Shown: positions 1 through 64,000 of the stretch, in pieces
Layout: each line of letters starts with the position of its first letter
Position numbering within the stretch: the stretch's first letter is position 1
DNA from: Botryllus schlosseri
Taxonomy: Eukaryota
Direction of reading: 5' to 3'
Length of the DNA: 64,000 nt
Assembly: GCA_051294905.1 (NCBI GenBank)
Contig: CM119371.1
Location: forward strand, 8,062,001 to 8,126,000
Position numbers and translations under genes: made by a program
Notes under the pieces: generated by a model
Told to the model about the DNA's origin: nothing
Databases searched by the model: none
Seen by the model: only the letters and a program-made list of their open reading frames with translations

Positions 1-1624
1 TGGTACATAAACTTGGCGATTTCTAGTTTCTGCATATCTTCTATGTTTAGGACACTGAATCTCTTCAGCAGCGACTAGTTGGATGGACAACCACGCCCTT
101 TTGAGGCCCTAGCTATGATACGGAGCACGATATGTTGTAATTTTTGCAGTGGGTTGAGTGCAGTGTTACTGGCAGCACCCGACAGAGGAACAGTAGAACC
201 CAGAAAACCGTCCTCTTGCGAATTGTCGGTAGATCAGTCAATTGAGATACAACAAATCCTGTTAAAGAATAATTAGTCTGTTTGTCGCAATTATCACGTC
301 TCAAGGATGTGTGCAACTGAAACCTGAAGCTTCACTAATGGAGAATATCCGCCATTCTCGACAGTTTCATTTCTCGAATTTGACTAATCGACTGTCATTT
401 GTAATCAGTCACTCATGTATTCATTGCTCTGATTGTGCCTATTACCAGTTATAAGAGATTCAAGTCCGATTGATCGCAATCAGTTCGATTATCCTGATCT
501 GGGTTACGGTGCATTATGTACGTAAACGAGTCAGTTCCCTACGCTTTCTATAGATTTGGCCCTCCATGTACAAATGTTCACAGGTAGGCCAATATATTTG
601 GCATTGTCTTGATGGCGCGAATATGACGAATTCTTGAGAGATCCATGCTCAAATCGCACTCCATCGGCCTAAAAACAAGTAGTGTTTCCGATTGATGTTT
701 CGCGGCGGTTTTCAACCTTTTCGACTCATCGCCCCCTGATGAAGCGCTAAATTAATTTTCACACCCAATACTTACGGATCTGGAAAAGAGGACATATAAA
801 CGGGAAATTTACTCACCAAACTCTGATCGCTGGTGGATTGAATAAAAATACAAACAATAAAAACATGTTTTAAATGTGGGCATTGTTTTAAACATGTTTA
901 TTTCAAATCGATTTTTTGTTTTAAACGCAACCCTAAGTACAATGCTTGCAAATGATGCAGATAGTGACGAACAAGGAGAACTATAATGGCCAAGACACCC
1001 GGGCTGTGGAAGATCGTTACCGAAGTTTTTCAAATGATAAATGTGAGGGTGGCTGATGACGGCTGTTGCTGTGTTGACCCAAGTCATATGCATCAAAGAA
1101 AATCATATGCTTTACATTTTTACAAATAGCTGCGTATTTTGATTTTTCGGAAAATAGAAATTCCTTGTAGATGCGATACACCGAAGTCAGATTTCAAGCG
1201 AGCGTGAAAAATACATCTATATTCACATGAAAATTTGTTGACCAGTCTTCATCTTCGTCGGCTATGTCTGTTGTTGATAGCTGATGATGGTTTCCGACTG
1301 CAACACGAATATTGGAGCTAGAATTTTGCTTAGCCGCAACAAAGCCATAGTGCAACAGTAGTATTAGTCCTGCCTCGGCTTGACCCTTGATATATATATT
1401 CTGCGTGGAACGCGGCCGTGATAAGCACTACACTACCTACCCTACGCTATTCCATTGAGATGATAGTTTTTGATGAATTGGCCAATTGACGTGTAACGCA
1501 CTCTCTGAATGCATGATGTCACGGGGTCAGATCTCAACAACTTTCAATACTATATCTCAATAATTGTAGGTTTGACAGTTATATTCGAGAAGTAGGGCAT
1601 GCCATCTCTAGCCGTGTTCGCGTC

Positions 1625-1698
1625 GGCCGGTTAGCTCAGTTGGTTAGAGCGTCGTGGTAATAATGCGAATGTCCCGAGGTCGATCCCGGCACAGGCCA
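1625..1698 (+). pseudogene. tRNA-Ile(AAT) pseudogene
   Basis: Aligns to the intact copy at 4096, but the B-box GGTTCGATC has become AGGTCGATC, the T-stem is disrupted, there is an acceptor-stem mismatch (ACAGGCC) and the anticodon loop is GTAATAA. Confidence 0.85.
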
Positions 1699-1705
1699 CA
1701 CCGTC

Positions 1706-1722
1706 GCCGCGATAGCTCAGTC

Positions 1723-1761
<39 letters not shown>

Positions 1762-1778
1762 AATCCCGGGTCGCGGCA
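1706..1778 (+). tRNA. tRNA-Phe(GAA)
   Basis: Complete cloverleaf GCCGCGA...TCGCGGCA, anticodon loop CTGAAGA, A and B boxes intact, TTTT at 1780-1783. Confidence 0.96.
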
Positions 1779-3240
1779 GTTTTGTAGTTTATAGAAGAAA
1801 CTTCATTTCACGACTTCACACAATGTCAAGATTTCTGTCCTAAGGACCAATGATTACAATTTTAGAAGTAGGCTATATTTATTGATTGCTTCATTTATTC
1901 GAAGCAATCCACGTACACGTTAATGATATAGAAATGGCACAGGACCTGAGCTCAACCAGTCACGTGATTCCTTTACACCCAATGGTTCGCCACCATTGTC
2001 TGTAGTCGATCGTGCAACATCGCTAGGTGTTTGGTGAGGCAGTTTGGAGATCTTTGAAGTCACAATCATCCCACTCATGAGAACACGTGCTTGATTAAGT
2101 GCTAGCGATCACACAATGGCTCGTGACCAATGTTCCTATAAGTTGCGCAATTGCGCGATTGCGCAATGCTGACGCGGTCACTGCGCAAAGAAAATATAAG
2201 CTGAGCACAAAAAATCGTAAGCTAAGACTTTTTTTAGTCGTTAGGCACTGTTGTCCAAGGGACCGCGTAGTGAGTATAAGTGAGTATGGGAAGACTCATC
2301 AACAATTAGAGGGAACATTACTTTTGATCCCAATAAATTACCATGCGACTCGACAAGGGACTGGCGAACGATTCGAATTAGCAAAAGTGCGACTCGTACT
2401 CGCAAGTCCATGTAAGCATGCATCGCAGTCTTCGCTAAATTCAGACTGGCCTTATGATACTACTATCAAAAATAACAATACCAATTTATAGTCGATAGGC
2501 CTACACTTTATCTTCGACTCTGACTACATAAATTTCGAATATACTGAAATTTCCAACCCCGAAAACTTCAAACGCATCGAGACTTGGCGTTTTTTAGCAA
2601 AGACACCGTATAAGTAGCTCATGATACTAGATGGATTACCTTAGAAACGGTGTGGCGGGGAGACTCGAACCAGAAACCGTTAGTGCCACAGTGGGGGCGT
2701 GAAGAGGCGGCTCGTTTGAACTTCATTGGAATATTTGAATTACTGTAATGTATCAAAAGGCTCCAGAGAGAACAGTACTCTTGTTAATTGTCGATAGATC
2801 AGGCAATTCGTATGCAACGAATCACGTTAAAGATCAATTAGTGTGTGTGTCGCGATTATCACGCCACAAGGATGTGTGCACCTGAAACCTGAAGCCTCAC
2901 TAATGAAGAATTTCCGCTATTTTCGATATGTTCCTTTCTCGACTTCCACGAATCGACCTTGTCACTCTCTCTCATACATCCCTTGCTCTGATTGTGCCTG
3001 TTGCCAGTTATAAGATATTTAAAGTGCGATTGATCTCAACCGTTTCGATTATCACGATCTTGATTACGGTGGTAAATGGATCAGCTCCCTGCACTGTCGG
3101 TTGATGTTGTACTCACGGTGCAAATGTGCATACTTTAAATAGGTATTTATTTGGTGGTAAGACAATAACACAGCACTGTGACAAGACGACGAATTCTTGA
3201 GTGATCCCCTGCTCACATCGTATTCCATAGGCCTAAATAC

Positions 3241-3942
3241 CAGTGCTGGGATGACTGGAGTCACCATTTTCGTGTGACTGGACTTGACTCTAGTCACTTT
3301 GCTAAAATGACTTGACTTAACTTGAATCGGCGTATCAGAAATGCGAATTGACTCGTGACTCGGAGCAAAATTCACGAGTCAATTTCAAGTCATCGTGTGG
3401 TTGGTGTCGATAAAACTCACTGTATCTTGCATGATGCATATGTTCGGATAGTTGGCGAAATGAATTGTATCATATCAATATGTAAATGGCTTAATGTATT
3501 GCATCTTTTCAATCCGTTTCTCCATTTTCCATTCTCTATTTGGGCTGGTACCTATAAACTGAGGCTATGGAATTACTTACGTAGTTCAACAGTTCTATGT
3601 ATATGTGGACGACACAGCACCTTCTTGCATGTATATTTAACTCTATATTCGTTCATCGTTTCAGAATCAATGACCACTCAATCTGTATTTCAGACCGCTA
3701 GCAAAATGCAATGACGTAAGCATACTTCTTACTTCGAAAAGGCAGCTTGGCTTGAATTGTGACTTGACTCGTGACTTGACTTGACTTCACTTGACTTGAC
3801 TCGAGTCACCTCCGAAAATCCAGTGACTTGACTTGACTCGAGTCACCTTTGAAAATCAAGTGACATGACTTGACTCGAGTCAAAATGTGCAATGACTTGA
3901 AATAACTTGTGACTCGAAGGTAGTGACTTGATTCCAACACTG
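3241..3942. mobile_element. hAT-like MITE (GACTT/GACTCGAGTC-rich family A)
   Basis: Termini CAGTGCTGG...CCAACACTG; 8-bp TSD ctaaatac/ttaaatac; empty site visible in unit 1 at ~667 (gcctaaaaacaagtagtgtttc). Confidence 0.9.
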
Positions 3943-4095
3943 TTAAATACAAGTAGTGTTTCAAATTGATGAAAAATATCTTCGATTTGTCGACAACAAC
4001 AACATGAATGATGCTCATTGCTCACGAACAGTCTTTACTAAGGTTTTCAACGTCTGACATGGAACGAGACCTACAAATTTAATCGAATGATCGTC

Positions 4096-4169
4096 GGCCG
4101 GTTAGCTCAGTTGGTTAGAGCGTCGTGCTAATAACGCGAATGTCGCGGGTTCGATCCCCGTACTGGCCA
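4096..4169 (+). tRNA. tRNA-Ile(AAT)
   Basis: Complete cloverleaf GGCCGGT...ACTGGCCA, anticodon loop CTAATAA, GGTTCGATC B-box. Confidence 0.96.
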
Positions 4170-4176
4170 CACCGTC

Positions 4177-4232
<56 letters not shown>

Positions 4233-4249
4233 AATCCCGGGTCGCGGCA
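4177..4249 (+). tRNA. tRNA-Phe(GAA)
   Basis: Complete cloverleaf with one D-loop difference from the 1706 copy; begins 7 nt after tRNA-Ile; TTTT at 4251-4254. Confidence 0.96.
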
Positions 4250-4820
4250 ATTTTGTAGTTTGGTGAAGGGACGGCTTTGCACAATGGCAAAATTTCCGTT
4301 CAAAGGACCAGTAGATCTCAATGATTACAATTGTAAAGGTATATTTAATTATTGCTTCGTTTACACTTTAATGATATATAGAACAGGCGCAGGACCTGAG
4401 CTTAATCAACCACACTCACAGGATTCCTTTACATCCTATATGGTCCGCCACCATTGTCCGTAGTTGATCGTGTTACATCATTTAGATTTCGGTAGGGCAA
4501 TTTGGAGGCCTTGGAAGTCGCGATCAGCCCACTTATGGAAAGATGTGCTTGATTATTATCATTGACTGCTCGCGATCACATAATGGCTTGTGACCCGAAT
4601 AAAATACTATTCGTCTCGACAAGGGTCTGGCGAACGATTCGAAATAGCAAGAGTGCGACTCCAACTAGCGATTCCATAATTCAAGATAGCGTCTCCGGTA
4701 TTCTCCGCAAAATTCAGACTGGCCTTCTGATACTATTATCAAAAATACCAAACCTCTTTGGGGTCGATAGGCCTACACATTACCAGTGACTCTGACTCCA
4801 GACATTTTGAATATACTGAC

Positions 4821-5271
4821 CAGGGTTGTAATGACTCGAGTAACGATTTTCTGATGACTCGACTTGACTCGAGACTCAGACGGCCAATACCGACATTTCA
4901 TTGAAATTTAGAAGAACAGTAAAGTAACCACCCTATTGGGATTTCGGCTGTTGGTACGTTTAAAATGCGACCGGAAACTGTTAAAAGTGAGGAAAATTAA
5001 TATATTATAAATGCGAACAATTCGATATCACCAAATAGAGTTATAAAAGTGGGTTTAACAAGACTTTCACTGAAAACTGAGTAGTCAACACAATGACTTG
5101 GACTCGGACTCGAGTCATAATGCTCTGACTCGGACTCGAACCTCTGCTCGATGACTTGGACTCGGACTTGACTCGGTGGTGAAATGAAAAGGACTAGACT
5201 TGACTCGAGTCAAAACTATAAAAGTGAGATCGACTTGTATCTCGGCGCTTTGTGACCTGATTACAACCCTG
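4821..5271. mobile_element. hAT-like MITE (family B, CAGGGTTGTAA TIR)
   Basis: CAGGGTTGTAA...TTACAACCCTG; TSD atactgac/ctactgac; same family as 56136-56722. Confidence 0.9.
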
Positions 5272-6696
5272 CTACTGACAGCAATTTCTAAACCCGAAAA
5301 CTTCAAACGCATCGAGACTTGACATTTATTAGCAAAGAGAACGTATCAGTAGCTCAGGAGTAAGATAGATTAACTTAGAAACGCGGTGGTGGCGAGGCGA
5401 AACTCGAACTAGTAACCGTTTGTATCACAGTGGTGGCGTGGAGAAGTGGCTTGAAATTCATTGAAATATTTGAATGACTGTAATGTCTCAAGAGGCCCCA
5501 AAAAGAACCGTGCTTTGGCGAATCGTCGATAGATCAGCCAATTCGGATGCAACGAATCTCGTTCATGATTAAGTCTTATGTTTGTCGCGATTATCACGCC
5601 ACAAGGATGTTTGCACCTGAAACCTGGAGCCTTACTAATGAAGAATTTCCGCCATTTTCGACATGTTTTGTTTCTCAACTATCACCAATAGACCTATCGT
5701 CACTCTCATGCATCCTACGCTCTGATTGTGCCTGTTATCAGTTATATAAGATATTCCAAGTGCGATTGATCGCAACCGTTTCGATTCAATCAATCAATCA
5801 GGTTTATTAACATTTTCATCGTTTCCAAACATCACAAGACTGCGATACAATCAGGGCCGTAACAGCACTTCGTCAGCCCCCCCCCCCAAAAAAAACTTTG
5901 GTCTTCGGCCCCCCCCCATAGGGTTATAGACCTAACTTCTGGGGGGCTTCGCCCCCAAGACACCCCTCCGGCGAAACACTGTTTACCGCTATTTATCATA
6001 TCCATTGGGAGTTTGTTTAGTGAATCAGACTTTGTCGCCTAAGCGCGCGAAGCGCGTAAAAATTTCTAGAATTCATGATTGAATCGGTCAGTATGATCGG
6101 GAATTGCCTATATTGTTATCAATTTTTATCTTCTCTCTGCTCACGTAATCAGATTTGCCGGTAGAGCTGAGTGAGGAGTGTTTGAAAAGGTAGGACCACT
6201 CCATTAATAATTAAACATCGTCAGGCGTATACCCGTTGGCAGGAACGAAACATCACCTCGTCAGGCCCCGTAAAACGTGGGTCTTGGGCTCCCATAGGGT
6301 GATAAAACGACCCCCCACCCCATCACGTTGTTCGCGTTTGTCACGAAATCATCTGTACTGTATTGTGGGCCAGCGCGAAGCGCGAAAAGTCTCGATAATT
6401 TATGATAAAATCGGTCAATCAGATCGGCGATTGCATATATAATATGCTATCAATTTATTTTCATCTCTACTCACGTAATTAGATTTACCGGTAGAGCTGA
6501 GTGAAGTGTCTTGAAAACGGGATGGCCCGTAAATAATAATTAAACATCATCTGGCGGGCTGACTTCTTGATATGACTTCGTTACATGATGTTATTTCGCG
6601 ACTTCCAGTCTGCTATATCAAAACATATATAATCGCCCAAACGTAGGCTTCTAAACTAAGAGACGCACACGATTTCAAATTGATATCATATTGATA

Positions 6697-7437
6697 TTGC
6701 ATATGTTCGGATTGTTCGCGAAACGCTGGTGTAACCCGTGATTCCATTCAATGATCGTGCGTTTTACTGAGCCTCCATTGTTCTCTCACAAATAAATTGA
6801 CCACATACGAAGTGATGGAAGCTTACAGCTTACGTTGTCGTAAACTAGTAGTACAGTAATATAATAGAAAATTATCTACCATAACCAAACCTCTTGTTTT
6901 GTTGATTTTGAATTCGAATATGGTTTGTATACACCTCAAGCATTGGCGCAGGCTCGAATTGTATCATATAAATGTGTATAAATGGGTAAAGGGTAATGTA
7001 TTGCATGTTATCAATTCGTTTTTCTATTCCCCATTTTGGTTGGTAACTATAAACTGAGGCTACGTATATGTGAGCGATACAGCGCCTTCTTGGGTGTATA
7101 TTTAATTCTATATTCGTTCATCGGTTCAAAATCAATGACCACTCAATCTGTATTTCAGAAAGCTAGTAAAATGTAATGACGTAATCAAGCCTCATACTAC
7201 GAAAAGGCCACATGACTTGAATTTTGACTTGACTCGTGACTTGACTTGACTTGACTTGACTTGACTTGACTTGACTTGACTCGACTTGACTCGAGTCACC
7301 TCCAAAAATGGAGTGACTTGACTTGACTTGACTCGAGTCATCTTCGAAAAACGATTGACTTGACTTGACTCGAGTCAAAATGTGCAATGAATCGAAATGA
7401 CTCGTGACTCGAAGGTAGTGACTTGATCACAACACTG
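6697..7437. mobile_element. One-ended copy of MITE family A with expanded (GACTT)n
   Basis: Homologous to 3241-3942 and (inverted) to 25895-26863; ends CAACACTG directly upstream of the tRNA-Phe relic; left TIR not found, so the start is approximate. Confidence 0.75.
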
Positions 7438-7444
7438 CATCGTC

Positions 7445-7501
7445 GCCACGATAGCTCGGTCGGGGGAGCGCCAGTCCAAAGATATGAAGGTCGCAATCGC
7501 A
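7445..7501 (+). pseudogene. tRNA-Phe pseudogene (T-arm deleted)
   Basis: GCCACGATAGCTCGGTCGGGGGAGCGCCAGTCCAAAGATATGAAGGTC aligns to tRNA-Phe; same CGTC leader and downstream flank as units 1 and 2. Confidence 0.8.
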
Positions 7502-9125
7502 GAATTTTGTAGTTTTGAGAATTAACTTTATTTCACGCCCTTGCACAATGTCATAGTTTCTGTTCTAAGGATCAATAGATCTCGACGATTACAATTGTGA
7601 GAGCATATCCATTCCTTGTTTTACTTATTCTAAGCAATTCACGTATATTTGAATGATATATAGAACATGAACAGCACGTGATATCACTCACTCAAAGGCG
7701 TCCTTGACTTAATGTTATGGTTCGCCACTATTGTTTGTAGTTGATTGACGTACATCACCTGCGATTCTGTGAAGCAGTTTGGAGGTCTTACATGTCAGGA
7801 TCACTCCAGTCTTGAAAAGATCTGATTGATAATCATTGACCGCACAATGCACATGATCACACAATGACTGGGGAGTGGTGAGTCGAATAAAGTACTATAC
7901 GAATAGATTCGCGACTGGCTATCGATTCGAAATCATAGAAGTGTGACCGCGATTTTCGACTACATGTAATTTCAGATAGCGTCCCCGCCAAATTCGCGAC
8001 TGTGATGCAGGCTTCAGTTAAGTTAGAAATAGTGACTTCTGTTTCTTCTTATGACAAATATACGCGGACGCAATTACGATTCCAGAGCTTAAATATATTG
8101 TCTTCGAGATTTTCCAGTTGGCTCATGATAGAATTTCGACGGATGACGTCAGCGTATATTGATGAGACAATTTTCAGAATAAATGATTATTTTCTCAGAC
8201 ATGAATCTATTCTCGATATTTGCTATTCCTCCCAAATATATTTTATTGAAAGATACTGGTGAAGTTTTTCGCAGTCTTGGATTCTGTGTAACAGCACAAG
8301 GGTATTCGATAGTATAAGATAACGATGGGACTGCTGAGGAAAGAACCCAGGCTTCGGTCACGATGAAAATGTGGATATTACATGAATTTTGTCCAAATTA
8401 AATTTGCAACGATGTTTGAGGGATATATAGACAAATATATAACTTTATATTGCTACGGGAACTACTACACCATTTATTGCTATACCGTTTCGCCAATTTT
8501 CATCCGCGATCCCATAGGTTCTCAACTTCATCGACCACTGAGTGTTCCTGTTCCATTGAATTCTAATCGCCCAAAGGGGGCGCTGGCGACAAGCTTAAGG
8601 CCCTCTGACACGGACATTCGAGACAATTATAGTCCTTTTAAGGCAGAGTCGATATCGCCTATAATATTGGTAGTAATAAGCGGTGTTATTACTTTTATCC
8701 GCTCAAAACATACCAAGTGCTTTTCGTTCACTTCACTCTCCCCGACATTGGTGGCATCTCATATTTGTCAAAACTTGGTGATGTCTTGGAGATGTAAGCG
8801 TAGCTGTGGATCTTGATACATCAGTTTGACATATATTTCGACGGTGACCGGCCGAGTCCGATATAATTCAGTAGCGCCAGTGACGAGAGACAACTGCCCA
8901 ACGCAGTAATCAGTGGTTAATTGCACGCCGTTTCGTGATTACCTTTATCCGATCGATTGTCTATTTATTCCTATGCATGCCAAGCAAGTCATAAAGATTT
9001 GCAGGGTCGTTTAAGGTAGGTTGGTGCGGCGGCTGTTGTTGTTCGTTGAGACTAGTCACATCTTAGCGTATTCTTGCAGTTTTATTACGTTAATTCTGTT
9101 CTACATTACGACTGAAGCAAAAGAG

Positions 9126-12100
9126 ATGTCAAACAGCCCCAAGAAGCAATCTGATTGCGAGCTTGTTCACGACACTACGGGACAAGGCTCCCCTGAGCCT
9201 GGTATCGATTCTACAGGCGCCGATGACGGTAAGGTTACTGACAGATTATAGATATGTAAGAATATTGATTAATGATGCTGTAGGCCTATTTGAACGTGGA
9301 CTTCTTGTTCAACTTTTTATGATGATATGATATATCATGGCCCTGGATGGCCAAAAATTTTCAATGCGATGTTTTTCAATTTATTCTTCGTTGCCAATAT
9401 CGTGCACTAATGCAGCGTCACCTTGTGATAGCCTACATTGAAATGTCCGGTCTTTCGTTTCCAAAACTCAAATCGATTGAATATACGCGTTCGCGAGTTC
9501 CTCGACTAGTGTTACTCAACGTCGGAATAAATTACTAACACCGACTTATTGTGCTCTGACTCCCGAAAGTAGGCTATATCGGCCGTTCAATTATAGTTAC
9601 ATAACGATGAGATTAATGCGCTGCGTGTTGTTCGACCACCGTCATCTCGTGTGTCACCATTGAAAAATCATACAGAAGATTACAGTGTATTTTGGCTCAT
9701 GATAATAGGGTTACTTGATAATTGTCGACACTCATTTCCGTGACTCCTTTATGTTCTCGGCCCGTGCTTTAGTGCTAGTCTATGAGGTGACGCATGGACT
9801 ATTTTCAGACCGGAAAATGGGCCACACCAAGACGAGATGACCCACTGACTTAGATTAATCGAGATTGGATATTCACGTCTTGTAAAGCATATATTTTGTG
9901 GGGGATGCTTTCGCAAGATTGAACTCGTTCGTTGTACCAACTAGTTACGTAGTAGGTGCCAACAGAGAATCGTATCATTTCCAAATCTGCGATGAAAACT
10001 TGATTCAGCCGTTTATCAATTCTTGGTATACTCTTGCACCACTGAGTGCTATTCTCTCAACTATGCTGGCATTTCACTAAAGGGGGATTTCAAATGCTTC
10101 GGTTGGTTGTGATGTGAATCTCGAAAAATTAGATTAGTTATCGATTACCACGCAAACACGGTGTGCTCATTGCCGTGTTGCACATGGAAGTCGGCCAAAT
10201 ATCCGTCTTGTCGCTTTCGTGGCAGAGTACGCTAAGTTGCCATCCCTTGAATAATCATGTTTCCGCAATGGGTAATTTTCACTATTTTCAAGAGAATGTA
10301 TCGCATGAGCAGCTGAAAGGCGAATCCGACGCGGAAGTCGTTCGTCTACCCGTAAAAAATTTGATGGATCTCGGATCCGGGCCGCCGGACGCGGTTTGCG
10401 AAGTACCGATTGCACCAGATGAGGCAGGTAATGCCAGAAGAGATCCCTTATGAAGTACCGCTACTTTATTAGAGTACTGGAGCAGGTTATTAAGAGTACT
10501 GGAGCATGTTTTGCATACTTGCAGTACTTCAGTGATTATAGTTGGAAAAAAGGGTTTGGATTATACGACTTCACTCCTGTATACTATGAATTAGTTCAAC
10601 GATTGGTTCGCATCGCTTCTGTGAATGAGGGAAATTACCATATCTACAGTACAAAATAACATGGTAACAGAATCAGACATGGGATAATCGCGATTAGTAA
10701 TTGTAATCGATGAAGACGATTACAGCATTTTCAAGTAATCGTAATCGATTACATTCGAAAAAATACCGAAGTAATCGTAATCGACTACTTCCCATATCTA
10801 ATCAATTTCTCTGTTGAAGAACGATTACTTTTGATTTTTACAAGGACTATGACATAAACTAAACAATTAACATTCATGAACAAGGAGTTTGGTGATATCA
10901 CAAACGTCTGATTTTCAAACGCCATTGCTCATTATTACGTCAGAGGTAGCCTATTAGCTTTGCTCGTCATTGCGTAAGAAGTATCCACAGTTAATAGATA
11001 TTCGAAGTACGAATGTACGTGTACCGGTGTACGTACATAAGTGTGATTGTAAGAACACCCGCCGTGATGTTTATCAGGTTATCAACACGTTTCACACACC
11101 ACTACCTCGCAACAGGATAATTAATCACTACTCTGCCTAGTTTAAAATAGTAACCTGCGTATTGATGTTTGGTTATGCATAGTTGAACGCAGTTTGACCG
11201 CTGCTGCTTGACGAGCAGTATGCCTATGTAGTACGTACGTACACGGGACAAAGACTTGAAATTTTGTACTCGTCAAGTAAATCATAACGGTTTTCACAAC
11301 GAAGCATTAAAAATCAACAGCTGCTAATATATATCATAACCGAGCCGGTATTTTTCGTTTCTCGTAACGGCACCTTGCAGTACATCATCTGCAACAAGTT
11401 GAAGACAGAATTTTATGTTCTTTGCACCTTATTCTCGTATGAATCTACTTGAAACGGGCGCCAATCGTCATTTCACAATTCTTACTCGACATTGGGTCCC
11501 GCCGCCATAGCCATGGTCCTATATACCATGTTAGCGTGGGTTGTAGCTAGAATCAGTACCAAAACAGCAATTCATCCCCCAGTCCAAACGTTGGTCTTTG
11601 GCCCCCACAGGGTGGTATTTTAAAGTTGAAGACTGAATTTCGGTAATAATATTGGTAATTGCATTATATTACTATTATTTTTTAATCATCTCTCAAGCAC
11701 CCGATGGTGAGATTTACCTGTAGAGCTGGGGGCACATAATTCGTAATTATAATGTAGGGTATCTTGTTATAATTACTTAATGTATGTTGTTAATTCGTGA
11801 CCTCCGGTCTGTTATGAAATCAAAAGATATTGTTGTATTCCGAACCGACAGACTGAAAGAAAAACTTTTGTGAGACGCACACACAAATTGTCACGTCTTT
11901 AATGCTCTGTGCGTGCCCGGGTGGCATCGGCATCGTGGGCTCAGATTGGAAGGATCGGACTATTAGTCACGCCCACCCAGACAATGGATACATACCCCAA
12001 GTTTCGGCCTAGTTCTTTCTTCAGTAGCACACTTCGTTAAGTCGCGTGTTGATCAAAACTGCGTATGTCTTTTGGTGTGTCGTGGCACGATATTGACTGG

Positions 12101-15100
12101 AACCTAAAGGCCTAAAATTATCAATTAAGGTTGCATTTAAAATAAAAAGCAATTTGAAGCAAACATGTATGAAACAGGTCCTTGTTTAAAACATGTTTGT
12201 TTTAGGCCAATACGTCCCGTATATTCATTTGGGACGTCGTTGTGGATTGACATTGACAATTGATAATATATAGGGTAAATATATGTACTATAACTGTTGA
12301 ACAGACTATTTTGAGGGTTCCAACGATCCCATATCGATGTACGTCGGCCAAATCGAGTGGTATTTGTCCGTAGGCTCATACAAAATGTTCTTTTGAAAGT
12401 ATTTACACAATTATGGCAGTATTTTACAACCTAAAAAACACAATTTAGGTTTTTTGAATGCCTTTGTTTGAAACACTGTTTAAAATATGTTTCAAACAGA
12501 GTGTTTAAACGACTATTTTTTTAAATGCTACCATACTATAAATTATGTATGCTTTCTTTCTTGAAGGGGTGACGTATGCATTTCAAAATCAAGCTATCTA
12601 GAGAGAATTTCAACTTACTTGAATCTCTCGAAAATACTCTATAAGTTGAGTTGATTTACGAAATACTCTTGAGTACTGTTCGTGCTCGTTCCCCACCCTA
12701 TTGGGAAATTTGGGGTGCAGCAGTCGTGGATCTGCCAAGAATGTAAACCGTTGGATGCGATAAATCGTCTTTATAAAAATGAGCAATTGGTACATTATGA
12801 CATGACAAGAAAACGACGCATCTTTTTAAAAGGAAGTCTGTTATCTCATCAGGCCTTTTCAGCGCAATCCATATATTGTCTTCCAATATAACTTCTAAGA
12901 TGAAAAATATATGTAATCGTGATTACTTTTCCAATGTAGTCGTAATCGTAATCGACTACTTCCTGATTTTGCTGTAATCGTAATCGTAATCGGTTACATT
13001 CATGAAGTAATCACCCCATGTCTGAACAGAATACGTTTACGATAATTGCTTTATCTGCGAAGTCGGACTGGGCACAATGATTGAAGTACTCGAATCTGAA
13101 TCGAGTATTAATTTTAATGATGCGAGTCGAGTGGTAGAGGACTATTTTTTCGAGGTCTGAAATTACACGCTCCTCGCAACTGGAAGTTAATTTATCAACG
13201 ATACTTAAATGTAGGATACTATTTCCACTGTGGTAGCCTCGAATCCTTGATCGTACGTATCGAGGCGTACAAAACATATTAAAATGCTTAGAACGTTGCT
13301 AGAAAGAGCACATAAACGAAGTCATCATCATCCCACAACATTATCACAAAGTGCAATGAAATCGGCATGGTCAAAAATATACCTTAAGGTCTTTAATGTG
13401 ATGAATAAGAGGCAATTTAATTTTTATGGTGGCATGAAAGTACTATTGGAACTTTGAAATATCACAGACTGTCATGACGTCATAACGAGAGGTACTAGAA
13501 TACTCGGCTTGAAGTACAATACGTGATTCAGAATCGAATCTTTCAGGTACTCCATTTTACCCAGCCGCAGTCGTCAGTAGTTCGGCGTTATCTAAAAGAT
13601 GCATCTTTCAATTCAGAAAGTATAATCACCTCCCATTTACTGCATACACTTTTTAAAACAACTATTTAGCACAGTTGAGGCCTTTCTAGTTCGAGTAGTT
13701 TTGACGTGTCTTAACTAACCGCCATCTCTACTTTCAGTAGCAATGCTGGCTATATAACCACCAATTCAAGTATGATAGTTCATAAGTATAGCTCTTGTCA
13801 ATACCACATGTTTTATCGGTTTATCGTAGTATCTGGACGCGTTCTTGTACCCTGATAACCACCCGTACAAATGCAGATAATGCTGACTTAAAACCTTCAT
13901 TCTAGAGAATTTTCCGAAGAAATCGAGCTGTGATCAGTCTGTATGCGAGTCCGTGATTACTGAGGCAGTTAGCGATGAAGGATCGTCGAAATCTCACGGT
14001 GTTGACCAAGTCGTGCCGGGACCCAACGGTATGATCTTCACAAGTATTATTACAAATATGGGATCATTATTCACGTCGGTACTTGATAACGGAAATGCGG
14101 GGTCAAAACAGTGCTATAATGTAAGTTTCCGTCCACATAGCCAGGTTGAAATTTGTGAAAGCCAAATTGATTTAAATGATATTGCCTTCGCAGATGAGTT
14201 GTTACGACGCGAAATGCAAAGTTGACGAAATGAGAAATTCGCGGAATTGAAAAAATATTTTTTGGTGTCATTCAGCAACGTGTTCTTGATATGTGTGAAC
14301 GAGAGAGGCATTGGAATCTTTTTGAAATGAATTTGACACCAATTGCGATGGAAGAAGTAAACTATATTGAAAGATAAACTCGACAGATTTGTTTGAGGTG
14401 TGACAGCGATTAAGACAGATTCGCATAATGTCAAATCGTCATAGTTCTGCTCTTCAGCGACGATAGCCTACTAGGCCACCATGTTTCCCGGCGACTGACA
14501 GGCCCCAACTTGCGGGTATAGCAGCGGTGATCTCTCGCGGTGGACGTTGATGTTAAATGATGATGATGATAAATTTTGTGATTTGTGAAAAGTGTCCTAT
14601 TTTCCGTATCGCAAGATATGGCGACCAGTGGTAGCTTATGGGGTGGGCGGTCGCATTTGTTAGGAAAGTCCCATATCTAGATAACCATCAAGTCTCTGCA
14701 TGCGGTAGAGGTACTTAGATTTGATGAAGTCTATCGTTGCAACCATGCAATAATAGATAGATACGACTTAATCCAGCTGTTCTGGCTCATTACTAATTTC
14801 AGCCGATATCTGTCTAGATTACTGTGGGGTCTATTTATTCTGCAGCAGTTGTATCGCTATTCTATAATTTCACGCTACAAGTCATACATCTTCAACATGA
14901 AGGCATTAGCTATATAGTTATCTGGCTCACTTCCGTTATAATTTGACAATGTATGATAAAAAAAGGCACTGGGGCTAGAACAATTCGATATTCCGGCCTG
15001 CTTCATAGTCATGTTATAGTGTCATGTAAACATCACTAAATCTCGTCCTATAGGGTGCAGCAATATAAAGTTTTCACCAATAGATGGAAAATGGGGGTCT

Positions 15101-18100
15101 GGGGGGCACATTCCTATAGGGATGCCCCGGAACTGTCACCCAGCCCCTCCCCCCAATCGCCAATCGTAGGGCCACCACTGATTGTCACCCCAAAATGAAC
15201 CAAATCTGTCGTCGCAGAAGGATCGTCTCCTATATGCGAGGAAGTTGATGGCTCCGAATTTTCGGAGACTCCAGGTGACCTCGAATCTGGACTGAAGAAA
15301 CCCGTCAGAAGCAAACCGGAAACGTCCCAGGAACGTGATATTGTCGCACCTAACGATGGCCATGGTAAGTGGTATTCGACAAGAGTAGCGTTATGAGCGT
15401 TGATAGTAAACATGATTTCAGCTTGAACAGCTATCGGAGAAGTGTAAGTATCCCAAGACCAGCAATACACGGTTGTGTTGCATTTATTCACTGAGGAGAT
15501 GTGGTCAGAAATGAACTACGTCCACCTTTTCGGTGCGCCATATAGGATTTTCACATTTGCGCTACTTTATTCAAGTGGTTATGCGTTCACAGTCGTTCTA
15601 CTTAATATAGTTTGGAGTTTCAGGCAACAACGAGTCAAAACTTTTAGCTATATTGTCCAGTGTTCTAATTTCATTTCTTGATCGAAAACTGTGAATTTCA
15701 TTTCTTGATCGAAAGCTGTGAATTGTATTGTTGATAAATGCTCCGCAGTGGATGCGCTGATATAAGGTAGGCTAATAAGAGAGTGACGGTGACTTGATAA
15801 ATGATAATAATAATTTTCAGTCATAATTCGCAACAATGGTAAACGTGATACATTCTAAACTATCTTTAAACTCCTATCCACGTTTTTCTATTAGGACATC
15901 AAAATGCATTTGGGATTCTACAAAGCTTATTGTGTTGGTCGCTGCGATCTGAGCAATGTGCAGCTTGGTGAAATAACCTTGCTGTTTAGTGAAGCTAGCA
16001 ATTATTCTGAAATTCTCCCTTCCTTGACTGACGTCACAAGACCGACTTGAATTAGACTCCTTGAACACGGCGACCAGCGCTCGACCCTGACTCAAGTACA
16101 CAAATCAAGTGCACCGAACCGTGTTTGGATTTCAGCTTTCGGCTTTCATTTTTGACATGCCTGTTCATCATTTACGGGCGATGATGACTCTTGGTAATCG
16201 CGAACACCGAGTTGTATTACGAATTAGGGATTCGGAAACGTATCACGTAACAATTTCAAGCACAGACCGTGTTGTGCGTAATGTGACAATGGCAACAAAG
16301 AGGGTTTCAACTAAAATATATGAAATAAGTGAATTCTTGGGACCTAAATTGTACCGGAATACTTTGCTGCATTGCCTTTATTTTGAATCTGGATTACGCA
16401 TGCTAGGTACATAGGCTACGTATTCTGGCATATTATTGAAAAGGCTGCAAAATTACCAAATTTACGGTTCATTTCATATTGATATACTGTATGCAGCAAC
16501 TTTAAAAACTAAGTTTTATGTTTTGAATTCCAAGCACCGTTTCGCGGGCCGCACTCCGCCCAGGTATGTACTGGAGTATAGCTTTTGTACTCTACTTCGA
16601 AATCACCGCTTTCTCTGAGTAAAAATTTACGACTTAACTTCTACTTCTACTTCAGTATCAACGACGACTATTTGACCACCTCGAGATTGGAACTCGTCAT
16701 GGAAGGTTTTCTCTAGACCGGACGTCGTCGACGTCTCGTTGAGGGCATTTTAAACTACAGTTTCGACACAAGTTTAGTGTAAAGTAAAATTAGTAACACC
16801 CTTTATTTGACATTATCACTTGACGCAAATTTGTTATTGGCCGTGTCCCCGGACATGTTCAGTCACCTGTTTACAACACATCCAAGTCCGCAGTTTTTAT
16901 GGACTCCTAAGGCTGTGTCACATATAGTCACTGGTGACTAGTTGAGATAAATGATCACAGGTAGCCAATGTTTCATGTCTGCCTACTGAACTAACCAAGG
17001 ACATTGTCATGCACGTAATCTTCTCTTGTGTTCGAAACTGTTTTCACGCCAATAAGTCCGCACAAATCAAGATATGTAGTCTGAATTTCTTGCGTTTCGA
17101 CGCGATCACTCTATGCCCAGATTCGACGACCACAAATCCAATTTCCACTAAACACACAACACTTCGAAAATCGATTGCTCTGCTCTCCCTGATCTTGTTG
17201 ATAATTCGTTTTTACCGAGCGAGGTAAATCGTGAGTGTCTGAAAGTATTGAACACTATTTAATGCAACATATTGTGAATATATTGAAGTCAAATTCAATA
17301 CGTTTAAGACACCCCAATGTAGCTCGTTCGCTGATGCAAAAATGCAACTCATTGTGAATATATTTGCTTGCTCCTACCGTAGAAATTCTGTCATTGATAT
17401 TCAACGATCGGTATCTGAATCACTTCAATATCGGCCAGTTAGCCTACGTGACGCCTAACTTTGCTGCGATAGCAAATGTCGGCTCTAAATCAAATACTAA
17501 ATATATTGATTTCACGGAATCGACTCCCACCTTATCGTGCATACACCTTCTGACTACCTCTTACCAAAGCGAAAACGTTTGAATAAGGCGATTAGCAAAC
17601 GCTAGCCAGCAAGCAGACCACGTAGGTTAGCGTGCCCGTACTCCTAAACGTATAACGGCTTTGAAATATACCTGCACCACGATGAAATGAGTTGAATATT
17701 GTTCGATCGCCGCCTGGTTGTATATGTGTCTCTTGCAAAACCATACATATAATTGATTTAGATTCATACTAATCTACAGGATAAATATCAACCTTTATTT
17801 CTGGGAGCCCCCATATGTGACACGCGGGCCATAGGTCTGGGAAGTTACTTGGGCGTAGAAAATTTTCAAATCGGAAAATAGGCCACGATAAAAAAGGTTC
17901 ACCCCTGGCCTAGATTAATCGAGATTGTATATTCGTATATAGTAGAGTAGTGATTTTGTGGAAGATACTATTAGTACTAGTAGCAGCAGCAGCAGCAGCA
18001 GCATCTTCCACAAATTACTACTCACCTTGGGGACCGGGGACCATCATGAAAACCGATGAAAATTATGAAACTCCAGATAATTCAATGATTTGCTCTTTCC

Positions 18101-19560
18101 GCAGATGGTTTTGGATTGTCTGGTGATGCACACGTGGAGAAGAATGACGTGACACTGAGGAAAAGAGGCTCGAAGGTTGAATATGTCGATGATCTGACCA
18201 CTGGGAATGGTAATCAGCATTACGTATTATAGTCCTGGATATTACGGTCGTCGCATTCGACTGCACCCGATAGATAGGCTGTAGAGACTAGTTACTGTAA
18301 GTGCATAGATTACGGGATTGGATATCCACACTGTAAGTGCATAGATTACGGGATTGGATATCCACGTCTTTTTGGGTTAGCACTAGGACCATAATCAACG
18401 TAGGCGACTAATTAACGTCAATAAATCTCGAAACAGTTATTAATCTACGTGTCCTTCTTTGAGCTTTGTATTGGCAGAATACAAAGAGTTTGATGTATTT
18501 TACAGTCCCAATTCGGATCGTTCAAATCCAGCTTGACCCGTCTTTACTGTAAGGTCGGGGTCAAATTTGACCCCCACCGAAAAAATATGTGAGCCATTTT
18601 TGAATGATAGTATTGTTCTTGTTATCCATGTTGTCTTTCGTACGGACGGTGCGAACCAGAGATGGTCAGTAACGAAGTACTGCTACTTTTTGAAGTACTT
18701 GAAGTAGAACTTTTTAAGTGGTTGTGAATTTAGACTACTTCTACTTCTACTTGACAGTTTTCAGTTTTGTAGGCAAAAATAAGCGTAGATACCTACTTAG
18801 AGCGTAGATACTTACTTGCTTGTGAACCACCACTCGTACTTCTACTTGAGTAGAAATTCCGGCGTTACTTCTACTTCTACTTGGGTAGCGACAGTGACTA
18901 CTTTGACCACCTCAGTAAGGCGCGCTGTGGGGTTCGAAAAGAATATAGTTCATCCTTATGTCATAAAAGTTGTGACTTTGAGAGCTGTTCAGCAGAATTA
19001 GGGTTCCTTTGTGTAGGGAGGCCTACCACCCCAAAAAGGGGGGGTGCTGGCGACAAGGTTAAAGAAACACTGAAGTAGGGCGAGTTTGCAAAATATAATT
19101 AGGTACTAGGGGATAGTATTTGGTACTTATTACTGACCACCTCAGGTATAAGTACTTCTTACTGGCCACCTCTGTGGTTAACACACCTACCGTCCACGTA
19201 TTTACAGCGCGGAGGAGACAATTGTAAATAATCGTCCTATTTCAACAGTGTATAGACGAGTCGTTATTCTAAATGTCGTTCTTTACCTTGGATCCGCTGA
19301 CCGTGAATATCGTTTTAGGAGGCGATATTCCGGAACCTATTCCGATCAATGCGAGAGTTAAGGATTGCATGGAATCATGTATAAAGTTCTTGACACGTCC
19401 GGGAGGTATTGTGCTGACGATTGTCGTGATCTTGGCGTTTTCCTGGTTGGTATTTAAGATCATACGTATCATACATTTCATGCAAAACAACGACTCTGCT
19501 GTTTCCAATGACACCGTCAACGTAACGAGCTTCCAGAACCAAACTCAGGAAAGTGGTTAA
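9126..19560 (+). CDS. Orphan gene, paralog A: ~284-aa acidic protein with a single C-terminal TM helix (type II / tail-anchored-like)
   Basis: Exons 9126-9228, 10293-10427, 13906-14028, 15218-15364, 18105-18209, 19319-19560; all GT-AG, all phase 1, 855 nt open. MSNSPKKQSD...LRKRGSKVEY...GGIVLTIVVILAFSWLVFKII...NDS.NDT.NVT.NQT.ESG*. Exons are conserved in paralog B with only in-frame length changes. A 64-nt upstream intron lies at 9016-9079. Confidence 0.82.
10674..13024. mobile_element. Non-autonomous hAT-like element (2.35 kb) in intron 2 of paralog A
   Basis: TIR CAGACATGGG...CCCATGTCTG, perfect TSD aacagaat, (GTAATC)n subterminal repeats; empty site in copy 2 at ~25294. Confidence 0.92.
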
Positions 19561-20129
19561 TACCGTTTTCGCGGCCACGATCCGTTGTACTGCAACACAA
19601 TTCTATCAGTCGTCTGTGTTGATGTGTGTTCTTACCTAGTGGGAACTTTTGCGTCGTGTACTTGTCAATTGGTAAATTGTGCCCGCGCCGTCAGTAACAA
19701 TGTGCCGGGTGTATTGATGTTGTTAATAACAATGCGCTGAAAAATTGGGTGTTTATTACGTTTACATTTGCGTTGGAACGAAAGCGTAACGTTCATTTCT
19801 AATGAAATATGAACCTGGAAATCTTGCTGATCGTACAATGAATACGTGGTTGACAATCGCGCTTTACTTGCCGCATGATCTGATTTCGATTGAAGTGGAA
19901 GCCCGTTTTTTGGAGTCGCATACTGGCCAAACCATCACAGATCTTGGTATGTGCCACCCGGACAAGGTCAGCGCCAAAACGCCGATGATGGACTGGAGTT
20001 TGCGCAACCATACGCTAAAGCCTCCCAGTGGCCTCGGGCAATACTCTCATAATTTCGAATGCAGTTAAGCTGATGTAAAATTTTACGTAGTTTGTCCGAG
20101 AGTGCGTTTACCCCTTAGGGGTGAGAGAC

Positions 20130-21345
20130 TCAGATGGAATGCGTATCATATAATTATGGAGAATGAGTTTAAGCCCTATATATATATTTATGTAGCGAAA
20201 CAATAATTGAAGAATTACAACACAACAGCGTCACAAGTAAATTCTACAAACACATTGCAAGCCCATATGAGCTGAGGAAAGGAATGTGGAATATGAATTT
20301 GGTCACAGAAACCAATGGAAAGAACTTACGAGATAAATTGTACTACCGGATGAGACAAAGCCGAAATTATATATAGTGAGTGAATATGGTTTCGAAACGG
20401 TTATCAACCAGACTAGAGTCTTCAGAAGAAATATACAAACTGGCACAATGGTTTCACTAACATCGGGGTGTAACAATTAAGGAAGGAAAACATGCCCTAC
20501 CATATCAAAGTTGATGGGTATGGATGCCTTATCAGCACAGCTGAAGACGCTTATCAAAAGCGATGCTACAACTGCAATATGACGGAGAATATTGTGAGGG
20601 AATGCCCGATTAAAAAAATTGGAATGCACGATTAGCGGGGGGCTGGGTCATCGTGCAGAAGGGTGCAGGTCCAAAATTTAACGAGGTAAACTCGGGCATA
20701 TGACCGAGCCTGAAAATACTGAAATAGCCATCAATGAAACAGTAAATAAGGAGCAGGATGTTAACTCCACCGAACCTCAAAATAGCGATGGGAAAACAAC
20801 TTAAAAGACGACTCTAAACAAACCAACAACAGAGAAACCGGTTGACCCGAAAACAATCCGGAATGACGACAAGAAGAGGAAAGAAACAAGACCGATGAGC
20901 CAGGCAACTATTAAAGCATACTCCTCAACCGACGCCCCATTCGAACATGTAGACACAACACGGGAAGTAACCGAGCTAGCACAAGCCGTGTTGGAAAACT
21001 ACAATACTGACAAACAAAGAGAAACACAGACTTCCTAAAAACCAGTCATAAAAAGCCATCGGATATTAAATCTCATAAACAGACAAACAGGAGTGAGGAG
21101 ACGGTGAAACATCGACACAGCGAAGGAGTTACTACCAGAAGAAATGCAAGCAGCCAAGCGAAAAAGCCAAATAATAATAAGACAAACCCAACAATTCTCC
21201 TGACAGAGCCGATGACGAATCTATTGAAACTAGCGTCGATTAATCTAAGTGGACTATCAAATAGGCAACAAGATCTGGAACAATATATACAAACATAGAA
21301 TTTTGATATAATACTGATTCAGGAACCGCATGAAATTGAAAAGGT
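20130..21345 (+). mobile_element. Decayed non-LTR retrotransposon (Tx1/L1-like): ORF1 zinc knuckles plus start of ORF2 endonuclease
   Basis: Remnants RCYNCNMTENIVRECP and CTISGGLGHRAEGC (degenerate CCHC knuckles, ~20560-20667); from 21212 MTNLLKLASINLSGL...FDIILIQEPH is an APE endonuclease N-terminus; stops and frameshifts present. Confidence 0.78.
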
Positions 21346-21824
21346 GGAGATTAGGGCTGTTCAAAAATAACTTTTTTCCCCGGATTCTAGCCATTCACTG
21401 ATTAAATTGTTAGGTTACCCTAAAAAACGCTGCACACCAAATTTGGTTCAATTCTTAAAAGTATAGGACTCCGCAGATCCAATTAAAATTTTTAATTTAT
21501 TAGAGTAAATTAAAAAAAAAATTCAAATTTTTCTGTCAACCACATGAAATTGTTGAGCTGTCTTCAAAGACGATGCGAAACAAAATTGAGTCAATTACGA
21601 CCAGTAAAAGCGGAGTTATGTGAGTTTTTCAGTGATAATCCTCGGATTATCCTTAATCGTTGGACGTGAATTTATTCTCGGTAAATGTCATTCATCCGGA
21701 ATATATTTTATTCAAAACTACTTGAGAAGTTTTTCGCAATCTCGGATTCTGCGCGACAGCAAGAGGGTATTCGAGAGTATAAATTAACGGCAGCACTGCC
21801 GAGGAAAGAACCCAAGCTCTTCGT

Positions 21825-22983
21825 AGGTTTAAGTAAAATAAATCTATCTTGTTCGAATAATTTTTATGAAATAATATTTCACTTCTGAAATCTCTTTTTT
21901 ATTATGAAAGTTCTCATTTATTTTGTGCTCTTGGAAGACAGACTATCTAGCATACTATTCAGCACAACTTCTGTACGAAATTATAGTTTCAAATTGATTG
22001 TCACGCATGATTGGAGATGAGTATGTTTTCCGGTACCTTGCCCGTGTCCCGTATGTAATGATGACATGCGGGGTTCTCAATTCGTAACCCACAACAAAAT
22101 CGCCAACGAAAGCAAGTCAAATGCACACCAAGTACAGGTAATTTACAGCTTCGTAATTCGTGTGGTGTGATACGACCAATCGAGACTTCAAGGCTTTCAC
22201 AGTGGAAAATCCTTTGAAAACTGTAAGTTTCCGTTGATAAATTAGGACAAACTCTTACTGGCACTGAGCGTATCATTTCATTCCTCGATAAAATCATCTA
22301 CACATCTTGTCGATTCAAATCAACCGAATTGAAAATCGATTCAGATTCGACTATGCGAATCATTATTCCCAGCCTTGAGTATTAGACTATTAGTCATATT
22401 CGTGAATCAGAGTTGTTGCTTGAAAACTGCGATGTGAGATGGAATATTATAGTCTGGTCGAATCAGTCACTGCGCATCATTCTCGCATTGAATTTGGTTC
22501 GGTAATAAAATAGGAATTCTGCTCCCAAGTTTTAAGCTTAATTTGCATGTTCTTCAGACAAATAATCCAATATTATATAACGTATTGTGAGGTTAAGCGC
22601 GAAGCACTAAACATAATAATTCTTTGTTGGACGAGAGGAAAATACTTGAAATTTCATTTTGTATGTCTCGGATTCAAGGGTTTTTCGTTATCCATTTTGG
22701 TCAGAAAGCTCCGAAATATGTCTACTGTAAATATGGCTCTCACTCTTAAGAATGTCATAAGACCAGGAATCCAGATTTCGATAGGCAGCGTGTTGCAGTA
22801 TACAATAGGCTACCTGTAGTTCGAAACATTTTGTTTGGTTGTGAGTCCTATCTAGTTTGATGGAACAGGGGTAGGCCTAATGGATATTTTGAAATCTTGA
22901 AGTACGTGCATGTAGCGTAAAAAACACATTTTTTACATGAAATATAGTAACCACTGCATTCGTCGAAATATTACAAATAACCT
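21825..22983. mobile_element. Copy-2-specific insertion with short imperfect TIRs and 3-bp TSD (PIF/Harbinger-like, non-autonomous)
   Basis: Absent from copy 1 at ~8355; termini AGGTT...AACCT flanked by CGT on both sides. Confidence 0.55.
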
Positions 22984-23822
22984 CGTCACGATGAAACTGT
23001 GGATATTACATGAATATTGTTCAAATTAAATTTGCCACGACATTTGAGGGATATATAAACCTACATACGACATTTGAGGGATATATAAACCTACATAGAA
23101 CTCTGTATTGCTATGGGAACCACCACACCATCTATTTCCATACTGTTACGCAAACTTTCATCGTTGGCCCCATAGGTTCTCAACTTCATCCACCACTGAG
23201 TGTTCCTGTCTTATTGATTGCCAATTCACCACCACGGGGAGCTGGTGACAAGCCTCAGGACCCCCGGCAAGGACATGCGGGGCAATTATAGTCCTTTATG
23301 GCAGAGTCGATATCGCGTAACATTGGTAGTAATAAGCGGTGTCATTATTTTCATCCTCTCAAACATATCACTGGCTTTGCGAAGAGAGACATTCGTTCAC
23401 TGCATTCTCACCGACATTGGCAGCTTCTCATATTCGTAAAAGATTGGTAATGTAAGCGTCGCCGTGCATACGTCAGTTTGACATATACTCCGATGCTAAC
23501 TAAAGTAACGCAAACTCGTGAATGGTGCTGAGACAAAAATGTCTAGTCCAATATAATTCAGTAGCGCCAGTAACTAGAGACAACTGCCTAACGCAGGACT
23601 CAGTGGTTAATTGCACGCCGTTTCGTGATTACCTTTATCCGATCGACTGTCTATTTATTTCTATACATGCTGAGCAAGTGTTACAGACTTGTAGGTTTTT
23701 TTTAAGGTAGGTTGGTGCTGCGACTGTTGTTGTTCGTTGACACTTGTCACATCTTTGCGTGTTCTTGCAGTTTTATTACGTTAATTCTGTTCTACAAGAC
23801 TGCTCTGACCGAAGCAAAAGAG

Positions 23823-26800
23823 ATGTCAAACAGCCCCAAGAAACAATCTGATAGCGAGCTTGTTCAGGTGACTACGGGTCAAGGCTCCTCTGAGCCTCGC
23901 ATCGATTCCAACGGCGCCGATGACGGTAAGGTTACTGATAGATTTCAGATCTGTAAGAATATTGATTATTGATGCTGTAGGCCTATTTGAACGTGGACTT
24001 CTTGTTCTACGTTTTATGATATATATTTTATGAATATTATATCTCCTGACCCACGTGCACTGATGTAGCGTCACCTTGAGATACTTTAAAATATGGGGAT
24101 CTTTGGTTTCCAAAAGTAGAATCGACTGAGTACATGCTTTCGCGAGTCACTCGACTTAACGTCGGAAATTAGATTACAAACACTGACTTAATGTGCTTCA
24201 ACTCCCTGAAGTAGGCTACATCGGCCGTTCAATTATAATTACATCAGAATGAGATTAATGCGCTGCGTGTAGTTCGACCGCCGTCATCTCGTGTGTCGCT
24301 ATTGAAAAATCCTACATAATATTACAGTGTATTTTGGTTCATGATAATCGTGTTACTTTATAATTGTAGACTTGTATTTCCGTGAGCCGTATGTTCCCGA
24401 CCTTTGCTTTAGTGCTAGTCTATGAGGTGTCGAATGGAATATTTTCCGGTCGGAAAATGGGCAACGACCAAGACGAGCTTAACCACTGACCTAGGTTAAT
24501 CGAGATATGATATTCACGTCTTGTAAAGTACTAATTTGGTGAAAGATGCTTACGCAAGATTCAACGCATTAATTCGTTGTACCATCCAGTTACGTAGTAG
24601 GTGCCAACAGAGAATCGTATCGTTTCGAAATCTATGGATGAAATCTGATTCTGCTGTTTATCAATACCTCGTATACTCTTGCACCACTATGTATTATGCT
24701 CGCATTTCACTAAAAGGGATTTCGAATAGTTTGCTTGGTTGTGATGTGAATCTCGCAAAATGATAACATAGTTGTAGGTTGCCACGTAACTCTTGGCCGC
24801 CGTAAACACGGCGTGTTCATTGCCGTGTCGCACATCAAAAGTCGGCCAAATATTCGGCCAAATTTGTTCATTCGTGACAGTACGCTAAGTTTCCATCCCT
24901 TGCATAATCATGTCTTCGCAATTGATAATTCCCACTATTTTGAAGAGAATGTATTGCATGAGCAGCTGAAAGGCGAATCCGACGTGGAAGTCGTTCGTCC
25001 ACCCGTTGAAAATGTAATGGGTCTCGGATCCGGGCCGCCGGCCGTCGTTTGCGAAGTACCGACTGCACCGAATGAGACAGGTAATGCCAGAAGAGATCAC
25101 TTACAAAGTACTGCTACCTCATCAGAGTACTGAAGCAGGTTTCGCATACTTGCAGTAATTCAGTTATTATAGCTAAAATATGGTTTTGGCTTCATGACTT
25201 TGCTCCTGTATACTAGAAAGTAGTTCTATGATTTGTTTGCATCACTTTTGTGAATGAGTGAAATTAATATATCTACTGTACAAAATATCAAGTAACAGAA
25301 TGCGTTTTTGATAATTGCTTTATATGCGGAATAGGGCTGGGAACAATGATTGGAGTACTCGAATCTGAATTGAGTATCAATTTTAATGATTCGAGTCGAG
25401 TAAAATATGATTTTTCGAGTACTGAAAATAAATGCTCCTCGTAAAGTTAATTTATCAACGTGAATAAAATTTAGGATACTATTCTCTACTGAGGTAGCCT
25501 TGGAACCTTGATTGTCTGTTGCGCAGCATACAAAACATAGTAAAACGCTAAGAATGTTGCTAGAAAGAGCGCATTTACTAAGTCATCATCATCCCACAAC
25601 ATTATCACAAAGTGCAATGAAATCGGTATGGTCGAAAAATATATCTATGTGTCTTTAATGTGATGAATAGCGGGCATTCTATTCTTTGTGGTGGCGTAAA
25701 AGGTACATGTTCACACTTTGACATACCACATTCTCTTATGACGTCATAATGACTGATACTCGACTACTTGACTCGACTCGAAGCACAATACGTGATTCAG
25801 AATTGAATCCCTCGGGTACTCGATTTGCTCAGCCGTAGTAGTAGGTAGTTTGGCGTTATAAAGAAGATGCATCTTCCAATTCAGAAAGTATAATCATTGT
25901 TGGGATCAAGTCACTACCTTCGAGTCACGAGTCATTTCGAGACATTGCAAATTTTGACTGGAGTCGAGTCAAGTCAATCGATTTTCGAAGGTAACTCGAT
26001 TCAAATCAATCGGTTTTTGAAGGTGACTCGAGTCGAGTCAAGTCAAGTCAAGTCACGAGTCGAGTCACAATTCAAGTCAAGTTACCTTTTCTAAGTCTTG
26101 AGGAATGATTATGTCATTGCATTTTGCTAGCTGTCTAAAATACAAGTTGAGTGGTCATTGATTTTGAACCGATAAGCGAATATAGAGTTTATTATACATG
26201 TGAGAAGGCGCTGTATCGCTCACATATACCTAGAACTGCGAAGCTATGTAAGTAATTGCATAGCCTCGTCAGTTTATAGCTACCAGCCAAAATAGAGACT
26301 AGAGAAACGAATTGAAAAGTTGCAATACATAACTCATTTACGATCTGATGATGATGCTATTCGAGCCTGTGTCGATGGTTGAGGACTATAAAAACTATAC
26401 TTGAATTCAATTTCAATGTGTCAAGGTAAGTACAGGGAACAGAAACAGATTTTGCTATATAATTACTATACTAGTTTACGACAACGTAAGCTGTAAGCCG
26501 CGATCACTTCATCTGCGGTAAATTTATTTATGAGAGATCAATGGAGGCTCAATAAAGCGTACGATCATCGAATGATTGGTTACTCTCACGGGTTACACCT
26601 GCGTTTCGCGAAAAATCCGAACATATGCAAGAGTCAGTGATTTTTATCGACACCGATTACTTGATGACTTGAAATTACTTGATGACTTGAAATTGACTCG
26701 TGAATTTTGCTCCGAGTCACGAGTCGATCCGAATTTCTGATACGCTGAGTGAAGTCAAGTCAAGTCATGTTGGGAAAGTGACTCGAGTCAGGTTCAAGGT

Positions 26801-29800
26801 ATACGAAAAAGGTGACTCGAGTCTGACTCGTGTCAAGTCATGACTCGAGTAATCCCAACACTGCTATTTAGAACATGTTAAGTGTTTCTACTTATATTTT
26901 GAGTAGTTTAGACATGGCTAACAGACCGCCGTCTCTACTTGCAATTTAGTAAAAATTTAATACGTGAGACTAATTTCAGTAGCAATACTGGCTACATAAC
27001 CACCAACTGAAGTAGTTTATGAGTGTAGCTCTTATCAGTACCAATTGTTTTATCGGTTTATCGAGTGTTTTATCGGTTTCTCGCAGTACCTATCGCGTTT
27101 TAGTACGCCGATAACTACCCGTACAAATTATCATGTGACGTTGAAGTTGATGAATGTCTCCAATGCTGCGTTAAAACCTTCATTCTAGAGAATATTCCGA
27201 TGGAATCGAGCAGTGAACAGTCTGCATCAAAAATCGTCCGCGAGTCCGTGATTACTGGGGCAGTTAGCGACGAAGAATTGTCGAAGTCGCACGGTGTTGA
27301 TCAAGTTGTGCCGGCATCCAACGGTATGATTATTGCAAAAAGTATTATTCCAGTGATCGAATCGTTATTAGCTCCTGTCCTTGATTACGGAAATGCGGGT
27401 AGAGGGGCGGGTTCAACACAGTGTTTTAATGTTCATATAGCCAGGTTAAAATTTGTGGAAGGCAAAATAATTTACATGACATTGCCGTCGCAGTTGAATT
27501 GTTACGTTAAGGAAAATGATTGCGCCACAGTTTCCGAGTCGATAACATAGGGAACCTTTTTTATGACGATATGTCAAATGGAAAAGTACATCGAATAACA
27601 ATCGGTCATTAGCGGTCACGATATGTGCGTAAGCGTTTTTTAGAAATGCCCTTTTAAATTTGACTGGCCCAATAAAACGTAAAATACCGACGTGCATTAT
27701 ATTTGGATCCATTCCAACATGTAGCAGCGAAATTGTTGGAATGCAAACCTTGGAATTGAAAATGGAATGGAAAATCTTATATACGAAAGTTTATACGGCG
27801 AGAAATGCAAAAGTTAATGAATAAGAACAATTCAAGTGTCAAATTTTGTGGTATCATTTAGCAACGTGTTATTATTACGTGTGAGCTAAGCAACGTGTTC
27901 TTATTACGTGTGAGCAAGGGAGGAATTGGCATCTTTTTAAAAGGAATTTGGCACAAATTCTGATGGAAGAAGTAAATCTATTGAAGAAAAAGGCGAGAGA
28001 TTTTTTGAGGTATAACAACGATCAAGTAAAATTTTGACAATGCCAAATCATCATAGCTCTGCTCTGCATCGAGGATACTAAGCCATCATGTCTTCCGGAT
28101 CCTAACTGACTTCAACAATTGGATTACAGCAGCGGTGATCTCTCACGGTGGAAGTTTGCATTAACTAGGGTCACATGCGTTCTCCTTTATAGCAGGATTT
28201 TTCCTATTTCAGGAAATCTAGAATGTCATTCGAGAACGCCAAAATTTCCTCCTATTTGGCAATTCGCCCTCCTTCATAGCCTTAACGGCCAGGCGATTGT
28301 ACAGGCAAAAAAAATCGCCATAAATGAACCGAAATATGAAATCTGAACGTTCGAGCGGGTCTTCCAGGGACAAATGACTATTTTAGTCAACACAACATTG
28401 TTTCCAATGTGGAAATTTCCAAATTCCCTTTTTTTTCGTCCAATATTATAAATTTTTGTGATTTTAAAGTGTCCTCGTATCCCGAACTCAGATATGTCGA
28501 CCTTGATATTGACCAAATCTGTCGTCACAGACGGATCGTCTCCTATATACGAGGATGTTGCTGACTCCGAATTTTCGAAGACTCCAGGTGACCTCGAATC
28601 TGGGCTAAAGCCCGTCAGAAGCAAACCGGAAACCTCTCGTGGACGTGGTATTGTCGCACCGACCGACGGTAAGTGATATTACATACGAGTAGCGTTTGAG
28701 CGTTACTACTCTACATGATCCCAGCATAAACGGCTAACGGGAAAGTGAACGCATTCCAAGACCAGCAATACGCGGTAATTTTTAGAGCTCACGGTTGTGT
28801 TAACACATCTATTTACTGACGAGAGGTGGTCAGAAACGAAATTCGTCTACCTTTTCGGTGTGGTAAATAGGATTTTCACATCTGCGCAACTTTATTCAAG
28901 TGGGTATTGGTTCGCATTCGTTCTACTTAATATAGTTTGCAGTTTCAGGCAACACTACTAAAGCAGGGGTGGGCCATCATTTTCTTCGCGGCAAAATCAG
29001 TGGCCAAAAATACGTTGACGGTCCGAGTCAAAACTTTCAACTATACTGTCCAGTGTTTTATTTTCATTTATAAATCAAAAGCTGTGAATTGCGTTGCTGG
29101 TAAATGCTCCGCAGTGGATGTCTTGATATTAGATATGCTAATGACAAAGTGACGGTGATATAATGAATAATAATAATAATAATTTACCGTCATAATTCGA
29201 AACATTGTTAAACATGACACATTTTAAACTAGCTTATTGTGTTGGTCACTCGATCCGAGCAATGTGCAGCTTGGTGAAATAACCTTGCTGTTCAGCGGAG
29301 CTTGCAGTTATTCTGTAATTCGCCCTCCCTAGACTGACGTCCCATGGCCGACTTGAATTATACTCTTTGAACACGGCGACCTGCGCTCGGCACGAACTGT
29401 GAGGATGGACTTAACTCTGACTCAAGTAGGCCTACACGAAACCAGTGCTCCACAACCGTGTTTGAATTTTAGCTTTCGGCGTTCATTTTTGACGGGCATG
29501 CTCATCATTTACGGGTGATGATGATTCTTAGTAATCACAGCCATCGAGTTGTTTTACGGATTAGAGATTTGTTTTACGGATTAGGGATTTGGAAACGTAT
29601 CACGTAGCAATTTCAAGCACTGACCGTGTTATGCGTAATGTGACAATGGCAAGAAAGAGGGTTTCAACTAAAGTGGAAGGCAGAAGTGAATTCTTGTGGC
29701 CTAAATTGTACCGGCATACTGTGCTACATTGCCTTTATTTTGAATCTGGATTACGCATGCTAGGTACATAGGCTACGTATTGTGGTATATTATTGAACAG

Positions 29801-32800
29801 GCTGCAAAATGACCGAATTTCAGGTTCAGTTCATAAGCCTGTTGGTTTACTCCATGCAGCAACTTTCAAAACTATGTGTTATATGTTTTGAATTCCAAGC
29901 ACCTTTCGCGGGCCCCACTTCGCCCAGATATGCACTGGAGTATGATTTCTGTACTCTACTTCGAAATCACCGCTTTATCTGAGTACTACTCTGACCACCT
30001 GAGATAAACTCGCTATGGGAGGTTTTCTCTAGACCGGACGCCGTCTTTAACGTTGAAGGCATTTTTACCTATAGTTTCGACACAAGTTTAGGGTAAAGTA
30101 AAATTTGACATTATCGCTTGACGCAAATTTGTTCTTGGCCGTGTCCCCGGACATGTTCAGTCAGCTGTTTAGAACACATCCAAGTCCGCAGTTTTTAGTT
30201 TTTATAGACTCGTAAGGCTGTTCTACGTGATGTTACTTTTTCACATATATTCACGGGTGACTAGTTGGAGATAAATGATCACAGGTAGCCAATGTTTCAT
30301 GTCTGCCCGCCGAGCTAACAATGGACATTGTCGTGCACGTCATCTTCTCTGTGTCCGAAACTGTTTTCACGCCAATAAAGTCCGCACAAATCGGGAAATG
30401 TAGTCGGAATTTCTTGCGTTTCGACGCGATCACTCCATGCCCAGATCCGACGACCACAAATCCAATTTCCACTGAACGCCCAACACTTCGAAAATCAAAT
30501 ACTAAATACATTGATTTCACGGAATCGCCTCCCACCTTATCGGGCACACACCTGATTACCTCTTACTAAAGCAAAAATGTTTGAATAAGGCGATTAGCAA
30601 ACGCTAGCCAGCAAGCAGACCACGTAGGTTAGTGTGTCCGGACTCAAAAACGTATAACGGCTTTGAAATTATACTTATATACCACGATGAAATGAGTTGA
30701 ATATTGTTCGATCGCCGTTTGGTTGCATATGTGTCTCTTGAAAACCATATATAGAATTACAATGGATTTAGATTCATACAAATCTACAGGATGATTATCA
30801 ACCTTCATATCTGTGAGCCGCCACCCGCCATATGTGACGCACGGGCCATAGGTCTGAGAAGTTAGTTGGCCGTATAGAAAATTTTCAGATCGGAAAATAG
30901 GTCACGATCAAAAAGGTTTACACCTGGCCTGGCCAGTAGCAGTAGCAGTAGCATCTTCCACAAAATTAAAATTATTACTCATCTTGAGGACCATCATAGA
31001 AATAGGCAACCGATGAAAATAATGGAACTCCAGATAATTTAATGATTTGCCCTTTCTGCAGATGGTATTGAAATGTCTGGTGATGCACACGCGGAGAAGA
31101 CTGACGTGACACTGAGGAAAAGAGGCTCGAAGGTGGAATATGTCGATGATCTGACCGCTGGGAATGGTAAGTTAGCATTACGCATCATAGTCCTGGATAT
31201 CACGGTCGTCGCATTCAACTGGACCCGATAGACTACAGTGATAGCTAGTCACTGCAAGTGCTTAGATTATACGAGATTGGATATCCACGCCTGGCCGGGT
31301 TAGCACGAGAACCATTAAGAACGTATAGGCGACTAATGAACGTCATGAAACCTCAAGGCTGTTAATGATCCAAGTGTCCTTATATTGGTTTTGTATTAGC
31401 AGAATACAACGATGTTGATGTACAATCTCTATTCGGATCATTTAAATCCAGCTTGTCCCGTCTTCACTGTAAGGCCGTGGTCAAATTTGACCTCCAACGA
31501 ACAAATATGTGAGCCATTTTTGAATGATAGTATTGTTCTTGCCATCCATGTTAGCTTGCGTACATATGGTAGGAACCCTCGAAAGGTTCAGGTTCGTGTG
31601 AGCACGAACATTTTTAAATGGTTCTCTGTGAACGCGAACAAGAACCCATGACGGAACGTGAAGTCATATTGGTGATTCCAACGCTACATTTCAGTGATCT
31701 GTTATATTAATGTGCATGATAGCTAGCGAGTATTCGGACCACGTTACGCCACAATGATGAAGCACCTGCTTACTTTTAAACGTCACCTAAACATATTTAC
31801 TGTAGCAATATAGCTATAATAATCCTATAACGTCAATATCTTTTGTCGCTTTGCCAACAATTTCGACGAGGACTTGACACGGAAAATAAGCTGACGACTT
31901 AACCCGTACGCCTGCTAGATTTTTGACATCACACTACGATGTATTCTATGTCATTTTCATCGATTGGTTGGATAAGTATCCTTCATTAACTTCCTACATA
32001 TGATGTTGGCCTATTCTGATTGCGGGTCAAGCTCGCAGCAAGAGAAATGAAAAACGTAAAGCTGAATTTTGACCAAATTTTTGTAACAAAGCTAGTAAAA
32101 TGTTTTGGATTGGCAAGGTGCATGCTCATTTAGTATCGATTTTTTTTAAACTGCCAGCGCCATGTATATAGCGGTCTGAAGTTGAAATGCAAAGAACTAC
32201 ACCCAAAAATGTTATAATGACGGGCTGAATTGTAACATATGAAAAAGGTTCACAGTGCAGATCATACCAAGGTTCGTTTGTGAACTCGAGCCTCTGAATG
32301 TCTGAGGTTCACACACTGAACTCGAACTTGAACCTCGCGTTCAGACCATCCCCCATCCTGCGGTATGCACTGTCAATCGGAATCGTTAATTAGCCTATTG
32401 ACACTAATGTCTCGTCGGCATGAGTAACTCATTGCACATGTCATATTTTGAAAGAAACGTCAGATTCTTTTTTTACCCGTGTTTGATCTTCACAATTTCG
32501 GCTATTCCCGGTTACCCTTTTATGACATGGATATACAAGCGGGCCTAAAGGTAGCACTATTGCCTGACCCCACCTCGCTTTTCGTTTAATGGTATACTCG
32601 ACCGTAGTGATAGATGGTGAAGTTAGTACTCAGTAAGGGGCGCTGTAGGGTTCGGAAAATTGAAAATTGTGGGGTTCGGAAAAACAATGATACATCCTTA
32701 TGTCATCATGAAAGGTGTGATTTTGAGAGCTCTTTAGCGGAATTAGCGAATATATATAGGTAATTCCACTGATAGGGTCGATTCCGGCCCACCTCGCCAA

Positions 32801-35198
32801 TCGCGTAAAGCAGTGGTGGCCAACCGGTGGAGAGTTCCCACTGGGGAAGAATTCAATGGATTTTGGTGGGGAATAGATGCATTTGTTAAACGTTATATAC
32901 AGGATAGTCTACATATTTACGGAGACACATGCGCGATTACCGTTACCCGTTAACTTCTCTGGAATTTATGTACCGAAATTATAAATTGAAAGTGTCCTCG
33001 TAGGATGCGTAAATGGGAATCTGTCTTCTTTTTCTCTGAAAAGGATTTAAATGCCACGAAAAATGCGACTCCGGCACGGCGAACATCAGAGTTTCTTGAA
33101 AAATCGGGAGCCGAGTCTACACAATACTAACGATCAAAAATTTTCGAAGTCACCAGTGTTCTTATAGCTTTGCGAATTTATAAAAAGTGTACCGTTTTTA
33201 GGACCTCGTAATATTTTAACACTATTTTCAAGGGTATATAGGAGTTTTGCGTAGTGGAGAATGGAAGACACGGAATAAATGGTTGCCCGACATATGAGCA
33301 TTGAGCATGCGACACAATGGCAAACGACAGTTCAGCATGGAACACATCAGCATGCGTCACTTCAGCATGTGACTGTATAACCCAAAAACTTCCCCTAACC
33401 CGAAACATAGCCTAACCTAACCTAACCTAGCCTAGCCTAAGCTAACCTAACCTAAAGCCTAACCCTAACCCAACCATAAATCCAACCCTAACCTACCCCT
33501 AACCCGTAATTTAACCCACATGCTCATGTGTCGCATGCCAAATTGTCACATACCGAAGTCTCGCATGCTGTAATGTCGCATGCTCATATGTCCACGGACC
33601 GGAATAAATATGAAGACAAGAAGGTTAGAAACCACTGACGTAAAGAAACCTCACCTCGCAATATTGATAGCGGGTTAACGACGAGCAAGATTAGTTGCTC
33701 TTCGTTCTTCAAATTAGGAGTTAAAGGTAGTAAACATGAACGAAATCAACATACCTGTGATTCATCTTCAAGGATTGGTGCACACAACTCATTTTCACCC
33801 TTCGGAATGATAATTTTGCCACAGGAAGGTGCAGACGCACGGCTACAATGTTTGTAATCAGAATTGGGCAAAGTAGTTAGGATTACGACTCGTAGAAGTA
33901 ATTCTATGTATTTTCAGTCACTACTAGTAGACGTAATGTCAACATTACTACTCGTAGTATTAGGTAGGATTACGACTCGTAGAAGTATTTCTATGCATTT
34001 CTAGTAGACGCAACGCCAACATTACTACTGGTAGAAGTAATACCGTTAAGCAGTTTTGGCACGGAAATTATTACTGCGTTACTTGTAATTAACTGGAAAT
34101 TCACGGTTTATTTCTACAAGTAATGCAGTAATAGTTTCCGGCCCAAAACTGCTTCGGGGTAGACAAAGGAAGTAGACATTCCACGAAGTATTTTCAACAG
34201 TGGCTTTCGTCTGTGGTCCGTCTATGTTCAGAAGTTCTTCGGATATGAGGAGCTTTCCCCATATTGAGATGTGTCTTCGAGACCAACTTAACTTATGAGT
34301 TTGTAAATTAAGTCTGTGAAGTGAAATTGATTTACCACCGTGGTATTATCATTATTTCATACGGTCTTCTGACAATTTCACTCAAGAGATGGGAATGTAT
34401 TGAAATTCTACTTCATCTTCAAGCATCGAAAATTTCAAACGTAATCCAAGTAAATGTATTCTCGAAATCGGCACTAGTTCGGGTAGGGCAAGTTGCAAAA
34501 TCGGATTAAGTCAGTGGTTCCCAACTTTTTTTTAGACACGCCCCCCCCCCCCCCCCCCCCCTTTCTGATAGTCCAACAGGGGATGCTAGCAACTTCAACA
34601 GATTTTTTGATGACATGGAAGGTTATAACTGTTGAGAGAATATGAAATTAGGTGTATATATAGCGAAACACGCGTGAATTGAGGTAAATCGCGCAAATCG
34701 CGAAATTTGTTTCAGTTGCCCGCTTCTTCGCTCCCCCTCCCGAGCTTTCACGCCCCCCAGGTTGGGACCCACTGAATTAAGTACTATAGGAGAGAGTGTT
34801 AAGGACTTGTTACCGACCACCTCTGTGCTTGCACACCCACCGTCCACGTATTTTCTGGGTGGAAGAGACGATTGTATTGAATCGTCTGATTTAAACAGTG
34901 TATAGATAAATGGTTTTTCTAAATGTCGTTGTTTCCTTACCATCCGCTTATAGTGAGTGTTGTTTTATGAGGCGACATTCCGGAACAGACTCCGATCAAT
35001 GCGAACGTTAAGGAGTGCAAGGAATCGTGTATGAAGTTCTTCTCACCTCCGGGACGTATTATCTATATGCTTGTCTTGTCCGCGATGTTTTCCTGGTTGG
35101 TATATGCGATCGTATATTTCATACAAAATTATGAGTCTCCTGCTTCCAATGACTCCGTCAACGTAACGAGTGCGCCGAACCAAACTCAAAGTGGTTGA
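23823..35198 (+). CDS. Orphan gene, paralog B: ~280-aa acidic protein with C-terminal TM helix
   Basis: Exons 23823-23925, 24946-25080, 27189-27323, 28531-28668, 31062-31166, 34972-35198; all phase 1, 843 nt open. TM segment IIYMLVLSAMFSWLVYAIVYFI; tail sequons NDS/NVT/NQT; ends QSG*. The last acceptor requires GAG at 34969-34971 because the homologous TAG is TAT. A 64-nt upstream intron lies at 23707-23770. Confidence 0.72.
25895..26863. mobile_element. MITE family A in intron 2 of paralog B
   Basis: CATTGTTGGGAT...ATCCCAACACTG; absent from copy 1 (~13626), where ~45 bp of flank missing here is present; no TSD retained. Confidence 0.85.
31565..32353. mobile_element. Degenerate copy of the TAGGGATG-TIR MITE
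   Basis: Colinear with 43484-44465 (GAAAGGTTCAGGTTCGTGTGA...GTTCAGACCATCCC); not present in copy 1. Confidence 0.8.
32811..33637. mobile_element. hAT-like MITE hosting a nested element
   Basis: CAGTGGT...ACCACTG; TSD gcgtaaag/acgtaaag. Confidence 0.8.
33281..33600. mobile_element. Mutator-like MITE with central (CCTAA)/(CCCTAA) array
   Basis: 9-bp TSD ggaataaat (33272-33280 and 33601-33609); TIR core GACATATGAGCAT/ATGCTCATATGTC; subterminal GCATG repeats. Confidence 0.8.
34512..34774. mobile_element. hAT-like MITE
   Basis: CAGTGGTTCCCAAC...GTTGGGACCCACTG; TSD gattaagt/aattaagt. Confidence 0.85.
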
Positions 35199-36159
35199 TA
35201 CCGTTGTTTTGGCGAGTCGTCACGAATTGTTTTACAGCAACACAATGCGATCCGCGTCTGTGTTGATGTGCGTTCTAACCTTGTAATAAATGCGACATAT
35301 ATCCTAATGGAAGAATTTGCTTCGTGTACCTTTCGATTGGCAAATCGTGCCCATGCCGTCAAATTTATGTACCGCATGTATTGATGCTGTTATTAACAAT
35401 GTGCTGAGAGTGTAGGCATCATATTTAGCCTATAGTTGGGTTGCTTCGTAAGCGACGGACGTGTCCAGTATGTTATGCAGCAATGCATAACGTTTCAATC
35501 ATACGGAAACATCGATATTTTACTTATCTGGGCGTACAACGAACACATAAGGTATGTTTCGCTTGGCTGGCCGCACCGCCAGAATCGGGCAATGATTAGT
35601 GGCAGCGCATTTCGTGGAGTCGCATGTTGGCCAAACTGTCACAGTTTTGGTGTGTCCTGGCCGAGAAAAGTCTGCCACAAAATGCCGATGAGGCACTCCA
35701 GTTTGAGCTTTCTACGCTTGGACATCCCACCGGCTGCATGCGACATAGATAATCTTATATAAAATTATGCGTATATTGTCAAAGAGTGCGTATACGCACA
35801 ATAAAATCGATACATGAATAGTGAGAATGTGAAGTACTCTACGTCAAATTAAGCTACATGGAGATTATGTTGTTTACCAAAATAATTATGGGTCACATTC
35901 AAGTATAGTTTAGCGCGAAAGTTGTCTGATAATTTTGATATTCGTTCGAATTTTGTGGATAGGGCTTCGTGGTCCTAAACATTTGTCATGCAGACGGGAA
36001 AAGGACGGCAAGTCTCTGTTTTGGAATCGCTGATATAGCCAATATGCGACCTACGCCAAAAAGTTACCTGGATCATGAAATATTTATCCCACCCTGCAAA
36101 TCGACATGATGCAATAGTAAGATTTGCCTGGCATTTGATTCCTTTACAAATATCTATTG

Positions 36160-37471
36160 CAGCGGTTCTCAACCTTTTTTGACACGCGCCCCCCTTGGCG
36201 ATGGTCAAAAAAATCGCGCCCCCATGCATTTATCGTCATGTCAAAAAGAGCACATCATCTAATACAGAGGTGGGCAATATTCTTGCTAATCATGGCAGCA
36301 TTTCGATTAGCCTACTTATGTAGCCCAAGGCCGCATTCCACGGGATAGCCGCAATGAACGATCTGGACGCAAAATACCTATGGTAAACTGTCCATATCCA
36401 TTCTCGGTGAACTCCGGACCATTCTACTTTTCACAACGGCCTATTGTACGCACCGAAATCGCGAGTGGCAATGCCAGGAATAGCTGCTCTTAGTGCATAT
36501 TGTCGAGCGAAGCACGAAAATTTCTCTCAGAACCGCGAATGAATTGTTATTTCTTGACGATTCCAATTCCTGCTCAGATTGAGAAGGGCGCTACTGCATT
36601 AAAATCGAAAAATGAAGTCTTGCGCGAAGCGCGAAGAAAATTTCGAGATTAAATAAAGTCTCTCGAAAATTCTGGAGCGAATTCGTAATTGCAATTGTCT
36701 ACGGCCGCCATAGCCTACTAATAGAATTAGGCGTCGACGGCCGCACAAATTCCCTTCTACGGCATCATGCGACCGTACGGGTGCAGGTTGCCCACCGCCG
36801 ATCTAATAGTATACATACGGTATATCCTTATCCTACGCCAATTTTGAATCCGCATTCCAGTTGTTGAGTCTTGTACATTGCTGACAAATTTCCCCAAACT
36901 TCTTTAAAAATAACAAAAAAACATTGAACAGGACATCAATTAATTTCAAGGTAAATTGCACCGAGACTAATCCTGATGCTGGTAAAGTGACTACAGAGAG
37001 CACGGCGTCGTTCTGTACTGCCATGCTAAATTTGATCAGTTTTGGAAATGAATTAACTTGTGTTGATTTATAGCCTAATTGAGGATGAAACCGGGCAACC
37101 TATATTGCATCTAAGTCTGTCTTAGGCAGTGCAGTTCGCCAGCTATTAAGAACAGCTACCCAGAGCACTGAGATTTAGGCTACTGCCAAAGCTATAAAGT
37201 AATAAATGACTTGCACGTAGGAATTGCTCTAAATCTTGTGAGAATATCTAAAATTTGCTCAAATGAAGTTGAAGTCAGCCCATACTCCGTTAAGTGCGAC
37301 TGCTGGAGTTTGGCAAGCTTTCTAGAATACGAAATAAGTTTAACTTCATCAATCGTCATTTCAAAACGGTTGTGAAACACATGTTTAGTTACAATTTATA
37401 CAGACTTTGTCAATTTCTCGCCCCCCCCCCCTCCTGAGAGCCTCCCGTGCCCCCCAGGTTGATAACCCCTG
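36160..37471. mobile_element. hAT-like element with nested MITE at 36265-36800
   Basis: Outer CAGCGGTTCTCAACC...GGTTGATAACCCCTG with TSD atctattg; inner CAGAGGTGGGCAA...TTGCCCACCGCCG with TSD atctaata. Confidence 0.87.
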
Positions 37472-38643
37472 ATCTATTGCATACAAGCCCGTAAAACGTA
37501 ACATCGACATTATATTTCGCTCGGTGTAAGGCTCGAACAGCGATATGTTAGTAAATTTCAGATTATGTTCTCGCTCTAAGTCGGTTCAGTGCGACTGTGT
37601 ATCATGAAGCAAATATTGAAAAAACGGTAACATAGACAGAATCAACAGCAGTGTTGGGAACAAGTCATCTCAAGTCGGTGAAGATTTCGAATCGAGTCAA
37701 GTCAATCGATTTTGGAAGGTGACTTGAGTCTTGTTGTGGATGCTTATGACGATGGTTTGCACGAATACGATACGCATACTGTTCGCTGCAATGCAAAAAA
37801 AAAAAACTCAACTTGCAACTTGGTTCGTGTCTCGCTTGTGCCGAAATAGACAACATGAATATCAATACATCAAGTAAAAACAATATTGACCGAATTCGTT
37901 TATCAACTTTGCAAAATTTTCGACCTTGAGGGGGCTAGATCATAAATGCGCACTGCGTTTTTCTGACATAAATGTATTCGTCTTTGATGCGTAGTAAAAT
38001 ATGTCTTGATTTCACCGTTACCAAATCCGGGTCGCTCCTGTCGGACGGCTAACAAAAGTTCATCAACTTCCAAGTAGCCCACGCAATGATTTATAAAAAC
38101 ATGTAGGCATTTGACCGAAAAGGTTAGCCAACTCTGCACTAGACTAGAGGTTACTTAACGAGGTGGTCAGTAACGAGATACTTCTACTTACCGACGTACT
38201 CAAGTGGGCGAGAGAGCGGGAGAGGGCGTGAGAGCAAGAGAGCGAGCGAGCGAGAGGGACTTGGATAGAATGCATATATTATATTGATGGAGATTGAGTT
38301 GGAAGAGTATTTTCTTTATCGTCAGTTGAGTTGATTTGTTGAATCACAGACACAAACAAGTTTTAAAAAGTAAGTACGGTATAGCCTTCATTTTTCGGAA
38401 GTACAAGTGAATGTAAATATATTTTACTGTCCGTGACAGTTTTAGTTTACCGCCTAATCGCCTAAAGCGTTAATAGATAGTAGAACCATGTACAAGTTTT
38501 CCGTAATGTCTATTGTATAAATAATCTTATAAGTACTGTTGATGACGCCGTACAACGACAGTTTCCGTGAAGGGTCGCTGGCGTGAAGAGCTGAGAACCG
38601 CTGTTATGTGACGAGACTTTCAATTCCCTCACATGATATAGCC

Positions 38644-39652
38644 CAGAGGTCTCAAACACGCGGCCCGCAGGCCGCATGCGGTCCACGAGATCATTTTGGG
38701 TGGCATTTTCGATTTTGAAGTATTCGACAATCTTTTCCTGCCAATTCTTTTTTAATTTGAGAACTTAAAATTCGCTCTAACACTACTCCAGAAGCCAGAA
38801 ACTACTCATCAAACTTCTCTATTACATCACGTCCAAAAGTTGCGACGCTGTGGAAGATTACCTATTACGTGACATTTCTAGTTTATGATAGTTCAACATG
38901 ACCAAACAGGTATTGAAAATAGTAAAATATCAAAAGGTCGTAGCTTGCGTTACGTAGTTTATTCAGATATCTAAGTAGGTCAGTATGGCAACCATTGGCA
39001 TTATGCTGCCCTCTTGATGTATATTTGGCATCCTGAACCATCATCGGCATCTTTATCCATGTTATTATAGACAATTAACTGTGGTCGTAATGTAGTCGAG
39101 CCTACGCTACACAGCTGTAACACAAATGAATTCTCCGGCGATTAGACATTTCTACTGCTATGGCACATTATATTCAAATTGTTATTGATCTGTTCAAATA
39201 TTCGAAAGTAAATCTAACGCTGATTTAATTTGACTTCGATAACTACATGATCAGTTACCTAGTTATCAAGAGTATACCCGAGACCCGATTCATTGCGGCA
39301 CTTCAAATGTCCCCTATAGCTGCAAAATTATAGCGCAACAGCTTTTACGATGTCCTGATGCTTCTGTACTCTCGCATGGTGTTAACAAATATTTATTTTG
39401 ACAATCTATGCCAAGTAGGCTGCATAGGAAGAATGTTATTCAAATATCTAAAAATGTTATTTCTTGTGCCATGGGCGTGGATTCACAATAGTAAATCACG
39501 TTTTTACGATGCGTGTTGAATGTCAGTCTGCAAAGTCCCGTCAAATAGGGCTTACTTGGAAATACATTGAATTCCCCCATGGTGCTGCGGCTCGCGGTGC
39601 CATAAAAAAGTGGGATATTGGCCCGCGAGCAAGTTTGAGTTTGAGACCTCTG
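38644..39652. mobile_element. hAT-like MITE (GCGGCCCGC subterminal motif)
   Basis: CAGAGGTCTCAAAC...GTTTGAGACCTCTG; degenerate TSD atatagcc/atttaggc. Confidence 0.82.
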
Positions 39653-41200
39653 ATTTAGGCTTAGACACGCTTTCCTGTTCCTGGACCGATGATCTCAGGC
39701 TGAGTCTGGATCGATAAGGTATGGGCCTATAATAGGGTTACCATATATCTGTGATACAAATTCCGGACACTCTTCAGCGCCCACTAGAGGATTTCAGAAT
39801 GAGTTATGACGTCACAGACCAGAGGTGGTCACGATCCGGCTCAGGAGTATGTGGCTGTGTGTTGTGTAACCAGGACCGAAAGCACATGTTTTCAGCCCCC
39901 ACTGTTAAAAATATTCTATGCCAAATTACTGGTCTGGTCCTGGCAGCAGTTTCACGACTCTGAGACCGGTAAATTTGAAAAATATTTTCCCGTAAATCAT
40001 ATTGACCGTAATTTATTTTTACAAAGACTGACTGTTAAAATTTCTAGGGAAAATTCCCGTTACGTGACGTAACGGAAAACGGCTGTAATACCAAGTTACT
40101 GCATGGTCTGGTCCAGTGCAGCAGTTTTACGCTGATGAGACCAGTAAATTCGAAATAACTCTCATCGTAATGTGATTTTACATATGTTGACCGTAGAAAA
40201 TTTTACGGAAAATTTCCGTAACTAAACGTAACAGAAATCTGCTGTAATATCAATATACTCGTCTGGTCCCTTGCAGCAGTTTTACATTCCTGAGACCAGT
40301 AAATTTGAATCAGGTTTATTTGATGGGGGAACACGTAAAAAGAAGTAAATGTGGATAATGACGTAAATCCAGTTTTTCTTGTGGAGATCATCAGTCAACA
40401 GTCGCCTGAATGAAGAGGGCTTCATCAAAACTTCAGCAGCAGTTGAAGGACTGTACTTTTGGCCATGCTCTTTTGTAGGTTCTTCTATAATCTGAACAAA
40501 ATTATGCAGTCGTAAACACAGTTACAATTTGGAAACTTTGAGACGCTATAGTATGACATACTGCGACTTTTCATATTCTTGTTAATTTCTCGAATAATGA
40601 TGGCCTAGGATAGGGGTGTCGAACATACGGCCCGCAGGCCGCATGCAGCTTGCAAAGCAATTCTGAGTAGTTTGAAAAACCACTGTATTTCCCAGCACAT
40701 TTTCTAACAAATGTTGAGATATTATTGTAAGAAATACTTCCCGGAGTTCTCGCAAGGCCACAAATGTCAAGATCATAGGCCGTAATATAATTATCCGACA
40801 GTGGTGTTATGGTTTTACTCTAGTCATCATCAGGAACAAGTTGGTGATACTGACATCCAATTCCCAAGACTCCAAAAAGTGCACACTGAGTTCAGATTTT
40901 TATGAAAAAATGAGACAAAAAGTAGTTCTTCGTAAAGTGAAAAAGAAACTGTTATATGCCGGCCGCATGGAGAATATAATAGTTACAAAAAATACAATTC
41001 AAATATATTTGTTCGCACTGCTGTATCACTTCTACTCAAAGGCCCCAGATAGACAGAGAAACACGAATGACGATTAATAATGAGCCAAATTCTAACGTCT
41101 GCGTTTACAATTAAATCACTTGTGTTCCTTAAAGCGCATACGCCGAGTTAACGGCAGATTACGAATAAAACAAAGGGAGCATACAAATATGTCAGCTTAT

Positions 41201-43046
41201 ACGGCCGTAAACCAAACTTTACGCTGATTGGTCGAGAGACAATGGCCATGGATACGACGCAGCAACGGAGGACGCTGCATTTACTTCAACATATAGTCGG
41301 CACTACGATGTATTCCTATAGCCGTGTAGACTGTATAAAAACGACAAGATTACAGTTAAATGTTTATTTCTTCATCAATAATGAAATTAGGAAAGGAAAT
41401 AAAATATTTAATAACAAATACTGAAATATAATGCCGCAATACTACTGTGTTTATGAATGCAGTGCCACCAATGGCAATGAACTGGGGAAGAACAGATCTT
41501 TCCATTCATTTTCTTCCAACGCAAAGGACAGAAAGGCTTGGGAAGGCAGAGTATAAGAAGGCAGGACTATTTGTGGCATACATTTGGGCCTGAATTTGAT
41601 GCCAATAAGAGTGATTTACTTGTCATTATCTAGCAGCAGTCAAATAAAAACTCCTTTCCTGTGATTTCTGCCCGAGTTCAAATTTCATGAACTCATTGCA
41701 TGTGCTGTTACGATACCTCAAGCACACCAGTGCAGATGAGGTCTGCTCAGCTAGAATCACTCTATCATGTGAAGCACCCAGATATCCATATGGAAAAAGA
41801 ACATGACCAATCTTTGCTACATTCACATGCGTGATGCTTAGTAGTCTTGAATGGCGCTTTCTTCGTGCAATAACCCCCACAATATTGAATACCTGTCCAT
41901 ACTGTACTGTCATTGAAGTGATTTGAAAAGAGATGTTGCATATGGAGTACATGCTGTCTTTTTCCCCTCAAAGCAGTCCAAAATCCTACCAAAATTGCTA
42001 CTTGTGAGTCGAAGAGCCCTATGTATTTACCCCATTCTGCACATCCTCTCTGTTCTGATGTTCTGTGGGCTTAGGTAGCTAATCTGCATATGACTGACTT
42101 CGTTGGCTTCTCACCCTAAGATTCAGGTGATGGATTTGAAGATTCCATTTCAAGGCTACACGATGGCGATTCTAGATCAGGATCCCCAGATGACAATGTA
42201 AGATTTGCATGTGCAGCATCCACAACATTGCAGGAAGACAGTTGACACGGCATGGAGTTCAGGGTCCGCCTCTTTGCAATGCGCATAATCTTCTGCTTCA
42301 CCACGGAGATTGCGACTGGGAATCGCACCTCTCTTTAGACGTGACTGTATTGGTATATCTATAATGCACTAGCAGCAAAATCTTCCTTGCAAAATTGGTA
42401 GGAGCAAATTATTATTATTATTATTATTGTACACAACTGTGGTGCTTTTAGCCTGTTTAAGGCTTTGTGCTCCACGACATGACAGTACTTGAACTGATCA
42501 ATGCATTTATTCTTGTCTTTGACATTCTTTCCACTCTCTCATGCATCGGCTCGCGATTCATCGGCTCTTTAGCTGCCGACTTGTAGCTCGCCTCACTGTG
42601 AATTCTGGGCTTTTTAAGTCAGTGCAACTGCAGTGAGGTCGGCTATGAGGAGTAAATGAAGCTTGTGGAAGTAGGCTTGAAATCCTGCCTTCTTACTCTG
42701 CATTCCCAAGCCTTCCTGACCTTTGCGTTGGAAGGAAATGAATGGAATAATCTGTTCTTCCCCAGTTCATTGCCATTGGTGGCACTGCATTCATAAACAC
42801 AGTTGTATTTCGGCATTATATTTCAGTATATGTTATTAAATATTTTATTTCCTTTCCTAATTTCATTATTGATGAAGAAATAAACATTTAACTGTAATCT
42901 TGTCGTTTTTATACAGTCTACACGGCTATAGGAATACATCGTAGTGCCGACTACATGTTGAAGTAAATACAGCGTCCTCCGTTGCTGCGTCGTATCCATG
43001 GCCATTGTCTCTCGACCAATCAGCGTAAAGTTTGGTTTACGGCCGT
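41201..43046 (-). mobile_element. Decayed, internally deleted THAP + YqaJ-exonuclease DNA transposon (ISL2EU-like) with ~365-bp TIRs
   Basis: Inverted repeats 41199-41566 and 42683-43048, AT at both outer ends. Minus strand from ATG 42816: MPKYNCVYEC...FHSFPSNAKVRKAWECRVRRQDFKPTSTSF / ICSYQFCKEDF / RLKRGAIPS (THAP), then TSEQRGCAEW / RALRLTSSNFGRI / YLGASHD / GVLEV / HSYWHQIQAQMYAT (YqaJ-like PD-(D/E)XK motifs). Multiple stops and frameshifts; no DDE domain seen. Confidence 0.8.
42410..42647 (-). mobile_element. Short retroposed insertion with (AAT)n tail interrupting the THAP domain
   Basis: TSD AGGAGCAAAT (42400-42409) / AGGAGTAAAT (42648-42657); (TTA)n at 42409-42428; removing it rejoins ...PTSTSF to ICSYQFCKEDF. 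Confidence 0.75.
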
Positions 43047-43483
43047 ATTGCGTCGTTAGAGTCAGTGATTTAGCGGTTGAATTCAAACGACCAATCTTTG
43101 AATTTTTGCCAAAATTCCGTTGTTTGCGAGTAAAGGTGCTGCTAAAATATATCCATATGATATGATCGTGAATGTTATGTAATATACCAAAATGTATACA
43201 GGATTGACAATAAAATATTCAAGCGAAAAGTTAAGGGCGGGCGTTTTGAGGTACCGTAACATTTTGGAATGATTTGACTGATCCGACCCGCGAGCGGTTT
43301 GAAAGTTTGAATCCGGCCAGCGACGCAAGTTGAGTTTGATAGCCCTGGCCTAGGACTTCGTACCTGAATCATCTTTTCCAGCATGATTGCAAACTTTTCT
43401 GGCACTATTCTTTTGCATCGCACGTCCAATGTATTTCGCACGGCACCGTGCTAGAAGCGAGAGGCGAAATGATCCCTTTCTAT

Positions 43484-44465
43484 TAGGGATGGTGTGAACC
43501 TCTGAAAGGTTCAGGTTCGTGTGAACGCGAACCTTTTTGAAAGGTTCTGTGTGAACGCGAACGTGAACCTCATGACGTCACGTGACGTCATATTGCTAAT
43601 TCTAATCATACATTTCAGTGAAGTGATAGCCTATGTTAATGTATACGATACCTAGCGACGACTCGGGTAATATGATGCCACAATGCTGAAGTACATACTG
43701 ACGTTTTAAACGTCGCCAAATGTATCAACTGGTGCCATCAAATGATATAATAACACCATAAAATCAATATCTTCTGTCGCATTGCCAACAATTTCGACGA
43801 GCACTTGCAAGGGAATCTAAACTTACACCTTAAGAGTCTAGGCCAGACGGGACAATGTATCCGGCGTTTCAGTATTGCTAGGTTGATATTTACCAGAGTG
43901 TAAAACGGGGTTCCAATTTCTATACTCGCTACCGATAGTAGACAACACCCCAATCGCACGGATTTGGTTTTTATGATACAATAAATATATGAAGTCAAGA
44001 ATAACCCCGTAAGCTTGCTAGATTTTTTACATCAGACAACGATATCAATTTCATTGATTGGTTGAATAAGCATCATTCGCTGACGACATGTAATGTATTT
44101 CGCTCTTTATCGTGTGTGATTGCGGGTCAAGCACACAGCAGAGAGTCACTAAATATTCACAAACGGAAAACTGGATTTTTCGAGCAAACTTTTGTAACAA
44201 AGCATGTAAATATTTTGAGATTGTCAAGGTGCATGCTCGTTTAGTGTTGATTTTTTTATGCTGTCAACGCCATGCATAGAGTGGCCCGCAGTTGAAATGC
44301 AATAAATTTCAACTAAACATGTCATAATGAAGTGAAAATTGTAATATATATGAAAAAGGTTCACAGTGCAGAACCTACCAAGGTTCGTTTGTGAACGTGA
44401 ACCTCTGAATTTCTGAGGTTCACACACAGAACGCGAACGTGAACCTCACGTTCACACCATCCCTA
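43484..44465. mobile_element. hAT-like MITE (TAGGGATGGTGTGAAC TIR)
   Basis: Perfect 16-bp TIR, perfect TSD ctttctat, GTGAAC subterminal repeats. Confidence 0.93.
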
Positions 44466-44794
44466 CTTTCTATCACATAAGCATTCGACGTCACGATTCA
44501 TAATGCCATAACGCTTCCATTTTCGTGTAGTTCAAAGTCAGAAAATGTAATACATTGTTATAAGCCGTAGCTTCTGTTCACCATTAAACTGTAACGAAAA
44601 TAGATTCGTCTTCAGAAACAGGACTGAGAATAACTTGCCAGGTTTGAGCTCGGATACTGCTATACTTACAATATCTGCTATCAACACCTGCAATATTCTA
44701 AAGCTAAAGTTGAGTTGTGGCTTCGAAACCCTCAATATCTTACAGCAACGCATCTTGTTATTATCCAATACGAAAACATCGCGTCGATATAATA

Positions 44795-46712
44795 CAGGGC
44801 CGGCCAACCCGTGACCCGCGGGCCATATGTGGCCCGCGAGAAGGTTTAGAGTGGCCCGCGAGGTAATTTCCGAAATTATTAATATCACCAAAATGGATTG
44901 CACAGATTGTAAACTTGCAAGGCCAAACAGAAATACGATTAGTGTCTGGCACTTGAGATGTGATGACTAAAATATCAGTTCCGGCGCTTTGGCAGATCCA
45001 TCAGCCAGTCACATATTGGTAGATATTCGTACACTACAATAAAGCAGAATAATTTGCGATGGGTTTATCAAATGTAAAATTTTGGACAAGCTTCGCGCAA
45101 CATGTTGTCACTTGAGTTCTTGTTTTTGATATTGTTGCCCCATTGTGAAAACGAAAGAACTCCTAATGCAGGGGTCACCAACACGCGGCCCGCGGGCCGC
45201 ATGCGGCCCGCAAGGTCATATTGTGCGGCCCGCGACTTGATTTGAGATTTCGGAAGAAAGCTAAGAAGACCATTTTGAAATGGTGAAATTGACTACCGTT
45301 CAACATATTGTTGTTGCAAATAAGCTATTCTCCGTTGCTCAACATCACTATCCGTCACTATAGCTAAATGGCTGTGGTGATGGCAACAGCATTCCATCGA
45401 GGGATAATCCGCTGATATGAATGAGTTATTACCTTGACTTGTAATGGCCCAAACACTGACAAGACCGAGACGCTTAGAAAACGGCTTAGGGCAGTGGTTC
45501 TTAAGCTCGGGGCACATCTCCCTTGTGGGAGCGTGAAAGCTCCTGACGGAGCGACGGAGCTGCGCCCAGTTACATTTTTTTCGCGCTTCGCGCGATATAC
45601 CTCATTTTCGTAGTTGTTGCTCTGTGTATAGTCCAAAATTCATATTGTAGAACTCTCATCAACAGTCCTTTCCGTGCCGTCAAACTATTCGTTGGGATTA
45701 CTAGCATTCTGGTTGCATTTTATGATATGACGAAGGGGGGCGCGAATTTTTTCAGTATCACAAATGGGGGCTGTCTAAAAAAGTTTGAGAACCACTGGCT
45801 TAGGGCTTCCCACAATTTCAAGCTTTATGTGGAGATGGTCTTTCAGCAAGTAACGTATCTTGTTGACCCCAATATCGATTCCTTAGTTGCTGAAAAGCGT
45901 TTCCAGGTATCCTGCACAGCTCAGAGTTCAAAATAAAATAAAATTGATGATAATTATTTTTTATATTTGTATTCCTTCAATAAAATATTACTTCTTTAGG
46001 GTCACTATGCTGTTGTTAGGTAGCATTTAGTTGTGCTGAAGTAGTGTTTTAGAACGTGGTTGCCTATTTATATCGATAGCGAGTTCGTGCGGCCCGCGGC
46101 CGCTACGAAATTTGAAAAGTGGCCCGCGACCCGTTTTGAGTCGGCGACCCCTGTCCTAATGTATCAGATTGAGTCTAACTATATTCGCGATTACGAGACA
46201 AAGTGTCGTTCAACATATGCGACCTTGCGTTTGCACTCGCAGTTAGACCGTCGACTATGAAACCTAGGCATAAAATGATTGACGCATTTCCTATATCCAA
46301 GTGTTGGAGGTTTTTCTAGGCTACTCCTCGCCACCTTATCCGCGTAAGCGGTGTCTTACGAAAAGCCTAGAAGTGGGCCCTGCTGTAAGTCGGCAGTTAC
46401 GGAATAAAAATAAAGAATATATCGATCTGGTGTAAGTGACCATAGAAGTCGACAAACACCATGAATACCTCAAAACCAACCAACCAATTGACGCGTGTTG
46501 GTCGCAGCTTTCGATATTGATATGTCCAGGCGCCGCGTAGCCCAGTTCTCGCAAATTTAGCCCAGCGAAATACAGCAGGCCCGCAATATAGTCAAGGGAC
46601 AATATTATTGACCTATGAACTTAAAAAAATTCGCGCTTCGCGCGGCTGGTGGCCCGCGCAATAGTTCGTCAATCGAATGTGGCCCTTTGGCTGAAAAGGT
46701 TGGCCAGCCCTG
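44795..46712. mobile_element. Three-level nest of hAT-like MITEs
   Basis: Outer CAGGGCCGGCCAACC...GGTTGGCCAGCCCTG (TSD not retained); middle 45169-46153 with TSD tcctaatg; inner 45492-45797 with TSD gcttaggg. Confidence 0.82.
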
Positions 46713-47774
46713 AAATACCTATCTCGGAACATTAAGCCGCACGTGCTCACAGGCTCAGATGTCTGACGTCTGACGTCTGACGCCGCTATGTCTGGAATAT
46801 GTATGACGTCATAATTAACCGTTCGCTCGAGCAGCCACGAATTCATGATCAAACAATTCATAAGGCCATTCGCAGGAAAAAGGTAAAGGACGTGTACCAC
46901 TCTCGGCGCAATGGCAAAGGAGCATGGCGGCTATACGCCAGCTCCAGTGTTTCGATATATAGTTTGCATCATACATGCGTTAAGGAGTCTACAATGGTGG
47001 CAGAACTGGTCCAGCAGATAATTACACAAAAGATCATACCTGCAGTAAAACTACTTAACATACCAAATTCGCTTGGCATGCTACTATTGCTAGACCTTGA
47101 TGTCTCAAAGGATACTATTTATAAATTGATATAAACGATGGTATATGCAATGTCCAAATGTTCGGATACCATTCACCGATTAGCATTCAGCACGGCCATC
47201 GATGTCGTAATTTGCTTGATGATTGAAACATGATGTAATGACGAAAATCACATATATATGTCCATAATAAGACCGTAAGCGTGTAAAATGATCGAATTGT
47301 AAGTGCAATAGCAATGTTGCAAATAATGATTATCCAGTAAATCGCTTTTACGAATGCCAAAGTAAATCCGGAATACTGATTATCCAGTAAATTGCTTTTA
47401 CAAATCAAAAAGTAAATCTGAAATACTGGTTATCCCGTAAATTGCTTCTACGAATTTAATCTGTAATTTTTTTACCCTTTAAAAACAAGTAAATTTACTT
47501 TTGACGTGCCCGTATATTAATTTAACGGGCATTTACCGTTAATATAACTGACGGGACGAATTTTCCAGTATAATTTGGGTAAATCTACGAATATTTCTAA
47601 GACTTCCACCCTAATAAACAATGATTTTGAGCCCACACTATAGGGTAATCGATGCAACTACCGGGGGAGGGGGTGTCTGTTATATGAATCTGGTTTCTAT
47701 ATGCATCTGGTCGTTAAGTTATTTGAATGAATTCTGTCAATAATATTGGTCGTTCCATATATTACTATATAGAT

Positions 47775-49169
47775 CAGTGGTTCTCAACCTTTTTGGCTTC
47801 GCGGACCCCTTTTGACCGTTACGGACCCTCGCGGACCCCCTCAAGTTTTAGTTCAAATTTGGCTCAATTGAGGTGCAACCGTCATCTGTCTTGTGCAAAT
47901 ATCAACTGTAGGCCTGTGATAAACAGCAACAGAATGACTTTCTTGAAAATAACATCTTACTATTTATATAGAAATTAGGTAGACTTCTATCATTTCAAAT
48001 CTTATTTTCCAGCTGTATTTTTTGAAGTACGTATGGTCGTGCGTTGAAAATCTGCGACTTCGATATGATATGAACGATGAGTGCCGAAAATCCATTTCCA
48101 TAAAGATATATGGAAGCTAATGCAATAATAACGCTAGGGTTACCATATACGTACTTATTTTTCGAGTTTTTGAAAATGTCCTCCGAGGACGCCTAAATGT
48201 CCTCATTTTTGGCAAATCATCCTCTTTTACAGCTTTTACATCTAAGATTATAGATATATTCGAGTGAAGATGGGAATTTGTGGAAATTTGTGGTCCGATA
48301 GCAGGCGACGACGTTTTTTTAGTCAACACCACTCATTTTGAGAAAAAGTGTGTAAATCGGCATTAGAACGAAAGTAATGACCAATCATTTTTTTCAGCAA
48401 ATATAACGAAATCGGCTGATTTTAGTTTTCATCGACCAACTTTTCTGAATTGATAAAAGTGTCGTCCTTTCCCTATTCCAAAATATGGTAACCCTAAATA
48501 ACGCTTAACGCTTCCGACGATACTTTTGGTGTGATCGCAACATTTATGGCACCAAAGAAGAAGAAACATATTTCTAATGAACATATATCGTCCAGCCTAG
48601 TCATTTTTATCTAGCATCTCATCTTGAAGTTATTCTAGGATAGTGGTCATGTATATATATCACGGGATAAAATGGATTTCGTGGCGAGGTATCAATCTCT
48701 TCATTGGGATAAATGAGAGAAAATACTTCAGAAATTTTTATTTCAAACGACTGTTCACTACCTTGATTAGGCTGACGACTTCAAATCGAAAAGGTTCTGG
48801 TAACATTACTAAGTCACGCTGATTGACCTTACTATATTTCCATATTTTATTTTGTCCACAAACACCAACAAAACGTCTCTGAACAGTAATATGTTTGTAT
48901 TAGCAGGTTATTGGCAATTCGGCAATTAAAACGAATTTGTACAGTAGGGTTAGGGTTAGGGTTAGGGTTTCATGTTAGACGATTAGTATAATGATGTAAG
49001 TCATGAGGTTTTAGCAGTTGTGGTGCGAACCTGCCTTATGAATTCTAAAATAAAATTAAAAATTAAAATTACGTCATCAATCATTTTGAAAATTTAGTGG
49101 TCTCGCGGACCCCCTGAAATTGCTTCGCGGACCCCTAGGGGTCCGCGGACCCCCGGTTGAGAACCACTG
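47775..49169. mobile_element. hAT-like MITE (CAGTGGTTCTCAACC TIR) with nested MITE at 48135-48496
   Basis: Perfect 15-bp TIR and TSD atatagat; inner TAGGGTTACCATA...TATGGTAACCCTA with TSD aataacgc; same family as 53815-54674. Confidence 0.93.
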
Positions 49170-50419
49170 ATATAGATACTACTCTCTGCCCACATGGTCA
49201 CAGTTAGCGGGTGGAGGATGATGAGTTCGAAAATACAGGGAGCGTAATTGCACATCGTTAACTCATTTTCATGTCCCACCGATAAGATTGTTTAACATCC
49301 TTGTGCCGGTGCGCACCACTGAGGTTTATAAACACCCCACATCCAGTGGTTTCCAACCTTTTATAGTCGCGACTCCACTTTTATTTCATTTTTTGCGAGC
49401 GTGGTTGTCACCATATTATATTCAATAAATGTGATAGTAAATCGCGCCCGGCGCGAAGAAAAATATCATGCATCAGCATAAATATTTCCCAAAACTACTG
49501 TTTTAGGCTGATTTACGAAAAAAAATTATGAGTCTACGTCAAGTCTTCAAAATTCCGGACATTTGGCATATTTTAGAAATGCCTCCCGGCCACTAGTTTG
49601 AACAACGAAATTCCGGGCATGTCCGGGAAATTCCGGACGTATGGCAACCCGAGCCTATAACTAATTGTCAATGCCACCAAGCTTGCTGATCCATAGGAAA
49701 AATTCACCTAGTTCGTATTCGTACGGCATTTGTCTGTACTACCGACTTTGTAATTTTGCGAACTCTACCGATTTAAATTTAGCACCCTCTGCAGAGCAAA
49801 ATCAAGTCCACCACGACGTATGTCCTACCATATTCCTTCTGCAGCCTAATCTAAGCTAAATTATACTGTTGGAACTTATTCCTCTTTATATATAAAAACA
49901 TTTGAGATACTAAAGATAATTTGGCATTATTTCAGCCAGTTTGCCAATATAGTACGATTGCCCTAAGAGCCATCCCGCAGTTGGCAACCCTGGCCGATAT
50001 AACCGTGTTGTAATCATGAATCTTATGTTAGTAAAATTATTCAACAAGGTGCAAGTGTTGGCTTTGACAATCACAAGGATACCGTACGATGTTCTTGAAA
50101 GATATGTTGATTTGTGTATCGCATAGATAAGTAGTGAATGAAGCTTAAGCCTATCCATAAATAACCGTCATCAATTACTCGTATTGTGTGGGTTTGTATA
50201 GGAATGCATTCCTGTTTTTAACGCCCACCGTACCATCCGATCGGCTAGCATACCTTTGTACTGTGAAGCATATTTTCGAATGTTGTCAATTGACGCTAGT
50301 CGCAACATTGATGCTACGATTCAAGTGAAGTCTTCATCTTTTGTGCGTTCTAAATGCGAACACATTCACGTCACGATGACATAAATGTCGATTTGGTGGA
50401 AAAGTGATATTGTTGCGAG

Positions 50420-51548
50420 CAATGTTCCCTCTAAGCTGCGCACGTGCGCAAATGCGCAGTGCTGAGACGGTCTCTGCGCACAGAAATTCTAGGTTGCCCA
50501 CAAAAATTCCGAAGTGATGACCTTTTTTTTAGTCGTTACGCACCGTTTTCGAAGGGTCTGCGCAGTGAGTTGGTGAGTGTGCGCAGACTTGTGATAACTT
50601 TACTGTGAATCTGAATAACAACCGTATTTCCCTCTGTGACTCAACAAAATATCTTGGAATTGTCATTGACTTTAAATTGTCATGGAAACCGCACATTGCT
50701 CATACCATTACTCAGCTTTCTAGGTGTGTTGGTGTAATGACCCGACTCAGGCACATAGCTCCTAGATCTGTACTTGGGACAATTTATTTTTCACTTTTCC
50801 ACTAGTATCTGCAGTATGGCATTATTGTATGGGGTACTGCATGCACCTCTCATTGCTCTAAAATTCGAACCCTGCAAAACCGAGCCATGCGTTTGATGGC
50901 CGGCCTGCCCCTTCGAACCAGACTGTCCCAGTTCTACCGCAAACACTGAATCTTGAAATTTGATGACATATTTGTATTTGAAGTTGCAAAATTAATACAT
51001 CGATATTTTTCGAATGACTTGCCTCCCGTCTTCAACCATTTATTCGTGCTTGCTCGAAGTGTACATTCCCACAACACCAGATATTCTTCCAAGGGCAACA
51101 TCCATGTACGCCCTCCCACCAGTAACCTCACAAAGAAATCAATCGAATATGTCGGTCCTGATATCTGGAACACTATACCTACATCTATCAGAGACCTTCC
51201 TTATCACCTATTCAAAGAAGAATTATTCAGACACCTTATCTCCTATTACTAACACCACTTGTCTTACCCTTTTTTCCATGTTATTGTTATTATTTATGTT
51301 ATGCTATGATGAATTAGATAATCCCAACGAACTGCGACCAAATTTATAAAGACTATCTGTCACTGTTAATGCAGGGTGTGATCAGACTAGTTGACCCTAC
51401 CCAGAGTCATATCGATTACACCCTGTCCTACACCGTTAAGTATCTTGTTATAATTTCATGCGCCAATGTTATTTTCGTTTCGGTTGGACGAATCAATAAA
51501 TATTTCTCTCTCTCTCTCTCTCTCTGTCAAAAATTAGAGGGAACATTG
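50420..51548. mobile_element. hAT-like MITE hosting a LINE fragment
   Basis: TIR CAATGTTCCCTCTAA...TTAGAGGGAACATTG; perfect TSD gttgcgag. Confidence 0.92.
50605..51525 (+). mobile_element. 5'-truncated L2/CR1-group LINE (RT C-terminal region plus 3' UTR)
   Basis: KYLGIVIDFKLSWKPHI...IYFSLFH*YLQYGIIVWG...LQNRAMR...HSHNTR...GPDIWNTIP...FKEELFRHL in one frame with two internal stops; AATAAA at 51496 followed by a (CT)n tail. Confidence 0.92.
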
Positions 51549-53814
51549 GTTGCGAGTGAATATTGTATTTTGGGTTCGCCCTTCAAGGCTCGAAGGAAAT
51601 CACTGCACGATACGCCCGGAAAAAGCATCGAACACCTTGAGAACAACGAGAGTGCGATATCTGTGATTTTTCTACTGCAGTGATTTTAGTAACATTATTC
51701 AATGACACTATATACGCTGAATTAAAAATAATGAAGCTCTGCACCCCCAAGAAGCACTTCGAATACAAAAGTGATAAATTTATACATATTCTTTTTGTGT
51801 AATAAATTCCGGTTGGCTGGTGCGAATGGAAGTAAAAAAGAGTGCGAATAGAGCTCAAAAAGGTTGAAAAGCATTGCTCCAGCATATTCTTCGGCGGTCA
51901 CCGCTGCTTCTATTTAGTCAACTCTAAACTAAGGATGGATGATAGCTGTTTGTCGTTTAGTATTCATGGTGTTTCGTAGTTAATAAACAACAGGCCAATT
52001 ACATCCTCGTACGAGGCATTAGCTGCCCAGATATGGCAACCCTACTTTGATTGTAGGACTTTCAGTAATCAGTAGTAATCATCCGTATTTTAGTAATTAC
52101 TCCACCGTATCGACTGTCTATATATTGTCAAGCATCAACCATCTCGACACTCCTGATTTTGAAGTACGGAAGTTTTCAGTTGGTAGGTCTGAGCTGCAAC
52201 TGTCGTCAACAGCTGACGCTCGTGTCAGCATGATGTTTTCTTGCAGATAAGATCATCAAGTTTATATTGATAAAGATGCTACCTCATGCCGGAGCGATAG
52301 GGAATGCAATCAGCTCCGAGAAGCAATCTCTTCCTCAGCCACAGCCAAATACGAGAGGAAGCAACGGTAAGATGCAGGCTATTGGTCTGCCGAAACAAGG
52401 CATGTTCTATTGCCATTCGCGGACGCTAGCTATAGTTAGATACATTTACTTGCATCATTTGGGTCGTATTTTTGCTTCATTTTCAAGTATTTTTCATTGA
52501 ATGATTTGCTGTGTGCTCATCGTAACATGTGTTCTGTTAGTGGGATAGGTATCCTTCTTTTATCATAATTGAGTGATTATAATAGGGCTGTGAGGAGGTA
52601 ATTGTGGTGGTCAAAGATGTTGCAATGACAATCGCAGCGATCCACGCTTGCCAAACATCGTAACAACTTAATCGAAAAAATCTTATATCGATCTTTCAAA
52701 GGCCTTCACGTAGTATAGTGCTTACACATCGCATAGTGTGCACAGAATGTCCATCACCCGCTCGCCACACCATCGACGATGAGGTGATAAACGAATCGCA
52801 TCTTGTCCTTTCAGCCAACGTGACGCTCAAACCGAAAAGTAGTCAAAAAGACGCGGAAGGTGTACGCCTTGCCTCTGAATCTGGGATGGACTATGATCCT
52901 GTATCGTCTGATGAAACCTACGCAGTTTTGACCGTACCAAATGAGGAATCCGGTAACGCCAGAGTTTATTTGTTGTGAAGCTGCTGCTGTTTACCCGAAG
53001 CCCTGTAAATCTGCTGCTTGGTGCTCACCAGCAAGTCCGTAAATGTGGTCAATATCGACTGTTGCCGATGGGTTTTGTATACGCTTACCGATAAAAGCCT
53101 CTCTGAGCAATCTTCAACGTTGGCGGTGGTTGCCCCACGGTTGGGGGTGAGGGGCTATAAGTATATAAGGGTAGCTTCTTGGGGGGCTATTTCAGAATAA
53201 CCGGCATACCCCCCTTTCGCATCTATTATCACCCAACTTAATATTAGTGCGCCATATAAAACTGGATTACGTGATGTGAATATGACACTTCAACACGGCT
53301 TTTAAGCTGGTTGGAAATCTTTAAGTGCAGTAGCTCCAGCTGGGCCTTCTTTTATCACACATTGTCAAATTTGAAAAGAAGTGACCCCGTTAACTACAGC
53401 TCACACGTCTTCATGTTGAAGATGTATGGCATGTAGCGTGAAATAATAGATTAGCGATACTACTACTGCAGGCTAAATAGAACACGCTAATCTGAAAAGC
53501 TATCGCCTGACATTAGTAAGACGTCGGCACACCCCGTCAAGGTATACTTGTATATCCTATTCAAGTGTATATCGAAGCTCTGTACATTGAGGAAAAACTG
53601 TTCACAATAATTCGTAATTCAGATTTTGTGACGGTTGGATTAAATGTAGCGCGAAATTGAACGGTGACCTCAGAATTGGAGTCAATGCCTTTCTCCATAG
53701 GCAACGAAGTTGTTGATCGTGAAATAAACAATTGTCGCGATGCAAGCAACTTGGATCCCCCGTGTGTTCAATATAAAAGACTTATTGGATACGCGCTTTC
53801 TCGTTCTGTTATAT

Positions 53815-54674
53815 CAGTGGTTCTCAACCTTTTTGTTTTCGCGAACCCTTTTCGGACCGTCACGGACCGTTTCACCTTTCAGTTCAAATTTAGCTCAATT
53901 ATGGTGCAATCGTCATCTGTCTTACGCAAATATTAACTCTAGGCTAGTGATGAACAGCAAGAAAACTAATTTTCTTGAAATTAACATGTTATTTATGCAG
54001 GAATAGGGTAGACTTCTAATACTTCAATGAATCCTGATAATGTATTTCTTTTAAAAATACGTGGCCATGTCTTGAAAATTCGTGCCTTTAATTTGATACG
54101 AACGAGTGCCCTAAATCCCTTTCCTCAATGATAGGTGGTGGTCAAAATCGATAATAACGCACAACCCCCTCCGACGACACATTTGGGTATGATCGCCACA
54201 AAATATGGCACCAAAATTAGGCAAGAGATTTTCTTATGTTCATTGAACATATATTGCCCAGCCTGGTCATGTTTTATCTAGCAGCTCATCTTGATTTTAT
54301 TATGGAAAAGTTGTTATGTGTATTACAAAAAAAAAACATTTCGATGTCATCGTCATTGACCTTACTACTCAAACTTTTAATTTTCCACAATCCTCAACAA
54401 AACATCTGTTATGTTAGTATCAGTAGGCTATTGGCAATTTAGCAATTGGAGTGAGTTTGCACAGTAGGGTATTTAATGTCAGACGGTCATTCTGTTGATG
54501 CGAGTTCTGTAGTTTTACCAGTAATGAAGCAAAACTGCCTCGTTCTTTCCTGATTAAAAATACAATTATACAAATTAAGTCTTCAACCATTTTGTAAATT
54601 TCGAGGTTTCGCGGACCACCCGAATTTGCTTCGCAGGCCCCTATGGGTTAGCGTGCTCGGGTTGAGAACCACTT
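53815..54674. mobile_element. hAT-like MITE inside putative exon 3 of paralog C
   Basis: CAGTGGTTCTCAACC...GGTTGAGAACCACTT; perfect TSD tgttatat; colinear with 47775-49169. Confidence 0.92.
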
Positions 54675-56135
54675 TGTTATATGCAGCAATTCCCGTCTGC
54701 TTGGTACACTAGCATTCGTGGGTTATCGCGCAATTTCACTTTCCGGCATCTAGTTTTAACTCGTTACTGACACATCGCATTGATCGTTAAACCGCATTGA
54801 TCGTTAAACAATCTCATTCGCGCGGTCAAATGGATCTGATTGTGGGTCGCACAGTGAAACTTGGATGAAAATGTTTGGACGCATTGCCCTATATCACGAT
54901 AACGGAGTTTTGTATTTTTTAAATCCCTCGTACTCGTAACGTCATTGTCATTTGCCTAATTCGTGAAGATGTACCCAGCAATGTTGAAACTATAACCCGC
55001 GTCCTAAACTACTGGGCGCCTTCTTAGACGTTTATTTTCCACTACATGGGTAGTTAGTCTTGTTAGTCTCATACCTGGTAGGTTTACCCACACGCGTAGA
55101 TTCCGTGAAAGACCAATTTGGTCGAGACTATAGCAATAGCAAGTGCATGCTTGACCTGAAAGAATAATGGGCGTATTATGAATCACTCAATCTGGCCGGA
55201 TAAAATACTGATCGCTTGTTGCATTGGTATAAACTCGTGTGCGAGACTCATACCACGCAGCGACTGAAAACGGATTCGGTGTCTTCGTCACGGTTAGTCG
55301 ATCCCTGCACGAAATGGTAAGGTTTGTAATAGAGATTCACTGGATCGTGCTCCTCAAGTCGCTTTCGGGATTCAACGTATGTCATGATACTTGCTAAATG
55401 TGCTATATGTCTATCCTTGCAGAAGAATTGTCTCGCGTAGGCCTTCACAATGAGGCTACGAGCCATTCCGAATTCAAAGAGCTCGTTAGAGCTGAATTAA
55501 AGAAGGCCGTATATTTAACTTCTGAGGATATGAGTGTCGCTGCTCCGATTAGTGAACAAGGTAAGTTTGTATTCGATTAGCGTCCGGTGGTATTATTCAG
55601 TGCTGTTCCAGCGCCTCCCATTATATTCTGGACATTTCTAGTTACCCTAACTGCCCAAAGGTTCCTCGCAAATTAAAGCATCTGATAGTTGTGCGCTGCT
55701 TCGAAGTCGGGAGACGCTCGCTATTTTACGCTTTTTGTGTCCAGTAAAAGCTTGGGAATGAGCGGTGATCTTTCAGGTCTGGTTAGAGTTGAGTGTAAAT
55801 TTTGAGGACTCAAGAATGATGCTGATTAAAAGGTCTAAAGTTGGGGTTGTATCTACCTGTTTCACTTATATGGGTTTTTTGTATGCTGCGTCTACACTTT
55901 TATCAACAGTATTTTGATGGCTTATTATCAATTCCTGCCTAATTAATAGAAAAGTGAAACGTAGTTAGTCAATTCAGTTTCAATCTCGCACACTCGCACA
56001 GTCAATTCAGTTTCAATCTCGCACACTCGCACAGAGGATTTTAAAATTCCCTTCGGTGATGTCGAGGCGCATGTGAAAGAGAAGCCCTTCGGATGTAAAC
56101 CACAGGCGCAAGTGGGACAACAGCACACAAAAAAC

Positions 56136-56722
56136 CAGGGTTGTAATGACTCGAGTCTTGACTCGACTCGAGTCACGATTTTCTGATGACTCGACTTGAC
56201 TCGAGTCATTTTCTCAAAATACGGAAATGACTCGACTCGACTCGGGTTGATCTGTGTATTGACTCGACTTGAACTCGAGTCATTGCGCATGACTCGAGCC
56301 AAGTCATATGACTCGAGACTCAGACGGCCAAGACCGACATTCCATTGTAATTTCGAAGAAAAATGAAGTAAACACATTATTGGGATTTCATCTAATGGTG
56401 CTGGTAGTTGAAAATGCTATCAGAAACTGCTAAAAGTGAGGAAAATTTGTATATTATAAATCCGAACCATTCGATATCAGCAAACGGAGAGTTTTAAAAA
56501 GTGGGTTGAACAAGACTTAACGGGAAAATGAGCAGTCAACACAATGACTTGGACTCGGACTCGAGTCATAATACCATGACTCGGACTCGACCCTCTATTC
56601 GCTGACTTGGACTCGGACTTGACTCGGTGGTGAATTGAAAATGACTCGACTTTACTCGAGTCAAAACTATAAAAGTGAGAATGACTTGTGGCTCGGAGCC
56701 TTGTGACTTGGTTACAACCCTG
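56136..56722. mobile_element. MITE family B inside exon 5 of paralog C
   Basis: CAGGGTTGTAA...TTACAACCCTG; perfect TSD caaaaaac. Confidence 0.94.
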
Positions 56723-57264
56723 CAAAAAACAACCTTGTAAACGCGCAGGACGTCCACGTGAAACCTATTATTGAACATGACGATGGTAAGTATGTAATAG
56801 ACGGCTAATGTGGTCGAATTGCGACATTTACCGAATACTCCGTCTTTCCCTACTTACACGAATTGTTTTGAACACTACTTCCGGTTTTTTGGACGTTGGT
56901 GATTTTGCATTAGTCGCGAAGACACATTCTGCTTCTTCGAAAGCACTTACCAACCACTCAAGCAAGCGAACAGAATTTATAAAAGTGTGCGACCCCTTGC
57001 CCTAATCTTGAAACTACTTCGAGTAATTTTTCAAACCGCCGGGTTTTACTTTCACTCCAAAGTTATCTTGACACTTTGTGGAAATAGATGCTCCTGCTAA
57101 GGCTGTAAATTAACGGCGTTACTTCGGATTACAAATAAGGTGTACTACTTGTTCACCTTTTCACTTTAGGTAAGTTGAGCAAACATGGTCTCAAGACGAT
57201 ATCCTCCGGATATTACGATGAAGTAGACCAGTGTTTCATGACCATTGTTTTGACTTCATTTGGG

Positions 57265-57793
57265 CGGTTGTGTAAGGTTCCGAGTCACCAAGTCATCACT
57301 CTTTTATAGTTTGAACTCCAGCCAAGTCGAGCCATTTTCAATTCACAACCGAGTCCAAATTAAAGTCGGCGAGCAAAGGGTCGAGTACAGAGTTGTAGTG
57401 TTATGACCAGTGTTATGACTAGAGTTAGAGTCATTGACTATAAGAGTCATTGTGTTGGACCAGTTTCAAGTTGTTGAAGTCTTGTTAAATCCACTTTTTT
57501 CAACTCTACTCGGTGATGTCGAAACTTTAAGCAGTTTCTCGTGGCATTTTCAAAGTACCAGTAATAATAAACGAAATTTCAATAGTGTGGTTACTTCACT
57601 GTTCTTCCATATTGTAATGAAATGTCGATCTTGGCCGGCCGAGTCTTATATGACTTGGTAGGAGTCGTGCGCAATGACTCGAACAAAAACGAGTCGATAC
57701 ACAGATTTGCTAAAGTCGAGTCCAGTCATTCTTATTATTTTGAGAAAAGACTCTAGCCACCAAATATATCACGACACTACTCATTCAACCCTG
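57265..57793. mobile_element. Old inverted copy of MITE family B
   Basis: Reverse-complement homology to 56136-56722; ends CAACCCTG; left boundary approximate. Confidence 0.65.
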
Positions 57794-59514
57794 GTAGAGG
57801 GGTAGAACCCTAAACGTGAAATGTGGGAAGCTAACGAATAATACGGGAGTCACCTAAAATCTGGTTTTGTCGCTTAGAATGGTACATCATGAGGTATTTC
57901 TTTTTAATCCGTGATGTAATTAAAATTTTGAAATTCAGTGATTCTAATGTAATTTAGGAATAAATATGTAGGCCTATCTTTAATTCTGAATTTGAAAAAC
58001 CTAACTTCTGTTGTCACACTGTATCATGGAGGTCTTGAAACTTGTCGATGGAAACCAGGTTGAGAACTCCTGTAGTAGTTCTTTACACAACCCATCTTGG
58101 TGTTGGTGGATTGTGGGAATGTGTTCATTTCCCCGTCAACTTGCGATTCCCAGTTTTAGACAAAGATGAGCCTGAACCCGATCCGGACGTTCTTTACGGT
58201 GACGACGACGACGATGATGACGACGAGGACGAATGCCCGTCAGTTTTTAATAGACAATGCATACTGGTAACCGAAATTAACATCAAGAAAATTGCAAGGA
58301 TTGAGGGGCCTCGTCCCGAAAGTGGTTGATCGCAAATGTAACGCAACGCACGATGGGACAGCTTAATGCCGCTTTTAGTTGGTAATCTGAAATTTGCATG
58401 TGCCCCCTAATGAACGAACAAGTGCTGGTCGTGTAATGCTTCGCAGGCTCGTGTATGGATGGATACTGGGTTAGGGTGATGCGTTAGACCAGTGGTTCCC
58501 AATTGTTTTTCGCTTGTGCCACACCAGGACAATTATCAAACACTCGCGGCAGACTTACAAGAAAGTTGCTTTTTTATATTTAAATTTATACAAACATATG
58601 TACGACAGAAAAGAGGTTGCATTGTTGACGGACATACACGCATTTCATCTTTTCCAAGTAATCTACACGCATTTCATCATTTCCAAGTAATCTTTCTCGT
58701 GTACAAATGTGTACAGCAGGCAAAACCAAAATGTTTTTGCCTGATTGATTTTGTACCTGTAAAGTAAAAGGTCTGCAGGGACATAACTAAAACTGATTAA
58801 TTTCTGAGGAAACGGTTATGCAAACAAACAGTGTTAAGTAACTCGAGATTGCTTGATTTGTTGCTTGGAGATAGATTATGGACTTTGTTGCTTGGAGATA
58901 GACTATGGACTAACGATGAATCCCGAAAAGTGATAAAATATTTTCCAAAAAGATTCGTGGCACACCTGAGAATCTGTAGCGGCACACACTTTCGGAATCG
59001 ATGCGTTGGTCGCTTACCTGCAGATATGTACATGTTGGGACCAAATCGCTGTCGAGTCGAGCGTCATGTCGAGTAAATTGATTTTCCAAGTCGATCGATT
59101 TTCGGAGGTGAATCGAGTCGAGCCAAGTCGAGTCACAATTCAAGTCTATTCATAGTTTCAAAGTGAGAAGCAGGATTCAAAGTCGTTGCCTTTTGCTAGC
59201 TGTTTAGAGTATATTAATTTGTTTCTGAGTGAAGGAACGGATAGACATCTAAATATACATGCAAAGGGTGCGTGTTATCTCGCTCATGCATGTACGGAAC
59301 TGCAAATAAAATACATGATTATCTGTTCGACTTTAGTCTAATTATCAGGCAAAGTAATGGATTCAATACGAAGCCTCGAGGCTGCGTATCGTTCTGTGGA
59401 TTACCATGGTGAATACATTTGCTGAACCAGATTGACAAATGCGGGTTGTCGGCGGACCCGTTTCATATACTATCTATCAATATATATTTATTGTATAGAG
59501 GTAACAAATGTCTG

Positions 59515-59596
59515 AATAATATTCAATTATCAAGGACATTGATGTGAAAGACAACATTGTCTTTCACATCAATGTCCTTGATAATTGAATATTATT
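59515..59596. repeat. Perfect inverted repeat, 40-bp arms, 2-nt loop
   Basis: AATAATATTCAATTATCAAGGACATTGATGTGAAAGACAA-CA-exact reverse complement. Confidence 0.97.
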
Positions 59597-62042
59597 TATT
59601 CTTCGTCGCAATATAGGCCTACCAAATTGGTGGTCAAACTAGCCAAAACGGCTACTCAAGTAGAATTAGGGAGGCAGAATTCTACCCAAGTACGAATATC
59701 AAGTATTGCTTGTCGAGCAGAAAACTACCTCAATTAGAAGTAGAATTTGATGTTTTATAAAAAGCACTCATAAATACGCTCTCGTGGACAGTCAAAACCT
59801 GGAAACTTATAAATATATTGGGGGTTGCAGAAAGATGAGTTAACGGTTTCCGGTATTAAGAAGACAACTCAAAATACGACTGATCGTATAATTCCTACCA
59901 CTTTGCTGAGAACTGTTTACTGCCGTGGAACTTCCCCATATGAGGCCTGAATCTAACCGCATAAACCACGCAACCGCTGCACATTGACCAAGATTTCCTC
60001 GAAAACATATTGATCAGTCCACAGATATTTAGCGCGTAGTGACGAACTCTGGCAGAACAGTCCCTTAAATTACCTGTCTTGATCTCTCCCTCTTTCTCTC
60101 TGTCAATGTAGGTACCTAGCGTTGCCGCGAAAGAGGGGAGGAATCTTCCACGTATACACAATAGAGATATAATTGTTCTATCTAACACCCCAAGACGACG
60201 CGTTTGTCCCTACTTCGTTCGTTTTTTATTTCACGCTGACGAAAATCGGTTTTCTGAAATCATAAATGTACAACGAATTAATACAAATTGTTTGGTTATG
60301 GATCAATCAAGAGATACTAACTTGACGGTGTTGTATCCTTGAGGACAGTTACAAATTTTAAACAAGAATATTCATAATATATATATTTGAACCTATAAAA
60401 ACGGCGATGTAAATACGATTAAGTAAGATCGATATTCCAAATATTAGCCACTGATACATAGCAGGCAAGGGGTGCCAAACTGAACGACAGTCAAATATAT
60501 AACATCTACGTCACAAAGGTCACACAAGGTTTATTGAGCTGTAACGCTTATGGCTCTTGAAGTCGGGAATCGCGACTTCACCTAGTACTTTTACTTTGTC
60601 AAACAGTGAATAACAAAAAGTAAATAAGTGAGCTACACGATATAACGAAGAAGTATTTATGCTGAAGTAAGTACTGCAAGTGGATGAAAACTATTTGAGT
60701 ACTATGAAAAAGCAGTACTTCAATACTGACCGCCTCTGAGCGCCACTTGCTCACGTAGCGAATAAAAGAGCAATTGTCACATGTACCTTGTACGATGCTT
60801 TAGGAGCTATCAGTAGATTGTGAAGAGGTTGAACCTCAGTGAAATTGAAGTGACTCGTGTATTGCTAATTTGTACCCTAAATACACGTTACTATCGCAAT
60901 GTGGAATGACCATATCTTCATATGATTTACTTGAATTCTCTACTCGCAATTGCTTACAGCAGATATGTATAGGACTTGACCTGAAAATACACGTACGATT
61001 TCGCTCAGTCTCAAAAAAGACGCATTACAAACCTGTTGGATGCGATATCTCTTCATTATATTGTTTCTTCAGTATTCTGAAATTCATCATACATCAAAGG
61101 GCTTAGACAACGCGTTTGATTTCAGTGGCGAAAAATTAATGCAAGATCGTTTATTTGTCATTAAATGTAATACGACATTGAAAGCTGTGTAATGTGTATG
61201 AATCCGTTGGGGTTCATGTGAGTTCGCGGCATCTCTGCTAGTAGCCGCAACTATTCTTATATTCTGCGAATGTTTTTCCTGCCCATGGCGATTTGGATCA
61301 GATTTGGTAAAACGAGAACATTTTTTCATGCAATGGTGGTAATTCAATATTAGCGGCCAACGTCAGTTATCGAAACTAGATTCAGGTAGGCAGTGTGTTT
61401 AAAGAGAATTATGATTTATTTTGAATCTTGTAACATTATTTGAAAAAGTTTCGTGGTGAGAGCCGGCGGGAAAAACTTTACTGAATTTATGCCTAATCTG
61501 TGAAGTTGTAGTAACCTCCACGCATTTATCGTGAGAGGAGTTGGTAGTTGATCAAAAATGGACCCAATTTGGCATCATAGTCGTGAATGTAGCACAGTTA
61601 TGAAGGATTATACTCGTAGAATTTGAAGTAACATGGAGACGTGAGTCGGGGTGATGATTTCGCGATTTGGAATCGTTAGCCAATTGGGTGAAGGGTCGTA
61701 AGATAGCTTCTCCTAATTACTAGCAGTTATATGTTTGCAAGCAGTCAACTATCATAATGTAGATTGTTGTCAGAACTACCTCTCCGAACCCCAACCAGTA
61801 TGACGTGACCACCTCCAAGCAATAGCATAAGGTCACGAATCTTATCAGTCCAGCAGCGGTGCCTGTTCCATGTCATCCAAAATCTCGATCGTATATTCTA
61901 CAGTGTTTGTGTATCACCTCGATTAAATGCTAATAAAATGGAATGATCTCGTCGCCGAGATCAACTGTACTATCACCAGCATCGTCTTCACTGTACGGAG
62001 ACGCGTAGAAATAAGCATCTTTCTTGAATATGACGACAAGAC

Positions 62043-62115
62043 AGCCGCCAACCTGGATCGAACAAGATAGCTCCAGATCTTCAGACTGACTTTCGTCCGA
62101 ACGAGCAACTGTGGC
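62043..62115 (-). pseudogene. tRNA-Phe(GAA) pseudogene
   Basis: Reverse complement GCCACAGTTGCTCGTTCGGACGAAAGTCAGTCTGAAGATCTGGAGCTATCTTGTTCGATCCAGGTTGGCGGCT aligns without gaps to tRNA-Phe; CTGAAGATCTG retained. Confidence 0.75.
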
Positions 62116-62117
62116 GA

Positions 62118-62191
62118 TGGGAGTGACGCGGCTCGAAACAGCTGCATTCACGTTATTTACACGGCGTTCTGACCAACTGAGCTGACCGGGC
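62118..62191 (-). pseudogene. tRNA-Ile(AAT) pseudogene
   Basis: Reverse complement GCCCGGTCAGCTCAGTTGGTCAGAACGCCGTGTAAATAACGTGAATG...TTCGA aligns to tRNA-Ile; lies immediately upstream of the Phe relic. Confidence 0.75.
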
Positions 62192-62392
62192 GATTGCTCG
62201 TCATATTGAAGTGGACGAATACGTCCGGTAATTTATGATGAAACCGGTAAACCTAAATCATTGCGACCTGACCCTGTGACCCATAGACCCTGCGACTTTA
62301 TACACGGAGAGCATGCGCTTTTTGTCTATTACTCGATTCATCATTTACTATAGTGAACATCCATAACGTAGGATGATTCGGTCAATATGCTT

Positions 62393-62465
62393 AGTTCCGT
62401 GGCGTGGTGGTTAACACGTATGCTCCTTAGACAAATAGTCGTGGTTTCGATCAGTGGGGGAACTG
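62393..62465 (+). pseudogene. tRNA-derived relic (Val-like 5' half)
   Basis: AGTTCC...GGAACT acceptor-like pairing, A-box-like TGGCGTGGTGG, TTCGATC B-box-like; anticodon arm degenerate. Confidence 0.45.
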
Positions 62466-63742
62466 CTGGTGCCATTTTAGTAACTGCTCCATTGCAATAA
62501 ATGGTAATTTGGGATCATCCAATACTCGTATGACAACCAGAATATCTCATTTTTCAGTCAAGCATTATGTCCGTGGGTCGCTTCCGACTCGACAGGTGAT
62601 TTCATCTGTCTCGCCAAGCAGTTACGAGTAAATGGTATGGTGTTTGAATTATCAAGCACATTTCTAATAAAAGATGATATTTTTGAGAAACAATTTCGCG
62701 ATGAACTGACAAGAAAACAAAAGTGGAATAGGCATAGAAGACACATCATAACAATTCGCGGGCGAGGCTGCGTTTAACTCTGGTCATCGTTAGTAATAAA
62801 TCAGTGGCATCGACACCAAATTCCGAGAAGAAAAATAGTGCACAATCGGTAGAGAGTTTCCATGAGAAAATGAATCAAAATGTAGTTATGCGCAGAGGCG
62901 AAAAAGCTAATGCGAAACAGATTCATGTAAATTATAGTATGAAAGTTACACAAATAACATTGCAAATATTTTTGGTTGCGAGGCCGTATAATTTCCCCTG
63001 CATCCATAGAAACCTGAAGTATGATTTCTTGATTATTAATCAAATTTAAATGTGTGCGTTTATTGTTAAATGTCTTGTCTTCCAAGAGTCTTCTTTTGGG
63101 TACAGAACTGTAATATATATCATAATAATATATTCACTATATAAATATATTAAAACCCGGGCTCCGTCTTCGACATAACGCATTCACAGGGCGCATTCAA
63201 CGCCGCATTGCGACTACATAAATGAAGGGACCATGAATATGTGCCAACTTATATCATCAAAAACCGTTAGTGAGGGTCACTGTGTGAGCCACTTTAAGTG
63301 CATGCATCGTGCATGACCCATTCCATAATTTACGAATAAAAGTATTGCTAGAAGGATGCGTATTAATATGGATTAGTTATAGGCTTGATGATGAAATATT
63401 GCAGTGATAAAGCAAGATATGGATATGAATATAACATTTCGACATCATTTCACTGGTACGGCCCGCAGGCGATTCAAATCTTTGAATCCAGCCTGCGTCC
63501 CGAATTGACTTTTACGTCCTTGATTTAAAATAAAATAGATAGCCAGCGACGAATACAAATTATTACATCGATTTGTTTTACTGTTTTTCACTTCTTACAT
63601 TAAAAATACACTGCATCGCATGTAGAGTATAAAGGAAGATAAACAAATTGGTTGTTACTCTTTGCAATGCATTTCTAAAGTACGAATTCCATACCCCTTT
63701 ATGGTTGCTCGTACTGCGATGCTCATTATATAATGTTGAATA

Positions 63743-63800
63743 TCTGTTTGTTTGTCTATCTGTCTGTCTTTCTGTCCGCATGTATGTATGCCTGTCTATT
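63743..63800. repeat. Degenerate (TGTY)/(TGTA) tetranucleotide microsatellite
   Basis: tctgtttgtttgtctatctgtctgtct...tgtatgtatg. Confidence 0.8.
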
Positions 63801-64000
63801 CATCTGTATACCAGTCTGTTAATTATCCACACGGAATAATTATTTCTGCTGTAATATCAAATGAAACGCGATCAAGTCTGAAATGTAAAAACAAAGACAA
63901 ATGATGGTGATGTTACATGCTGGTTACATGCGGAATGCAACTATAAGATTGTGGCCCTATTCCGAAGCCACATTGTTTCATCGTTATCACGATGCTATAG

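Follow-up and report, generated by a model that had tools for sequence, protein, structure and literature searches.

A small family of phase-1 cassette genes in Botryllus schlosseri with predicted tail-anchored membrane proteins

Within a window of 64,000 nt of the Botryllus schlosseri genome, two genes of six coding exons each (A and B), with all introns in phase 1, are transcribed and spliced, and they keep their reading frames open. Together with a third locus in the window (C) and two outside it (D and F), they are best explained as a small lineage-restricted family that comprises at least five loci in 0.82 Mb of a single contig. The fast-evolving family probably encodes tail-anchored membrane glycoproteins whose cytosolic domain is modular and disordered. 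As the longest stop-to-stop open reading frame of the window comprises 157 aa, reading of the raw sequence has here recovered real multi-exon genes that are invisible to an ORF scan.

All coordinates given for A, B, and C are positions within the window, and all three genes lie on the plus strand. Gene A spans positions 9126-19560 (CDS of 855 nt, 284 aa) and gene B positions 23823-35198 (CDS of 843 nt, 280 aa). All 10 introns of the two genes are of the GT..AG type and in phase 1, and the internal exons measure 105-147 nt. The six-exon models of the original prediction, with 284 and 280 aa, are thereby borne out almost letter for letter, with RNA reads across at least three junctions. The exons are as follows:

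9126..9228, + strand: gene A exon 1, 103 nt, with ATG and phase-1 donor; RNA depth in X10 bin 9000-9666
10293..10427, + strand: gene A exon 2, 135 nt, the family cassette with the widest conservation
13906..14028, + strand: gene A exon 3, 123 nt; RNA joint to exon 4; X1 contig piece from 13904
15218..15364, + strand: gene A exon 4, 147 nt; both flanking joints RNA-supported
18105..18209, + strand: gene A exon 5, 105 nt, with LRKRGS motif; RNA joint 15364>18105
19319..19560, + strand: gene A exon 6, with two Cys, hydrophobic helix, 4-sequon tail, and TAA; X10 depth in bins 19005-20338
23823..23925, + strand: gene B exon 1, 103 nt, predicted
24946..25080, + strand: gene B exon 2, 135 nt; RNA joint to exon 3
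27189..27323, + strand: gene B exon 3, 135 nt; RNA joint from exon 2; donor of the same kind as in A
28531..28668, + strand: gene B exon 4, 138 nt; donor picked by homology to the RNA-supported donor of A
31062..31166, + strand: gene B exon 5, 105 nt, predicted
34972..35198, + strand: gene B exon 6, with two Cys, helix, 3-sequon tail, and TGA, predicted

RNA reads were compared with window positions 9000-28999, a stretch that ends before exons 5 and 6 of gene B and before gene C. In gene A, the joint 14028>15218 (read as 14027/8>15217/8; GT..AG) is found in one X1 contig (depth 21.6) and in two X10 reads, and the joint 15364>18105 in 10 X10 reads with 7 different starts. In gene B, the joint 25080>27189 (read as 25078/80>27187/9; GT..AG) is covered by 16 X10 reads with 11 starts. 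Among the joints listed, these three GT..AG joints coincide exactly with predicted exon borders of A and B, such that reads of a single run (X10) cross at least 3 of the 10 junctions precisely as foreseen. The remaining 7 of these 10 junctions, as well as all junctions of C, D, and F, are predicted from the sequence, phase 1 having been a criterion in building the models of the latter three. Within the stretch compared, X10 depth is restricted to bins that contain exons, including bin 28343-28999, which covers exon 4 of gene B.

A and B are best explained by tandem duplication of a unit of about 14.6 kb, and they have diverged by about 14%, both frames staying open; protein identity amounts to 82% in exon 1 and likewise in exon 5, and all gaps in the protein alignment are in-frame. 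No similarity among the exons of gene A could be detected (the highest-scoring of 15 exon pairs was matched by 33 of 1000 shuffles). The amino acids are weakly constrained: A and B have a near-neutral dN/dS (0.74), with 32, 39, and 46 differences of 276 at codon positions 1, 2, and 3, respectively, and exons and introns have the same ungapped identity (85.6% of 729 columns and 85.4% of 5,223, respectively). Furthermore, of the 20 exonic variants listed for the RNA reads, 16 alter a residue, RNA is present in only one of three raw-read runs (in X10, neither in X13 nor in X14), and no homologue was found either in word-based searches or in a full HMMER search of 1.84 billion representatives. All of this speaks for loci that are transcribed but functionless, i.e., young duplicates or proto-genes drifting neutrally, the frames of which are open by chance or because of recent origin, and so does the pattern among the repeated cassettes of gene D, where dN equals or exceeds dS in five of six comparisons (with small counts). 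Such drift is nevertheless rather unlikely: the five spliced models contain no stop in frame 0, compared to 8-41 stops in the other two frames, and for the A/B pair alone the chance of a neutral escape is tiny, with regard to stops (710 of 20,000 neutral substitution simulations at the A/B divergence keep the frame open) as well as to frameshifts. Concerning the latter, 5,223 aligned intron bases of A and B contain 103 indels, of which 28 have a length divisible by 3; at this rate about 17 indels would be expected in the CDS, with a chance of about 5e-6 that none shifts the frame. In addition, dN/dS is lower in exons 1, 3, and 4 (0.36-0.49), and members with an identity of only 30-40% still have in common the start motif, the helix with its juxtamembrane Cys, and a tail rich in sequons. 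The tail of D is short and carries no sequon.

The three-member family originally proposed turned out to be too small, since whole-genome searches revealed D and F on the same contig. Gene D lies about 300 kb upstream of the genes in the window and gene F, which is encoded by the minus strand, about 450 kb downstream; both match A, B, and C exon by exon. Exon 1 of gene A can be aligned as DNA with its counterparts in B, C, D, and F, and relatives of its exon 2 are situated at 7.759, 7.762, 7.767, and 8.579 Mb of C1. The model of gene D consists of 11 exons with an open frame of 491 aa and contains the exon-2/exon-3 pair three times in tandem. The repeat unit includes the intron (79-91% DNA identity); these predicted exons represent a genomic duplication of cassettes.

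In the 495.5 Mb genome, the exons match only these five loci. None of 131 window ORFs (≥75 aa) and none of 32 exon peptides of A, B, C, D, and F reached the Pfam cut-off, in agreement with the earlier statement that no domain is recognised; among ORFs and exon peptides, a few sub-threshold Pfam matches fall on the hydrophobic helix. Neither transposase, reverse transcriptase, or viral proteins nor integrase or capsid domains were matched in Pfam by these ORFs and peptides. No identical or similar protein was found in the collections searched and no solved structure for the family. An origin of the genes from a transposable element or virus, or their carriage by one, might be suggested by the clustering and duplication of the family and by the introns and surroundings, which are rich in high-copy repeats. 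It is extremely improbable, however, given the lack of matches to mobile-element proteins, the restriction to five loci, and the word depth of the exons in X1, which is as low as 1-30, whereas it reaches thousands on intronic repeats.

The third locus of the window, gene C, can be described by three supported exons and one candidate:

52276..52366, + strand: gene C exon 1, 91 nt; alignable as DNA with the first exons of A, B, D, and F
52815..52952, + strand: gene C exon 2, 138 nt, family cassette; AG/GT borders in phase 1
55423..55560, + strand: hypothetical candidate exon of gene C, 138 nt; strong acceptor and donor
58160..58329, + strand: gene C last exon, with acidic run, C-x7-C, no hydrophobic helix, and ESG end with stop

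The predicted gene C is a true relative of the other four, judging from its sequence matches, yet its membership became apparent only via the members outside the window. A profile built from A, B, D (all three copies), and F, without C, places exon 2 of C at the top of 2,496 ORF fragments (E=8.6e-8; next E=2.4), and by BLASTP this exon matches the third copy in D at 17 of 34 residues (E=5e-8). Exon 1 is at rank 2 in the family profile (E=0.37) and is hit by exon 1 of F in tblastn (E=0.009, 11 of 22 identical), and the five-way DNA alignment of exon 1 is convincing. The last exon gave no match in the profile search of the same 2,496 fragments; by BLASTP it resembles the last exon of F (E=0.003, 11 of 32 identical), and the DNA surrounding its stop codon also occurs in A, B, and D. 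Concerning the candidate at 55423-55560, similarity to exon 4 is weak, the score being equalled by 13 of 2000 shuffles for A and by 548 of 2000 for B, with rank 4 (E=6.2) in the profile. At full length, the similarity of C to A and B does not exceed that of shuffled sequences, the score being equalled by 598 and 2048 of 3000 shuffles, respectively. The proposed model of six exons and 275 aa could not be reproduced, 382 alternative phase-1 chains of that length ending at 58329. As had been claimed, gene C ends with ESG at this position and lacks the hydrophobic helix: the best 19-residue hydropathy is 0.5, and by eye the last exon shows no helix in its two other frames either.

The best reading of these predicted exons is an anchorless derivative or a relic. 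That C is a decaying relic rather than a working anchorless member, having lost exons 3 and 5 and the helix part of its last exon, is a serious possibility, falling only slightly short of being probable. Only exon 2 is significantly similar to the family, exon 1 and the last exon weakly so; counterparts of exons 3 and 5 were found neither with A/B, D, or F peptides nor with profiles, and splice scoring detected no convincing phase-1 exon in the gaps. The last exon is 72 nt shorter than that of A, approximately the length of the helix, and the ancestral ATG position is out of frame. However, the ATG used in C, located further upstream than that of A, B, and D, is likewise found in F, such that this start is no accident of C only. 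A working gene is also favoured by the four-exon chain, which runs through 178 codons without a stop (compared to 8 and 21 in the other frames), by the good splice sites, above all those of 55423-55560, and by the retention of the ESG end and of an acidic composition like that of the rest of the family.

The predicted proteins of A and B are acidic as well (pI 4.4; net charge -26 and -22, respectively). The sequence features expected for them are all present: the LRKRGS motif, Cys 221 and 225 in front of a single helix, and four and three sequons, respectively, in the tail; equally, the predicted ending (E/Q)SG is found in A (ESG), B (QSG), and C (ESG). The best 19-residue window of Kyte-Doolittle hydropathy reaches 2.73 in A and 2.24 in B, in both cases at residue 235, compared to 0.53 and 0.84 for the next best elsewhere. 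There is consequently no second hydrophobic segment and no signal peptide. In D, hydropathy attains 2.96 near the C-terminal end, and F possesses a helix in its last exon. The helix of A, B, and F is followed by about 24-32 residues, according to the helix end chosen, and that of D by about 10-16. The last 30 residues of A contain four sequons, a number attained in none of 20,000 shuffles; the three sequons of the B tail and the two of the F tail are reached in 18 and 343 of 20,000 shuffles, respectively.

From these features we infer topology, glycosylation, disorder, and function as follows. The protein would consist of three parts: a long acidic N-terminal part, one or two juxtamembrane Cys, and a single helix with about 10-32 residues behind it. 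The N-terminal part, in which Ser, Pro, Glu, and Gly abound, is most likely intrinsically disordered. The helix would leave the ribosome only at termination and would hence be inserted post-translationally, as in tail-anchored proteins; the N-terminus would lie in the cytosol, and the tail, presumably N-glycosylated in A, B, and F, in the lumen or extracellular space. This fits the tail-anchored or type II topology originally suggested, with the N-terminus inside and one C-terminal helix, followed by 24-32 residues, as the only anchor. Ser/Thr/Pro-rich acidic regions are typical of extracellular stalks, and the acidic, Ser/Pro-rich N-terminal part could be envisaged as mucin-like and extracellular, with the short tail in the cytosol. 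This opposite orientation would also be compatible with the Lys/Arg residues directly following the helix of A, which make the positive-inside rule ambiguous for this protein. We regard it as very unlikely, however, because about 230 N-terminal residues would unexpectedly be translocated without signal peptide or second hydrophobic segment, because sequons are concentrated in the tail (only 1 of 5 in A and 1 of 4 in B lie outside it), and because in B, D, and F the side preceding the helix has more basic residues than the side following it.

A cytosolic N-terminus with a C-terminal anchor, the preferred arrangement, corresponds to the definition of tail-anchored proteins by Borgese et al., as quoted in PMC8644595: a single C-terminal helix with about 30 residues or fewer behind it, an N-terminus without signal, and a cytosolic location of most of the protein. 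The predicted proteins of A, B, D, and F possess such a helix, tail length, and lack of an N-terminal signal, the tails of A and F (about 27-32 residues) being at the upper limit of the definition quoted there, whereas C has no helix. For the class's mode of insertion, which takes place after translation through GET/TRC40, EMC, or SND and yields an N-in/C-out orientation, the predicted proteins offer only indirect hints, namely the missing signal peptide, the distribution of charges, and the sequon-rich tail. Tail-anchored proteins are a topological class and not a homologous family, and no sequence relation to a known member was found. To our knowledge, natural tails of this class rarely carry several sequons, in which respect A, B, and F differ from the usual pattern.

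In KASH-domain proteins, the cytosolic N-terminal part is variable, a helix lies near the C-terminus, and the luminal tail comprises about 30 residues, the extreme end of which is conserved among paralogues. The family is similar in layout, with ESG or QSG as the conserved end in A, B, C, and D (the final ESG is missing from F); the PPPX ending is lacking, however, the tail of D measures only about 10 residues, and no last-exon peptide matched KASH in Pfam. The transmembrane adaptors LAT, PAG, and SIT possess a short extracellular piece (glycosylated in SIT), one helix, juxtamembrane Cys on the cytosolic side, and a long disordered cytosolic part with short motifs. The family agrees with this description in its short piece, single helix, juxtamembrane Cys, and predicted long disordered cytosolic part, whereas the polarity of the chain is opposite, the short piece of the adaptors being at the N-terminus, and there is no sequence similarity. 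The cytosolic part might act as a modular, phosphorylatable scaffold or adaptor, with the RKRGS site present in A and B; the Tyr of the exon-2 cassette in C, D, and F is replaced by Cys in A and B, and there is therefore no conserved phosphotyrosine motif.

A more far-reaching proposal, improbable as a whole, is that the family represents "reverse" transmembrane adaptors with a combinatorial phase-1 cytosolic domain, varied by alternative use and by genomic duplication. Each cassette would then provide a short binding or phosphorylation motif, and the luminal end, acidic and then Ser-Gly at the C-terminus, would be a site of modification or docking, such as the attachment of a glycosaminoglycan chain or the binding of a luminal partner. 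C, lacking the anchor, would be a soluble competitor for the same cytosolic partners, and diversifying selection like that on immune or reproductive genes, instead of drift, would account for the fast amino-acid change and the many non-synonymous variants.

Concerning gene structure, each member would be built from short phase-1 exons that form self-contained coding cassettes. Disordered proteins encoded by phase-symmetric exons with internal tandem duplication are described by Schad et al. (2013, PMC3632108) as a statistical trend in human genes. The family resembles this trend in its mostly disordered composition, successive symmetric exons sharing a single phase, tandem exon duplication (gene D), and modular build; it differs from the trend as described there in that every intron of every model is in phase 1 and in that a two-exon unit including its intron was triplicated. 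The suggestion that exons could be skipped in any combination is arithmetically valid for phase-1 exons, whereas none of the RNA joints listed for positions 9000-28999 skips an exon. Three routes of diversification of disordered phase-symmetric genes, by which the family may have evolved fast, would be combined: tandem gene duplication (A and B), cassette triplication (D), and anchor loss (C). If the proteins are functional, a lineage-restricted, rapidly evolving class of tail-anchored glycoproteins is added; if they are drifting, the loci constitute a useful case of transcribed, open, and barely constrained reading frames. Either outcome leaves general principles unchanged, the family being a tidy example of how such genes grow and not a new kind of biology. 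As a minor observation, exon 6 of gene A possesses a second in-frame acceptor at 19322, 3 nt downstream of the first.

Genes A and B lie in a tandem segmental duplication, found by self-comparison of the window, in which about 8357-20005 corresponds to about 22985-35708 in collinear blocks; the best of these, 8357-10673 against 22985-25301, reaches 76.7% when all 2441 columns, gaps included, are taken. For the gene models, conserved ORF pieces were read in three frames, and all phase-1-open AG..GT intervals were then enumerated, which amount to 71 in the A span and 124 in the B span. The resulting six-exon models are:

Gene A, exons 9126-9228, 10293-10427, 13906-14028, 15218-15364, 18105-18209 and 19319-19560; coding sequence of 855 nt, 284 aa
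Gene B, exons 23823-23925, 24946-25080, 27189-27323, 28531-28668, 31062-31166 and 34972-35198; coding sequence of 843 nt, 280 aa

All ten introns are of the GT..AG type and all ten are in phase 1. Exon 6 of A has two in-frame acceptors situated 3 nt apart, and B retains the second only.

Concerning transcription, raw reads of four RNA runs with the same species label (X1, X10, X13 and X14) were mapped on positions 9000-28999. Among the 15 of 23 joints listed for this interval, three GT..AG joints, i.e., three of the ten junctions, coincide exactly with the model: 14027/8>15217/8 in A (one X1 contig at a depth of 21.6 and two X10 reads), 15363/4>18104/5 in A (10 X10 reads with 7 starts), and 25078/80>27187/9 in B (16 X10 reads with 11 starts). 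The X10 joints derive from both mate orientations, and a piece of an X1 contig starts at 13904, adjoining the acceptor of A exon 3. Off repeats, X10 depth is found in the exon-holding bins and extends beyond the stop of A into 19672-20338; X13 and X14 exhibit depth on repeats only within 9000-28999. The original prediction that A and B are spliced six-exon genes of 284 and 280 aa is thus borne out, with the same lengths and three RNA joints exactly on the model. The RNA joints ruled out an alternative for A in which exon 3 spans 13969-14124 and the end of exon 4 is at 15334. No exon-skipping joint occurs among the 15 of 23 joints listed for 9000-28999.

The spliced reading frames of A and B are both free of stops, compared with 13 and 22 stops in the two alternative frames of A and 10 and 19 in those of B. 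Over 288 alignment columns the two proteins are identical at 202 residues, and every gap is in frame. When 117 random substitutions were introduced into A by simulation, the frame stayed open in 710 of 20,000 trials. The introns of A and B differ by 103 indels over 5,223 aligned bases, and 28 of these indels have a length divisible by three; at this rate about 17 indels are expected in the coding sequence, which would escape any frameshift with a probability of about 5e-6. Between A and B, dN/dS is 0.74, with 32, 39 and 46 differences at codon positions 1, 2 and 3 of 276 codons, and ungapped identity is nearly equal in exons (85.6%) and introns (85.4%). By exon, dN/dS is 0.36-0.49 for exons 1, 3 and 4 and about 1 or more for exons 2, 5 and 6. 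The reading frame of A and B is under selection, the residues barely so. Among the exonic variants listed from RNA reads, 16 of 20 change the residue, and at four sites (9170, 10361, 10392 and 18144) reads assigned to A carry the reference residue of B, a possible sign of gene conversion between the two copies, of shared polymorphism or of a divergent haplotype.

Both proteins are acidic (pI 4.4; net charge -26 in A and -22 in B), and 66% of the residues before the helix are disorder-promoting. A single hydrophobic helix starts near residue 235, with Cys 221 and Cys 225 shortly before it; nothing else in either protein is hydrophobic, so that a signal peptide is absent. About 24-32 residues follow the helix, which places A and B within the definition of tail-anchored proteins as quoted in PMC8644595. 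Exon 5 contains a KRGS site. Sequons (N-X-S/T) are concentrated in the tail, with four in the last 30 residues of A (a number reached by none of 20,000 shuffles) and three in the tail of B (reached by 18 of 20,000). A search for similarity among gene A's own exons found none.

The whole genome (495.5 Mb, 219 contigs) was searched exon by exon with single-protein queries. The last exon and exon 5 matched only A and B, save for one marginal match of the A last exon on another contig (C14:12,234,914-12,235,090, minus strand), where a 74-aa open frame is 34% identical across residues 16-75 at E=0.85. Exon 2 gave an additional match at C1:7,761,862 (E=0.008; C1 being the contig of the window, which spans C1:8,062,001-8,126,000), and this copy as query found two more copies nearby and, on the minus strand, a further one at C1:8,579,257. 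They fall in two further genes, modelled from sequence with phase 1 as a selection criterion:

Gene D, C1:7,755,997-7,775,491, plus strand; exon 1 (103 nt, as in A and B), exon 2 plus exon 3 three times, exon 4, an exon-5-like exon, a doubtful exon, last exon
Gene F, C1:8,576,774-8,580,837, minus strand; compact, five exons, 270 codons

The 11-exon chain of D runs open for 491 codons, its two alternative frames having 22 and 41 stops, and the predicted protein has a net charge of -60; its last exon encodes a helix and the ESG* end. The tandem triplication of exons 2 and 3 includes the intron and exhibits 79-91% DNA identity. The doubtful exon, C1:7,773,533-7,773,655, has a weak donor. In F, the upstream ATG, exon 1 and the last exon resemble those of C, and the last exon encodes an acidic run, the C-x7-C motif that C also has, a helix, and a tail of 32 residues carrying two sequons. 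With D and F on the same contig, the family exceeds the three members originally claimed.

Concerning gene C, proposed as an anchorless member with six exons and 275 aa, the following parts were recognised:

52276-52366, good phase-1 exon with the ATG
52815-52952, good phase-1 exon (exon 2)
55423-55560, good phase-1 exon, candidate
58160, TTTTAG acceptor of the last ORF, which ends with ESG* at 58329

Joined into four exons, including the candidate 55423-55560, they give an acidic chain of 178 codons without a helix, and the last exon falls 72 nt short of that of A. Exons 3 and 5 were found in the C region neither by similarity nor by splice scoring. Since phase-1 chains of six exons and 275 codons that end at 58329 can be drawn in 382 ways, the six-exon model is under-determined; it could not be reproduced.

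Compared with A and B alone, C is not convincing as a relative: its exon 2 matches them at E=0.13 in tblastn and ranks third with an A+B-only profile (E=6.1), and shuffled sequences equal its full-length score in 598 of 3000 cases for A and in 2048 of 3000 for B. At the DNA level, the words in common measure just 10-14 nt, and in a MAFFT alignment of the last exons only the stop region aligns. An exon-2 profile from A, B, the three copies of D, and F, with C left out, finds C exon 2 at E=8.6e-8 among 2,496 window fragments, the next best being at E=2.4. BLASTP of C exon 2 against the third copy of D gives 17 of 34 identical residues (E=5e-8), F exon 1 finds C exon 1 (E=0.009), and the last exons of C and F match at E=0.003. 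The exon-1 regions of the five genes align as DNA (41 of 152 columns invariant), and all five have the DNA around the stop codon in common. As judged by sequence comparison, these matches by way of D and F establish C as a relative. C may be an anchorless derivative or a relic, the chances being roughly even.

Taken as a whole, the original observation holds for A and B and is incomplete for C, and its scope was too narrow. Its statement that no domain is recognisable held: none of 131 ORFs and none of 32 exon peptides reached the Pfam cut-off, and on the structural side profile searches of the PDB matched no chain (best E values 0.61 and 0.37). An exhaustive HMMER search of 1.84 billion representatives with an A+B last-exon profile gave no match at E<=0.001. 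Word-based searches with A exon 4 and the last exons of A and C found no match among longer proteins, which is weak evidence since the method works on words and the queries were single exons. The term orphan is provisional, since all queries were single exons and the collections searched are of uncertain eukaryote coverage.

Most likely, this is a young and fast-evolving family whose proteins are tail-anchored, glycosylated on the tail, and modular and disordered in their cytosolic part. A putative scaffold or adaptor function is suggested with low confidence, and the resemblance to KASH proteins and transmembrane adaptors is one of analogy only. In PMC3632108, disordered protein encoded by consecutive symmetric exons with tandem duplication is described as a statistical pattern of human genes, and the family of A, B, C, D and F has the same build.

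The window has a G+C content of 37-44% throughout and no long ORF (103 stop-to-stop ORFs of at least 80 aa, the longest 157 aa). Collinear repeated blocks (69-75% identity) occur both upstream of the gene C region, at 47770-49168, and within it, at 53810-54673, the latter between C exon 2 and the candidate exon starting at 55423. An ORF piece at 50569-50802, without a Pfam match at E<=0.01, resembles by eye the core conserved in reverse transcriptases of non-LTR retrotransposons.

High-copy repeats occupy introns and intergenic parts of A and B (10334-13668, 18338-19004, 21006-21672 and 25008-27008); X1 word depth runs into thousands on such repeats, whereas it is 1-30 on exons. Read joints that go back (12992>10735 and 12992>12974) show the pattern of tandem or circular element copies.

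Positions 200-8000 hold about three tandem copies of a repeat some 2.5-3.3 kb long (e.g., 1621-2128, 4092-4595 and 7438-7987; 202-680, 2767-3244 and 5506-5786), within which lie:

1706-1778 and 4177-4249, tRNA-Phe(GAA)
4096-4170, tRNA-Ile(AAT)

An exon-1-profile match at 79-273 (E=0.039) was judged to be chance, as it lacks an ATG at the corresponding point and overlaps the repeat 202-680. Finally, a 368-bp inverted repeat (arms 41199-41566 and 42683-43048, 96.5% identity, spacing about 1.1 kb) looks like a foldback or terminal-inverted-repeat element.
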